From: an uncultured Streptococcus sp.
Lineage (GTDB): Bacteria; Bacillota; Bacilli; Lactobacillales; Aerococcaceae
Direction: 5' to 3'
Length of the DNA: 64,000 bases
Assembly: GCA_963523415.1 (NCBI GenBank)
Contig: CAURBR010000006.1
Coordinates: forward strand, 1,823 to 65,822
Under the pieces are notes generated by a model. It saw only the letters and a list, made by a program, of their open reading frames with translations. It made no database searches and had not been told where the DNA came from. Below are positions 1-64,000 of this stretch, piece by piece (the stretch's first letter is position 1; every line of letters starts with the position of its first letter). The position numbers and the translations under genes were made by a program.

Positions 1-940
1 CCATGCAGATGCGTCCAACAATCGGACAACGAACGCCGTCCACTAAGACTTCCCCTTTATTGTAGGCACGGATAAATCCATCCGCATAGCCAACTGGAAG
101 TGTCGCTACCCATTGTGGTTCATCTGCTGTATAGGTTGCACCGTAGCTCACTGTGTCTCCTGCTTCCAGCTTCTTCACTTTCACCATTTCTGTTTCCCAG
201 CGAAGTGCCGGTGTTAAGGCAGCTTCGTCTTTCAGCGCTAAATCTCCATTGGAAGGATTAATCCCGTAGATTCCAATTCCGTATCGAACAATGGCACTAT
301 CTCCTGCCCCATGCCAAAGCGCATAGGCTGAGTTCGAGTAATGCACGTGTGCTGGTTTGACACTTAATTCATCTACGAGACGGCGAAACTTCTCGATTTG
401 TTTGGTTAACTGTGTCGTGTCGGCTTCGTCGGCGGTCGCAAAATGCGTGAAAATGCCTTCGAATTCAAACGGGCCATCTTGTAGTACGTCTTCAACCGCT
501 GCTAATTCTTCCTCGTTCACCACACCGATACGTCCCATCCCGGAGTCCACGGCAATATGGACTTTTAATGGCGTATCGTTTAAATACTGCGCTGCTTCTT
601 TTAACCATGCTACTGAATCGACACTCGCAGTAATGTTATTTTCAGCTAGGAGTGCGGCATCTTCAACGCGGCTTAGCCCTAAAATTAAAATCGGTTGTGC
701 CAATCCAGCCTCACGTAATCCTAGTCCCTCGTCCAAATTCGCCACACAGAATCCTGTAGCCCCAGCTTCAACCGCTGCTTTTGCTACCGGAATCATCCCA
801 TGTCCGTATGCGTTGGCTTTTACAACAGCATACAATTCTTGAGTAGGGCTCAACTTCGCCAGTTGTTTTTTAATATTTTGTTTTATAATCGATAAATCCA
901 CTACAACTCGTGTATTTCGATGGATGGCTTCTAACATCAT
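1..940 (-). CDS. alr: Alanine racemase (3' end runs off window)
   Basis: Manual minus-strand translation from ATG at 940: MMLEAIHRNTRVVVDL...YAVVKANAYGHG (PLP lysine motif), HIAVDSGMGRIG, ending VGRICM at the window edge; follows acpS. Confidence 0.95.
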   Translation of the reverse strand, partial: MMLEAIHRNTRVVVDLSIIKQNIKKQLAKLSPTQELYAVVKANAYGHGMIPVAKAAVEAGATGFCVANLDEGLGLREAGLAQPILILGLSRVEDAALLAENNITASVDSVAWLKEAAQYLNDTPLKVHIAVDSGMGRIGVVNEEELAAVEDVLQDGPFEFEGIFTHFATADEADTTQLTKQIEKFRRLVDELSVKPAHVHYSNSAYALWHGAGDSAIVRYGIGIYGINPSNGDLALKDEAALTPALRWETEMVKVKKLEAGDTVSYGATYTADEPQWVATLPVGYADGFIRAYNKGEVLVDGVRCPIVGRICM

Positions 941-954
941 TGGTTCATTCCTTT

Positions 955-1317
955 TTATTCGTTGGATTCTAATACGACGACGGCATACGCATCATGATTT
1001 GTATGCGTAATAGTGACCCATGTTTTGTGGGCGTACCGTTTGCACACAAGGACCGGTTTCCCAGACGCATCATTTAAGACTTCGACATCTTGAAAAGACA
1101 CGTGTTGTCCAATTCCCGTTCCCAATGCTTTTGCGCAGGCTTCCTTAGCCGCAAAACGTCCTGCGAGAAACTCCACTTTTCGCTTCGTTGGAAGACTATT
1201 ATATTTCTCTAGCTCTGCTGGAGTCAGCACTTTTTGTAAAAAAGTCTTCGGTTCTGCCACGATTTTTTTAATGCGTGAAAGTTCTACTGCATCCATTCCA
1301 AGTCCTGTAATCGCCAT
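955..1317 (-). CDS. acpS: Holo-ACP synthase
   Basis: GLGMDAVEL, FLAGRFAAKEA, TITH motifs; 120 aa; acpS-alr synteny. Confidence 0.95.
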   Translation of the reverse strand: MAITGLGMDAVELSRIKKIVAEPKTFLQKVLTPAELEKYNSLPTKRKVEFLAGRFAAKEACAKALGTGIGQHVSFQDVEVLNDASGKPVLVCKRYAHKTWVTITHTNHDAYAVVVLESNE

Positions 1318-1392
1318 TGTCGTCTCCTTTAACGTATTTCATTCCTTCATTTTATCAAAATAATGACCATTTGTCAGAAATTTTATCGTTTC

Positions 1393-1956
1393 TTATGATT
1401 CAAAGAGGCCTTTCCATAAAACGACTTCCCCGCTTTCAAGAGACGCCTGCACATCGATAATGCGCTGGTTGCTAGAACCGCGAAACTGCAAAGTTAAATC
1501 CTTCTTCGCAAGTTCAAATCGTCCATCAATTAAAATATCAATCAAGCTGAGCAATTCCAGCTTATCCTCTGTTTCTTGCATCAATTCTTCCCATGTATAA
1601 CCGGTCCACGACCACACATCTTTAGTGTGCCCGTATGCTTGACGAAGAGCTTTTACTAGTGAAAGGCACACGCACGTATTTAAAAATGGCTCGCCTCCAA
1701 GAAGCGTTAAGCCCTGGCAATACGATGCACCGACATCCTCAACGATTTGTGCTTCGAGTTCTTTAGTATACGGAATACCATAGTTAAAATTTTGTGCAAT
1801 GACGTTATAACACCCTTCACAGGCAAAGAGGCAGCCACTCACATACAACGAGCAGCGTACCCCTTCTCCATCGACAAAATTATACGGTTTATAGCTCGCA
1901 ATCTTCCCCCTGGAATACTGCTGAGCAGTCCATTCTTTTGGCTTCGGGTTATTCAT
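1393..1956 (-). CDS. nrdG: Anaerobic ribonucleotide reductase activating enzyme (radical SAM)
   Basis: VDGEGVRCSLYVSGCLFACEGCYN (CxxxCxxC), GGEPF, FRGSSNQR. Confidence 0.96.
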   Translation of the reverse strand: MNNPKPKEWTAQQYSRGKIASYKPYNFVDGEGVRCSLYVSGCLFACEGCYNVIAQNFNYGIPYTKELEAQIVEDVGASYCQGLTLLGGEPFLNTCVCLSLVKALRQAYGHTKDVWSWTGYTWEELMQETEDKLELLSLIDILIDGRFELAKKDLTLQFRGSSNQRIIDVQASLESGEVVLWKGLFES

Positions 1957-4153
1957 CCTCCGTCACCCCAAGCGCATAGCGTTCCTTTATTTTTGGCATA
2001 TGTTTCACACGCGAAGAAATCTCCACGTGACGACCATGCACCATCGGACGTGCTTGCGGATTTCCTAGATAGCCACAAGTCCGTTTGACTACATCACATG
2101 TTTGCGGATCGTGGTTCTTACATTTAGGACATTCGAACCCTTTAGCCGTCGGAGTAAATTCGCCATCAAAGCCACACTTATAACAGTGATCGATTGGTGT
2201 GTTCGTTCCAAGGTATCCGACTTTGTCATATGCAAAATCCCACACGGCTTCCAGTGCCTTCGGATTTTGACGAAGCACTGGATATTCGCAGTAATGGATG
2301 AATCCGCCCGAAGAATACACTGGATAATCTTTCTCGAACTCAATCTTTTCAAATGGCGTTGGATTTTTACGCACATCATAGTGGAAACTATTCGTGTAGT
2401 ATTCTTTCTCCGTAATATCTGGTACGAGACCAAATTTTTCTGTGTCGAGCTTACAGAAACGGTCTGTCAAACTTTCACTCGGAGTCGCATAGACACTGAA
2501 ATGATAACCATATTCGTCCCCCCACGCATCCGTATGGGTCTTCAATAATTTTACAATTTCTAGTGTAAAGGCTTTGGCTTCAGGATTTGTTTCCCAAGCA
2601 GGGCCATAGAAAGCCGTTGCAGCTTCGTAGAGGCCAATATAGCCAAGAGATACAGTGGCTCTTTTATTCCGAAATAATTCATCTACGGGTTCGCCCTTCG
2701 TCAATCGTTTTCCAAAAGCTCCATATTGATACAATATAGGAGCATTTTCTCTTGTAGCTTGTTTACAACGTGTTACCCGATAGACGAGTGCATCCTTACA
2801 AATCATAAGTCTTTCTTCAAAGATTTTCCAGAATTGTTCCAAGTTTCCCTTCGCTTCTAGAGCAATCCTTGGGATATTCAAGGTCACTACTCCTAGATTC
2901 ATTCGTCCGTCATTAACTTCCTGTCCAGTTTCATCTTTCCATCCTTGTAGGAATGACCGACATCCCATCGGCACTTTGAAACTTCCTGTCAAGCGAACAA
3001 TTTGGTCGTAATTCAATACATCAGGATACATTCGTTTGGTTGCACATTCAATGGCTAACTGTTTAACATCGTAGTTGGGATCTTCTGGTTGAAGATTCAC
3101 TCCACGCTTTAGAGTAAATACTAATTTTGGAAAAATGGCTGTCCTATGTTCTACACCGATTCCCTTCATCCGTACTTGCAGAATGGCTTTTTGAATACAC
3201 CGTTCAAAGTGATTCATTCCAAGTCCAAAACCTAGCGTCGTAAACGGCGTTTGTCCTTGTGAACTATAAAGTGTGTTAATTTCATACTCTAAAGACTGCA
3301 TAGCATCGTATATATCTTTCTCCGTCTTCTTCATGGCAAACGCCTTTTGCTTTTCTTTACCGTCAATCCATTCTTTTGCGTCTTTCAGATGCTTTTGATA
3401 ATTCAATTCAGCAAAAGGAGATAGTAATTCATCCACCCGGTTTGCAGAACATCCACCATATTGACTACTTGCCACATTCGCGATTATTTGTGCCATCTGA
3501 GCAGTCGCCGTTTGAATTGATTTTGGCGATTCTACTTCTGCATTTCCGACTTTAAATCCATTATGCAGCATATTTTCAAAATCAATCAGACAGCAATTGG
3601 TCAACGGCATGTAAGGATGGTAATCCAAATCATGATAATGAATATCCCCTTTTAAATGAGCATTCGCAACATGTGGAGGTAACATTTTTAATCCGATAAT
3701 CTTAGCTACTGTTCCAGCCGTTAAATCTCTTTGCGTATTGAAAACCTTACTATCTTTATTCGCATTTTCATTCACAACACTGGCATCTTTATTCGTCAGA
3801 CGAGATAAGGCCCATTGAAAGTCCAGCTGATTTTTCCGCCGTAAGTCCCTATCCACTCGATACGTAATATAAGACTGAGCCAGTTGAGATTCTCCGCTTT
3901 CTATCAATGAATGTTCAATAATATTCTGGATTTCATAAATTTGAACCGTTTCTGTAAATCGATTTGAAATTTCCTTTAGCACATCTTGTGTCAGTGCAGC
4001 TAATTTTTTCTTCCTTGCTTCCGAAACCGTCTCATTCAAACTTTCTTCAGCTTTCAAAATCGCTTGCTCTATTTTTTCTCTTTGAAAAGCTACCGTACGT
4101 CCATCTCTTTTGATAACAACGGTTTTTTCACAATCTTCCTCCTTCATGTTCAT
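1949..4153 (-). CDS. nrdD: Class III anaerobic ribonucleoside-triphosphate reductase
   Basis: N-terminal ATP cone (VIKRDGR), PMGCRS, C-terminal RTCGYLG glycyl-radical motif, zinc ribbon. Confidence 0.97.
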   Translation of the reverse strand: MNMKEEDCEKTVVIKRDGRTVAFQREKIEQAILKAEESLNETVSEARKKKLAALTQDVLKEISNRFTETVQIYEIQNIIEHSLIESGESQLAQSYITYRVDRDLRRKNQLDFQWALSRLTNKDASVVNENANKDSKVFNTQRDLTAGTVAKIIGLKMLPPHVANAHLKGDIHYHDLDYHPYMPLTNCCLIDFENMLHNGFKVGNAEVESPKSIQTATAQMAQIIANVASSQYGGCSANRVDELLSPFAELNYQKHLKDAKEWIDGKEKQKAFAMKKTEKDIYDAMQSLEYEINTLYSSQGQTPFTTLGFGLGMNHFERCIQKAILQVRMKGIGVEHRTAIFPKLVFTLKRGVNLQPEDPNYDVKQLAIECATKRMYPDVLNYDQIVRLTGSFKVPMGCRSFLQGWKDETGQEVNDGRMNLGVVTLNIPRIALEAKGNLEQFWKIFEERLMICKDALVYRVTRCKQATRENAPILYQYGAFGKRLTKGEPVDELFRNKRATVSLGYIGLYEAATAFYGPAWETNPEAKAFTLEIVKLLKTHTDAWGDEYGYHFSVYATPSESLTDRFCKLDTEKFGLVPDITEKEYYTNSFHYDVRKNPTPFEKIEFEKDYPVYSSGGFIHYCEYPVLRQNPKALEAVWDFAYDKVGYLGTNTPIDHCYKCGFDGEFTPTAKGFECPKCKNHDPQTCDVVKRTCGYLGNPQARPMVHGRHVEISSRVKHMPKIKERYALGVTEDE

Positions 4154-4212
4154 TCCTCCTTCAAAATCTAGTATCTATTGTATCACTCAAAAAAGAAAAA
4201 TCAACCCTAAAA

Positions 4213-4259
4213 ACACTATATATTGTGTTTAGATTTATTCTAAATAGCATATATTGCGT
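4213..4259. promoter_or_regulatory. Tandem NrdR boxes upstream of nrdD
   Basis: ACACTATATATTGTGT (4213-4228) and ATAGCATATATTGCGT (4244-4259), 31 bp apart; match the NrdR consensus and spacing. Confidence 0.85.
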
Positions 4260-4318
4260 TTTTGTACTGAAACAAAAAATCCTTTCTCTAGTACTCACAC
4301 TAAAGAAAGGATTTTCAT

Positions 4319-5428
4319 TTACGATTTTGGTATTGCAGCTAATAGGGATTCCCATTCACGCTCCATATCACTGACTAATTTTAATTGTGTACGAGTTCGA
4401 TCTAAATTTTGATTTGGTCGATTCGTTGCATAATAAAGATCCCCATTCAAATAATCAGTTAAGAAACGAATCCCTTGTTCTAGAGTAATGACTCTTGCTC
4501 CCCACGGAAGGTAAGCTAATTCTGTATCTGTTAGAATTCCATTTGCTCCTTCAACGAACCCCTTGGCATACATTTCGAATAAACGTGTGTCTAGCTGTAC
4601 TTTAGATAAATCAACTTCATCTTCATCGCAGTGATTGGCACCAAAGCGAATAGCATCTCCAAAATCGAATAATGCTAATCCAGGCATCACGGTATCAAGG
4701 TCAACAATACATAAAGGATTCTTTGTATGGGAATCAAATAAGATATTATTTAATTTCGTATCATTATGGGTCACTCTAAGAGGTAGTTTCCCTTCATCTA
4801 ACAAATCATAGAGAAGATAACAATCCTGTTTTCGTTTACGAATAAATTCAATTTCTTCTTGGACATCCTGTACTCTTCCACTTCGATTTTCACGAATTGC
4901 TTCTTCAAATTGGCGATACCGATCTCTTGTATCATGAAACTTTGGAATAACCTCAACTAACTGGCTTGCATCAAATCCATCTAAATCATACGTAAATCTT
5001 CCAAATGCTTTGGCTGTGATGTAGAACTGTTCCTCATTCTCCACATTTTCAATAGAATAACTATCTTCAATAGCATCATAGATTCGCCAAAATGACCCAT
5101 CTTCTAGGGAAGCGACAAGCACCCCTTGTTTGGTTGGAATCACATGCAAGGTTTCTCTTTTAGAATCTCTACCTTCTTGTTCGTACTTTTCTTTCAGAAA
5201 AGTTGTCACCTTCTCAATATTGTCCATTAAGCCAAATACATTTGGAAAAATCTGATGATTGATTTCTTGTAGAACAAAACGTCGAAGGGTTATTCCTTCA
5301 CGTTTGGTGATTTGGTAGGTTTTATTGATTAATCCATTCCCAAGTGGTGTTATTTCCACTAATTCTCCTGGCAAATCATAACATGCGTAAGCTTTCTTTG
5401 CACGTTCTATTGACTTGTCTTCTATCAT
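4319..5428 (-). CDS. APH/choline-kinase-fold phosphotransferase, N-acetylhexosamine 1-kinase (NahK)-like
   Basis: GNGLINKTY, HNDTKLNNILF and VDLDTVMPG kinase motifs, RFLTDYLNGDLYY. Confidence 0.75.
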   Translation of the reverse strand: MIEDKSIERAKKAYACYDLPGELVEITPLGNGLINKTYQITKREGITLRRFVLQEINHQIFPNVFGLMDNIEKVTTFLKEKYEQEGRDSKRETLHVIPTKQGVLVASLEDGSFWRIYDAIEDSYSIENVENEEQFYITAKAFGRFTYDLDGFDASQLVEVIPKFHDTRDRYRQFEEAIRENRSGRVQDVQEEIEFIRKRKQDCYLLYDLLDEGKLPLRVTHNDTKLNNILFDSHTKNPLCIVDLDTVMPGLALFDFGDAIRFGANHCDEDEVDLSKVQLDTRLFEMYAKGFVEGANGILTDTELAYLPWGARVITLEQGIRFLTDYLNGDLYYATNRPNQNLDRTRTQLKLVSDMEREWESLLAAIPKS

Positions 5429-5566
5429 ATTCCTTTTCCCCTTTACCTTTAAACAGTCGTTGCATTTATTGTACCGCTATCACTTCTAAAAAGAAAGATA
5501 TAATCCTAAAAAAAGTGAGGAGCTCTTTCGCCCCCCACTCTCATTGGTCAATATTCGTACTTCCGA

Positions 5567-6148
5567 TTAACGATTTTCCATAATCGCATCAATCAAGCCA
5601 TATTCTAATGCTTCTTGCGCTGTCATGTAGTTATCACGGTCTGTATCTTTTTCGATACGTGATAATTTTTGTCCTGTTTGTTTTGCCAAAATTTTATTTA
5701 AACGTTCACGTGTTTTTAAGATTTGACGTGCAGCAATTTCGATTTCAGTTGCTTGTCCCTGTGCTCCGCCTAAAGGTTGGTGGATTAAGATTTCAGCGTT
5801 TGGTAATGCAAAACGTTTCCCCTTTGCCCCAGCTGTTAATAAGAATGAACCCATTGAAGCTGCTAGACCCATTGCGATTGTTTGAACGTCCGCTTTGATG
5901 AAGTTCATAGTATCGTAAATGGCTAAACCAGCTGTTACACTTCCTCCTGGAGAGTTAATATACATGTAAATATCTTTCTCAGGATCTTGTGCATCTAAGA
6001 AAAGTAATTGAGCGATAATCGCATTCGCCATTTCATCATGGACAGGCCCGCTCACCATGATAATACGGTCTTTTAATAAACGTGAGTATATATCGTAAGC
6101 ACGTTCTCCACGTGAAGATTGCTCGATAACTGTTGGAATTAAATTCAT
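5567..6148 (-). CDS. clpP: ATP-dependent Clp protease proteolytic subunit
   Basis: [37 protein letters not shown]; start moved to ATG 6148 after a GGAGG RBS. Confidence 0.97.
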
Positions 6149-6192
6149 TTCAGTATCCTCCATAAGTTGATTTTGTTTCAGTCTACTCTTTT

Positions 6193-6209
6193 AGTCAATA
6201 AAGGTCAAT
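6193..6209. promoter_or_regulatory. CtsR heptad direct repeat upstream of clpP
   Basis: AGTCAAT-AAA-GGTCAAT matches RGTCAAA-NAN-RGTCAAA. Confidence 0.8.
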
Positions 6210-6220
6210 CTATTTGCTTT

Positions 6221-6415
6221 CTAGTTAATAAAGTTAAAAATCTTATCCCAAACTTCTTTAGAGAAGACCCCAAATGGATTCGATCCCTCACCAAGAACGG
6301 CATAACCAATCATCAATCCGAGAGCAAATAAGATGAGTGCAATCACTACAAAAATCACAATACGAAATAACGCAGTGAATAATAAATGTCTACTATTCTT
6401 TAATTCTTCTTTCAC
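6221..6415 (-). CDS. epuA: EpuA-family small membrane protein
   Basis: ALGLMIGYAVLGEGSNPFGVFSKEVWDKIFNF signature; downstream of mbl. Confidence 0.75.
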   Translation of the reverse strand: MKEELKNSRHLLFTALFRIVIFVVIALILFALGLMIGYAVLGEGSNPFGVFSKEVWDKIFNFIN

Positions 6416-7491
6416 TCTTCTTCTTTCCTTTCCTCATCAACAATATGTGCTGTTGGATTCATGACAACTTTTTTAGCACTAAATAATCTACGAATGCTCG
6501 AGAAAAGCCCTCTTTCAGACTTAATTCGGTTTAACAAGATGCCTGTACCCAACGCTACACTTTGTAGTGGATTTTCTGCCACCATCACAGGAACTTGTAA
6601 TTTTTCTGACAGCATGCGGTCAATTCCATGAATAAGTGCGCCACCACCTGTGACCATCACACCACGTTCAATAATATCCCCGGCTAATTCAGGCGGAGTA
6701 GCTTCTAAAACAAGTCTAGCCTCTTCGCCAATCGTATCAAACATTTCTTTCAAGCAATGATAAATCTCATTCGTATAAATCGTCACTGTTTTTGGTAATC
6801 CTGTCGTCATATCTCGACCTTTTACAATCATGTCTGACTCATTTTCAACTTCGATTGCACTTCCAAGATTCATCTTAATTGCTTCAGCTGTACGTTCCCC
6901 AATAATCAATTGGTATTGATCCTTGATATATTCAGAGATAGCAAAATCCATATTGTCGCCGGCTAATTTAATAGAACGACTCGTTACAGTAGCGCCCATT
7001 GATAAAACAGCAATATCACTCGTTCCGCCACCAATATCAATCACCATGTTCCCAATTGGAGAAAAGATATCTAAGCCCACTCCAACCGCAGCTACTTTCG
7101 GTTCTTCTTCTAAATAAATATTCCGTCCACCACATTTAATTGCCGCTTGAATAATCGCCTTTTGTTCTACCGTGGTGATATTTGTTGGTGTACAAATTAA
7201 AATGTCTGGTTTTGAGAACCAACTATTTAAGTTTAATTTTTGCATAAATAATTCAAGTAGTTGTTCCGTCACTGCAATATCTGCAATGACTCCTCCCTTT
7301 AATGGATGATGTACATTGATTTCTTTTGGCGTACGTCCCACCATTTGATAAGCGCGTTCTCCAACTGCGATAACATCTCCATTCCGTTCATCTAGTGCCA
7401 CTAGAGAAGGTTCATTTAAAATAATGCCACGATCTTTTAGGAATACTAAAATATTCGCTGTTCCTAAATCAATTCCGATATCTCGAACCAT
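6412..7491 (-). CDS. mbl: MreB-like rod-shape protein (Mbl)
   Basis: [24 protein letters not shown] actin-like ATPase motifs; second paralog in window. Confidence 0.85.
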   Translation of the reverse strand: MVRDIGIDLGTANILVFLKDRGIILNEPSLVALDERNGDVIAVGERAYQMVGRTPKEINVHHPLKGGVIADIAVTEQLLELFMQKLNLNSWFSKPDILICTPTNITTVEQKAIIQAAIKCGGRNIYLEEEPKVAAVGVGLDIFSPIGNMVIDIGGGTSDIAVLSMGATVTSRSIKLAGDNMDFAISEYIKDQYQLIIGERTAEAIKMNLGSAIEVENESDMIVKGRDMTTGLPKTVTIYTNEIYHCLKEMFDTIGEEARLVLEATPPELAGDIIERGVMVTGGGALIHGIDRMLSEKLQVPVMVAENPLQSVALGTGILLNRIKSERGLFSSIRRLFSAKKVVMNPTAHIVDEERKEEE

Positions 7492-7505
7492 GAAAGTCTC
7501 CTCTC

Positions 7506-8147
7506 TTATAACCGTTCCTTCGTCTTAAACCCGTTTTTGAATATCCATAATAGATACGAACCTATTAAGAACGCAACTGCTAATCCTAAGCTATATTGCA
7601 ACACTCCAAAAAAGCCGTATTTATCAACATTTAAAAAGAAATATGGGAATGGCCCATCTGGATTATTGCCAATAGGAATACGCGTAGTTAATGCAATCGC
7701 TACTGAAACAATCGCATATAGCAGTGGTAGAATTGTCCAGATAAATGGATCATACCAACGATAGCATTTACCTTTATCAAAAATGATACAATCCAATAAC
7801 GCTCCAAAAGGGACAATATAGTGAGACAAGAAGTTCTCAATAGTCCAAAATTCCTGCGCAGTTTTCAAGGGTGCTAACATAAAATGATAGACAAGACCCG
7901 TTAGCAAAATAGCTACCGTGACTCCTCCCTTCAATCGCATATCCATCTGATTCCAGTGGCCTTTCTTTAGATACTTTACCAATAGATAAGCAAAAAACAC
8001 TCCAACAAGAAGATTCGATTGGTTCGTATAGTAACGAATACCATGCCATCCGTGTAAAGTCATCTGCATTAAAAACCCAATGAGTGCCGAAGCCGTAATG
8101 ACACCTTTGGAAACTAAGCTCCACCTTAAAAAAGTTACTCTTTGCAT
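7506..8147 (-). CDS. Pr6Pr-family integral membrane protein
   Basis: YYTNQSN, LVYHFML, HYIVP, PYFFLN motifs; start placed at MQRVTF after an AAGGA RBS. Confidence 0.75.
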   Translation of the reverse strand: MQRVTFLRWSLVSKGVITASALIGFLMQMTLHGWHGIRYYTNQSNLLVGVFFAYLLVKYLKKGHWNQMDMRLKGGVTVAILLTGLVYHFMLAPLKTAQEFWTIENFLSHYIVPFGALLDCIIFDKGKCYRWYDPFIWTILPLLYAIVSVAIALTTRIPIGNNPDGPFPYFFLNVDKYGFFGVLQYSLGLAVAFLIGSYLLWIFKNGFKTKERL

Positions 8148-8359
8148 GTCATTTTTCTTCCTTTCAATACTCATTCTCCTTATTATACCATATCTATTCT
8201 CTGAATCGATATTAATTACTTGATAGTAAAATTCTCTCATTCCTTTATATCTGGCATCGTATATACAAAACGGGGAAAGGCCTTAAACCTTATCCCCGTT
8301 TGGATTTCTATAGTTGTGATCATCAACCATTCTTTGTCATGAACATCACTTAAGGATCC

Positions 8360-8926
8360 TTACAAACTACTTCTACGGTGATGCGAAAGATCATGCGGGC
8401 TCACAACCGGTGTTGATACGACCCAACGAGCAAAATTCCTAAAAGGAATATACAGAATGTAGTAAATCACAATATTTAAAATTAATGTTGCACTCAATCG
8501 TTGTACCAAGAACTCATTCCAATTCATTCCTGCTACTCCGTGAAGTGCATAGACAAAGTAGACGCCAATTTCTGTAAAACTTAAAAAGCAAACAATCGCT
8601 AATCCTAGTGTAAACGGATTTTGTAAGATATTCGAACGGACTAATCGGATGATTCGGACAATAATGGCGAACAATCCCATATAAACCCCAAGAATCCCCG
8701 AGTAATAACTATCTACGAAAAACCCTGCTATAATTGAAAACCAAAACATTGACTTGTTATCAATCATAAAATTCAACATGACGACTGCAATTACAACAAT
8801 ACGAGGAGTTAAACTATATCCTGAACGAAGAAATAAGGTAGAAAAATGGTTTGTCAAAACACCATCTACTAGGAAAGAAATAATAAAGATAATTAACACC
8901 CAGTAAACTCTTTTCGAGACACGCAT
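8360..8926 (-). CDS. mreD: Rod shape-determining protein MreD
   Basis: Hydrophobic 188 aa, GFFVDSYYSGILG motif, after mreC. Confidence 0.9.
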   Translation of the reverse strand: MRVSKRVYWVLIIFIISFLVDGVLTNHFSTLFLRSGYSLTPRIVVIAVVMLNFMIDNKSMFWFSIIAGFFVDSYYSGILGVYMGLFAIIVRIIRLVRSNILQNPFTLGLAIVCFLSFTEIGVYFVYALHGVAGMNWNEFLVQRLSATLILNIVIYYILYIPFRNFARWVVSTPVVSPHDLSHHRRSSL

Positions 8927-9774
8927 TATTGTCCCTCGCTTTCGCTGGAACGAATAACTACTGTCACATAACGAACATCGTTAGTATCTGCTGCTGGATG
9001 GATTTTCACTTCTTTGTAGAGACCAAAGCGATCCATTGCGACCTCTTCAACTGTTCCAATGTATAAGGAATTTGGAGAAATGCCTCCTAGCCCACTTGTT
9101 ACAACTTTATCTCCGACCTTAATGTCTTGTGTCGCTTGAATTTGACTCATAACTAGTGTATTTGTCTTGTCATCATAACCCGTAATGGTTCCATAAATTG
9201 GTTCTTTTTCATTCTGAATCATAGCAGCAACACGAATCAACGTATTATCGGCATTTGATAATAACGCTACACGAGCACTCGTTGGATTTACGTCCATGAC
9301 TTTACCAACAAGTCCATTATCACTCATTACAGACATTTGTGGTTGAATACCGTCATTTGATCCTTTATTAATCGTAATGACATCACGCCATGTATCCGGA
9401 TTTCGAGCAATTACCGTTGCATTCACCAACGTATAATCATTCAGTGTATCCTGCAACTTAAGCGTTTCTTTCATTTTTTGGTTATCTCGTTTTAACTCAC
9501 TCAATTGAACTTCTAATTCATGAATGGTATCAATTTTTTGTTTTAATGATTGATTTTCTTGATAGGTATTTGATAAATCATTCACGCTATCGATAAAATC
9601 ATTAATACTATTTGCTGGATAAGAGACTACTCTTCCGAGAATATTGGTTACATCATTAACACCTTGAGTCACGATATTATTGCCATAAGTAAAGGAATAC
9701 ATCATCAATGCTAATGCGACGATAATTCCAAGTACCCAACCAATTAGTTTCTTATTTGAAAAAATTGGATTCAC
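8926..9774 (-). CDS. mreC: Rod shape-determining protein MreC
   Basis: N-terminal TM, coiled coil, INKGSNDGI, VVTSGLGG. Confidence 0.93.
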   Translation of the reverse strand: MNPIFSNKKLIGWVLGIIVALALMMYSFTYGNNIVTQGVNDVTNILGRVVSYPANSINDFIDSVNDLSNTYQENQSLKQKIDTIHELEVQLSELKRDNQKMKETLKLQDTLNDYTLVNATVIARNPDTWRDVITINKGSNDGIQPQMSVMSDNGLVGKVMDVNPTSARVALLSNADNTLIRVAAMIQNEKEPIYGTITGYDDKTNTLVMSQIQATQDIKVGDKVVTSGLGGISPNSLYIGTVEEVAMDRFGLYKEVKIHPAADTNDVRYVTVVIRSSESEGQ

Positions 9775-9808
9775 ATCATCACTCCTCTTTATTATTTTTC
9801 ATTAGACT

Positions 9809-10810
9809 CTATTTTTTCATTAACGATGGATTCTTCAAAATAGTACCTGTTCCCAAAGCTACGCAATCTAGTGGATCATTTGCCACAAATGCTGGTACTT
9901 GTGTTTCTTTTGAAATCATCTCGGCTAAGTTTCGAAGCATAGCTCCTCCACCTGTCAAGACAATACCATGGTCAATAACGTCCGCTGAAATTTCTGGTGG
10001 TGTTTGTTCTAACACATCTTTCACGGCATCTAAAATTTGATGAATAATCTCACTCATCGCTACTGCAATTTCTGTTGCTGGTACTTCAACAACTCTTGGT
10101 AATCCCGTTACCATATCACGGCCACGTACTTGCATACTTCCTTCCGCTTTTTCTACAGAAGCCGATCCTAAATTAATTTTTAGTTCTTCTGCTGTACGTT
10201 CGCCAATTAGTAAGTTATAGGTCTTACGAACATGCTGAACAATCGATTCATTCAGCTCATCTCCACCTACTCGGATAGAACGGCTATTAACAATTCCTCC
10301 TAGAGAAATTGTTGCTACGTCCGTTGTTCCTCCGCCAATATCAACAATCATACTTCCTGTAGGATCTGTCACGGGTAAGCCAGCTCCGACCGCTGCTGCG
10401 AATGGTTCCTCCACAACATAGGCTTCTTTCGCTCCTGCGTATTTTGTAGCGTCTAATACTGCTCTTTTTTCAACATCTGTAATGCCACTTGGCACACAAA
10501 TAATAACAACCGGCTTAAAGAAAGAACGTCCCACAATCGATTGAATAAAGTATTTTAACATTGCTGTTGTAGTATTATAGTCTGCAATCACGCCATCCTT
10601 CATTGGGCGTAAAGCCACGATGTTTTCCGGAGTTCTTCCAATCATTTCAAATGCTGATTTTCCTACTGCGATAATTTCTTCTGTTACGATATTTTTTGCG
10701 ACAACGGAAGGTTCACGTGTAACGATGCCTTCGTCTTCAAGATAGACAATCGTGTTAGCTGTTCCTAGGTCAATTCCAATATTTTGTGCTTTTAAATTAA
10801 ATGCAACCAC
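9809..10810 (-). CDS. mreB: Rod shape-determining protein MreB
   Basis: [24 protein letters not shown]; heads mreBCD. Confidence 0.95.
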
Positions 10811-10951
10811 GCTTTTTCCTCCTTCGATAATTCTTCTACAGACTCTGCTGTAAGAATTCTATTCTAGTATATCAGAATTTGGGTTTTTATTCTTGTATTT
10901 TATAGATTTTTAGGAAACTTTTTTATTTCGTAATATTAAAACGGTTTCTGT

Positions 10952-11280
10952 AACACTTTAGTGATTTTTCAGTGGAGAAAACCTTTCGATTAAAAAGCAG
11001 AAAACGAACGAGAATGTGCTTCGTAAATTATTATTTTGGAAAACGAAGAGTCTTCGGATATCTTCATAGAAACAACAATTGCTATACCGGAACGAGCCTT
11101 CGTCTCGTTTCCTATCGAGCTTCAAACTGACTCTAGGAAATTAATTTCCAGAGTCAGTAATTCACATCGATCATGACCGCTATTGTTATTCCTATAGAAT
11201 CCGAAGACTCTTCGTTTTCCGAAGTACTTTCTAATGTTGGCTTTTTAACCAGAAAGATTTTCTTGAAAAATCACTGTGTT
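10952..11280 (+). repeat. Rod-like inverted-repeat element, copy A
   Basis: Perfect 22-bp IR 11038-11059/11199-11220, outer arms AGTGATTTTTCA/TGAAAAATCACT, core GAGCC..GTCTC..TTCAAA-[31-nt hairpin]-TAATTC shared with copies B-D. Confidence 0.85.
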
Positions 11281-11501
11281 TCATTTCATAAAAATCCAAT
11301 CCTCTAAAAGTAAATTCCCTTCAAAAGAACCCTCTGGATGGAATGGGAGAAACAATTAAGGAGTGGGTGCAATCTTGAAAAACTACGAGCTCATTCGAAT
11401 ATCTTCATGGGACAACAATAGCTATAGATGAATAGCACAAGTTACCATATTTGGTAACTTATGCTTTAGTAAAGATTCATCCACTTTTTATTTTTGTGCA
11501 C

Positions 11502-11530
11502 AAAAAAACCACCGGAAAACCGGTGGTATC
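11502..11530 (-). terminator. Intrinsic terminator of cspA
   Basis: ACCACCGG-AAAA-CCGGTGGT stem with T-tract on the minus strand. Confidence 0.8.
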
Positions 11531-11545
11531 AAAGTTTAAGTTAAA

Positions 11546-11746
11546 TTATAGTTTAACTACGTTAGCTGCTTGTGGTCCACGAGCGCCTTCTTCAACATCG
11601 AATTGAACTGCTTGTCCTTCTTCTAATGTTTTGAATCCTTCTGATTGGATTGCTGAGAAGTGTACGAATACATCGTTTCCACCTTCACGTTCGATAAACC
11701 CAAAACCTTTTTCTGAGTTAAACCATTTTACTGTACCTTGTTCCAT
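11546..11746 (-). CDS. cspA: Cold-shock protein
   Basis: [27 protein letters not shown]; 66 aa after AGGAGG. Confidence 0.95.
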
Positions 11747-12033
11747 GAACATTTCCTCCTTGTGCCAGTAGCACGTTTTATTCATATTCTTGCTAATGGT
11801 CCGAAAGAAGAATACTTTATTCATTTCCTATACCTAACAAAAACACAAGATAAGTATAACATCTCACAGGTAATTTTTCAAGAGTATTTCCGAATGTCCA
11901 TAGAATTATTATGCACCACTCTCGATTAATGCATTTTTTCCGAATGGTCTCCTTCAATAGCATTAATATTTTTCGTAAAATCCGAAAATCAAGTTTTACT
12001 CTATTGATTAAAAATTCGTTATTTCACATGTGT

Positions 12034-12717
12034 TTAAATGATGCCATACTCTTTCAGTGAGAGGCAATCCTCTCCTCCAACAATAAAATGATCTAATAAT
12101 TCGATTCCCATGAGTTCACCACATTCCATCAAGCGACGTGTAAAATCGATATCCGCTTGTGAGGGTTCGGGGTTTCCACTTGGGTGATTATGGCCAATAA
12201 TGACGCGTGCCGCCGAAAACCGTACTGCCTCCCGGAAGATTTCTCTAGGATGCGCCACTGCACTGTTCAACCCACCGATGAAGATCATTTTCTTCTTAAT
12301 AATCTCGTTTTTCGTGTTTAAATACAAGGCGACGAGATGTTCCTGATAGGCATCCTTCAACTCTTGCACAATCCACTGGCCCGCCATTTTGGAGGACGTA
12401 ATCTTACCGAGTTTCATTTGCGCGGCATTGCTTAATCGCACACCCAATTCCATGGCTGCCTTAAGTTCAATTGCCTTGGTTCTGCCGATTCCATTAATGT
12501 GCATGAGTTCGTCCAGACTCGCCATCTTCAGCGAATGCAAATCCTCGAAGGTGTTTAAGACAACGACCGCCAGCTGCAGGACGTTTAAATCCTTGGAACC
12601 TGTTCGCAGTAATATCGCGAGCAATTCATGTGTTTCAAGCACTTTAGCGCCATATCGCTCGAGGCGTTCTCGTGGCATGGCGCTCAAAGGCACTTCTAAT
12701 AATTTTGATTCAATCAT
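12034..12717 (-). CDS. radC: RadC/JAB-domain protein
   Basis: PRERL, HPREIF, HNHPSG, LLDHFIV. Confidence 0.95.
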   Translation of the reverse strand: MIESKLLEVPLSAMPRERLERYGAKVLETHELLAILLRTGSKDLNVLQLAVVVLNTFEDLHSLKMASLDELMHINGIGRTKAIELKAAMELGVRLSNAAQMKLGKITSSKMAGQWIVQELKDAYQEHLVALYLNTKNEIIKKKMIFIGGLNSAVAHPREIFREAVRFSAARVIIGHNHPSGNPEPSQADIDFTRRLMECGELMGIELLDHFIVGGEDCLSLKEYGII

Positions 12718-12760
12718 TGTGACACTTCCTCTTTGTTTTCTCTACAAAGAGTTACGATGT

Positions 12761-14032
12761 CTATTCTTCTTTGGGCTTACGGTTCTTCCACCAATGACGA
12801 ACTTCGGCGATAAAATACAACGATCCTGTTACCCATAATTCGCTCTTGTCGTCTGTTGAACTTGCGAAACGATCGATGACGTCTTCAAAGCTTTCTTCAT
12901 AGGAAACCTGAGGAGAATTCAAGTACGCTTCCACATCACTTCTAGCAATCGACTGTCCCTTTGAAGGATGGAAACTTGTCAAGACAATATTCACATCAAG
13001 AAGAGCTTCTTGCAATCTTAGAAGCATCTGTTTACTATCTTTTCGAGTGAGTGCGCTAAATAACAGCGTTTGTCTCTTGCCTTTATGCACCATCATGTTT
13101 TGTACAAGTCGCTCGATAGCAGGCAAATTATGAGCTCCATCAATCATCACAAGTGGTGTGTCTTGCAACACTTCCATACGTCCTGGCCAGGAAACCACTC
13201 GTAGGTCTGCCTCGATGCATTCGGGTTGCACACTTCTTCCAGTAGCTTCCATCCACGCGCGAAATGCTCGAATCGCAACGGTCGCATTCTCCTTTTGAAA
13301 GGCTCCTTTAAGGGCTAACTGCTTCAGCGGAATCGTTAACTCGGCATCTTGATACGAATCTTCAATTAGAAAGAAGTCTTCGTCAAACGCCTGAACAGTT
13401 GCGCCTTTCTCACTAGCAATCTCACGAATCACATCCATACATTCACGCGTGACTGGTCCGACAACCACTTGTTGTCCAGATTTAATAATCCCTGCTTTTT
13501 GCGCCGTAATTTCTTCCAACGTACTTCCGAGTAAGTCTTGATGGTCTAATCCAATCGTCGTAATCACGCTCACAAGAGGATGTCCGACGTTCGTATTATC
13601 GAGAAGACCCCCAATCCCAACCTCAATAATCCCAAGGTCGACGACTTCTTGTTGAAAGACGACAAACATCATTGCCGTTAAAATCTCAAAATAGTTAAAG
13701 GGGCCCCACTCTTCGAATAAGCGGCTCTCCACTTCTTTCATGACTGATGCGGCTTGCCAGAACGGCTCTTCTTCAAGAGGCACTCCGTCTAGCTGAATGC
13801 GTTCCCTAATACTGTCCATATGTGGTGAAGTGAATGTCCCTACTCGCAATCCATGCGCCTTTGCAAAGGCTGTCACCATCGCTGCAGTAGACCCTTTTCC
13901 ATTCGTTCCCGCAATATGAATACTCTTCAACCCACGTTCTGGATTTCCAAGTGCTTCTAGAATAGCCTCCATGCGGTACAATCCATGTTTACGCGGAATA
14001 CTCTCGCTCTTTTTTAACCACTCTTGAATCAT
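12761..14032 (-). CDS. folC: Folylpolyglutamate synthase/dihydrofolate synthase
   Basis: HIAGTNGKGST, FTSPH, EVGIGG, WPGR, DGAHN. Confidence 0.93.
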   Translation of the reverse strand: MIQEWLKKSESIPRKHGLYRMEAILEALGNPERGLKSIHIAGTNGKGSTAAMVTAFAKAHGLRVGTFTSPHMDSIRERIQLDGVPLEEEPFWQAASVMKEVESRLFEEWGPFNYFEILTAMMFVVFQQEVVDLGIIEVGIGGLLDNTNVGHPLVSVITTIGLDHQDLLGSTLEEITAQKAGIIKSGQQVVVGPVTRECMDVIREIASEKGATVQAFDEDFFLIEDSYQDAELTIPLKQLALKGAFQKENATVAIRAFRAWMEATGRSVQPECIEADLRVVSWPGRMEVLQDTPLVMIDGAHNLPAIERLVQNMMVHKGKRQTLLFSALTRKDSKQMLLRLQEALLDVNIVLTSFHPSKGQSIARSDVEAYLNSPQVSYEESFEDVIDRFASSTDDKSELWVTGSLYFIAEVRHWWKNRKPKEE

Positions 14033-14139
14033 TCACTCACCTCCTATTTTCCTCATTTATCATAACAGAAAATGACTCTTTGGAACATACAAAAGAGAGC
14101 GCATGACACTTCATACGCTCTCCTCACCGTTAAAACGGA

Positions 14140-16782
14140 TTAGATTTTTTTCAATGTTGCGATACGTTCTAACACGGCTTCACGTTGTGCTTGATAGTCC
14201 GCACCTTTTGCACGTTCAGCTTCAACAACCGCTGCAGGAGCTTTTGCCACAAATTTCTCGTTCGACAACTTCTTCTCGACGCGATCCACTTCTTGTTGCA
14301 ATTTCTCTGCTTCTTTTTCAAGACGAGCAATTTCGTCTTCGATGTTAATTAATCCTGCTAATGGTAGGTAAATTTCCGCACCTGCAATCACTGAAGTAAC
14401 TGCATCAGATGGTGCCTCAACGTCTTCACCATACACGAATTCTTCTGGATTTGAGAAGCGTGCAATGTAAGATTCGTTTTCTTTCAAGATAGCGTAGTGC
14501 GCTGCGTCACTCACTTTCGCAAGAATATTAATTGGTTTTGATAATGGCGTATTCATTTCGTTACGAACCGTACGTACGGAACGGATGAAGTCCATTAAGA
14601 ATTCCATTTCTTCAGCTGCTTTTTCATCCATTTGTTCTGGGTGAACGGTTGGGTAAGCGGCCACTACTAATGATTCCCCAACGTGAGGAACAGATTGCCA
14701 GATTTCTTCTGTCACGAAAGGCATGATTGGGTGTAATAGACGTAATGTGTTGTCTAGTACATATACAAGAATGCCACGGGTTGTTAATTTCGCAGCTTCG
14801 TCGTCCCCTGCTAATGTTTCTTTCGACATTTCGATATACCAGTCACAGAAATCATCCCAGATGAAGCGATACAATAAACGTCCTGCTTCACCGAATTCAA
14901 ATTTCTCGAAGAGTTCTGTCACTTTTCCAATCGTTTGATTCAAGCGCGTCAAAATCCATTTATCCGCAAGAGTCTTCTCACCAGTGATATCGACTTGGTC
15001 TACTGTTAAATCGCCCACGTTCATTAACGCGTAACGGCTTGCGTTCCAAATCTTGTTGATGAAGTTCCATGCAGCGTCCATCTTGTCTGTTGAGTAACGA
15101 ACGTCTTGCCCTGGAGCAGAACCGTTTGCTAAGAACCAACGAAGCGCATCGGCACCATATTGCTCGATGACTTCCATTGGGTCAACCCCATTCCCAAGGG
15201 ACTTACTCATCTTGCGTCCTTGGCTATCACGAATCAATCCGTGAATTAGAACATTCTTAAATGGACGTTTGCCTGTAAATTCTAACCCTTGGAACATCAT
15301 TCGACTTACCCAGAAAGTAAGGATGTCATACCCTGTAACAAGAGTATCTGTTGGATAGTACCGTTTATAGTCAGCTGTCTCTTCATTTGGCCAACCCATT
15401 GTTGAAAATGGCCATAATGCAGATGAGAACCACGTATCTAATACGTCTGGATCTTGTGTCCAGTTTTCAGTGTCACTTGGTGCTTCCATACCTACGTACA
15501 CTTCGCCTGTTTCTTTATGATACCAAGCTGGAATTTGATGTCCCCACCATAATTGACGTGAAATGACCCAGTCGTGAATGTTTTCCATCCAACGTAGGTA
15601 AGCATCGTTGAAACGTGGTGGGTAGAAGTTTACAGTGTTGTCACCTTCTGCACGTTGCGCATTGATGGCTTGCTCTGCTAAAGGTCCCATCTTCACGAAC
15701 CATTGTTTTGAAAGACGTGGTTCAACGATGACATCTGTACGTTCTGAGTGACCCACACTATGTACGTGCTTTTCAATTTTCACAAGAAGACCAGCTTCTT
15801 CTAAATCTTTCACGATGGCTTTACGCGCAGTAAAACGGTCCATACCTTCGTATTTACCTGCTAATTCGTTCATTGTTGCATCATCGTTCATCACGTTAAT
15901 ACGAGGTAAGTTATGACGGTTCCCTACTTCAAAGTCGTTTGGGTCATGCGCTGGAGTGATTTTTACAACCCCTGTTCCGAAATCTTGCTCAACGTATTCG
16001 TCAGCGATAATTGGAATCTCACGACCAACAAGCGGCAAGATCACTGTTTTCCCGATAAGCGCTTGATAACGTCCATCGTCTGGGTGAACCGCAACTGCTG
16101 TATCTCCAAGAAGTGTTTCTGGACGAGTCGTTGCGATTTCTAGGAATCCACTTCCGTCTGCTAGAGGGTAGTTCATATGATAGAACGCGCCTTCTACGTC
16201 TTTATGGATTACTTCGATATCGGATAATGACGTTTTTGCTTTAGGGTCCCAGTTGATGATGTATTCACCACGGTAGATTAAGCCTTTTTCGTATAAAGTA
16301 ACGAAGACTTTCTTCACGGCGTCAGATAACCCTTTATCTAATGTGAAACGTTCTCTGCGGTAGTCTACAGAAATCCCCATTTTTGCCCATTGTTCACGGA
16401 TATGGCTGGCATATTCTTCCTTCCATTCCCATGTTTGTTCTAGGAACTTCTCACGGCCAAGGTCATAACGAGATAAGCCTTCTCCGCGTAATTTTTCTTC
16501 TACTTTTGCTTGCGTTGCGATACCCGCATGGTCCATCCCTGGTAACCATAAAGTGTCGAACCCTTGCATGCGTTTTTGACGGATAATCATGTCTTGTAAC
16601 GTTACGTCCCAAGCATGCCCCAAGTGTAATTTCCCTGTTACGTTTGGTGGCGGGATAACGATTGAATAAGGTTCAGCGTTTGGATCTTCGTTTGGATGGA
16701 AGACGCCTGAATCAACCCACCATTGATATTTACCAGCTTCAACTTCTTGTGGTTGAAACTTAGATGACATTTCTTTAGTCAT
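14140..16782 (-). CDS. valS: Valine--tRNA ligase
   Basis: [14 protein letters not shown] (HIGH), KMSKS, C-terminal coiled coil; start at MTKEM after GGAGG. Confidence 0.98.
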
Positions 16783-16814
16783 TGATTTTCCTCCTTGTAT
16801 CTTGTTTGTGTCCA

Positions 16815-17055
16815 ATAAAAAAATCCTATGAAGACACTCTCCATAGGACGATTAAATTCGTGGTACCACCTAATATTCGCGTAAAAATTCATTACGCCTC
16901 GATGTTGGTAACGAAGTGTCGTCTCCGTACTCTATTACTGCATTTCGTAGAGTAAGCTCACAAGCTACCTTCAAATGAATCTGCTAGGAAGTTGCACCAA
17001 GTCTTCCCTCTCTCGTAAACAAAGTCATTTTACTCCTCTTGTTCATCGCTCTAAT
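16815..17055 (-). promoter_or_regulatory. T-box riboswitch (Val specifier) upstream of valS
   Basis: Minus strand: stem I AGTA..GAGAG..GGTG..GAA, specifier GUA (16968-16966), T-box AGGTGGTACCACG (about 16859-16871), terminator CCTATG..CATAGG-T7. Confidence 0.93.
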
Positions 17056-17117
17056 ATACAAAATATTCTACCATTATGGCGATGTGCTTGCAACAATATC
17101 GCGCTGTAATAGAAAAT

Positions 17118-17489
17118 CTAACTCTCCTTTGATTGTTTTAAGGAATAGCGATTTACAATTGCCACTAACCCAAAGATAAACGTGAATCTAACGACGGATT
17201 TTTGCCACGACTCCCATTGCTCAAACCCGAAGAAATGATTCATGATGAGAATAAAAGCAATAGTGGCTACCATGCCCATAAAGATGGCAGCTCCTCCGCG
17301 ATTCATCTTCTTGAGCTGTTCTGGATTATCCCGATTCACCCAAGTATAAAAGGCAATCCCAACAACTATCGCACTCACAATAAATAGCACGATATCTTGA
17401 CGAAATAGTAGCTGATAGATGGCATTCACGCCATTGATGACCCCAATTGCTATAGTACCAATTTCTCTAACTTTTTGACTCATTTCCAA
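17118..17489 (-). CDS. Hypothetical 4-TM membrane protein
   Basis: 123 aa hydrophobic ORF with GGAGAGGGG RBS. Confidence 0.65.
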   Translation of the reverse strand: MEMSQKVREIGTIAIGVINGVNAIYQLLFRQDIVLFIVSAIVVGIAFYTWVNRDNPEQLKKMNRGGAAIFMGMVATIAFILIMNHFFGFEQWESWQKSVVRFTFIFGLVAIVNRYSLKQSKES

Positions 17490-17634
17490 CAGCCCCTCTC
17501 CCTAAAAACGGATTCCTAAACTTATCTCTATTATACTGCTCCCCCAGCGTTTTTACTATACGCGCAAGCAAAAAAAGAACCCAGCATTACTGCTAGGTTC
17601 TACTTCTTCGGCCTCTATAGCCGAGTTTTCTATT

Positions 17635-18666
17635 TTATTCTTCTACCCCTAGTAATAGGTTCACTAGGATATCCACTGTAACATTACCGAAGTAACGGCG
17701 GATGTCGATGGCTTCGAAGGCTTTTGTTAAGTCTTCACGGTTATATCCGACTCCCACTAGCGCTTTTTCTACATCGCTGATTTCTCCAAGACCGAAGAAG
17801 TCTCCGTTAATCTTAATGTCTTTGATGGTATTCTTTTCAACGTTCAAGCTGAACTCGATTTGTCCTGCTGGAGTACGTTTAGATTGTTTGAATTCGAATT
17901 TTGGATTCTTTCCGTAGTTCCAATCTGGGTTGTTGAAGTACTTGCTGCGTAATTCTTCTACACGCACCCAGTCTTCATCCGTTAAAACATACTCTTTAAT
18001 CGTTGATGTATCTTCCACATTGAAGATGTTTTTCAAGAGTACTTCGCGAAATTGTAAGATGTCTAAGTCTTGATATTCAGGCGCTAAGTATGGTTTGATA
18101 TTTGTCACGCGTGAACGAACCGACTTGATGCCTTTTGACGCGATTTTCTCTTGTTTTGGACGTAAAATTTGTGGCAAAATGCTCACATCTAGATCCAGCA
18201 TTAATGTTCCATGCGCTGTTAAACGGCCATTGTTTGAGTACATCGCATTTCCAGAGAATTTCTTGCCGTCGATGAGAAGGTCGTTACGTCCTTGTAACTC
18301 TGCCCCTGTTGCTCCCATTTTATGAAGGGCTTCAATCACGGGTTCTGTGAATTTCCCAAAATCACGGAAGCTATCGCCATCATCTTCTGTAATGAAGCAG
18401 AAGCAAATATTTCCCATATCGTGATACACGGCTCCCCCACCTGAGAAACGACGAACAACTTGTACGCCAAGTTTATCGACACCATCTTGATTGATTTCTT
18501 CGATGGTATTTTGGTTTTTCCCGATGATAATCGCATTCTCGTTAACATAAAATAACAAAATTGGTTCATCCAGTTTCTTTTCGTTTAATAAGAAATATTC
18601 GATGGCTAAGTTGGTCGTAGCATCGTAGATTTCTTGTCCATTCCGTTGATTTTTTACATAATACAT
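17635..18666 (-). CDS. lplA: Lipoate-protein ligase A
   Basis: VRRFSGGGAVYHD, GRNDL, KFSGNA, SVRSRVTNI. Confidence 0.93.
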   Translation of the reverse strand: MYYVKNQRNGQEIYDATTNLAIEYFLLNEKKLDEPILLFYVNENAIIIGKNQNTIEEINQDGVDKLGVQVVRRFSGGGAVYHDMGNICFCFITEDDGDSFRDFGKFTEPVIEALHKMGATGAELQGRNDLLIDGKKFSGNAMYSNNGRLTAHGTLMLDLDVSILPQILRPKQEKIASKGIKSVRSRVTNIKPYLAPEYQDLDILQFREVLLKNIFNVEDTSTIKEYVLTDEDWVRVEELRSKYFNNPDWNYGKNPKFEFKQSKRTPAGQIEFSLNVEKNTIKDIKINGDFFGLGEISDVEKALVGVGYNREDLTKAFEAIDIRRYFGNVTVDILVNLLLGVEE

Positions 18667-18852
18667 CCGAAAGTCTCCTCTCTTCTACTAATCTCTCTAG
18701 CGTCATCATATCATAACCTCTACTTTCACACATAAGAAAGAGCTCGATTTTACATTGTTTTTACTCCTCTTCAAAACGCAATTACCATATATGGTAATTG
18801 CAGCCTTTCAATAAGAAAAACGCACCCATTCCAGGATGCGCTTTGTAAAATA

Positions 18853-19614
18853 TTAGTATGCCCATGCAATTAGCAAGTAAATGAAGGTTGAACCAAACAT
18901 ATCTGCCAATGCGTGCATAAGGAAGAAAGGTAATAAGTTTTTGACCACTTTCTTGTACATGAAGTAGTAGAACAATCCATACACTACACCGATAATGAGT
19001 GCCCAAAGCATACCTTGGTACGTATGGAATGAGAAACGAACAAGTGTTGAAAACGACAAAGCCTTCCACTGATGCTCTTCCTTCACCGATGTCATTAATC
19101 CAAGGAAGAAGAACTCTTCGTAAAATCCATTTAACAGACCATAAGCGATGGCCATTGGAGATAACGCTATGAACTTATTGATGATTTCCTGCGGGTTCAT
19201 AAACGGAACAAGCGCTGGGTCGAAGTAATTGTATTCGCCGCTCAGTGTGGTTACGACGTCGCCGAACAAGCCGACCATCGTGAATAATACCGATACCCAG
19301 ATAAGTACAGACCAGTGAAAACGAATCTTCAACTGCTTGAAGTCGTAATGACGGATGACTAAGTACAAGAGTGCAATCGCTAGTAATAGCAACTGTAACG
19401 TAAAATTACTCGAATACGCTGCCCCGTCGCTATAGGACGTTGTCGTTTCCGTATACTGCTGGGCCACTTGCGTTACCGGTTGTAAACTCTGTAGAAATTG
19501 TTGTGTGGATCGGATGATAAATTCACCGAACATGATGATTGTCACGATGAGAATGTCAAACCACTTTAAATTTTTTAATAGTTCTTTAGGTCTGATTTTA
19601 GTTAAAAAAGTCAT
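18853..19614 (-). CDS. CPBP/CAAX (Abi) intramembrane metalloprotease
   Basis: YEEFFFLG, FHTY, HALAD motifs. Confidence 0.85.
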   Translation of the reverse strand: MTFLTKIRPKELLKNLKWFDILIVTIIMFGEFIIRSTQQFLQSLQPVTQVAQQYTETTTSYSDGAAYSSNFTLQLLLLAIALLYLVIRHYDFKQLKIRFHWSVLIWVSVLFTMVGLFGDVVTTLSGEYNYFDPALVPFMNPQEIINKFIALSPMAIAYGLLNGFYEEFFFLGLMTSVKEEHQWKALSFSTLVRFSFHTYQGMLWALIIGVVYGLFYYFMYKKVVKNLLPFFLMHALADMFGSTFIYLLIAWAY

Positions 19615-19789
19615 GATTGTATCCCTCTTTTCCTTATTGTATCAAAACACTGTTCTATTGAAAGAAAATCGCTTCTTTCTTTGGACGTCTTCCTTAATAA
19701 GAGAGTACTCCTTAAAACTAAAATGAACCTAAAATCAAAAAGTTTCTACAAAAAAGTGACTCCTTTAACAGAAGTCACTGACTAATTTT

Positions 19790-20497
19790 CTAAAAGAAGC
19801 GTTTCGGTATTTCGATGAACAAGATTACAAGAAGCCCATTAAGAAGGCTATGTAATAAGATTGCGTCAAACAAACTTCTTCTTCGTTCATATATAAGAAA
19901 AAGAACAATAGAGCCAATAAGATAAGCTAAAAACTGTATCCAATTATGAATATACGGCATATGAATAACTGTAAATAAAATTGAAACGATAGACATTCTA
20001 ACAAAAGCATTCACTTTTCCTCGGAGCAAATTATTCAGAAAACCTCTAAAAAAAAGTTCTTCAGTCAAAGGTGCAATACAAACGAGATTTAGTGCTTCTA
20101 AAGCAAAAACAAATTTGTCTGCCGTTATTGTTCGAGTTGCCTTAAAGAAAAAATCAACTAGTTTTGTTCGATCTGTCCCATACGCCATTGAACTCCACAA
20201 ACTATAAATCAAATAATCTGAAAATCTAAGAGCAATATACGTTAAAAAAACAAAAATTAAATCCTTCAGTTGAATTTTTCTTTTTACTTTTGGCTTAAAC
20301 AATTTTGTGTGTACATGGTACATAAAAATGAACAAAATACCAACGCAAACAATCGTAACTATGAACTTCCACATATTCGCTTGCCGATCTAGATTCAACA
20401 AATTCTTGCGGAACACAAATTTAATTCCACCTAATATAACAATATTCGCTACAAAAAAGAATAGAACCCAAAGCGGTTTTTTCATTCGAGCACCCAT
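19790..20497 (-). CDS. CPBP/CAAX (Abi) intramembrane metalloprotease
   Basis: PLTEELFFRG, FTVIH, HSLLN motifs. Confidence 0.88.
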   Translation of the reverse strand: MGARMKKPLWVLFFFVANIVILGGIKFVFRKNLLNLDRQANMWKFIVTIVCVGILFIFMYHVHTKLFKPKVKRKIQLKDLIFVFLTYIALRFSDYLIYSLWSSMAYGTDRTKLVDFFFKATRTITADKFVFALEALNLVCIAPLTEELFFRGFLNNLLRGKVNAFVRMSIVSILFTVIHMPYIHNWIQFLAYLIGSIVLFLIYERRRSLFDAILLHSLLNGLLVILFIEIPKRFF

Positions 20498-20606
20498 TTA
20501 CTTCTACCTCACATGATTTTTCCTTATATTACCGTTTTATAGCAGGCACTGTCAATATGAAATTCTAAAAAAAGCAGACTAGCGTTTCACCAGTCTGCTT
20601 CATTCA

Positions 20607-22136
20607 TTATTTCTGACGGATTGTAAATCCTTTGTCAGATTTCTTTTTGTTGTTACGGCGGCGAGAATCTTTCCCTTTATATCCGCGTGTATATTCGTCT
20701 TCTAAGCCACGGCCACGACGGTCTTCTTTACGCTTGAAGCTTCCTTTTCCGTTACGTCCGCGGTTGTCTTTACGGTCGCTACGGTTGTAGTTTCCACGGC
20801 TGTTGCCACGTTTGCGGCTAGGCAATGGACGTTCTGGCGTGATTTTAACTGGAATTTCAGTTGGGTCTTTAATCATGCTCTTGAGTAATAGAGCTGCCAA
20901 TTCTTCTGGTTCGTACTCTTCTAATAAGTAAGATACCGCTTCTTTGAAACGTCTTGGTTCCACAGTTTTCATCATTTCGTCAATAGACTCGATGGCTGTT
21001 TTTGTTTGTCCTTCCAAGGCTTCTGTTTGCGTTGGTGGACGAAGGCTTGTCATACGTTTGCGTGTTAATTCTTCAATCACACGTAGGTAATCCATTTCGT
21101 TTGGTGTCACGAATGTTACAGACATTCCTTCTTGACCCGCACGGCCTGTACGTCCGATACGATGTACATAGCTTTCTGGATCTTGTGGGATATCGTAGTT
21201 ATAGACGTGTGTAACGCCTGAGATATCTAGTCCACGTGCCGCCACGTCTGTAGCGACTAAGATGTCTAAATGGTTGTTCTTGAAGTCACGAAGAACGCTC
21301 ATACGTTTTTGTTGGCTTAAGTCCCCGTGGATTCCTTCTGCACGGTAGCCACGCATTTCAAGTCCGCGTGCTAATTCGTCTACACGGCGTTTTGTACGTC
21401 CAAATACGATGGTTAATTCAGGCGTTTGAACGTCTAATAAACGTGTCATAATGTCGAATTTCTCGTAGTCTTTACATTTTACGAAATATTGATCGATTAA
21501 TGTCGCAGTCATCTCATTGGATTTGATACGAACATGTTCTGGATTTTTCATAAATTGAACACCGATACGTTTAATATCGTCTGGCATTGTCGCAGAGAAT
21601 AAAAGCGTTTGGCGATTTTCTGGAACTTGTTTGATAATCGATTCGATATCTTCCAAGAATCCCATGTTTAACATTTCATCCGCTTCGTCTAAGACAAGTG
21701 TTTCCACTGTCGCAAGCTTCAATGTACGGCGTGAAATGTGGTCTAATAAACGACCTGGAGTTCCCACAACGATTTGTGGATTTTCTTTTAATTGGCGGAT
21801 TTGACGGTTAATGTCCGCTCCACCGTAAACGGCTTGTACACGAACTTTCTTGTCGCGTCCGAGACGGAACAATTCTTCTTGTGTTTGAATCGCAAGTTCA
21901 CGAGTTGGTGCGATGACAAGTCCTTGTACGCCTTTTCTACTTGGGTCGATTTTTTGAAGCATTGGCAAACCAAATGAAGCTGTTTTACCAGTCCCTGTTT
22001 GCGCTTGTCCAATCACATCTAAGCCTGCTAGCGCTTTTGGAATGGTTTGTGCTTGAATTGGAGTCGCTTCTTCAAACCCCATTTTTTCGATAGATTCTAG
22101 TAAGGCAGAATCCAATCCTAATTCATTAAATTTCAT
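20607..22136 (-). CDS. cshA: DEAD-box RNA helicase CshA
   Basis: [28 protein letters not shown], basic C-terminal tail; start at MKFNEL. Confidence 0.93.
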
Positions 22137-22337
22137 ATTTTCCTCCTTGGATACTCCGGTGAGAAGCACACGAGGGAATTCCCTTCAAAACAAAAGTCTG
22201 GAGCTTTTAGTAAGAGCCCCAGACTTCTACAATTGTTCATTAAAACTATCATTATAATTATATGTACATTTCTCAACTCAACGAATACTATAGCACGCAT
22301 CCAGCGAGAATGCAAAGAATACAGACCGCCGACTTGT

Positions 22338-22612
22338 GCTTTTTATTCTTTAAAAAGGCTTTTATGACAAGTTTTTGACTGAGTGCTGATTCCTCCAAAT
22401 CCTTGCGGATTTTTTTATAATGGCTGTAATGGGGCAACGGCTTGAGCCACGGTCTCAAGCTCTTTCAAGATTCAAATGTACTCTAGAAAATAAATTTTCA
22501 AGAGCACGTAATTCACTTTGAATGCTATCCCCCATTACTATCATTATAAAATCCGCTAGATTCTTCGGAATCAGCGTCAATCAAATGAAATAGCAGTTTC
22601 AAAATAAAAAGC
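22338..22612 (+). repeat. Rod-like inverted-repeat element, copy B
   Basis: Arms GCTGATTCC/GGAATCAGC, GCGGATTTT/AAAATCCGC, GTAATGGGG/CCCCATTAC; core CAACGG(22435)..GAGCC..GTCTC..TTCAAA-[32 nt]-TAATTC. Confidence 0.85.
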
Positions 22613-22745
22613 GGGAGGAGGCGGGTGAGTTTGCTTCTTGTGGTGCGGTTGAGAAATGGGGACACTTTAGAATGGATCGTTCTCCATGAGGGAATGAAAA
22701 AAGCGAGGGACGTTGATACGTCTCTCGCTACAGGTTCGGTAGTGA

Positions 22746-24131
22746 TTATTCTGCTTTTAAGGCATCGACGACGGCGAGTAAGCCTGTGCCGTTGCTTGAT
22801 TTAATGAGGACTTGGTCGCCTTCTTTGAGTTCGGCTTTTAAGTCCGCAATCAAAGCTTCTTTATCCATATAATGGTGAAGAGCAGCTTCTTCAAATTGTC
22901 CCTTCAACGCATCATAGAGTGCGGTCATATCTTCTCCGTATAGATATACAAGTGCCACCTCATTTGGAGAAATGACTTCTGCTACACTTGCATGTAATTC
23001 TTTCGAACGCTCTCCTAGTTCACGAATGTCTCCAAGTACGAGAATCCGGCGGCCATTGGTGTCAACAGAAACAAATGATTTAATCACGGATTTCATTGCA
23101 ATTGGGCTAGCATTATAGGCATCATTCAAGATAGAAACTCCATGTTGTCCTTTAACCCATTGCGTACGGTTCTTCGTCAATTCAAAGTGCGCTAAAGCAT
23201 CAATAATATCTGAAAGGGATACGTCTAATGTTAATGCAATTTCAATCGCAATTAGTGCATTCGAGACATTATAAGCTCCAAGTACTGGCAATGTTACTGG
23301 TAGAGCTCCTGTTGGTGTCACTAATTCAAACGAAGTATGGTCTGGGTAGAGTTGGATATTACGAGCAGATAGTTCCGTGCTTCCTTCCCCTACCGTAATC
23401 GTTTGATAATGAGAAGGTTGTACTGCATTAGGAATTCCCGCTGTAATCAATGATTCATGTACTGGATAGATAAAGGTACCATTTTCTCGCAATCCAGATA
23501 GAATCTCTAGTTTTGCTTTAGCAATTCCTTCTTTACTGCCCAGTTGTTCCATATGGGATTCACCAATAAGTGTAATCGCTACTACATTTGGTTTGGCAAG
23601 TGTCGATAAGAACTCAATTTCATGAAATTCACTCATGCCCATTTCTAAAACGAGAGCTTCTGTATTCTCTGGCATGTCTAAAATCGTTTGTGGTAAGCCG
23701 ATATCGTTATTGAAGTTCCCTTGTGTTTTATAGACACGATAACGTGCTCCAAGAGCAGCTGCGGTCATATCTTTTGTCGTTGTTTTTCCAGAACTTCCTG
23801 TAATTCCAACAACAAGTGGTGAAACTTTTTGAAGATACCATTTTGCTAGTTTTTGGAAAGCTTGAAGTGGGTCATCTACCCATATTGCACAGATACCACC
23901 TGGCGGAGTAAGGTCTTTTCTTCCCCACAACACGGCTGTTGCTCCTGATTGAATGGCTTGCTCAATATAATCATGTCCATCTGTTTGCCCTTGAAGCGGA
24001 ACGAATAGACTATTTGGTCCTAATCTTCGTGTATCAAAAGCCACTGAATCAATGACTTCAAATCGATGTGCTGATTGATAGTCAATAGCTTCGACGGCTT
24101 TTGTTATTTCTGCAACAGTTCCAATACTCAT
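22746..24131 (-). CDS. murF: UDP-MurNAc-tripeptide--D-Ala-D-Ala ligase
   Basis: GITGSSGKTTTKD, NNDIG, EMGM, NDAYNASP. Confidence 0.96.
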   Translation of the reverse strand: MSIGTVAEITKAVEAIDYQSAHRFEVIDSVAFDTRRLGPNSLFVPLQGQTDGHDYIEQAIQSGATAVLWGRKDLTPPGGICAIWVDDPLQAFQKLAKWYLQKVSPLVVGITGSSGKTTTKDMTAAALGARYRVYKTQGNFNNDIGLPQTILDMPENTEALVLEMGMSEFHEIEFLSTLAKPNVVAITLIGESHMEQLGSKEGIAKAKLEILSGLRENGTFIYPVHESLITAGIPNAVQPSHYQTITVGEGSTELSARNIQLYPDHTSFELVTPTGALPVTLPVLGAYNVSNALIAIEIALTLDVSLSDIIDALAHFELTKNRTQWVKGQHGVSILNDAYNASPIAMKSVIKSFVSVDTNGRRILVLGDIRELGERSKELHASVAEVISPNEVALVYLYGEDMTALYDALKGQFEEAALHHYMDKEALIADLKAELKEGDQVLIKSSNGTGLLAVVDALKAE

Positions 24132-24142
24132 TTTTCTACCCC

Positions 24143-25216
24143 TTATCTCGCATGACGATCTTCATAGCGTTTCAACGCTAATCGGATGAGTTCTTCTACT
24201 AAGTCCTTGTATGAAATCCCCATCGCTTCCCAAAGCTTTGGATACATACTAAATTGTGTAAACCCAGGCATTGTATTCACTTCATTAATGAAGACTTCAT
24301 TAGCTTCTGTCAAGAAGAAATCACAACGAGTGAGCCCACTGCCGTCAATCACACGAAAAGCAGTAATCGCATATTCACGAATCTTGTTAGAGACTTCTTC
24401 AGGAATATAAGCTGGGATTTGTAAAGTAGTAGTGTTATTAATATACTTTTCATTGTAGTCATAGAAACCTGCTTGTTTCACAACTTCTCCCACAACGGAA
24501 GCATTCACTTCATCATTTCCAAGAACTGCAACTTCGACTTCGCGAGCAATAATTCCTTGTTCTACGACGATACGACGGTCAAATTTCAATGCCTCTTGAA
24601 TCGCTTCTGTTAACTCTTCACGATTTTCTGCTTTTGAAATTCCTACACTTGACCCCATATTCGCTGGTTTTACAAATACAGGATAGCGCAATGTCCCTTC
24701 TACTCGTGTATAAATAGTTTCAGGAGATTTTTCAAACTCAGCTTTTACAAATGGAACAAATGGCACTTGTGGAATGCCCGCTTGTTGGAATAAATGCTTG
24801 CTGGCAATTTTATCCATTCCATTTGCACTGGCTAATACGCCACAACCAACATATGGTAAGTCTAAGATTTCGAACAATCCTTGAATGGTTCCGTCTTCCC
24901 CGTTTGGTCCGTGTAAGATTGGAAATACCACTGTATCTGGTCCAGCGATATCGCTTGGTTGGATGCGAACTCCTGTTGATGTTTCACCTTCCGTTGTTGC
25001 AAAATGTGCAACAGGTCCTTCTGTTAAACGAAGCGCTTGGTCAAAAGCTACAGGTGCCTTTAAGGCTTCTCCTTTTAACCAAGTTCCTTCTTTTGTAATA
25101 TATACAGGTTGTACATCATAATATTCAAAATAAATTTCTTTAATGATTGAACCGGCTGTCAGAATGGAAATATCATGTTCTGCACTCTTTCCACCGTAAA
25201 TTACTACAATTTTCAT
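24143..25216 (-). CDS. ddl: D-alanine--D-alanine ligase
   Basis: GGKSAEHDIS, HGPNGEDG, KPANMGSSVG, YDYNEKY (Tyr-type omega loop), EVNTMPG. Confidence 0.96.
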   Translation of the reverse strand: MKIVVIYGGKSAEHDISILTAGSIIKEIYFEYYDVQPVYITKEGTWLKGEALKAPVAFDQALRLTEGPVAHFATTEGETSTGVRIQPSDIAGPDTVVFPILHGPNGEDGTIQGLFEILDLPYVGCGVLASANGMDKIASKHLFQQAGIPQVPFVPFVKAEFEKSPETIYTRVEGTLRYPVFVKPANMGSSVGISKAENREELTEAIQEALKFDRRIVVEQGIIAREVEVAVLGNDEVNASVVGEVVKQAGFYDYNEKYINNTTTLQIPAYIPEEVSNKIREYAITAFRVIDGSGLTRCDFFLTEANEVFINEVNTMPGFTQFSMYPKLWEAMGISYKDLVEELIRLALKRYEDRHAR

Positions 25217-25387
25217 TTAAATCCTCCAAACTATTCGCACATTGCGAACTGCCCCTGATGAGACTCGTGAACGTTATTTTTACAAATAACCCTGCACCTT
25301 TCAGTATAACAAAACGGGAGTAGCGTTACAAGTTCAGGAAGTCCATAAAAAAAGTACCTTTCATTACATTCAATGAAAAGTACTCTT

Positions 25388-26155
25388 CTATATAGCATCA
25401 TTTAATGGCATCTTCGCCGTTACTGTCCAGTTCTTATAAACCTCATTATAGGTTAATTGCCCAATTCGTACATTATTTGTGACTGCTCTATCCGTATAAT
25501 GATAACGGTCTTCGGTTAGAAAGATAGGGACCTCTATCACTTGTTCCTTCTTTTGAGCTTGGTCAAACGCTAAACTAATTCCCTCTGCATAAAGTGGCAT
25601 CATCTCTTTTAACGCCTCAATAGAAATCGCTTCTGCAGTCTTTTTTCCACCAAAGAACAAGAAATTCGAAGACTCATTTAAAATGTCTGTCATCTCTTTT
25701 TGAACTTGTCTTGAGAGAATCGGTAAGAATTCTTCGATTTTACGGTAATACACTTTTGAATAACCATTCTCTAAACAAAGATAGATAAAATCATTTTGCA
25801 ATTTATAGAAGAATGGAGAATGTAAATGTGTTTTCGCGTGAGAAATATACAGTAAATCTGCAATCTCTTGTGGAGTCAACTGATGCACAAACTCAATAGA
25901 ATCAAAATCAATCCAATTAGATGGTGCTTCTCTTTTCTCTTGCACCGCTTGTAAATATTCTAAGACATTTTTTCGGCCTTTAATCCACATAAAACCAGTA
26001 TATGAATCATGCGTTGCAAAACTTGACTTCCCATTCAATAGTAGGATGTTTTGTGGAATCTCCGACTGTGGTAACGCAGGAAGATAAAACGGAATCGACT
26101 TCGTTAATACGTGATTCGATACGCTATCATAATGAATATATAATTGTTTTGCCAC
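25388..26155 (-). CDS. Conserved Firmicutes hypothetical protein
   Basis: GTG start after AGGAGG; WIDF, LTPQEIADLLY, HLHSPFFYKLQNDF look like conserved blocks. Confidence 0.7.
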   Translation of the reverse strand: MAKQLYIHYDSVSNHVLTKSIPFYLPALPQSEIPQNILLLNGKSSFATHDSYTGFMWIKGRKNVLEYLQAVQEKREAPSNWIDFDSIEFVHQLTPQEIADLLYISHAKTHLHSPFFYKLQNDFIYLCLENGYSKVYYRKIEEFLPILSRQVQKEMTDILNESSNFLFFGGKKTAEAISIEALKEMMPLYAEGISLAFDQAQKKEQVIEVPIFLTEDRYHYTDRAVTNNVRIGQLTYNEVYKNWTVTAKMPLNDAI

Positions 26156-26378
26156 AGTCTCCCACCTCCTAATGTTATCCTGTTCCATTATAAATGATTT
26201 TAGGAGACGAATACATATATTTTTGATTACATTTTTCGGATGAAACGGTTTTTTTTGTAACATTTTAGCAACATTCAAGCTTACCGATTCCAAAATAAAA
26301 AGAAAGTCGTTACTCCTCCATTCGTTTTCCTCATGATTGCATAAAAACAAAAAGACCGAGGAAACCCTCAGTCTTAAT

Positions 26379-27275
26379 CTACATTTTTTCTAAACGTTTA
26401 ATCCGGTTTTCTGTCGAAGGATGTGTAGCAAATAACGAATCTCCTTGTTCTCCAAACGGATTTGCAATATACAAAGTAGCACTTTGCTTATCCGCTTCCG
26501 TCATTGGAGGAGCCTCAGAAATTTTCTTCAGTGCTGAAATCAATCCATAAGGATTCCGCGTGAATTCAACAGCTGTGGCATCTGCTAAATATTCTCGATT
26601 CCGAGATAAGGCCAATTGTAAAATTGTCGACATGAACGGCCCAAAAATCATAGCAATTAAACCGATAACCATAAAAATCGCATTTGCCCCACTACCACTA
26701 TCATTATCGTCATCGTCACTACGACTTCCTCCACCCCAGAACATGATTCGCGAACCAAATTGAACGAGTATTGCAATAACCGCCCCAAGTGCAATCGCGA
26801 TGGTCTGCAACCGCACATCATAATTTCTGATATGTCCAAATTCATGGGCAATTACACCTTCGAGTTCTTCACGATTTAATCGTTCGAGGAGACCTGTTGT
26901 CACCGCAACCGCTGCTTTTTCCGGAGAACTCCCCGTCGCAAAAGCGTTTGGAGATTCATCCTCAATGATAAAGATTCGGGGCATCGGTACTTGCGCTACC
27001 ATCGAAATATCACTGACAATATTCCAAATCATTGGTGCTTGACTCTTATCCGTAATCTCACGGGCGTGATTCAACTGCATGACAATATTCGTGGCATTTG
27101 AAATCATCATTGTAGAGTAGATACCACCCGCAACTAGAGCGATAACTACTCCGGCCATTGCACTTCTTAAAGCGTAATAACCAATTCCAATTCCCACTGC
27201 AACAAAGAGCGCCATATACAATACAATAACAACAATGGTTCGCCGCTTATTCGCAGCAATCTGTTCGTATAACAT
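26379..27275 (-). CDS. htpX: Zinc metalloprotease HtpX
   Basis: PNAFATG, HEFGH, SRNREYLAD, THP; lemA-htpX pair. Confidence 0.95.
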   Translation of the reverse strand: MLYEQIAANKRRTIVVIVLYMALFVAVGIGIGYYALRSAMAGVVIALVAGGIYSTMMISNATNIVMQLNHAREITDKSQAPMIWNIVSDISMVAQVPMPRIFIIEDESPNAFATGSSPEKAAVAVTTGLLERLNREELEGVIAHEFGHIRNYDVRLQTIAIALGAVIAILVQFGSRIMFWGGGSRSDDDDNDSGSGANAIFMVIGLIAMIFGPFMSTILQLALSRNREYLADATAVEFTRNPYGLISALKKISEAPPMTEADKQSATLYIANPFGEQGDSLFATHPSTENRIKRLEKM

Positions 27276-27307
27276 TTAAGCACTCCTTTCTTTTATTGAA
27301 CAATTCA

Positions 27308-27868
27308 TTAGAATTTAACTTCTGGAACTTTACGAGCTTCCACTGGAGTTTCGAGCAATTCTTCTTTTGTGAATCCACCCATTCCTGCAATAATGTTTGT
27401 AGGAATTGATTGAATAGAGATATTGTATTTCGCTACGCTTGAATTATATAATTGACGAGCATACGAAATTTTATTTTCAGTATTTGTTAATTCTTCTTGC
27501 AAGTTTAAGAAGCTTTGGTTTGCTTTTAAATCTGGATAACTTTCAGCCAATGCAAAAATTGTCTTTAAAGCACCTGTTAGTTGATTTGAAGCTTCCATTT
27601 TTTCTTGTGGTGAAACATCGCTACCCATGTTTGCGATTTGGTTTCTCATCGCAATTACTTGAGTTAATGTTTCTTGTTCGTGTTTTGCGTAACCTTTTAC
27701 TGTTTCAACAAGGTTTGGAACTAAGTCGTTACGACGTTGTAATTGCACATCAATTTGTGCCCAAGCTTCTTGAACCCAGTTTTTTTGTTGTACGAGTCCG
27801 TTGTATGCAAACATTGCCCATAGAACAATTACAGCTAAAACTCCTAAAATAATCCATACTACTGTCAT
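27308..27868 (-). CDS. lemA: LemA family protein
   Basis: IDVQLQRRNDLVPNLVETVKGY, ESYPDLKAN; start at MTVVW after AAGGAG. Confidence 0.95.
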   Translation of the reverse strand: MTVVWIILGVLAVIVLWAMFAYNGLVQQKNWVQEAWAQIDVQLQRRNDLVPNLVETVKGYAKHEQETLTQVIAMRNQIANMGSDVSPQEKMEASNQLTGALKTIFALAESYPDLKANQSFLNLQEELTNTENKISYARQLYNSSVAKYNISIQSIPTNIIAGMGGFTKEELLETPVEARKVPEVKF

Positions 27869-28013
27869 TTTGTGACACTCTCCTTTAGTTTTAATATCCT
27901 CATTGTACCATATTTTACAAATAGTGTGTAAAATAGTACGTAAAGATAGAGTAGTAAAACCTAAGATTTTCTGCATCCATCCTAAGACGGATTTTGCAGT
28001 AGAAAGGAGCCCC

Positions 28014-28718
28014 ATGATTCAGCAACAGTTATTCTCGCCCATTCCACAGAGGATGGAGCATTTTCCTCTTTTTCCCTTGCCACAAAGTTATGTGGATTTT
28101 CTTGTGCAAAATGGCGCCGGATTCTTCACGAACACTAAAATCACAACGGTGGAACCAACGCGCTTTGGCCTCGACTACGCCCTCTGTAATGGACTGAGTG
28201 GCTACTCAGAAGGCCCGTATTTCCCAAGTATTCTGGATACTACATGGTCTCCAGAAGTGACAGGACTTCCTGAATATTTCGTAGTCTTCTTCCAAGATGG
28301 ACCTGTCTACTATGCTTTTGATTATCAAAACGGCGCTGCCAAGGAACCAAGCATCCGCCTGATAGATGTTGAAATGGATCAGTGGCTCAAAGTGGCAAAC
28401 TCCTTTGATGAGTTCCTAACAAAACTAGAAGCCACAACCGAAGCTATTACCTATGATATGAAAGACTGGATTTCTATCCATACCTTGCTGCAACAAATTG
28501 GACAGGAGAATCCCGATACGCTGGAGGGATTACTTGAAATCTTGCAAGATACCCATCCACAGCTCTTTTTGCAGCAAACCGCCTATGCATTAGTGCATAC
28601 AGAATCTAAAGCCATTCGTTCTATTTATAAAGAGCGCTTCGCCTTTATCGAGGATTTCCTCAGTACAGAATTCTCTTCTTATCCAGAATACCATCACTGC
28701 CGCACTTTATTATCATAA
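28014..28718 (+). CDS. SMI1/KNR4 (SUKH) family protein
   Basis: LPQSYVDFL..NG, FDY..EPSIRLID, VANSFDEFL; start after AAAGGAG. Confidence 0.8.
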   Translation: MIQQQLFSPIPQRMEHFPLFPLPQSYVDFLVQNGAGFFTNTKITTVEPTRFGLDYALCNGLSGYSEGPYFPSILDTTWSPEVTGLPEYFVVFFQDGPVYYAFDYQNGAAKEPSIRLIDVEMDQWLKVANSFDEFLTKLEATTEAITYDMKDWISIHTLLQQIGQENPDTLEGLLEILQDTHPQLFLQQTAYALVHTESKAIRSIYKERFAFIEDFLSTEFSSYPEYHHCRTLLS

Positions 28719-28725
28719 GCACAAC

Positions 28726-28755
28726 AATAAGACCAACATTTCTGTTGGTCTTATT
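28726..28755 (+). terminator. Intrinsic terminator after SMI1/KNR4 gene
   Basis: AATAAGACCAACA-TTTC-TGTTGGTCTTATT. Confidence 0.75.
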
Positions 28756-28786
28756 TTCTTCCTCTATCCATCCTCTTTTTTAAGTA

Positions 28787-29007
28787 TTACCAAAAAAAGT
28801 TCAAAACGGAGAATACGAAGGATTTTATAGTAGCAGTAATGGGGAATAACACAAAATGCGAATTAAGAGCCGTAGGAAGTCATTCCGTACGGCTCCTTTG
28901 AGGCTTTTGAGGTGAGAGACGACAGGCTCGAACCGTTGTCCCATTACAGCTATTATAAACAAATCCTTCAGTATTCGAAGTTTTGAACGAAGTTCATTTT
29001 TTAGTAA
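28787..29007 (-). repeat. Rod-like inverted-repeat element, copy C (inverted relative to A, B, D)
   Basis: Arms GTTCAAAAC/GTTTTGAAC, GAAGGATTT/AAATCCTTC, GTAATGGG/CCCATTAC; core GAATTA(28860)-[31 nt]-TTTGAG(28897)..GAGAC..GGCTC..CCGTTG(28933). Confidence 0.85.
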
Positions 29008-29040
29008 GCACCTTGCGGTGTTTCATTGTAACTAAAAGAA

Positions 29041-29071
29041 AAAGAGGGGTGAAAAACTTTCACCCCTCTGT
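29041..29071 (-). terminator. groEL terminator
   Basis: AGAGGGGTGAAA..TTTCACCCCTCT stem, T-tract on the minus strand. Confidence 0.8.
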
Positions 29072-29077
29072 CTTTGA

Positions 29078-30981
<1,904 letters not shown>

Positions 30982-31000
30982 ATAAAATCCTCCTTCATTT

Positions 31001-31027
31001 TTAGCACTCAAAACTTAAGAGTGCTAA
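31001..31027. promoter_or_regulatory. CIRCE element (HrcA operator)
   Basis: Perfect TTAGCACTC-N9-GAGTGCTAA. Confidence 0.97.
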
Positions 31028-31120
31028 CTTATATTTTTATAATACTCATTTGGTCAGGAAAAATCAAGGATAAATACTTGCTTATTTCTCTAGAATTTTG
31101 TAAGATTTTGAAAAGAAAGG

Positions 31121-31393
31121 ATGACTGCTATGCCAAGAAAAATTTTCTTTAGAAAACTCTACTTTGAAATCGTACTAGCCACTTTCTTTATCTTCCTAGC
31201 CACAACGCATTATCCCGGGAACGGATTTGACTTTATCACAATTTTCTGCTGTTTATTCGCAACTACCAGTATTGTCACAAGCATCAACATGTTACGTACC
31301 TACAACGAGTTAAAAAAACTAGCGAACATTATCAACAACCTTCCCGACAATGAGTCCTCACTAGACGATAAAGAACCAAAAGAAAAGCACTAA
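31121..31393 (+). CDS. Small 2-TM protein, YdiK/DUF4305-like
   Basis: Two hydrophobic segments; divergent from groES, as in the rex-ydiK-groES neighbourhood of Bacilli. Confidence 0.55.
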   Translation: MTAMPRKIFFRKLYFEIVLATFFIFLATTHYPGNGFDFITIFCCLFATTSIVTSINMLRTYNELKKLANIINNLPDNESSLDDKEPKEKH

Positions 31394-31424
31394 TCGCTCC
31401 GCAAATCGGATTGGATTAGTGCTT
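31383..31424. repeat. 42-bp cassette-boundary repeat R1 (hairpin, contains the ydiK-like stop codon)
   Basis: AAAAGCACTAATCGCTCCGCAAATCGGATTGGATTAGTGCTT, identical at 32828 and 33666. Confidence 0.95.
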
Positions 31425-31430
31425 ATTTTT

Positions 31431-31984
31431 TTATAGCTTAGCCATCTTTTTCAAAAATCGATATCTTGAAAAGAATCTAAGCCCAGGAATCAGTAATCCT
31501 ATGGAATAAGCTAATACAACGGTCGCAATGATTACTAAAATATGAAAAGTCCATAAGAATAATAGTACAAATATCAGGAATGCAACGACGATAATTGAAA
31601 AGAATTTAACATTCGTTTTATAAGTTTTAGAGGCTTCTTCTAAAACTTCTCGTTCCGTTTCTGAAGATAAAATAATAGGTTCCCCTACTCCCCATTGTTC
31701 TACTTTCCTCAGCTGGAATCTTGTTAACGCGAATATACTAATGAGTATAAAAAACAGTGAAACAACTCTAAATTCAAACGTAACGTTCCAATCAAATAGT
31801 GGTAACAAGGCTTTTAAAAGTATCCCCGCAGTGGCAACCATTGAATAAAAGAATGGCGGTATTTTTAAAGTTTTAGTTTCTATGATGCTGTAATATTGAT
31901 TATCATTCGTGTTGAAATAAAGTCAAATGGTCTCTTACATAAAATCAACCAATTTTTCTGAGTAAAAATCTTCTTGTTTTCCAA
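31431..31984 (-). pseudogene. Frameshifted multi-TM membrane protein
   Basis: TTG at 31984 after AAAGGA gives MENKKIFTQKNWLILCKRPFDF; one extra T near 31920 would join it to YFNTNDNQYY...MVATAG (ORF 31431-31841). Confidence 0.6.
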
Positions 31985-32069
31985 ATTTTAAACATCCTTT
32001 TTTTACAATTCTATAGATTCATATCCTATTATCATTTCAATCGTGGACTAATAGAGCTTTTCACTAGCT

Positions 32070-32273
32070 CTATTTTTTATTATCTTTTTTTGATTCATCC
32101 TCATTCAATGATTGATTACTGTTCGTTGTACGATTCGATTCTTGCGTCATAATGACCTTTACAACCGTGTAAACAACTGCTAAAAAGAACGCTAAACATA
32201 ATAAAGTCGCAATGCCAAAATTAATGCTAAGGTCCTTAATAAATTGATCGCCAAAAATTCTTAATAGTTCCAT
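32070..32273 (-). CDS. Small single-TM protein (MELL- type) with charged tail
   Basis: AAGGGAGAG RBS; same position and architecture as 32874-33110. Confidence 0.7.
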   Translation of the reverse strand: MELLRIFGDQFIKDLSINFGIATLLCLAFFLAVVYTVVKVIMTQESNRTTNSNQSLNEDESKKDNKK

Positions 32274-32342
32274 CTATGAACTCTCCCTTTTAATTGTTAA
32301 CTTTCCCTTTTTTTGCATAGTCTAGTTTTCTCTATATAAACT

Positions 32343-32741
32343 TTACTCAGCTTTTTTACTTTTTAAAAATCTAACCAACTCCGGTGACCAACTGCCACCA
32401 CCATCTTTTATCTTCCCAGTATTATAGTCCTTATAAAGGTATACGGAGGTTTTATAATCTTTATTGTCATTAACATATAGATAAACAATTATACCGCCTG
32501 TTGGTTTTTTCTCGAAAGAGTCAATTGTATATTTTTGTATTTTCCCTTTTTCGGTAAAAGCATCAGGGTCAATCGATGTTAATACTTTCAAATATATCTG
32601 TTCAACTTCTTCACTCTTAACGATTTGACTCATCTCATTATTTTGAATAAATTCAATCGTCTTGTACCCACCAACTATTAAAATCAGAACTGCTAGAACT
32701 CCCAATAGAAATTGTTTTTTCTTTACCAAATCCAAAAACAC
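32343..32741 (-). CDS. DUF1310-like membrane-anchored protein (putative lipase-toxin immunity), copy 3
   Basis: N-terminal TM, IVKSEEV, DPDAFTEKGKIQKYTID, PTGGI.VYLYVND, GGGS. Confidence 0.8.
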   Translation of the reverse strand: MFLDLVKKKQFLLGVLAVLILIVGGYKTIEFIQNNEMSQIVKSEEVEQIYLKVLTSIDPDAFTEKGKIQKYTIDSFEKKPTGGIIVYLYVNDNKDYKTSVYLYKDYNTGKIKDGGGSWSPELVRFLKSKKAE

Positions 32742-32768
32742 CCCTCTCTTTTAAAATTCTATACGAAA

Positions 32769-32869
32769 CTATTTTTTCATAGTATATCACGAACTACACT
32801 CGTTATAAATACTCGCTCGATTCGTAAAAAAGCACTAATCGCTCCGCAAATCGGATTGGATTAGTGCTT
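32769..32869. repeat. 101-bp repeat R2 (terminator hairpin plus promoter)
   Basis: Identical to 33607-33707; includes the 42-bp hairpin and a minus-strand TG-A-TATACT extended -10. Confidence 0.95.
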
Positions 32870-32873
32870 ATTT

Positions 32874-33110
32874 TTATTCTTCATTATTGGGTGTTGCTTC
32901 TATTGATTCATTTTGCTCTACCGTGTCCTCGTCTTTTGTTTCACACCCCTTAAACACGCAATCTACCCCGTTACTAATCATCCAAAATATTGCTACAACC
33001 CCAATAAGGCATAAAAATATAACGAATAGTATATACATCATCATTAGATAAAAACCACCTTCGGGCCAAAATGGATTCCCTTCAGTAGCTAAAATTTTCA
33101 ACAATTCCAT
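32874..33110 (-). CDS. Small single-TM protein (MELL- type) with acidic tail
   Basis: AAGGGAGA RBS; follows a DUF1310-like gene. Confidence 0.7.
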   Translation of the reverse strand: MELLKILATEGNPFWPEGGFYLMMMYILFVIFLCLIGVVAIFWMISNGVDCVFKGCETKDEDTVEQNESIEATPNNEE

Positions 33111-33185
33111 CTATTGTTATCTCCCTTTTCTCTATTGACTGTCTTTTTTTCTAAATCCCTATACAACATTATAATGATACACGTT

Positions 33186-33578
33186 TTAATCCTTTTTACC
33201 TACTAAATCTTTGACCTTTTTAGCATATCCTCCACCAGACTGTTGTATTTTCCCCGTTTCATGGTATTTTTCTAGAGTCATTCGGACATACAGTTCACTA
33301 TCATCATTCAGAAACACCGTAAACATAATTCCTCCCATAGGATTATGCTCGATTGACTGTTCATCAATCTGATAGGAAACAATTTTACCTTTATCTGTTA
33401 AAGCATCATTATCCAAATATCGGAGATAGTTTTCTACTATTTCTTTTACTTCATCACTCTTAACGATTTGATTCATCTCATGATTGCGAACTATTCCCAT
33501 TATTGTATATCCTCCAACTACTAGGCCCACAACTACAAAGAGTCCTAAAAGTACTCTTATCATCTTTTTCAATTTCAA
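33186..33578 (-). CDS. DUF1310-like protein (putative immunity), copy 2
   Basis: IVKSDEV, LDNDALTDKGKIVSYQID, HNPMGGI, SGGGY; TTG start after AAGGA. Confidence 0.82.
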   Translation of the reverse strand: MKLKKMIRVLLGLFVVVGLVVGGYTIMGIVRNHEMNQIVKSDEVKEIVENYLRYLDNDALTDKGKIVSYQIDEQSIEHNPMGGIMFTVFLNDDSELYVRMTLEKYHETGKIQQSGGGYAKKVKDLVGKKD

Positions 33579-33606
33579 TTCCCATCCTTTTAAAACTGTA
33601 TACAAT

Positions 33607-33707
33607 CTATTTTTTCATAGTATATCACGAACTACACTCGTTATAAATACTCGCTCGATTCGTAAAAAAGCACTAATCGCTCCGCAAATCGGATTGGATT
33701 AGTGCTT
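33607..33707. repeat. 101-bp repeat R3
   Basis: Identical to 32769-32869, 838 bp apart. Confidence 0.95.
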
Positions 33708-33753
33708 TAATACTTTCTAATATCTGCTGTTATTTTCCCGCTCTTTTACTATA

Positions 33754-34095
33754 TTAATAGTCCTTTGAAACTTGTAGTCCTTTAAAATTTGTAGATCTTG
33801 CAGAAGAGCCTGTTTTATATGCTTCAATTTTATTGTTAAGTGTTTCTACAACTTTTTTTGAAAAAGCCCCCTCAATGGAAGAATCTATCTCAGATACTAT
33901 TTCTTTCATGTTGTTTTTTGCAGACCTTGATTCTTTTTCCATTTTTTTTACTTGTCTATTTTTCAAATCTTCTTTTTCCCTGATTTTTAATGGCGCAAGA
34001 AAATTTGTAATCATTGATTTCTCCATATCCTTTTTAATTAGCTTTTCATTTTCCATCAATCCTAAAAAATAATTATTTATATTTTGTCTCAGCAT
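33754..34095 (-). CDS. Small helical protein, putative T7SS secretion partner (Tla2-like)
   Basis: 113 aa, charged and helical, IEGAFS resembles a degenerate WxG turn; second small gene after the lipase. Confidence 0.55.
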   Translation of the reverse strand: MLRQNINNYFLGLMENEKLIKKDMEKSMITNFLAPLKIREKEDLKNRQVKKMEKESRSAKNNMKEIVSEIDSSIEGAFSKKVVETLNNKIEAYKTGSSARSTNFKGLQVSKDY

Positions 34096-34114
34096 AAAAA
34101 AACTCCCTCATCAT

Positions 34115-34507
34115 TTAACTATAATCCCGTCTTTTAGAATAAATTAGTTCAATCTCAGTATTAATATTCTTTTTTTCCTTTTTATAATTGTTATCTAGAG
34201 TAACTTTATTTTCATCTAATTTTATCCGATTTTCTGTATAAGCAGCCATTATATCGTCGAACAATGCATTTGAAAAGTATCTCAACCGAGATAAATCTTC
34301 TGTTACGTCAATATCCGATTGTAGTATATATTGATGAGTCATTTGGTCAATTTCTTCTAGATATCTAATTAATCTATTCTTTTTTAATAACAGTTCATTT
34401 TGTTGGTTTTCTAATTCTCTACTATTAGACCGATATTGATTTTCAAGTTGCTCTAATTTCAATTGTTGCACCATTATAGCATCACTTATCGATTCATTTT
34501 TTTCCAT
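34115..34507 (-). CDS. Small coiled-coil protein, putative T7SS secretion partner (Tla1-like)
   Basis: 130 aa heptad-rich ORF overlapping the lipase stop. Confidence 0.6.
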   Translation of the reverse strand: MEKNESISDAIMVQQLKLEQLENQYRSNSRELENQQNELLLKKNRLIRYLEEIDQMTHQYILQSDIDVTEDLSRLRYFSNALFDDIMAAYTENRIKLDENKVTLDNNYKKEKKNINTEIELIYSKRRDYS

Positions 34508-35712
34508 TGATTAAACTCTCCCGCTAACTGCGCATCATGATTTAATAATTCCTGAATTCCCCAATTAATTTCCGATGCTAACGCATTAAACTCTGCAGAT
34601 AACATATCGCCAGTGTCCACATATGGTTTTATAGTTTCAACAATATCATTAACAATATTCTGTCTATTCACACCACCTTGACGATAGGCTTCTGCAACTT
34701 CTTCAGGGGATAAGGAATATCCAAAAGGTACAATATATGTGCTTGTCATTATTTCTTCAGCTTCATTAATTGATTGCATGTAAATTTTCTTTAATTCTTC
34801 AGCCGCCACTTGTGATGCTTTCATCAAAGAGGATAACAGCACCTGTGCGTGTTCAGAATCTAAAAATATTTTTTCGCTTCCTGTCAAACCATTAAACGCT
34901 AATTTTCTCTTAAGTAACGAAATGCGGTACATACCCATTCTCATCAAATCTCTTGATTTTGCATATCTTCTTTCAATATCTGTTGTACCTTCTTTTTCTC
35001 TTAATTTCCCGTCATTATCAAAAATGTAACCTCCCCACAAATGTTGTGAGATAGGATTATTTACTGGTTTTGCATCGACATGATGTACAATTCCTACAGA
35101 ATTTTCACTTCCACTTTTTGGATACCCAAGAGCCACTATATCCATATCATCGACATAATTATGGATTCTATATTTCAATAAATCTACTGTTTTCTTTTGT
35201 GCATCTGTTAATTGCATGTATATATTAGGACCTTGATAAATATGGGCCTCTTTAATACGAGAAGGGTCACTAACATTTGCTAATGCATACTGCGCATCCA
35301 TCGTCCCCAAAGAATGAGTGTATAAACTAATTTGAGCCTCTGGATAGTCTCTTAGTATTTGATTTAATTTATTTGCCGCAGCATGTAGTTGAGGAGTTAC
35401 TGCTTGGAATTGCTGAAATATGTTCCATACCATTGGAATATCATTTAATCCCCAATCTATTAAACCTCCTAAAGAAAAAGGTTGTTCTGAGCCTTGAAAT
35501 AACACTATTACTTCTTTAGTTTCAGCATTCTCAACGACATAACCATCAAGGCCACTAATAATATAATGAAATTTTTCTTTAACTATGCCGACAGTAAGTT
35601 CGTTATCACCATTACCATCTGGGATATTTAGTGGAGAACCTACGTTTAATGATTCATCATACTCTGCTTTAGAAATTATTTTGTTTTGTAAATCAGTATA
35701 AATTCTATTCAT
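34486..35712 (-). CDS. Alpha/beta-hydrolase (lipase) with C-terminal helical domain; TslA-like putative T7SS toxin
   Basis: VLFQGS, DW, YTHSLG nucleophile elbow, NYVDDMDIV, QHLWGGY; C-terminal SEKIFLD..LSPEEV..HDAQLA helical region; no signal peptide. Confidence 0.75.
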   Translation of the reverse strand: MNRIYTDLQNKIISKAEYDESLNVGSPLNIPDGNGDNELTVGIVKEKFHYIISGLDGYVVENAETKEVIVLFQGSEQPFSLGGLIDWGLNDIPMVWNIFQQFQAVTPQLHAAANKLNQILRDYPEAQISLYTHSLGTMDAQYALANVSDPSRIKEAHIYQGPNIYMQLTDAQKKTVDLLKYRIHNYVDDMDIVALGYPKSGSENSVGIVHHVDAKPVNNPISQHLWGGYIFDNDGKLREKEGTTDIERRYAKSRDLMRMGMYRISLLKRKLAFNGLTGSEKIFLDSEHAQVLLSSLMKASQVAAEELKKIYMQSINEAEEIMTSTYIVPFGYSLSPEEVAEAYRQGGVNRQNIVNDIVETIKPYVDTGDMLSAEFNALASEINWGIQELLNHDAQLAGEFNQWKKMNR

Positions 35713-36091
35713 CTTTTTTTCCTTTTACAAATTTATCCAACTCCGGTGACCAACTTCCTCCACCATTTTTAATCTTACCAGTATTATAATCCATATAAAG
35801 GTGTACGGAGACTGTATAATCTTTATTGTCATTAACATAAAGATAAACAAAGATTCCGCCTGTTGGTATTTTCTTAAATGAGTCAATTGTATATTTTTGT
35901 ATTTTTCCTTTTTCGGTAAAAGCATCAGGGTCAATCGACGTCAATCGTTTCAAATATATCTGTTCAACTTCTTCACTCTTAACGATTTCTTCTATTTGAT
36001 TGTTTTCAAATTGCGTCATTATTTTATATCCTCCTAAAACTAATCCGATGATCATTAATAAACTAAGTAAGAGTATTATTGTTTTTTTCAT
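35705..36091 (-). CDS. DUF1310-like protein (putative cognate immunity), copy 1
   Basis: Overlaps the lipase start; about 250 bp colinear and nearly identical to 32375-32626. Confidence 0.82.
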   Translation of the reverse strand: MKKTIILLLSLLMIIGLVLGGYKIMTQFENNQIEEIVKSEEVEQIYLKRLTSIDPDAFTEKGKIQKYTIDSFKKIPTGGIFVYLYVNDNKDYTVSVHLYMDYNTGKIKNGGGSWSPELDKFVKGKKDE

Positions 36092-36209
36092 TACTAGTTC
36101 TCCTCTACTATAAATTACACAAAACCTTTTTATAAGTATATCATTTTTTCGGAGATTTTGTGAAGATTTAACAGATAATATATTTTAAAACGCCCTCACA
36201 GAAGCGTTT

Positions 36210-36656
36210 TTACATTCGCACTTCATTCACAATCGCTGTTGTCAGCAATTGAGAGAAGTTAATGTTACGTTTAACCGCCAAGTCATTGGCCCATTTTGGT
36301 ATCGTCAATGTTTTTTTGACGAGTTTTGTGGCATCTAAATAATTCTCAACATCAACCATCACCATTGATTTAAAAGACTGATCCAGATTATATTCTGAGG
36401 CTACATCTTCATCGTCTTTAAATGGAAAATTTTCTTCAAGTGTCAAATCATTGATTGCGGAGGCTTTTGGTAGTTTTTCTCCTTCTTCAATGAGGCTCGC
36501 TGACATCATTCCTAAATACTCACTGGCATTGCTCATTGCTTCAGAAATTGTACGCCCTTGTGTTGCTGAGTTCTCAAAGTCTGGGAAGTGAACAAAATAG
36601 GAGCTATCCTCTTCCTCTACCGTAAAATAAATTAATGCTGGATACGTTAATAACAT
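36210..36656 (-). CDS. hicB: HicB-family antitoxin (no hicA partner)
   Basis: YPALI, VHFPDF, TQG..EA..NA, C-terminal VKKTLTIPKWAND..NINFSQLL. Confidence 0.88.
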   Translation of the reverse strand: MLLTYPALIYFTVEEEDSSYFVHFPDFENSATQGRTISEAMSNASEYLGMMSASLIEEGEKLPKASAINDLTLEENFPFKDDEDVASEYNLDQSFKSMVMVDVENYLDATKLVKKTLTIPKWANDLAVKRNINFSQLLTTAIVNEVRM

Positions 36657-36672
36657 GTTCTATACTGCGTTT

Positions 36673-36700
36673 ATTTTAGCACGTATAAATACGTATTCAA
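36673..36700 (-). promoter_or_regulatory. hicB promoter with palindromic operator
   Basis: TTGAAT-16 nt-TAAAAT with TG extension; ACGTAT-AA-ATACGT palindrome (36681-36694) in the spacer. Confidence 0.6.
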
Positions 36701-36899
36701 GTTGATAACTTATTTTTCCACACAAAAAAGGCACCCTGTAAGGATGCCATTTAACATTTTTGGTTGTCTAAAAAATTATTTGTTAGCTATTTTATTGTAA
36801 TAAAATAGCTAACAATTATAAAATACATCTCACTTATACAACGTAAGCATATACGGTTTTTATATATTCATTAAGATTAAAGGAGTAGTAACTAAACAA

Positions 36900-37505
36900 T
36901 TAGTGCCCGCTCCTTTTTTCTTCTATTTTCAAAATCATAACTTTCAGATTATTTTTTGATGTATATCCTACAACTTCTTGAAATCCAAAATCTGAATAAA
37001 ATTTTCTCAATTTATCATTATCTTCACATTCCAACCAAATGTATTTAGCTCCAATAATTTCACTTGCTGCTTTTATAGAATTATAAGCAAGCGTTAATAA
37101 GTCTTTCCCATCAATAGAATTTACACCACTATAATTCTTCCCTAACTGTCCTAAAAGATAACTGTACACATGTAATACTCCAGAATCTGTAACATACCCA
37201 TGACGTCGTAATTTAGATCGTTGCTTGTTTGATAATTTTGCGAGATTTTTCTTAGCAATCATGAGAGGCTTACTTGCTAATGCATAGTAACCTAATAAGT
37301 TACCCTGTTCATCAAAAACTAAATAAGTTCGTGATGCTCCTATACTCTCTAGTTCCATAGCTTTTTCATGCAAAAAGCATTCCACATCATTCGGATTACC
37401 ATCTTCATTCTGTGGAATACTCTTAAAAGTAAGAAGTATTTTCTTAATTTCGTCTCTTTCTAAATTGTCTAATAGTTGTTGTAAAGTCATTATTTTAAAA
37501 TTCAC
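36900..37505 (-). CDS. GNAT-family acetyltransferase (toxin-like)
   Basis: DVECFL, SRTYLV, LLGYYAL, YLLGQLGKN, LEC..KLRKFYSDFGF. Confidence 0.8.
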   Translation of the reverse strand: MNFKIMTLQQLLDNLERDEIKKILLTFKSIPQNEDGNPNDVECFLHEKAMELESIGASRTYLVFDEQGNLLGYYALASKPLMIAKKNLAKLSNKQRSKLRRHGYVTDSGVLHVYSYLLGQLGKNYSGVNSIDGKDLLTLAYNSIKAASEIIGAKYIWLECEDNDKLRKFYSDFGFQEVVGYTSKNNLKVMILKIEEKRSGH

Positions 37506-37678
37506 TATTTTTTATTTCTGAGAAGAGTTACGAATTTTGATACCTCTTCTTTACCTTTTAATAAATCTGCCTTTGCTGTCGTTAATTTTGGCTTCTCTGA
37601 ATTGCTTAAAGCAACAATCAATGAATCAGCATTTTTACAATTAAACGTCATATCTGTAGTAAAACTTTTAGTTGCCAT
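37505..37678 (-). CDS. Small protein coupled to GNAT (putative antitoxin)
   Basis: MATKSFTTDMTF..., 57 aa, AAGGGGGAG RBS, stop overlaps the GNAT start. Confidence 0.65.
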   Translation of the reverse strand: MATKSFTTDMTFNCKNADSLIVALSNSEKPKLTTAKADLLKGKEEVSKFVTLLRNKK

Positions 37679-37951
37679 AGTATTCTTCTCCCCCTTGACT
37701 TTACACACATAGTATACTGTATTGGTTATTCTTTTACAATTGCTTTTTAAGAAAAACTATCTTTTCTTATAAAATTAAAAAGATATAAGTAACTTTTTCT
37801 ACATTAAAGCAAATCTCCAATATTTGACTATAAAATTTAAATAGTATTATTAAACCTCATTAAATATAATCCAAAATCAATACGCTATTTTAATCCAGTG
37901 GACTATGTATTTTTAGAAACTATATCCAAATGATTATCTAAACTCAAGAAA

Positions 37952-38006
37952 AAGATAGGCATAATAGAAAGCTTGATATAAAAGCTTTTCTATTATGCCT
38001 TATCTT
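37952..38006 (-). terminator. rex terminator, right edge of island
   Basis: GGCATAATAGAAAGCTT..AAGCTTTTCTATTATGCC long stem. Confidence 0.75.
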
Positions 38007-38654
38007 CTATTTTTGGTTGTCCAAGAAATAAATGAGAGTTTGTAACTCGTTTGTTAAGTCCACGTTTTGAACTCGAACGGCTTCTGGTACGTCTAAGCGG
38101 ATTGGTGTGAAGTTCAAGATTCCACGAACATTTGCTTCTACTAAGCGATCTGCTGTTTCTTGAGCTACATCTTGAGGTACTGTTAAGATGGCTACTTGGA
38201 TTTGTTGAACTTTCAATTGTTCTACCATTTCATCCATGCTGTAAACTGGCACACCTGTTTGGATAGTTCCAACGATGTCTTCGTTTACGTCAAACGCTGC
38301 GCTAATACGCACGTTGTTGCTTTGGTGGAAGTTGTAGTTTAAGAGTGCTTGTCCTAATTTACCAACTCCAATTAAAGCAACGTTTGTTAAGCGATCTTGA
38401 TTTAAAGTTTGGCTAAAGAATTGTAATAGATATTCAACATCATATCCATATCCGCGCTTTCCAAGAGCTCCAAAATAAGAGAAATCTCGACGGATTGTTG
38501 CGCTGTCGACTTTCACAGCTTCACTTAATTCAGTAGATGAAATTCTTCGTTTCCCTGCATCATGCAAAAAACGTAAATAACGATGATAAATAGCCAAGCG
38601 TTTAGCAGTTGCGCGAGGCACTTCAATCTCTTTCAATTCATTTTGTTCTTTCAT
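38007..38654 (-). CDS. rex: Redox-sensing transcriptional repressor Rex
   Basis: [34 protein letters not shown]. Confidence 0.97.
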
Positions 38655-38872
38655 TTATAAGACTCCCTTTTTCTTTTTCTCTCCATGCGTATTTTATCAC
38701 AGCGTTGTTTTGTTTCACAAATACTTTGTTCAAATACCCACTAGTTTCTTGATTTTAGAATAACGTGTGCACAAGTGGTTTTAAAATTTTACGTTCTATA
38801 TAAACTTGTTTCGATATTGTTCTTCTATTGTTTATGTTAAAATAAGATGACTAAAGATTGAAAGGATTTCTT

Positions 38873-40822
38873 ATGATTCTACTACAAGGACAAGGACTCG
38901 CTCGTACATTTGCAGATGAAGTCCTATTCGAAAATATCACAATTCATATTCAAGAAAACTCGCGCATAGCAATTGTTGGACGTAATGGTACAGGTAAGTC
39001 AACATTACTGAAAATGCTTGCTGGTATTGAAGAACCATCAGCAGGAAATATCTCAAAGAAAAAAGACTTATCAATTGGTTACTTGGATCAATACGCAGCC
39101 ATTGATTCTACAAGAACGGTATGGGAAGAAATGGTACATTTATTTGAGGATGTGGAAGTGCTTAAAAAGCAAGCACAAAAAGTGGCTGAATCATTAGGTG
39201 ATACTGAACTATTAGCCAACCCCACAGCCTATGAGAGTGCACTCAAACGTTATGACCAACTACAAGAAGAGCTTTCACAAAAGAATGCATACGGATACGA
39301 ATCTGAAATTCGAACGGTACTTCACGGGTTTAGGTTCTACCCTGATGACTATGACCAACCCATTCAATCACTATCTGGCGGGCAAAGAACACGTCTTGCA
39401 TTAGCACGTATTCTCTTAGAAAAGCACGAACTCCTTATTCTAGATGAACCAACCAACCATCTGGATATTGAAACATTAACCTGGTTAGAGGACTATTTAC
39501 GTGCTTCATCCAGTGCTCTTGTCATCGTCTCACACGACCAATATTTTCTTGACCGTGTATGTAACGAAGTGTACGAGATTAGCCATCAAGCCTGTGAATA
39601 TTACAAAGGGAATTATTCTCATTATCTAGAGGAGCGCGAACAACGTTATCTTCTTAAGCAGAAAGCTTATGAAAAGCAACAACAAGAGATTCAAAATCTC
39701 GAGGAATTCATTGCTAAAAATATCGTGCGTGCTTCTACTACCAAACGTGCCCAGTCACGAAGAAAGCAACTTGAAAAATTAGAACGTATTGAAAAACCTA
39801 AAGGGGATGCGCGTTCTGCCCGGTTTGAATTTACAGTGATGAAGGATTCTGGAAACCAAGTTCTCCAGGTGAACGATGCTTATATTGGATACCAAAACAA
39901 AGCTCTTAGCGGGCCAATTGATTTCCAACTTCGAAAGCGTGAATCAATTGCTATTGTGGGGCCCAATGGAATTGGAAAATCCACACTACTGAAGTCAATT
40001 ATAAAAGAACTCCCTCTCATTCAGGGGACTATCGATGTCGGAGCTGGGGTCCAAATCGGTTACTACGACCAAAATCTTGCTGGTCTCTCTACCACCCAAA
40101 CGGTGTTAGAGGAACTATGGTCTCGTCACTCTACAATGCCTGAAAAAGATATACGCTCTATTCTTGGTAGTTTTCTCTTTTCTGGAAGTGACGTAACAAA
40201 AACAACTGCTCAACTAAGCGGGGGTGAAAAAGCTCGCCTTGCCTTATGTAAATTGTCTCTTGAACACGATAATTTTCTTTTACTCGACGAACCTACGAAC
40301 CACTTAGATATTGATAGTAAAGAAGTGCTAGAACAAGCATTAATTGAATTCGATGGTACCCTTTGCTTTGTTTCACACGACCGTTTCTTCATTAACAAGG
40401 TCGCAACCATGATTCTTGAAATAGAAGAAAACGGAAGCAAGCTCTATCTAGGAGACTACGATTATTACCTAGAGAAAAAAAGAGAGCAAGAAGAACTTCT
40501 TACTCTCCAAGAGGAAACAAAAGAAAGCTCCACAGAAGAGGTACAGATAAGTGCAACTAAAGCCCATTATCATGCCTCAAAAGAAGAACAACGAAAACGT
40601 CGTTCTCTTCAGAGAAACGTGGAACAACTAGAACAGGAATTACAAGAACTCGAAGAACGTTTAGAACAACTTCACCACGAAATGACATTGGAAGAAAACT
40701 ATTCAGACGCTACAAAAGCAGCCAGTCTTTCGGCTAAAGAATGCGAGCTAATGTCCCGCCAAGAACAAGTGTTATCTGACTGGGAAGAAGCTTCACTAGC
40801 TCTAGAAGAAATGAGTGAGTAA
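38873..40822 (+). CDS. ABC-F family ATPase (YdiF-like)
   Basis: Two NBDs (GRNGTGKST, GPNGIGKST; LSGG; LDEPTNHLD twice), no TM, C-terminal coiled coil; divergent from rex. Confidence 0.92.
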   Translation: MILLQGQGLARTFADEVLFENITIHIQENSRIAIVGRNGTGKSTLLKMLAGIEEPSAGNISKKKDLSIGYLDQYAAIDSTRTVWEEMVHLFEDVEVLKKQAQKVAESLGDTELLANPTAYESALKRYDQLQEELSQKNAYGYESEIRTVLHGFRFYPDDYDQPIQSLSGGQRTRLALARILLEKHELLILDEPTNHLDIETLTWLEDYLRASSSALVIVSHDQYFLDRVCNEVYEISHQACEYYKGNYSHYLEEREQRYLLKQKAYEKQQQEIQNLEEFIAKNIVRASTTKRAQSRRKQLEKLERIEKPKGDARSARFEFTVMKDSGNQVLQVNDAYIGYQNKALSGPIDFQLRKRESIAIVGPNGIGKSTLLKSIIKELPLIQGTIDVGAGVQIGYYDQNLAGLSTTQTVLEELWSRHSTMPEKDIRSILGSFLFSGSDVTKTTAQLSGGEKARLALCKLSLEHDNFLLLDEPTNHLDIDSKEVLEQALIEFDGTLCFVSHDRFFINKVATMILEIEENGSKLYLGDYDYYLEKKREQEELLTLQEETKESSTEEVQISATKAHYHASKEEQRKRRSLQRNVEQLEQELQELEERLEQLHHEMTLEENYSDATKAASLSAKECELMSRQEQVLSDWEEASLALEEMSE

Positions 40823-40825
40823 ACG

Positions 40826-40860
40826 AAAAAACAGACAGGTCCAATACCTGTCTGTTTTTT
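40826..40860. terminator. Bidirectional terminator between ydiF-like gene and lacG
   Basis: AAAAAACAGACAGGT-CCAAT-ACCTGTCTGTTTTTT. Confidence 0.85.
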
Positions 40861-40899
40861 GTTCTATCATCGATAAGTATAATGGAGCTCCTAAACGCC

Positions 40900-42375
<1,476 letters not shown>

Positions 42376-42385
42376 TTATTAATCA

Positions 42386-44107
42386 TTATTCTTCAAATTG
42401 TGCTTGAACAAATGCTAAAGCGCCTTTGCCATCACGTGTTAATTGAATATATTGAGCTCCTTCAGTCTTCGCAAGTTTAATACCTAGCTTATCTGTTTCA
42501 GCCTTCATATCTTCATAGTTAGATGCTACTTGTGGTGCAAGAATTACTAAATCAAATTCTGGTAACATTTCACGGTGAGCACCGTATCCACCAGCAGCTG
42601 CTTTTACAGGAACATTGTATTCTGCTGCAGCTTTATTTAAAGCATTTGCAAGTAATCCACTAGTTCCACCACCTGCACAAAGTACAAGTACGTTTGTTTC
42701 TTCTGTAATGTTGTTTGCTTCTGTTTCAACACCAGCTTTTTCAAGGATTGCATCTGCTTTAGCTGTATTGAAGTTTGAAGCCACTTTTTCTTTTAATGCA
42801 TCATTTGTTTTACCTGAACGTTCTTCTTCAAGAATTTGTTCATCATAAACTTTAAGGAATGGATAGTAAATGATGATATCTACTACAATTAAAACAGCAG
42901 CAAGTATAAATGCTAATACTTGGAAGTTTGTACCCAACACTAACCCTAATGGTGCTGGTGTTACCCAAGGTAAGTTTGCAGTAAATGAGTTCATTCCTAA
43001 GAAATCAATAAAGAATTTGAATAACCAAACGTTTACGATTGGTGCCAAAATAAATGGAATAAAGAAGATTGGGTTTAATACCAATGGAGCACCAAACAAG
43101 ATAGGCTCATTTACACCAAAGAATGTTGGAACTACAGAAGCACGACCAATTGCTTTATTACGTTTTGATTTACATAACCACATGAACATGAATGGAACGA
43201 CTAAAGTTGCCCCAGTACCACCCATTGTTACGATGAACATTTGAGTACCTGAAGTTAAAATCTTGTCGGCATGTAATCCTTGTTGCATTAAGTTCAAGTT
43301 TACTTCTGCATTCGCATAAGTAATGGCTGCAATCGCTGGTTCAACGATTGAAGGACCATGAATCCCTACAAACCAGAAGAAGGCATACGCACCGAAGATA
43401 ATAGTAATTCCTAAATATCCATCAGCAGCAGAGAATAATGGTGCAAAGAATTTACCGATAGATTCGGCAACATTTGTACCTACAAAGTGACGAGCTAATA
43501 AGTCTAACGCATATAATGAGCAGACTGATAAAGTGAATGGGATAACGTCTTTAAATACTTGTGAGATATTTGGTGGAACTTCCTCAGGCATTCTAATTGT
43601 AACGTTATTTTTCACACAGACTTTATAAATTCCAACAGTAATAAATGCAGCAAGAAAGGCTGATAGTAATCCTTTTGTTCCTAAGAAACCAGTAGCAACA
43701 CCGTCTTTACTCATAGTTTCAGTTACTACTTCTTTAATAGGATCAGCAGCTAAGATTAACAAACCACATACAGATGCTAAGAAAGTTGAAATGTAGTTAA
43801 TTTGGTTTGTTGCTTCCATTGTTCTATTCATTGAATCTGTTAAAGATTTCGCAGTAGTACCTGCTAGTAACAAGGCCAAAATCCCCATTGAGTAGCTATA
43901 AGGTTTCATTAAGAAGCCTTCAATTTCTGGTGACCATTTAAATCCCCATGCATTTGGAACAAACGCGATTAGGATAAAAATACTTGAGAAAAGAATAACA
44001 GGCATACCTGCGATGAAGCCATCACGAATTGCTCTTAAATAAATATTACGAGACAATTTCTCGAAGAATGGTTTCTTTTTCTCAATAAATTCAATTAATT
44101 TATGCAT
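42386..44107 (-). CDS. lacE: PTS lactose-specific EIICB
   Basis: [33 protein letters not shown]. Confidence 0.96.
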
Positions 44108-44108
44108 A

Positions 44109-44426
44109 TTATTTTGTACCTCTCTTATATAGTTCAATCAAGTGGTGCATTAAATCCTTTAATAAGATTGTTGTCATCAAGTGGTCTTGACCGTGCATCA
44201 TTGTAACACTGTATGCTAAGTCTTCACCTTGAGCTTCTTTAGTAAGTAAGCTTGTTTGTGCTTTATGAGCTTGAGCAATGCATGCGCCAGCTTCTTCAAC
44301 TAGGCTATCTGCTTTTTCAAAATCGCCTTCTTCAGCTGCTTTTAATGCTCCTAATAATTTAGAACGAGCATCTCCAGCGTACGCAACGATTTCAAAGCCT
44401 AATAAAGTAACTTCTTCTCTATTCAT
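44109..44426 (-). CDS. lacF: PTS lactose-specific EIIA
   Basis: [31 protein letters not shown]. Confidence 0.96.
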
Positions 44427-44600
44427 AATCAATTCCTCCTTAATGGATATCACTTTTCTTCTATTGTAACTCTTTAAAAAGGCCACAAATAATTTAAGTT
44501 TAAAATGGACGCTGACTAACACTTAAGTTATTTGTGACCAAAGCTAAGTTTCCTTAGATAATAATGCTTTTACTTGATTTTGATAATGGTTAGGCGAAAA

Positions 44601-45584
44601 TTATTTCACTCTTGTTTTCCAAGAAGTTGCAGTTTTTTGTAGAACTTTATTTAATTCATCAATGTTTCTGAATCCTTCAGTACGTAACCATTGTCTTACT
44701 GCTTCTTCTCCGCTTTCAACGTAGTCTTTAACTGATCCAGCCCATGTAGCACGTCCGCAAAGAACTCCATTGAAGTTAGCACCAGATTCGTGAGCGAATA
44801 CTAATGTTTCTTGGAATAATTGAGCAGATACACCAGCACTTAGGTAGATGTAAGGTAAGTTTGTTGCTTCATCTTGTGCTTTGAAGTAAGCAGCTGCTTC
44901 AGCTTTTGTATAAACAACTTCACCTTCAGCAAATCCTTCAACATATTTCATGTTCACTGGAACTTCTAATTTTAATACATCGATATTGAAGCGTGGGTTT
45001 GAGAATACTTTCATTGCTTCAATTACTTTTCTTGGTTTTTCTTTAGCAAATTCAACAGAACCTGTATCAGCATTCTTTTCGTCATATGCTAAAATTTCTA
45101 AGAAGAATGGAATATCTTCAGCAACACATTCAGAACCTACACGTTCGATGTATGCTTGTTTTTGTTGGTTTAATGCATCATCACTATCTACATCGTAGTA
45201 TAGTAAGAATTTAACAGCATCTGCACCTTGTTCTTTAATACGTTTTGCTGACCATACATCTAAGCAGTCTGGAAGTCTCTTTGTGCTTGAAGTATCATAA
45301 CCTGTTTTTTCGTAAGCTAATAATAAACCAGCGTTTTTATCTAAAGCTTTTGTTGCAGGTAGACCATATTCAGGGTCTAATAACATTGAAGAAGCGTATT
45401 TAGTTAATTCTTCTGCTACTAACACTTTTAATCTTTCTAATTGAGCAACAGTTGGTTCGCCTTCTTGATATTGTTTCATTAAACGTTTTAAGGCACCACG
45501 TTGGTCGAAAGCTAACGCAGAGATGATTCCATTTTCATCAGATAATTTTTCTAAAGATTTAATTTTTTGAGCTGATAATACCAT
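44601..45584 (-). CDS. lacD: Tagatose-1,6-bisphosphate aldolase
   Basis: [28 protein letters not shown]. Confidence 0.96.
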
Positions 45585-45586
45585 GT

Positions 45587-46516
45587 TTATACCTCTTTCA
45601 CTTTAATTTGTTTAAATAAGTCATCATAATGATCCATATTCACGTGACCCGTCACTTTTTCTTGAGCATTGAGCATTCCAAGAACCATCGCATGTTTCAA
45701 TAGATCTTCATCACTCTTTTGTGCTCTTAATGCAGAAGTAATTCCTGCAACCGTCGAGTCACCTGATCCAACAGCATTTTGGATTTCAATTCGTGGAATA
45801 TCTACTTTGTAGAAATGATTGCCATGTTTTGCAAAAGCTCCATCTTTACCAAGTGACACGATAATCCATTCAATACCATTAAATAATGGATTACTAATAA
45901 TTGACTTCAATTCATGTGTTCCTTCGATGCGTGCTAAATCTAATAACTGCGCTAATTCTTCCAAGTTTGGCTTAATAACTGCAGGTTTATATTCAGATTT
46001 AAGCACCGCTTCTAGTGAATTACCAGAGCAATCAAGTACAACTTTTTTGTTGTACTTATTTGCAATTTCGATTAATCGAGTGTAATAGTCTGAAGGTAAT
46101 CCAACAGGTAGGCTTCCTGAAATAGAAACGATATCTGTTTTTTTAGCTAATTCGTCAAAAAGTTCTAGGAACCCTTCTTTTTCACTAGCTGAAATTTTTG
46201 GGCCGCCTTCTAAAATTTCTGTTTGTTTATTGTCATGTAAGATAGCGATACAAATTCGCGTATCTCCTGAAATTTTATAGAAGGAAGGTGTTACATGTGC
46301 TGGTAAGTGTTCTACTAAAAATTGTCCGTTCGTTCCACCAACAAGTCCTGTTGCTGTAACGTCCTCTCCAATTTCTGATAGTACGCGTGTAACATTCAAT
46401 CCCTTACCACCGGCTGTTTTAGAGACATCTGAAATTCTGTTTACTGTATCCAACTTGAATTCTTCTAATGGATAGGAGATATCAATAGCTGGATTCATCG
46501 TTACTGTTAAAATCAT
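45587..46516 (-). CDS. lacC: Tagatose-6-phosphate kinase
   Basis: PfkB family: TMNPAID, GGKGLNV, GSGDS. Confidence 0.95.
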
Positions 46517-46534
46517 ACGAAATCTCCTTAGAAA

Positions 46535-47050
46535 TTAGTCGTGATATTCTCCACGGTCCCATTTTTCAAGAAATTCAGTGAAGAAGTTAGCATCTGCTTG
46601 ATGAGCGTTGTGAGTTTCAACGTGTTGAATTTTCGCAATTAACTTCTTGTTTTCTTCAGTTGGTTTGTATTCAGCATGAATGAATGCTTCAATAATGTCG
46701 CACATTAATAATTCACCAGTGATTTTACCACCGAAACCAATAACGTTAGCGTTTAATTGTTCTTTAGCGTAAAGTGCGGTTGTCATATCTCTTACTAGAG
46801 CAGAACGGATACCAGGCACTTTGTTTACAGCGTTGTTAATACCAACACCAGTACCGCAGATACATACACCTAGGTCAGCTTGTCCGCTTGTAACGGCTTC
46901 CCCTACTTTTTTACCAAAAATTGGATAGTGTGTACGTACATGGTCATAAGTACCAAAGTCAATTACTTCATAGCCTTTCCCTTTTAAAAATTCTGAAACC
47001 GCCATTTTTTCATCTGTTACAATATGGTCACATCCGATTGCAATTCTCAT
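46535..47050 (-). CDS. lacB: Galactose-6-phosphate isomerase subunit LacB
   Basis: [23 protein letters not shown]. Confidence 0.96.
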
Positions 47051-47070
47051 AATCTCTTCTTCTCCTTCCA

Positions 47071-47496
47071 CTAGCACATTTTGTTTAACATATCGACACG
47101 GATTTGGTGACGACCACCGTCGTATTTACCATTTACGAAACCTTTAGCGATATTCTTAGCTAATTCATCACCAACGATTTCAGCACCCATAGTAATCATA
47201 CGAGCGTTGTTGTGACCACGAGTCATATATGCAGAACGTTCATCAGAAACTTCAGCAGCGACCATTCCTTTAATTTTAGTTGCTACCATGAAAGGACCAG
47301 CACCATAAGCATCAATTACGATACCTAAATTACTTTCTCCTTTATTAACTTCTGCTGCAACTGCTAATGTAACATCAACGAAATCACCGTTTTCGTCTGA
47401 TACATCCACAACTTCGAAGTTTTCTCCAATTAGAAAGTTTTTCACAACTTCCTTTAAGCGAAGACCTTCTTTATTTGCTCCAATTACAATTGCCAT
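47071..47496 (-). CDS. lacA: Galactose-6-phosphate isomerase subunit LacA
   Basis: [24 protein letters not shown]. Confidence 0.96.
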
Positions 47497-47537
47497 TCCA
47501 TTCAGCTCCTTTACTGTTTTTTTAAAACTTTTCAGTT

Positions 47538-47607
47538 TTGTTTTTTACAAACAAAATATACTACTTTTTCAGAGGAATTTCAAGTGTTAATTGTTTAAAA
47601 CGAACAA
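47538..47607. promoter_or_regulatory. Two putative LacR operators at the lacA promoter
   Basis: TTGTTT-N5-AAACAA (47538-47554) and TTGTTT-N5-GAACAA (47591-47607); a third similar site at 48423-48439 precedes lacR. Confidence 0.65.
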
Positions 47608-47647
47608 AAATAAAAAGAACCGAAATAAATTCAATTCTTTTTTATGT

Positions 47648-48406
47648 TTACGCTTGATACACCGTAGTTTCTCCTCTAATTTCAGACACCACTTCTTCAG
47701 ACACTTCATTCGTGACAATTCCGGTAATTTCTTGTAACGAGCAAATCGACGTAAAGTCTTCTTTTCCAATTTTACTCGAGTCAAGAAGCAAGAAACATTG
47801 ATTTGAATACTTCATCGCTAATTTTTGCGTTTGTGCTTCACTATAATCAGAGGTTAGAACCTTCCCATTTTTAACACCATTGCAACTAAAAAACATCTTA
47901 GAAAAGTTAAATTGTCTTAGCATTTGATTCGTCATTTCACCGACAAATGTCTTTGTCCGCTCACGCATTTCTCCTCCAATGAGAATGACCTTGAATGTAT
48001 CCGTTCGTTTCTTAGATATCAGATTAAAAATGGGTAGACAATTCGTAACCACCTGAAGTCTTAGACACGAAATGACAGACGCTAACATTTCAATCGAAGT
48101 TCCTGGTCCAAGAAAGATACTATCTCCTTCTTGAATCAAACTGGCAGCCTTCTTTGCAATCAATTGCTTACCTACTAAATTCTTTTGATGTTTTTCTTCG
48201 TGAGATAACTCAAAAATAGAAAGAGGCGCATGACTTTTCGCCCCGCCATGGGTCCTTATAAGTTCGCCTGTCTTTTCTAAAAATGCTAAATCTCTACGAA
48301 TGGTCATATCGGACACTTTTAATTGACTTACTAACTCATGTACGGAAATAGAGCCATTTTTATTTACTAGCTCTAATAGTTTTGAAATTCTTTCATTCTT
48401 TTTCAA
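47648..48406 (-). CDS. lacR: DeoR-family lactose repressor
   Basis: VSDMTIRRDL HTH, RTHGGA, FLGPGTS; TTG start after AGGAGG. Confidence 0.93.
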   Translation of the reverse strand: MKKNERISKLLELVNKNGSISVHELVSQLKVSDMTIRRDLAFLEKTGELIRTHGGAKSHAPLSIFELSHEEKHQKNLVGKQLIAKKAASLIQEGDSIFLGPGTSIEMLASVISCLRLQVVTNCLPIFNLISKKRTDTFKVILIGGEMRERTKTFVGEMTNQMLRQFNFSKMFFSCNGVKNGKVLTSDYSEAQTQKLAMKYSNQCFLLLDSSKIGKEDFTSICSLQEITGIVTNEVSEEVVSEIRGETTVYQA

Positions 48407-48693
48407 ACATTCTACCTCCTTTTTGTTTATTATAAACTTTTTCTTCGTTCATTTCAAACACTTTTTTCTGTTTGTTTTTAAACTATTTTTTTGATGGGTT
48501 GAGCTAGCTCTTTCATGAAGCACCTCTTTTTTGACACACTTCTTAAGAAAAGTATCTTTTTTATTCTTTATTTTACGTTTTTCTTGTTTTATTGAGATTT
48601 TTTTCACATAAAATATCATGTCAAAAATCAAAAAAAGGAACCTCTAATCTCCTTATTGATTGGGTTAGAGGTTCCACAATAGTTTTAATCCGT

Positions 48694-50439
48694 TTATCCT
48701 TTCCACTGACTTTGATAGAGATTGTAGTAAAATCCACGTTGCTCCATCAAGCTGGCATGATTTCCTTTTTCAATGACATGTCCGTCTTTTAAGACTAGAA
48801 TCACATCCGCGGTACGAATGGTCGATAAGCGGTGTGCCACGATAAAGCTCGTGCGTCCTTCCATCAGATGTTGAAAGGCTTCTTGAATCTTCAACTCGGT
48901 ACGCGTATCGATAGAAGAAGTCGCTTCATCAAGAATCAGCATATTTGGTTGTCCCATCATCACACGCGCGATGCAGAGCAATTGTTTTTGCCCTTGCGAG
49001 AAGTCCCCACCATCATCTGAAATCACTGTATCATATCCTTGTGGTAGACGACTTACAAATCCATGAATATGGCAGAGTTTGGCGATGCGAATCATCTCTT
49101 CTTCGCTAATCGTTGGATTTCCCATCGTGATATTTTCACGGACAGTTCCCGTTTGAAGCCATGTTTCTTGAAGCACCATTCCAAAGCCATTTCGTAAGGA
49201 CTGACGACTGATGTCTTCAATCGAAAGCTCGTCGATGGCTAATTTTCCATTATTAATATCGTAGAAACGCATCAATAAGTTAATCAATGTCGTCTTCCCA
49301 CTTCCAGTTGGACCGACAATCGCCACACGTTGCCCTGGTTTGACTTCAAGCGAGAAGTCTTCAATGAGCGGGTGGTCTTTCACATAAGAGAAGTCCACAT
49401 GGCTAAATTCCACCGCTCCGTTGAAACTTTCAGGAGACACAGCACCTGCACGTTCTGGACTCTCAGAAGGTTGTTCCAACAGTTCAAACACGCGGGTCGC
49501 ACAGGCTATCGCATTTTGTAGTTCGGTAATGACTCCTGAGATTTCATTGAATGGTTTCGTATATTGGTTTGCGTAACTTAAGAAGGACGACAATTGTCCG
49601 ACCGTCACGCCACCACTCATCACGAAGAACGCCCCGAACACGCCCACACTGGTGTAGACGATGCTATTGACAAAGCGCGTCGCCGGATTCGTAATGCTCG
49701 AGAAGAAAATAGCCTTGAGCGATACATCCGTTAACTCCTTATTAATTACCGCGAAGTCCTCGATGACTTTTTCTTGCTGTTGAAAGGCAGTAACTATTCG
49801 TGTCCCCTCAATCATCTCGTTCATATAGGCTGTTTGGTCGCCACGAATTTCCGATTGTTGTTTAAAGAAATGATAGGATTTCTTCGCGATAAAGCTGGCC
49901 ATCACAAAGGATACTGGCGTCACTACCACTACTACAAGCGTCAATGTCATATTGACACTGAGCATAAAGACTAAGGTTCCTAGAATTGTCATCACACCGG
50001 TGAATAACTGTGTGAATCCCATCAATAATCCATCCGCAAATTGATCCGCGTCTGCAATGATACGGCTCTCGATTTCTCCGGCTGGATGAATATCTAAATA
50101 ACTGAGTGGCAATGTCTCGATTTTTTCAAGCGCATCTCTACGAAGGTCACGAACCACAGAGTACGTCATCTTGTTGTTGCTGAGGTTCATAAAAAACTGC
50201 GCAACAGAAGCTATTATTGTAAAAAGTGCAATCTGCCAAAGGATAGCAAATAGTCCTTCATAGAACACTTGGCCCGTGTCCAGCATTTGGTCTACGGCTT
50301 CTCCGACTAATTTTGGAATCATTAACGTCCCAAATACATTCACACTCGCCAAAAGAATGGACGCTATGAAATAAATCTGGTAGCAACGGATGTAGCAGAG
50401 GACTTTACGGATCGTTTCCCATTGGGTGTTCTGTCTCAT
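48694..50439 (-). CDS. Heterodimeric ABC exporter subunit (TMD plus NBD)
   Basis: GPTGSGKTT, FSQGQKQ, LDEATS. Confidence 0.92.
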   Translation of the reverse strand: MRQNTQWETIRKVLCYIRCYQIYFIASILLASVNVFGTLMIPKLVGEAVDQMLDTGQVFYEGLFAILWQIALFTIIASVAQFFMNLSNNKMTYSVVRDLRRDALEKIETLPLSYLDIHPAGEIESRIIADADQFADGLLMGFTQLFTGVMTILGTLVFMLSVNMTLTLVVVVVTPVSFVMASFIAKKSYHFFKQQSEIRGDQTAYMNEMIEGTRIVTAFQQQEKVIEDFAVINKELTDVSLKAIFFSSITNPATRFVNSIVYTSVGVFGAFFVMSGGVTVGQLSSFLSYANQYTKPFNEISGVITELQNAIACATRVFELLEQPSESPERAGAVSPESFNGAVEFSHVDFSYVKDHPLIEDFSLEVKPGQRVAIVGPTGSGKTTLINLLMRFYDINNGKLAIDELSIEDISRQSLRNGFGMVLQETWLQTGTVRENITMGNPTISEEEMIRIAKLCHIHGFVSRLPQGYDTVISDDGGDFSQGQKQLLCIARVMMGQPNMLILDEATSSIDTRTELKIQEAFQHLMEGRTSFIVAHRLSTIRTADVILVLKDGHVIEKGNHASLMEQRGFYYNLYQSQWKG

Positions 50440-52160
50440 GCTTCATCCTCCTTTGGAAATTGTGAATAGTAAATTTCTTGGTAAATCTCATTGTTGGCTA
50501 AGAGCTCTTCATGTGTGCCTTTTCCGACAAGATTTCCTTCATCGAGTACAAGAATTAAGTCTGCATACTGCACCGACGCCGCCCGTTGAGACACGATAAA
50601 GGTCGTTGGCCGCGGCGTTTGGTTCTTAATCGCCTCACGTAATTTCGCATCGGTCGCAAAGTCTAATGCCGAAGCACTATCATCTAGAATTAAAATCGGT
50701 GCATGTTGAGCAATCGCACGTGCAATCGTCATCCGTTGTTTTTGCCCACCGGATAAATTGCGACCATTTTGTTCGATGCCATAATCAAGTCCGCCTTCTT
50801 TCGTCTGTACAAATTCGCTGGCTTGAGCGACACCGAGTGCATGTTCTACCACTTCACTCGAAGCTGATGCATTTCCAAAACGAACATTGTCGGCAATCGT
50901 TCCACGGAAGAGTTGCGCCTTTTGCAAGACCATTCCGACCGCTCCACGAAGCGATGCAAAACGGTAGCGACGAACGTCTTCTCCGAACACCTCTACATTC
51001 CCTTGGGTCGCATCATAGAAACGGGGAATCATATTCACAAGAGAAGATTTCCCGCTACCAGTCCCACCAATCACGCCGATAGTCTGTCCTTTCAGCGCAG
51101 TAAATGAGATATGGTTCAGCGCTGCGTTTTGGTCTCCTTGATACGTCAACGTCACGTCTTTAAATGCCACCGCCACTTCCCCTTCAGGATGAACATTTTC
51201 AGTACCTTCGACCATATCCGCTTCAATCGATAGAATCGTATCGATACGCTCTGCACTTGCCACTGATTTTGTCAGCAATACAACCAGGTTTGCGAATTTT
51301 ACAAGCTCCACTAAGATTTGAGACATGTAGTTTGTTAAAGCGATGACTTCCCCTTTCGTTAAGGTGCCTGTATCCACTTTAATTGCCCCGCCATAAAGAA
51401 TGACGATGAGCGCCACATTCACAATCACAAACGTAATAGGATTCATGGCTCCTGAGAGGCCACTCACTTTTTGTTGCGCTTGATTCAACGCTTCGGTATC
51501 CTCTCTAAACGACTGAATTTCTTTTTCTTCTCGGTTAAATGCACGAATCACACGCACCCCGAGTAAGTTTTCATGCACGAGGCGCATAATGCGATCGAGT
51601 TTTCCTTGCACACGGCGATACATCGGAATCGTCCAGTAAATAATCCCGAATACAACGACTGCTAAGATTGGAACTGTGATGGTAAACGTCCATGCCATTT
51701 CCACATTCACGACAAAGGCCATCACAATCGCTCCCCCGACGATAAACGGCGAACGTAGCAATAGACGAAGTGCAATGTTCAACCCGTTTTGCACAAGATT
51801 CATATCACTCGTCAAACGCGTGAGTAAAGTGTCATTGCCTAACGCATCGAGTTGCGAGAAACTAAAGTATTGAATTTTTGAAAAGAGCGCCTGTCTCACG
51901 TCAGCCGTAAATCCAGTTGCCGCTTTTGCCGCAAAATACTGAGCGGTGATCGACACGACAACACCTACAATCCCTAGTCCAATCAAAATCGCACCTTGAC
52001 TAAGTATCAAGGACGTGTCTTGGTTTTCAATCCCTTTGTCAATAATGACCGCCATAATCAGTGGAACAAATAACTCCAGAATTGCTTCAAATAATTTAAA
52101 TAACGGTGCCAATATCGTTTCTTTCAGATACGGCTTTAAATAAGGTTTTAACTTGTTCAC
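50436..52160 (-). CDS. Heterodimeric ABC exporter subunit (degenerate Walker B)
   Basis: GGTGSGKSS, LSGGQ, LDDSASALD; GTG start after AAGGA. Confidence 0.92.
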   Translation of the reverse strand: MNKLKPYLKPYLKETILAPLFKLFEAILELFVPLIMAVIIDKGIENQDTSLILSQGAILIGLGIVGVVVSITAQYFAAKAATGFTADVRQALFSKIQYFSFSQLDALGNDTLLTRLTSDMNLVQNGLNIALRLLLRSPFIVGGAIVMAFVVNVEMAWTFTITVPILAVVVFGIIYWTIPMYRRVQGKLDRIMRLVHENLLGVRVIRAFNREEKEIQSFREDTEALNQAQQKVSGLSGAMNPITFVIVNVALIVILYGGAIKVDTGTLTKGEVIALTNYMSQILVELVKFANLVVLLTKSVASAERIDTILSIEADMVEGTENVHPEGEVAVAFKDVTLTYQGDQNAALNHISFTALKGQTIGVIGGTGSGKSSLVNMIPRFYDATQGNVEVFGEDVRRYRFASLRGAVGMVLQKAQLFRGTIADNVRFGNASASSEVVEHALGVAQASEFVQTKEGGLDYGIEQNGRNLSGGQKQRMTIARAIAQHAPILILDDSASALDFATDAKLREAIKNQTPRPTTFIVSQRAASVQYADLILVLDEGNLVGKGTHEELLANNEIYQEIYYSQFPKEDEA

Positions 52161-52258
52161 ACGCGTACTTCCTTTTACATTCATAGTACTTTTATTGTAT
52201 CATATTTTATCCTCTTCAAAAGCGGAAAAAGTTGCTTCCTGCTTTTGATTTTTCAGGG

Positions 52259-52292
52259 TGTAACAATTATGTTACGTAACAAAAATGTTACA
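52259..52292. promoter_or_regulatory. 34-bp palindrome made of two WalR-box-like sites
   Basis: TGTAAC-AATTA-TGTTAC on plus and TGTAAC-ATTTT-TGTTAC on minus, abutting. Confidence 0.5.
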
Positions 52293-52411
52293 CTCACTTT
52301 TTTTACTTTTTAAAGATGTATCATTAATGATACAAAACAATTTTTTCCCACAGTTGAGTTTAGTGGAGCCAATAATTATTAGAAGACTGGGTATTAGAAA
52401 GTTGATTACGA

Positions 52412-52463
52412 AAAATTCTACGGATTCTATAATAGCCATAACGTGGGATAGCATTAAATGCGA
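52412..52463 (-). repeat. Truncated half-copy E of the rod-like element
   Basis: AAAATTCTACGGATTCTATAATAGC..GGGATAGCATTAAATGCGA matches the arm and core edge of copies B, C, D. Confidence 0.7.
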
Positions 52464-52734
52464 GGGAGAAAGACAGAAACACCCTAGATACATTATTGTA
52501 TCTAGGGTGTTTCGTTTTCTTTCCCCCACAAAGTTGAATAGGTATGAGCAAGCTGTTTACAGTGCAGCTCATACCATTCAACTACTGTGCTTAGAGGGAG
52601 TTAAAAATTTCTTTCTTAGTTACATTATAGAGTTAGACGCAGTAGCTGATTGGATTAAGCTTCATCACTTGTGATTTGCTTAATCCTAATCAGCCTTGCG
52701 GAAATCCTTCACGGTGCGAAGGATTTGAGACCAC
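52464..52734. repeat. Two inverted units of a second hairpin-repeat family
   Basis: Plus unit 52464-52589 (CCACAAAGTTGAATAGG..CCATTCAACTACTGTG); minus unit 52638-52734 (CCGCAAGGCTGATTAGG..CCAATCAGCTACTGCG); each preceded by a hairpin. Confidence 0.7.
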
Positions 52735-52740
52735 TATAAG

Positions 52741-52770
52741 AAAACGGACTCACACTGTGAGTCCGTTTTT
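52741..52770 (-). terminator. asd terminator
   Basis: AAAACGGACTCACA-C-TGTGAGTCCGTTTT. Confidence 0.8.
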
Positions 52771-52787
52771 AGCTTTTGTCTTACTCC

Positions 52788-53780
52788 CTATTTACGCAAA
52801 CCGTGCGCTTCAATATACTCCGCAATTTGGATGGCGTTGCTTGCTGCACCCTTACGAATATTGTCACCCACACACCAAATGTGGAAGCTGTTAGGTTGAG
52901 AGATGTCGCGACGAATACGTCCTACATACACTTCATCATGCCCAGTTGCTTGTAATGGTGTTGGATACACATTTTCCTCAGGCTTATCTAATACGATTAC
53001 ACCTGGTGCTTTTTCTAAAATCGCACGAATTTCTTCAGGAGTTGTATCTTTTTCGAAAGTCACATTGATTTCTACAGAGTGTGAGTTGAATACTGGTACA
53101 CGTACACAAGTAGCAGTGATGGCTACATCGTCTGATAAACCTAGAATCTTGCGAGTTTCTTGAATCATTTTCATTTCTTCTTTTGTATAGCCGTTTCCTA
53201 AGAAAACATCAATATGTGGCAATACATTATTGTAAATTGGGTGTGGGTAGTTTGTTGGAGCTTCTCCTTTTTCTCCATTTCTTAAATCATTAATCCCTGC
53301 TTGTCCAGAACCTGAAACAGCTTGATAAGTTGTATACGCCACTCGTTTCAATCCAAATGCATCATGCAATGGACGTAATGGCACAACAGATTGGATGGTT
53401 GAGCAGTTTGGATTTGCGATAATCTTACGCTCTAATGTTGGTGCATTACATTCTGGTACGACTAAATCAATCTCTGGATCCATTCTCCATGCGCTTGAGT
53501 TGTCGATAACAATCACGCCGTCACGTTCTGCGATTGGCGCAAATTTCAATGAAGTTCCGCCCCCTGCTGAGAAGATGGCGTAGTCAATATCACGCTTGAA
53601 GGAGTCTTCCGTTAATTCTTCGACTACATAATCTTTTCCTTTAAACTGTAAGACTTTTCCTGCTGAACGCGCTGATGCAAATAAATACAAGTGATCTACT
53701 TGTAAGTTACTTTCTTCTAACCGTTCAATCATTTTATTCCCTACAACACCTGTTGCTCCTACAATTGCAATATTTACCAT
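52788..53780 (-). CDS. asd: Aspartate-semialdehyde dehydrogenase
   Basis: VGATGVVG, DNSSAWRM, ANPNCST, YQAVSGSG, DNIRKGAA. Confidence 0.96.
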   Translation of the reverse strand: MVNIAIVGATGVVGNKMIERLEESNLQVDHLYLFASARSAGKVLQFKGKDYVVEELTEDSFKRDIDYAIFSAGGGTSLKFAPIAERDGVIVIDNSSAWRMDPEIDLVVPECNAPTLERKIIANPNCSTIQSVVPLRPLHDAFGLKRVAYTTYQAVSGSGQAGINDLRNGEKGEAPTNYPHPIYNNVLPHIDVFLGNGYTKEEMKMIQETRKILGLSDDVAITATCVRVPVFNSHSVEINVTFEKDTTPEEIRAILEKAPGVIVLDKPEENVYPTPLQATGHDEVYVGRIRRDISQPNSFHIWCVGDNIRKGAASNAIQIAEYIEAHGLRK

Positions 53781-53815
53781 AAAAAATCTCCTTTTATTAA
53801 ACACTATGAGAAAAA

Positions 53816-54460
53816 TTATAGCGAATCTCTCTTTGAAAGTAAAGAAACGTCTTCCTTCACAACACATTTGTAGCTGGTATAAATACACTCTTTCATGAGT
53901 GCATCATCTGTGCATACATTCAATGCAATCGAAATCCAATGCTTCTTATTCATATGATACGCTTCGAAAATCCCTTCAGTTGCAATAAGTCGCTCCTTAT
54001 CTTCCGGATGAATCTTCACGTTCAAAATAAGAGCATTCTCCTGGGAAGTCACTCCTAGTTTTTGAAGCGGCACTTCCATCATGAGCCCATACCATTTGCC
54101 TTTATCTTCGACCATAAAACCCATCGCCTCCGTCTTCTCAAACGGATTGCCATGATACGGGACGATATTTTCGGTCATCCACTTCGTCCACTTCTGGCGC
54201 GCTTCTTCGATGCCCGATTGCTCGGGATGCATCCACTGGAACGCTAGCTCCTCTGCCTCTTCGCGCAACGCTTGAGCGATACTGCTACTTGTTGTTGGGA
54301 TATCAAACAATGTGTATCGCTCGTTACAGTCATCGAGTGCTATCAGTTCTAAGCCTTGTTTTTTGCTGGCACTCACTACCTGAAAGCAAAATCCCTCCAT
54401 TTGGCTTGGAAGGACTTTCCCTTCCAGTTCTGGTATGTCCTTTGTTAAATTCCATTTCAT
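53816..54460 (-). CDS. MmcQ/YjbR-family protein
   Basis: KWYGL, ILNVK, AYHMNKKHWISI. Confidence 0.85.
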   Translation of the reverse strand: MKWNLTKDIPELEGKVLPSQMEGFCFQVVSASKKQGLELIALDDCNERYTLFDIPTTSSSIAQALREEAEELAFQWMHPEQSGIEEARQKWTKWMTENIVPYHGNPFEKTEAMGFMVEDKGKWYGLMMEVPLQKLGVTSQENALILNVKIHPEDKERLIATEGIFEAYHMNKKHWISIALNVCTDDALMKECIYTSYKCVVKEDVSLLSKRDSL

Positions 54461-54472
54461 AAGTGCATCCTC

Positions 54473-56455
54473 TTATAAGCGATACTCGGCACGCAATTCG
54501 AGAATCACATCACGCAAGTCTGCTGCTTTCTCAAAATCTAATTTTTTCGCAGCTGCACGCATATCTAGCTCTAGCAACTCAATTGCTTCACGTCGTTGTT
54601 CTTGTGTCATCTTCTTGAAGTCTTTTGCAGTTGTAGGAGTATCCTCTTTTTCAACCTCGTGTGTGATGGAGATTAAATCACGGATATTCTTCACGATGGT
54701 CTTCGGAACGATGCCATGTTCTTTATTATACGCCTCTTGGAGGGCACGACGACGATTCGTTTCTTCAATCGCTTTTTGCATCGAATCCGTCATCTTATCC
54801 GCATACATAATCACACGGCCATTAGCGTTCCGCGCTGCACGTCCAATCGTTTGAACAAGTGACCGTTCACTCCGCAAGAACCCTTCTTTATCCGCATCCA
54901 GAATTGCCACAAGAGATACTTCTGGCACGTCTAACCCCTCACGAAGCAAGTTGATTCCAACCAATACGTCGAATTCCCCGAGTCGTAAGTTACGGATAAT
55001 CTCCGTCCGTTCCAATGTCTTAATATCGCTATGCAAGTACTTCACCTTAATACCCACTTCTTCTAAGTAGTCGGTTAAGTCTTCTGACATCTTCTTGGTT
55101 AAAGTCGTAATAAAGACGCGTTCATTCCGTTCGACACGCATGTTTATTTCACTAATCAAATCGTCAATCTGACCTTTGATTGGGCGCACTTCCACGAGAG
55201 GATCTAATAGACCCGTTGGACGAATAATTTGTTCAGTTACAGTTGGTGTATGAGCTAACTCATATGGACCTGGAGTCGCAGAAATATATATAATCTGTGG
55301 AACCCGTTCCTCGAACTCTTCAAAACGCAACGGACGATTATCAAGAGCGCTTGGAAGGCGGAATCCGTATTGAATCAATTGTTCCTTACGTGCACGGTCT
55401 CCATTATACATTCCTCGAATTTGAGACAATGTAATGTGAGATTCATCCACCACGAAGAGAGAATCCTTCGGGAAGAAGTCTAATAACGTATATGGTGGTT
55501 GCCCTGGTAATCTACCATCCATGTGACGAGCATAGTTTTCAATCCCGTTACAATAACCCATTTCAAGAAGCATTTCGATATCATAATTTGTCCTTTGTTC
55601 AAGACGCTGAGCTTCCAACAATTGATGGTCATCTCGTAATTCTTGAAGTCGTGTAGACAGTTCCGCTTTAATAGTCGCGACTGCTTTTGTAATTTGGTCC
55701 TCATTCGCCACAAAGTGCGTTGCTGGAAAAATCGGAACATGTTCCACGGTTGCTTTGATTTCACCCGTTAAAACATCAACTTCTTTGATGGCTTCAATTT
55801 CATCTCCGAAGAACTCAATACGAAATGCCGTCGCATCATTTCCTGGGAGAAAGATTTCAACTACATCTCCACGAACGCGGAATGTTCCACGGCGAAAATC
55901 ATAATCATTGCGCTCAAATTGCATTTCTACGAGTCTACGGAGTAAGCTATCTCTCTCAATTTCCATCCCCTCACGAAGTGATAAGACATGATCTCGGTAA
56001 TCTTCTGGATTAACTAAACCGTAAATAGAAGAAACAGAGGCCACAACAATGACATCTCGTCTTTCCAAGAGTGCACTTGTTGCCGAGTGGCGTAGTTTAT
56101 CGATTTCATCATTGACGCTAGATTCCTTTTCAATATAAGTATCGCTAGAAGGAACATAAGCTTCTGGTTGATAATAATCATAATACGATACAAAATACTC
56201 CACGGCATTTTCTGGGAAGAATTCTTTTAACTCACCGTATAATTGACCAGCTAGCGTTTTGTTGTGTGCTAATACTAATGTTGGTTTATTCACTTCTTGA
56301 ATCACATTTGCAATCGTAAACGTCTTTCCTGTTCCTGTCGCTCCAAGTAAGGTCTGTTCTTTTACCCCATTTTTAATTCCATCGACTAATTCTTGAATGG
56401 CTTGTGGTTGATCCCCGTTCGGTTTATAGGGAGCCACTAATTTAAATTGATCCAT
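54473..56455 (-). CDS. uvrB: Excinuclease ABC subunit B
   Basis: [23 protein letters not shown]-terminal UVR domain; start at MDQFKL. Confidence 0.98.
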
Positions 56456-56639
56456 ACCTGCACCTCTACTTCTTTCTATTGACTCTAGTATACCATCATT
56501 GACAGATATTTTCTGCACGGTTGACCGCTTCTACAATCAATACCTTGCTTGCATTTCAAGAAGGACTTTTGTATAATAGTTCCTGTTGGAAACAACTGAT
56601 CAGTGATTATACATGTTAAACGAAAGAGGGGTGAACCCA

Positions 56640-56894
56640 TTGCCAAATATCGCATCACAAATCAAACGTGTTCGCACTAACAAAAAGTCAACACTAGCAA
56701 ACAATGCACAAACTTCTGCTATGCGTACTGCTATCAAAAAATTTGAAGCTGCAGCTGCACAAGGTGCTGAAAATGCTGAAGAATTATTACGTGCTGCTCA
56801 CAAAGCAATCGATGGAGCTGCTTCTAAAGGATTAATCCACGCAAACAAAGCTTCTCGTGACAAATCACGTCTTGCTTCAAAATTAAGCAAATAA
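56640..56894 (+). CDS. rpsT: 30S ribosomal protein S20
   Basis: TTG start; [28 protein letters not shown]. Confidence 0.97.
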
Positions 56895-56996
56895 TCTGTA
56901 GCCTGAGAATTGATCTCGGGCTCTTTTTTTATGCTCGAAAAATAAGAACGCCTTATGGGTAATGAATGAAAAGAGTAGAACACACCCTTCGAACTC

Positions 56997-57307
56997 CTCT
57001 GAATTTTTTTATTAGGTAAAATCCTTACGGATTTCTTCAAGGTAGAGTCTTATATCGGATAAACTGAAAAGAATCAGTGTTGTTATTGAAAGAGTTATAG
57101 CGTGGCAACGGCTCGATCCTAGGTCTCTCGCCTTTAAAGCCTCAAAGCAGGAGTACGGAAGAACTTCCTACTCCTGCTAATTCGCATTTAATGCACTTCC
57201 CCGCTATTCTTTCAATAAACTGATTCTTTTTTTGTTTATCCTCTATGTAGATTTCACCCGTAGAATCCGTAAGAATTTTACCCATTCCTAATTCCTTAAT
57301 TTCAGAG
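56997..57307 (+). repeat. Rod-like inverted-repeat element, copy D
   Basis: Arms GGTAAAAT..CTTACGGATT/AATCCGTAAG..ATTTTACC, AAAAGAATCAG/CTGATTCTTTT, TTATTGAAAGA/TCTTTCAATAA; core CAACGG(57106)..CTCAAA-[31 nt]-TAATTC(57178). Confidence 0.85.
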
Positions 57308-57470
57308 ATAAAAAAAGAAGCCCAATCAATGGAACTACTCCGAGGAAGGGAACAAGTGGCCGAGGGAGGAAATGGTGCTGGAAAAGGGAATCAAGTAAGG
57401 AGACGGTGCTGGGTGAAAAAAAGAGAGTACTCGGGAGGTGTTTGGTCTCCTTCTCGGGTACTCTTTTTTG

Positions 57471-57746
57471 TTAGATGTTCATATTGTCGATATATTGTTT
57501 GGCTTCTGATAAGCTCATTCCTGTGACATTCCGTAATTTGTTGATGGCGTTAATAGGTTGGCCATTGCGTTTCAATTCGCGTAAGCACTCTTCTAATTCC
57601 TCTGGGATATACACTTCTTCAACTAGTGTACTCTCTTGTGTTGATGAAGCTTGTTCCACCGCGCCACCTGCATTTAGTTTTGTGCGGAACACTAGAGCAA
57701 TCACCGCTACTAAAACAACAGCGATGATAACGATTAATAATTCCAT
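57471..57746 (-). CDS. Small membrane-anchored protein with ribosomal L7/L12 C-terminal-like domain
   Basis: N-terminal TM; PINAINKLRNVTGMSLSEAKQYID. Confidence 0.7.
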   Translation of the reverse strand: MELLIVIIAVVLVAVIALVFRTKLNAGGAVEQASSTQESTLVEEVYIPEELEECLRELKRNGQPINAINKLRNVTGMSLSEAKQYIDNMNI

Positions 57747-57755
57747 TGGTTTCTC

Positions 57756-58031
57756 CTATTTCATAAATTTGTAAACACTGCTTCTATGCACGAATTCAAA
57801 CACAATAATTCTTAATTGGTCATCTTCGATTTCTACAATTAATCTATAATTTCCAATTCTATATCTCTAATATTTTGATAAGGTTCCACTCAGAGATTTC
57901 TCTTTACTTCTTGGATCTTCACAGTCTATCAAATTTTTTTCAATCCATTTTTTTAAGATTACTTTTGTTCCTTTATCTAATTTTTTAATTTTCTTTTTGA
58001 GACGTTCATCATAAGAAAGCGTGTACCTCAT
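57756..58031 (-). pseudogene. relE: RelE/ParE-family toxin with premature stop
   Basis: Manual translation MRYTLSYDERLKKKIKKLDK...DPRSKEKSLSGTLSKY*RYRIGNYRLIVEIED...HRSSVYK; TAG at 57869-57867 replaces the conserved W; TAATG coupling to relB. Confidence 0.88.
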
Positions 58032-58249
58032 TATAAGTCTCCCCAGAATTCCTCATGGTCAACTAATTTAACTTCTCCATTAGCTTTATCACTTTCGTAC
58101 TCTTTAATAGCTTGTAAATCATACTCTTCTTCAATTTTCTCAGCTAATGCTTTCTTTAATAAGGTCGTTAACCCTTCACCAGTAAATTCTGCATAATTTT
58201 TAAAAAGGCGCTCTTCTTCTTTATTTAAACGTAATGAAATTGTACTCAT
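58031..58249 (-). CDS. relB: RelB-like (DUF6290) antitoxin
   Basis: MSTISLRLNKEEE..YA...EKIEEEYDL. Confidence 0.85.
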   Translation of the reverse strand: MSTISLRLNKEEERLFKNYAEFTGEGLTTLLKKALAEKIEEEYDLQAIKEYESDKANGEVKLVDHEEFWGDL

Positions 58250-58392
58250 TTTAACCCCCTCCTTATTTGTATATACATCGTACTACACAACTTTATTAAT
58301 TCAATTCAAATGTTAATTAAAATTAGATTATTATTTAAAAACCACTCAACTCCGATAACTCTAATAAGATATCGACTTTTTAAATAGACTAA

Positions 58393-59424
58393 TTATAATG
58401 TTCTTTGGCCGCAAAATTGGAGGATGAACCATTCTAATTGCATTTCTTTAATTCCTGCGCTTGTCTTCAAGGCGTACTCCGTATCAACTAATTGCTGGAA
58501 AGCTTGCTCTAATAACGGAATTCCAAATCGGCTACATTGGTTGAGAGCCAGTTGTACACGATACGGATGTACTGATAACAGTTTTTGGATTTCCGGTTGT
58601 TGATAGCCTCCTTGTTTTAAATAAGAAACTTGAAGTAACAAACGAAACTGTCCTAATAGAATGGCATTCATCTTCAATGGATCTTCTTTTTGTAATAACA
58701 TGTCATGATAGATTTGAAGGGCCTTAATACTATCTTTTTTGAGGACGGCTTCTCCTAAATCAAAAATATTTTGTTCCAATGTTTTCGCGACTAATGCCTC
58801 TACTGATTCTACTTGAATGACTTTCGAATCAGCAGCAGCAATCATTAATTTATCAAGCTCTTTCATACTTGTTGTAAGCGAATATTGCGTTTTAACTAGC
58901 AAGGAATTTAAGGCATTTTCTTGAATATCAAATTGACTATCCCTCAAAAAATCCTTGATATATTGTTTTACATCGCGTTCTGAAAGTTCACTTGCATCCA
59001 GAAGTACTGCCACTTTCTTCAACTGTTTTACAATTGTCTTACGTTGATCCAGCTTTTCATAAGGCGCAAAGAAAACCATTACTGAACTGTCCATCGGATG
59101 TTCTAAATACGCTTGTAGGCGTTCTAACTGATGGTCGACAGATTTCTTTTCTTTTTCTCCTGTCAAAAAGGTTGGATTATCAATCATAACCAGTCTACGG
59201 TCACCAAAAAATGGTACTGACTCTGCATCTTGGATAGCCGTTTGCACGGATACCTCCTCCATGTTGAATCGTCCCACGTTTAAATCTTGATCTTCAGGAG
59301 CAATAACGGTATCTAAAAATACTTTACGAGCAAGTTCTTGTAAGTAAGGTTCTTTTCCTTGAATAAGATAGATCAAACTGACATTTCCTTGTTTAATTCG
59401 ATTGAGTTGTTTCTCAAATTCCAT
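58393..59424 (-). CDS. holA: DNA polymerase III delta subunit
   Basis: YLIQGKEPYL, PFFGDRRLV, KLDQRK, VHPYRV; comEC-holA-rpsT synteny. Confidence 0.93.
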   Translation of the reverse strand: MEFEKQLNRIKQGNVSLIYLIQGKEPYLQELARKVFLDTVIAPEDQDLNVGRFNMEEVSVQTAIQDAESVPFFGDRRLVMIDNPTFLTGEKEKKSVDHQLERLQAYLEHPMDSSVMVFFAPYEKLDQRKTIVKQLKKVAVLLDASELSERDVKQYIKDFLRDSQFDIQENALNSLLVKTQYSLTTSMKELDKLMIAAADSKVIQVESVEALVAKTLEQNIFDLGEAVLKKDSIKALQIYHDMLLQKEDPLKMNAILLGQFRLLLQVSYLKQGGYQQPEIQKLLSVHPYRVQLALNQCSRFGIPLLEQAFQQLVDTEYALKTSAGIKEMQLEWFILQFCGQRTL

Positions 59425-59472
59425 TTTTTGCCCCCCTTATTATTTTAGTTTATCTTGAATTGCTCACTTTGT

Positions 59473-61803
59473 CTATTGTTTCAATAGTACCTTCCGATTG
59501 GATAACTCTGTAAGAATAAACATACCTCTTCTTTTGAATTGTACACGAATTTGACCATCTTGATCTGTACGAAATACAGTCGACTGAATCTTCAAAAGTC
59601 GTTGCAAGGTATCTGGCGAAGGATGCCCATACCGATTATTTTTCCCACAAGAAATGAGCGTCAAAGCCGGCTTTGCTTGCTGCAATAGAGCTTGCCCTGA
59701 AGATGTTTTACTTCCATGATGGCCTGCTTTTAAAATCGTAAAATGAAGCTTAGGATAACGACTAAGAACTTCCTCTTCTACATGAGTAGAAGCATCTCCC
59801 GTTAAAAGAACACTTTGTTTGGAAACCGTAACAAGCGCTAAAATTGAATCTTCATTTTCTGCGTTAGATTCATGTACAGGCGAGAGCACTTCCCACCTAG
59901 ACTCATTCCAATTCCAAGCATCACCTGCACTGACCAACTTCCATTTAATTTTCGGATAGCTTTTTTTGATTTTTTGCATTCGCTCTATCTTCTCCATCCC
60001 CTTTGCAATAATAATATTGCGAATCGAAAGATGCTTTGCAATAACTTCCAAATTTCCGACATGATCTTCATCACCATGAGACAACATCACCTGTGATAAT
60101 TCAGAAAGCCCTTCTGCCTCTAATGCTGGAACTACGGTTGTTTCTCCTTGAGATCGTTTCTTTCGATGTTGCCACTCATCCTTTTTCTGAAACGTAGGTA
60201 ATCCTCCTGTATCCACCAAGGTTGCCTGATTCCATCCAGGAAGAAGCCACAAAATCGAGTCTCCCTGTCCAACATCTACTAAAATCAGTTCTACTCCAAA
60301 GTGATAAGGAACTTCTACTAGCAAGCACAACAATACTCCGAAAAGAAGCACTCCCTTCTTCGCTGTCATCTTCCGTTTTTCAAAAATGAGACAAACGATC
60401 GCAATTAGCCCCCAGTAAGTCAACCATTCCCAAATATCCCAGATGCCGAGAATAAATTTTGTAAATGGAACCTGCTGGCAAAAAGATAATAGTATCGAAA
60501 GGCCATCCAGTAGGATACCCCCTATCGATGTCACAACACTGACTAAGAACGTCGCACCTGTAAAAACACCTATCAAGTAAGTGCCTAGCATTGGAAATAA
60601 TATAAAAGAAAATAGCCACGAGAATGCGATTGTTAATAAAATACTAAATAGATTCCAATAGAAAAAGTAACGACAGATGAATGGCAGTGCTACAAAACTA
60701 ACAACTGCTGGAACGCTTTGCCGCGCCAATCTGGAATCTGGGAGTACTCGTTTTTGCCATCTGGAAAAGAAGATAATCAAAGCTGTCAACAGGTAGCTCA
60801 GTTGAAAAGCAACATTGAATAAAAGTGCTGGATAGATAAGAATAGAAAGAACAGCCATCCACATCAGACACCAACCTTGAAGATTTTGAATCCTCCCCAT
60901 CCATTGTTTGGCAAGAATAGACAAAACTACCATTCCAATAGCCCTTGTCCCACTAATCGTCCACCCTATTACAATTCCATATAACATCACGAGAAAAAGA
61001 AGTACACAGCCAGTCTTTTCCCTGGTCAATCCCATCCTCCAGAGTATCTTTTCAATACAACTGACCATCAGAGAGATATGTAACCCTGAAATAGCCAGTA
61101 AATGTAAAATACCTAACTCTTTATACTGTTGCCATACCTCTTCATCAAAATCTTGACGATCAGCCAATAACAGTGCCTGTGTATATTGCTTCACTTTACT
61201 ATCTTTCTGCCCTCGAATGGTTTTAACAATCCACGTGCGTACGTTCTCAAAAAAGGCACGAAAGCTTTTTTTCTCTTGAACAGAGGTTTCTAACTTCTGA
61301 ATATGAAGTCCACTCTTAACTCCTAAACTTAAATAATAATGATACGCATCAAAATTTCCTTTATTACGATTTTTTTCGATTGTTTCAAACTGCCCTTGTA
61401 TGGCTACTTCTACAACATGTGAAAGTGACAGCCATCTCTCTTTTTCTTCCTTAGTATTTAATGTTGTACGAAAAAATACCTTTTCAGCCTTACCATGGAC
61501 TTTCAACTCTCCCGTTCCAGTCATCAAATCTCCGTTTACCTTCAGTTGATTGGGGCTTACTTCTAAGATACCTTCCACACTGTCTCCCTCTCGAAAGGAA
61601 GATTGATGGACTTCGTTGGTATATTGATATAACCGAAAGAATAAAAGAAGAGCTAACAACAACATTCCTACTCTTCTATATCCAGCCTTTTCATTCTTCC
61701 ATCCTATACCAAACCACAAAGCGCTCAATACGAAGAATGCAGGATGCCATTCAAATACAATAATGATAGCACTCCAAATTAGCGAGCAAAGATACCAACT
61801 CAT
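59473..61803 (-). CDS. comEC: Competence DNA uptake channel ComEC
   Basis: HLLAISGLH, FQLSY, DVGQGD, SHGDEDH, KAGHHGS. Confidence 0.95.
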   Translation of the reverse strand: MSWYLCSLIWSAIIIVFEWHPAFFVLSALWFGIGWKNEKAGYRRVGMLLLALLLFFRLYQYTNEVHQSSFREGDSVEGILEVSPNQLKVNGDLMTGTGELKVHGKAEKVFFRTTLNTKEEKERWLSLSHVVEVAIQGQFETIEKNRNKGNFDAYHYYLSLGVKSGLHIQKLETSVQEKKSFRAFFENVRTWIVKTIRGQKDSKVKQYTQALLLADRQDFDEEVWQQYKELGILHLLAISGLHISLMVSCIEKILWRMGLTREKTGCVLLFLVMLYGIVIGWTISGTRAIGMVVLSILAKQWMGRIQNLQGWCLMWMAVLSILIYPALLFNVAFQLSYLLTALIIFFSRWQKRVLPDSRLARQSVPAVVSFVALPFICRYFFYWNLFSILLTIAFSWLFSFILFPMLGTYLIGVFTGATFLVSVVTSIGGILLDGLSILLSFCQQVPFTKFILGIWDIWEWLTYWGLIAIVCLIFEKRKMTAKKGVLLFGVLLCLLVEVPYHFGVELILVDVGQGDSILWLLPGWNQATLVDTGGLPTFQKKDEWQHRKKRSQGETTVVPALEAEGLSELSQVMLSHGDEDHVGNLEVIAKHLSIRNIIIAKGMEKIERMQKIKKSYPKIKWKLVSAGDAWNWNESRWEVLSPVHESNAENEDSILALVTVSKQSVLLTGDASTHVEEEVLSRYPKLHFTILKAGHHGSKTSSGQALLQQAKPALTLISCGKNNRYGHPSPDTLQRLLKIQSTVFRTDQDGQIRVQFKRRGMFILTELSNRKVLLKQ

Positions 61804-62450
61804 TGTGTCACAACCCTCTCTTGGAAGGTTTCAAACATCTTTTTCCCAATTCCCCGAACCTTCATTAACTCCTCTTTGGATTTAAAACTTCCATTTTTCT
61901 TTCGGTACTCGATAATCGCTTCTGCTTTCTTTTGCCCTACACCCTTTAATGTCATGAGTTGTTCAACGGTAGCTGTATTGATATTCACCTTTGAATCTTT
62001 TGCCCCCTGATTTCCCGAAGTATCCTTTGCATTAGTGATTGTCACTTCTTGACCTTTTTCCTCTCCTATTTTTGGGATATTCACCACCATTTGATCTTCA
62101 AGCTTTTGCGCAAAGTTGATTTGCTTTTGGTCTGCTTCGTTTGTTAGTCCACCGGCTAATTGAATTGCGTCTTGAATCCGACTGTTTGGTGACACCTGGT
62201 ACACTCCCGGATGATTCACTGCACCTTTAACATCTACGTAGAGGATTACCGTTGTACTCACTTCTTGTGTAGATTCTGCCACTATCGCCTCTGTAGTAAT
62301 TTCTGCAGTCGCCCTTTCTTCCTCTATCTGAGAGTGCGCAACCCCCCACACTATGAAACTCATCAATCCAATCAACAGACAAGTGATCGCTATTTTCACA
62401 CGATTATCCACCAAATCCCACTTTTCTTTCCAAGCATCAAAAAAAGTCAT
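61800..62450 (-). CDS. comEA: Competence DNA receptor ComEA
   Basis: VDVKGAVNHPGVY (SLBB), VNINTA, HhH GVGQKKA; ATG 62450 fits the AAGGAG RBS. Confidence 0.93.
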   Translation of the reverse strand: MTFFDAWKEKWDLVDNRVKIAITCLLIGLMSFIVWGVAHSQIEEERATAEITTEAIVAESTQEVSTTVILYVDVKGAVNHPGVYQVSPNSRIQDAIQLAGGLTNEADQKQINFAQKLEDQMVVNIPKIGEEKGQEVTITNAKDTSGNQGAKDSKVNINTATVEQLMTLKGVGQKKAEAIIEYRKKNGSFKSKEELMKVRGIGKKMFETFQERVVTQ

Positions 62451-62508
62451 TTTATTCACTCCTTAAAAAGATTTCTCCATTTAAAGATATGAAAAAAATG
62501 ACTTCCTG

Positions 62509-63555
62509 TTATAAACTCTTAAGTATATCAATTGCATCTTGCAACGTTTTTACTGGATAAATTTTAATATTGGCTCCTATTTTTTCAGCAGCCTCTTTTA
62601 CTTCTTCATAATTGGATTTAATCGTAGGATCATAGGCTCTCATTTCATCCGTAATTTCGTCATCTGGAGCTAAGAAGATGGTAGCCCCCGCTTCTATCGC
62701 CGCTATAAGCTTCTTATCAATTCCTCCTATTCGTCCCACTTTACCATCTGGTTCTATCGTGCCAGTTCCCGCAATATTTTTTCCGTTTTTCAAATGGCTA
62801 TTGGTTAAAATATTGTAAAGTTCTAATGTAAACATTAGCCCACCAGATGGTCCACTAACCCCGTGCGAATCAAACTGAACTTCAGGTGTCGTTTGAACCT
62901 CTATGTCCAATTCACCTTGAAATCCTAGCTTTGCTTTATGAGTACGACTATCCATTTTCATTGTCCCCTCTAAAGCAACCGATTCTCCATCACGATTGAC
63001 CTCTAATGAAATCGTATCTCCAGGATTCAAGCTTCTTAAATACTCTTTAAAGTCTTCCAAGCTCTCTTTTGTATTTTCAACTCTTCTTCCGTTAATTGTT
63101 TCAATCAGATCTCCAATTTTTAAAGAATCCCGTAAATCAGAAGATGGGTCTACTTTCGTCACAAAAATTCCATTCACTTTCGTCTCTACAGATTTTCCCG
63201 CAGCTTCAAAGGCTACCTGAACGGCTGTAGAACGTGCATTTCTCATATTAAAATCCTGGAGTAAATTAAATTCTTCAGGAGTATAATCACCAAAGACTTG
63301 TTTTTCTGGAAAGAGCTCATGGTGAGGTAAGAATTGTTTCAGATAAGTAAGCACTGTAGCCTCTTCCACATACACTGTTAAGACTCGAAACTCCCCAGTA
63401 TCTTGTTGATCGACTCCATCTACAGTAATAAATTGGGAAACATCTTCTGCACTCCCAGGAGATTCGATTACATATGGGAGACGGATAAATGCCAAAGCAG
63501 TGATAATAAGCACCGCTATTGAGATAACAAGCCAAATTTTCTTAATTTTCGACAT
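62509..63555 (-). CDS. ylbL: YlbL/SepM-family PDZ-Lon protease
   Basis: LPYVIESPGSA, GPSGGLMFTL, AGTGTI, IGGIDKK. Confidence 0.88.
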   Translation of the reverse strand: MSKIKKIWLVISIAVLIITALAFIRLPYVIESPGSAEDVSQFITVDGVDQQDTGEFRVLTVYVEEATVLTYLKQFLPHHELFPEKQVFGDYTPEEFNLLQDFNMRNARSTAVQVAFEAAGKSVETKVNGIFVTKVDPSSDLRDSLKIGDLIETINGRRVENTKESLEDFKEYLRSLNPGDTISLEVNRDGESVALEGTMKMDSRTHKAKLGFQGELDIEVQTTPEVQFDSHGVSGPSGGLMFTLELYNILTNSHLKNGKNIAGTGTIEPDGKVGRIGGIDKKLIAAIEAGATIFLAPDDEITDEMRAYDPTIKSNYEEVKEAAEKIGANIKIYPVKTLQDAIDILKSL

Positions 63556-64000
63556 GCAGAATCTCCTCATTCATTTTGATTTCACGTTCTGGTGCGTCTT
63601 TATACTTCCATTGCAAGGCTGCCGCAACATTGTCCGGAACAAATGAACTCACATCTCCACCAAATCGTGCTAATTCCTTCATCATGGACGAACTTACAAA
63701 TCGGTATTCTTCCTTGCTGAGTAACAATACAGTTTCAACTTCTCCATTTTGAACACGGTTATGTGAAGCTAACGTTGCTTCATACTCGAAGTCTGTTGCA
63801 TTTCGGACTCCCCGAACCATCACACTAGCTCCTAATTGAGCTACTGCTTCTACCGTTAAGCCTCCGCTGACCGTTACAACACTAGCATTTTGAATCGGTT
63901 TTATGACTTCTTCAACCAATGATTTTCGTTCGTCTAAAGAAAATAAATATTTTTTCTGAACATTATGAGATAAAACGACAATGACTTCATCGAAGAGTTC
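63542..64000 (-). CDS. coaD: Phosphopantetheine adenylyltransferase (5' end outside window)
   Basis: VRGVRNATDFEYE, ETVLL, VSSSMMKELARFGGDVS. Confidence 0.93.
   Translation of the reverse strand, partial: ELFDEVIVVLSHNVQKKYLFSLDERKSLVEEVIKPIQNASVVTVSGGLTVEAVAQLGASVMVRGVRNATDFEYEATLASHNRVQNGEVETVLLLSKEEYRFVSSSMMKELARFGGDVSSFVPDNVAAALQWKYKDAPEREIKMNEEILHVEN

Follow-up and report, generated by a model that had tools for sequence, protein, structure and literature searches.

Four intergenic hairpin elements lie in the window (the whole stretch of 64,000 nucleotides analysed here, from a source genome of 1.79 Mb that is 88% complete), at the positions where an earlier reading of the sequence alone had placed them. 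Copy A (10952..11280, minus strand) is a three-way-junction rod with its core at 11056-11201 and tightly paired arms of ~195 bp, and is flanked by a small gene ending near 11545 and by mreB. Copy B (22338..22612, minus strand; core 22407-22553; arms ~212 bp) is flanked by murF and cshA. Copy C (28787..29007, plus strand; core 28821-28966; arms ~190 bp) is flanked by a convergent pair, the ORF at 27903-28718 and groEL, and copy D (56997..57307, minus strand; core 57083-57219; arms ~268 bp) lies past the terminator of a small gene, presumably rpsT, whose end is at 56895. All four had been described as sitting just beyond terminators, and terminator-like hairpins can indeed be read from the sequence at each; a terminator consensus scan of copy B alone gives two sites at 22709-22745. 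The competence gene comEC is also found inside the window.

The two fragments listed in the sequence-only reading are present as well. The fragment at 11395..11426 (minus strand) is a one-arm remnant of a second, tandem copy near A, and two relatives have a second full copy at its place (L350, L365). The fragment at 52412-52463 is actually the 5' part (52398..52463, plus strand) of a compound element of ~52398-52775; it runs through the left arm to the conserved internal loop and lacks the core's right half. The interruption is caused by module X (52464..52590, plus strand), a ~127-bp two-hairpin repeat that sits in the core's conserved GAATTA loop, and further nested hairpin modules (52636..52775) replace the compound element's apical hairpin and adjoin the end of asd. 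Six full copies of module X, 83-100% identical, occur in this genome, and the module also interrupts the site B allele of another genome (G047, locus L290). For other hairpin modules, too, the points of insertion in the core are fixed. Identity of module X with SPRITE was considered and rejected, since the SPRITE description in the available part of PMC3049150 does not fit.

Fold, copy number and orthologous sites

The core is a ~150-nt three-way junction with strict covariation (91% paired, 654 two-sided changes), which bears out the covarying structured core proposed earlier very strongly, and the flanking stems, apical hairpins, purine-rich internal loops and tandem GA pairs noted then all appear in the alignment. 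Folding z-scores are -12.5 for copy A and -10.6 for copy C, with no shuffle equally good in either case. The structure folds on one strand; mismatches of the outer arms are strand-biased (232 purine-purine vs 47 pyrimidine-pyrimidine). Wobble is rare, at 18 of 726 core pairs (2.5%), a frequency that is low for RNA helices. Core G·T pairs outnumber A·C ones (18 and 5, p = 0.01), as RNA would also give; the corresponding counts in the alignment A2 are 64 and 73. The scarcity of wobble, together with the plasmid homologue described below, leans towards single-stranded DNA.

Many further copies had been predicted, and the nhmmer search recovers 101 matches in the genome, 77 near-full (>70% of the model) and 24 partial, and none in the reversed genome; a covariance-model search gives 86 matches. 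In G023, a relative with a complete genome, there are 85 copies. The copies are non-coding, short and dispersed, in a genome that also has an ISL3-family transposase. Their mean identity within the genome is 59%, with few near-identical dispersed pairs, and the outer arms (110-386 bp) are without fixed ends. None of the 77 copies with both neighbours known lies between divergent genes (Fisher p = 7e-6, with copies that are not independent). The gene 3' of the folded strand faces the element in 61 of 80 copies, often within 20-60 nt, and its mRNA would therefore carry the unfolded-type strand. In G023, the folded strand runs against the fork direction, on the leading-strand template, in 50/78 copies (p = 0.017). 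A -10-like TAnnnT hexamer occurs in the left arm of 31/53 Granulicatella copies; it was rejected as a conserved signal because none of the outgroup or plasmid versions inspected has it.

Sites A, B and D are common to several species. An orthologous copy is found at site A in 22 of 30 loci fetched, and the site C core is 98.6-99.3% identical in eight of nine orthologous loci. Cores of the same type are 91-99% identical, and nearby third codon positions go down to 55-84%. Among orthologues, in a comparison limited to alleles at least 88% identical and biased towards conservation, the variable sites amount to 21/342 in paired positions, 4/64 in conserved loops and 12/28 in apical loops. Relatives have two allele types at site B and recombinants of them (mosaic alleles), and a wholly different allele (~60% identical) occupies site D in other species. 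The site B copy is absent from a 217-218-bp region of five distant relatives; empty regions occur in this distant clade only, where they are not alignable to base level, and the clade itself yielded no clean empty allele.

Homologous cores in ISL3 elements and a homologous arm in rolling-circle plasmids

The enzyme associated with the core is a DDE transposase of the ISL3 family (PF01610 by Pfam), which the sequence-only reading did not consider. Of 60 homologous loci in related Lactobacillales, 17 are MITEs of 242-366 bp that have both ISL3-type ends, and their 8-bp target duplication is perfect in 10 and 7/8 in four more. The right end was found at 24/60 outgroup loci vs 0/60 in the wrong orientation, using an end-profile trained on core-less ISL3 elements only. 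In other loci the core directly follows the C-terminus of the transposase itself, in G086 (L254-L256, 90-91 bits; L258, 75 bits) and in G411/G425 (41.5 and 31.2 bits). The layout of these carriers is transposase stop codon, core and right inverted repeat, and the strand that folds has the sense of the transposase mRNA. Judged by the transposase 3' end, the closest named element is IS1476.

Most of the ISL3 elements examined are without the core. In the MITE-bearing genomes G092 and G173, ISL3 elements are intact, with ends of a similar kind and 8-bp duplications, but core-less, as is the active multi-copy ISL3 of the present genome (at C8), whose ends are seen at many contig breaks. The core was found in none of 20 ISL3 loci of the genus and in none of the IS1476-type plasmid copies fetched. 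L241 is a core-less sister element of the G086 lineage, against which the core in L254 resembles an insertion of ~240 bp. Conversely, outward-facing ISL3 ends (>10 bits, within 150 nt) accompany 0/71 copies of this genome, which leaves no anchor for a target duplication; none was found within 350 nt of them, nor beside 86 cores from titled carrier loci, so it is from homology alone that we infer their ISL3 origin. End-less copies are found in other genera too (G149, G447, Enterococcus lemanii and Aerococcus).

A HUH/Y1 enzyme or a reverse transcriptase had been suggested as the mobiliser, with a Y1 or reverse transcriptase gene flanked by the same core, and this part of the proposal is not supported. 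Matches to reverse transcriptase (PF00078), IS110 and TnpB, the genes that a retron or other RT-linked RNA, an IS110 bridge RNA and a TnpB guide RNA would call for, are all zero in this 88% complete genome. Its sole Y1 gene, of the IS200 type, was rejected as mobiliser, having unrelated ends and a patchy distribution in the genus; ten Y1 loci are without the core, and G023 has 85 copies yet no Y1 match.

The internal-loop arm of the core (model positions 38-94) matches five rolling-circle plasmids of two replicon families at 22-46 bits, namely pM4, pWCFS102, pLP2000, pLP2111 and one E. faecium plasmid. In all five it lies on the nicked strand, 197-244 nt upstream of the nick motif, in a replication region. 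The plasmids pUB110 and pTA1060 carry ssoU and ssoT; as arm matches they reach 13.9 and 19.2 bits at best, as generic hairpins do. The full core gives one partial match among plasmids, in a 592-kb Aerococcus record. An sso is described as functioning solely on the nicked strand (PMC5703833, available part). The element thus resembles ssoA/U/T/W/L in being a strand-specific long hairpin and in having an arm homologue upstream of the nick site on that strand; unlike an sso, it is chromosomal and present ~85-fold here, and the plasmids share one arm only. No paper mapping sso activity to the plasmid arm was found in the literature searched, which excludes subscription papers, e.g., on pM4.

The query R1 matched three of nine Lactobacillales families sampled, and 150 other genomes across the phylum gave no match and 150 across the class one weak match, with 19 candidates scored per genome, so that weak copies may be missed. 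A weak match in G341 (L202) was discarded as not being a real core. Viral contigs gave no match to the full pattern and 64 to the half pattern, 0/64 of which form the hairpin, and no phage records with the core were found. At gathering score, Rfam 15 finds in the window a T-box elsewhere and nothing more, other matches being sub-threshold; eight related loci gave no Rfam match.

Origin and function of the elements

The earlier view of a non-autonomous element selected for structure is supported by the MITE homologues with their target duplications and by the very strong covariation. The copies are best explained, with a probability of about one half, as immobilised, end-less descendants of ISL3 MITEs, whose cargo, a strand-specific branched hairpin, is kept for its single-strand structure. 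The first step is seen in the relatives, where the core lies downstream of the ISL3 transposase stop codon and inside the right inverted repeat, or forms by itself, flanked by two ISL3 ends, a ~250-bp MITE with 8-bp target duplications; it is therefore spread in trans by an ISL3 transposase. A burst in the ancestor of the Granulicatella clade may then have brought it into gene-downstream, terminator-side sites, with later decay of the ISL3 ends and duplications. The retention of cores at the same sites would reflect selection on pairing and on conserved loop bases, and recombination would exchange whole alleles or inner cores.

The last and least certain step concerns the working form, which may, tentatively and by analogy with an sso, be a folded DNA single strand that a host enzyme recognises. 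It would aid second-strand priming of the excised or unwound element, or the joining of its two ends, and the host may have retained the structure as a priming or recognition signal. A bolder version is doubtful: the core would be a single-stranded DNA priming signal common to rolling-circle plasmids and ISL3, used by MITEs for conversion of single- to double-stranded DNA, and the ~85 copies of the Granulicatella clade would have been domesticated as priming or replication-restart sites, a role suggested by the leading-strand template bias in G023.

It is rather improbable that the core itself is a mobile hairpin, moved by some single-strand enzyme and landing beside terminators and so also in ISL3 3' ends, the ISL3 MITEs amplifying it later. 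Such a hairpin would account for the multi-copy families without ends that several genera have, the insertion-like difference between L241 and L254, the two unrelated alleles at site D and the entry of other hairpin modules at fixed points, but the genome offers it no reverse transcriptase, IS110 or TnpB, the Y1 ends are unrelated and Y1 is missing from G023. Low identity within the genome with few near-identical dispersed pairs, arms without fixed ends and the sharing of sites A, B and D among species also speak against it.

Slightly less probable still is selection of the structure as RNA, whatever its origin, i.e., as a stabiliser of 3' ends, as a very large terminator working in both directions, or as a small or antisense RNA whose junction binds a protein. 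The three-way junction with tandem GA pairs, the excess of G·T over A·C in the core, the absence from divergent gene pairs, the agreement of folded strand and transposase mRNA strand in ISL3 and the TAnnnT hexamer are consistent with it, but wobble is scarce, the mRNA of the facing gene would in most copies be of the unfolded type, Rfam has no match and the plasmid homologue sits in a replication region. Of the assembled contigs inspected for expression, X1 is probably DNA and X2 does not extend over the element. Functionless relics, in which hairpin-templated mutation or repair and between-species recombination maintain the pairing, are very improbable: mosaic site B alleles show recombination and comEC is at hand, but arm templating should erase mismatches, which are instead strand-biased, unpaired loops are as conserved as stems, and same-type cores are more conserved than nearby third codon positions.

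Among known systems, the IS1476/IS1167-like ISL3 group and its MITEs resemble the elements through homologous cores in relatives, behind PF01610 transposases or between ISL3-type inverted repeats with 8-bp duplications; the IS1476-type copies fetched and the ISL3 of this genome differ by having no core, and the window copies by having no ISL3 ends. EFAR (Efa-1) of Enterococcus faecalis, reportedly characterised by Venditti in 2007 as modular and targeting stem-loops, is similar in this respect and as an intergenic double-hairpin repeat of ~160-170 bp. The available part of PMC2267715 gives this length and form; the junction core and ISL3 ends are different from EFAR features, and the first five records of the supplement, inspected by eye, are without the core motifs GAATTA, TTTGARGCT and GAGAC. 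Pneumococcal BOX, RUP and SPRITE are also modular, nested intergenic repeats, largely dormant and enriched between convergent genes (PMC3049150, available part), but are linked to ISSpn2, IS630-Spn1 or no IS, SPRITE consisting of an 18-bp duplex and a U-rich tail. REP/REPIN sequences are hairpins dispersed through intergenic regions on the downstream side of genes (PMC3733652, available part), as here; unlike in the REPIN-RAYT (Y1) system, the inner core is conserved, the outer arms are variable, and there is no repeat-flanked Y1 gene.

No published description of this repeat family was found in the literature searched (subscription papers, e.g., on EFAR and pM4, lie beyond it), nor any of an ISL3 element with a conserved, covarying junction as its cargo; the available parts of PMC10969869 do not mention ISL3, and those of PMC12016507 and PMC4490491 hold nothing specific on the family.

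Bacterial MITEs usually retain their ends while the interior drifts. Here it is the interior that is preserved, as a strand-specific junction under strict covariation; it is found in three families, and one clade has kept it at dozens of fixed sites where its own ends are gone. It ties together the dormant repeats found between genes in Firmicutes, transposition by ISL3 elements, the mechanism of which is to our knowledge little studied, and the lagging-strand regions found in rolling-circle plasmids. It is also a convenient case for testing if an insertion sequence makes use of an sso-like signal and if such a signal can become domesticated in a host. Should the function turn out to be an ordinary one in RNA stability or termination, the elements still form an undescribed structured repeat family of ~85 copies. 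The carrier (Granulicatella) is an oral commensal and occasional pathogen.

Structured core and its strand

The positions of the four elements (A–D) given by a sequence-only reading were borne out, with ~150-nt cores at 11056–11201 (A, minus strand), 22407–22553 (B, minus), 28821–28966 (C, plus) and 57083–57219 (D, minus), and so was their structured fold (z = -12.5 for A and -10.6 for C vs shuffles). The folded strand (orientation of C) forms a long stem that opens into a three-way junction with two arms. One arm carries a conserved internal loop, in which RTGYGAATTA faces TTTGARGCT and which includes tandem GA pairs and a Y-R pair that covaries, and is capped by a variable hairpin; the second is a short hairpin in which an A·G pair is conserved. 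The proposed covariation of the core was confirmed on 53 of the 73 full copies, with 91.4% of 2707 cells paired and 44 of 52 pairs changed on both sides (654 cells). This level was reached by 0 of 500 shuffles, and by slid controls only to 35–43%, a control that is lenient because the structure was derived from the same sequences. In the outer arms, 232 mismatches are purine-purine vs 47 pyrimidine-pyrimidine, and therefore one strand folds. The fold is strand-specific and covarying. No Rfam family matches the element.

A role at the RNA level is one rival to action as DNA. Wobble is rare in the core (G·T in 18 of 726 pairs vs A·C in 5, p = 0.01; 33 of 73 copies, those readable by the parser), and G·T vs A·C counts are 45 vs 66 in the outer arms and 64 vs 73 in the alignment. 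This rarity leans toward DNA or a very strict reader, and is also compatible with RNA.

Copies, setting and distribution

The many genome-wide copies predicted from the window were found: an iterated profile gave 101 matches in the source genome (1.79 Mb, 88% complete), 77 of them spanning >70% of the model; the reversed genome gave 0. Mean pairwise identity among the 73 full copies is 59%, and the outer rods are without fixed ends (length 110–386 bp, median 197). Genes adjoining copies are housekeeping genes, e.g., mreB, cshA, murF, groEL and asd. Two MreB-family genes lie near each other in the window (9809–10810 and 6412–7491), and an ordinary T-box leader is found 5' of valS (16841–17055, minus strand).

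By crude ORF calls, the 80 long matches comprise 25 flanked by convergent and 52 by co-directional genes, plus 3 at contig ends; divergent genes flank none of them, vs 53 of 316 background regions. The gene 3' of the folded strand points toward the element in 61 of the 80. In a complete relative (G023), 50 of 78 strong matches have their folded strand opposed to the direction of the fork (p = 0.017, with dnaA at the start of the record and the terminus assumed to lie at 1.0 Mb), a modest bias for which gene orientation alone could be a sufficient explanation. None of the 85 matches in this chromosome lies at 0.83–1.16 Mb, around the presumed terminus.

BLAST detected the element in 19 of 24 congeners and in none of 16 other genomes, and a covariance model gave 86 matches in the source genome, 85 each in G023 and another relative (G046), and none in two further genomes (G009, G041). 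Beyond the genus, occurrence is patchy: within the order, three families have it in 13/19, 10/19 and 3/19 genomes (19/126 in a larger sample of one of these), and six other families sampled have it in none. Class-wide, there was 1 weak match among 150 genomes, and phylum-wide, 0 in 150 other genomes. Among 80 of 114 stretches listed, carriers of the core pattern are mostly Granulicatella, the name used here for the host clade by inference from record titles, or metagenome bins under the label Streptococcus or Carnobacterium; further carriers are Enterococcus lemanii, Aerococcus, Desemzia and Tetragenococcus.

Mobilisation of homologues by ISL3 elements

A non-autonomous, MITE-like element moved by a Y1 enzyme or a reverse transcriptase (RT) had been proposed. 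The first part stands for homologues in relatives, which are MITEs with 8-bp duplications; the enzyme linked to them is the DDE transposase of ISL3. No RT gene, IS110 or TnpB was found in the 88% complete genome, and its sole Y1 gene sits in a ~707-bp IS200 element with ends unrelated to the repeat. This IS200-type element (L036 1329–2035, on source-genome contig C14) is 96–99% identical in five relatives, has its ends at several contig breaks and adjoins an ORF labelled phage-like endolysin by inspection.

In one outgroup genome (G086), the core lies between the ISL3 transposase stop codon and the right inverted repeat (three loci at 90–91 bits and one at 75), and a diverged core occupies the same place, directly 3' of the stop codon, in G411 and G425. 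With an end profile trained solely on core-less ISL3 ends, the right end adjoins the core in 24 of 60 outgroup loci (top scorers from a limited genome set, not a random sample) and in the wrong orientation in 0 of 60. Both ends are present in 17 of the 60, as MITEs of 242–366 bp, with 8-bp target duplications perfect in 10 and matching at 7 of 8 positions in 4. Thus the homologues were mobilised ISL3-style, and in relatives the element is an ISL3 MITE.

One rival is an independently mobile hairpin which colonised ISL3 ends. Against a simple ISL3 origin, the core is missing from most ISL3 elements, and a sister of the G086 element has 88 nt past the stop codon vs 326 in the core-bearing form. 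Two genomes (G092, G173) also have intact, core-less ISL3 elements whose ends are similar and flanked by 8-bp duplications; another (G146) has 53 element matches and no ISL3 match. Core-less ISL3 elements of the host clade (L218–L220; G024, G054, G055) carry, in the 288 nt that follow the stop codon, a different long rod with a three-way junction, ahead of the right end, so ISL3 elements may often bear structured cargo on their 3' side. Further ~60-bp insertions split the short hairpin of ISL3-borne cores (L246, L253, L257, L197; G086, G405), and L257 has another rod inside the apical hairpin.

ISL3 ends stand beside 0 of 71 Granulicatella copies and none of 86 cores in the carrier records; the window copies, failing this test, are therefore classed as MITE-derived rather than as MITEs. 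The source genome has multi-copy ISL3, active and without core (C8:7992–9424, L224), with ~26 end sequences, most of which lie at contig breaks. ISL3-end-like sequences near copies at C13:54030 and C9:55451–55855 are oriented opposite to the MITE end.

The favoured origin is an ancient burst, driven by ISL3, in an ancestor of the clade (probability about 0.6), after which each copy would have come under selection. No account of this repeat family was found in the openly accessible literature searched; closed papers may contain one. In the way it works, the element appears to resemble the dormant, modular repeats known from pneumococci and enterococci (PMC3049150, PMC2267715, PMC3733652).

Fixed sites, plasmid arm and inserted modules

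The core is present at site A in 22, B in 24 and D in 16 of the 30 loci fetched per site; loci without it are broken by contig ends or apparently of a more distant clade, where the B region is merely 217–218 bp, except G023 and G046 at site A. Core identity among same-type alleles is 91–99%, and at third codon positions the flanking gene has 54–63% (A, B, D; 69% in one short alignment) or 80–84% (C). Among orthologues ≥88% identical, variable sites are 21/342 paired, 4/64 conserved-loop, 12/28 apical-loop and 35/190 other, counts with which a neutral relic, the weakest rival, sits poorly. Site B has two allele types and recombinants, inner core and outer arms being swapped separately, and at site D an unrelated allele (~60% identical) occupies the same position. 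Ends were lost in the Granulicatella clade and copies conserved at fixed sites.

A rolling-circle replicon of another genome (G361) is matched by the loop-bearing arm only, and BLAST with its region gave 108 plasmid records, the majority from Lactiplantibacillus and Enterococcus. The arm scores 46 bits in pM4, 32 in an E. faecium plasmid, 23 in pLP2000 and pLP2111 and 22 in pWCFS102; of seven plasmids fetched whole, pUB110 and pTA1060 have no arm match. In all five arm-bearing plasmids it lies on the nicked strand, 197–244 nt upstream of the nick motif; in pM4, this region has reportedly been described as the single-strand origin (sso) of the plasmid. One arm is homologous to a hairpin of a plasmid replication region. 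An sso is a large hairpin active solely on the nicked strand, with priming by RNA polymerase or primase (PMC5703833, PMC4595007). The element might tentatively act likewise, as folded ssDNA of sso type.

A second repeat of ~127 bp with two hairpins (module X) is inserted at the same point of the conserved loop in the compound copy at ~52398–52775 (52464–52590) and in B of G047 (L290). It has six full copies, 83–100% identical (the window copy and source-genome contigs C1, C3, C7, C22 and C35). Related modules sit in the apical hairpin in both orientations and may constitute a separate repeat family. The stretch from copy D to the downstream gene holds short, modular C/T-rich repeats, variable in number, 3' of that gene's terminator (L317–L346).
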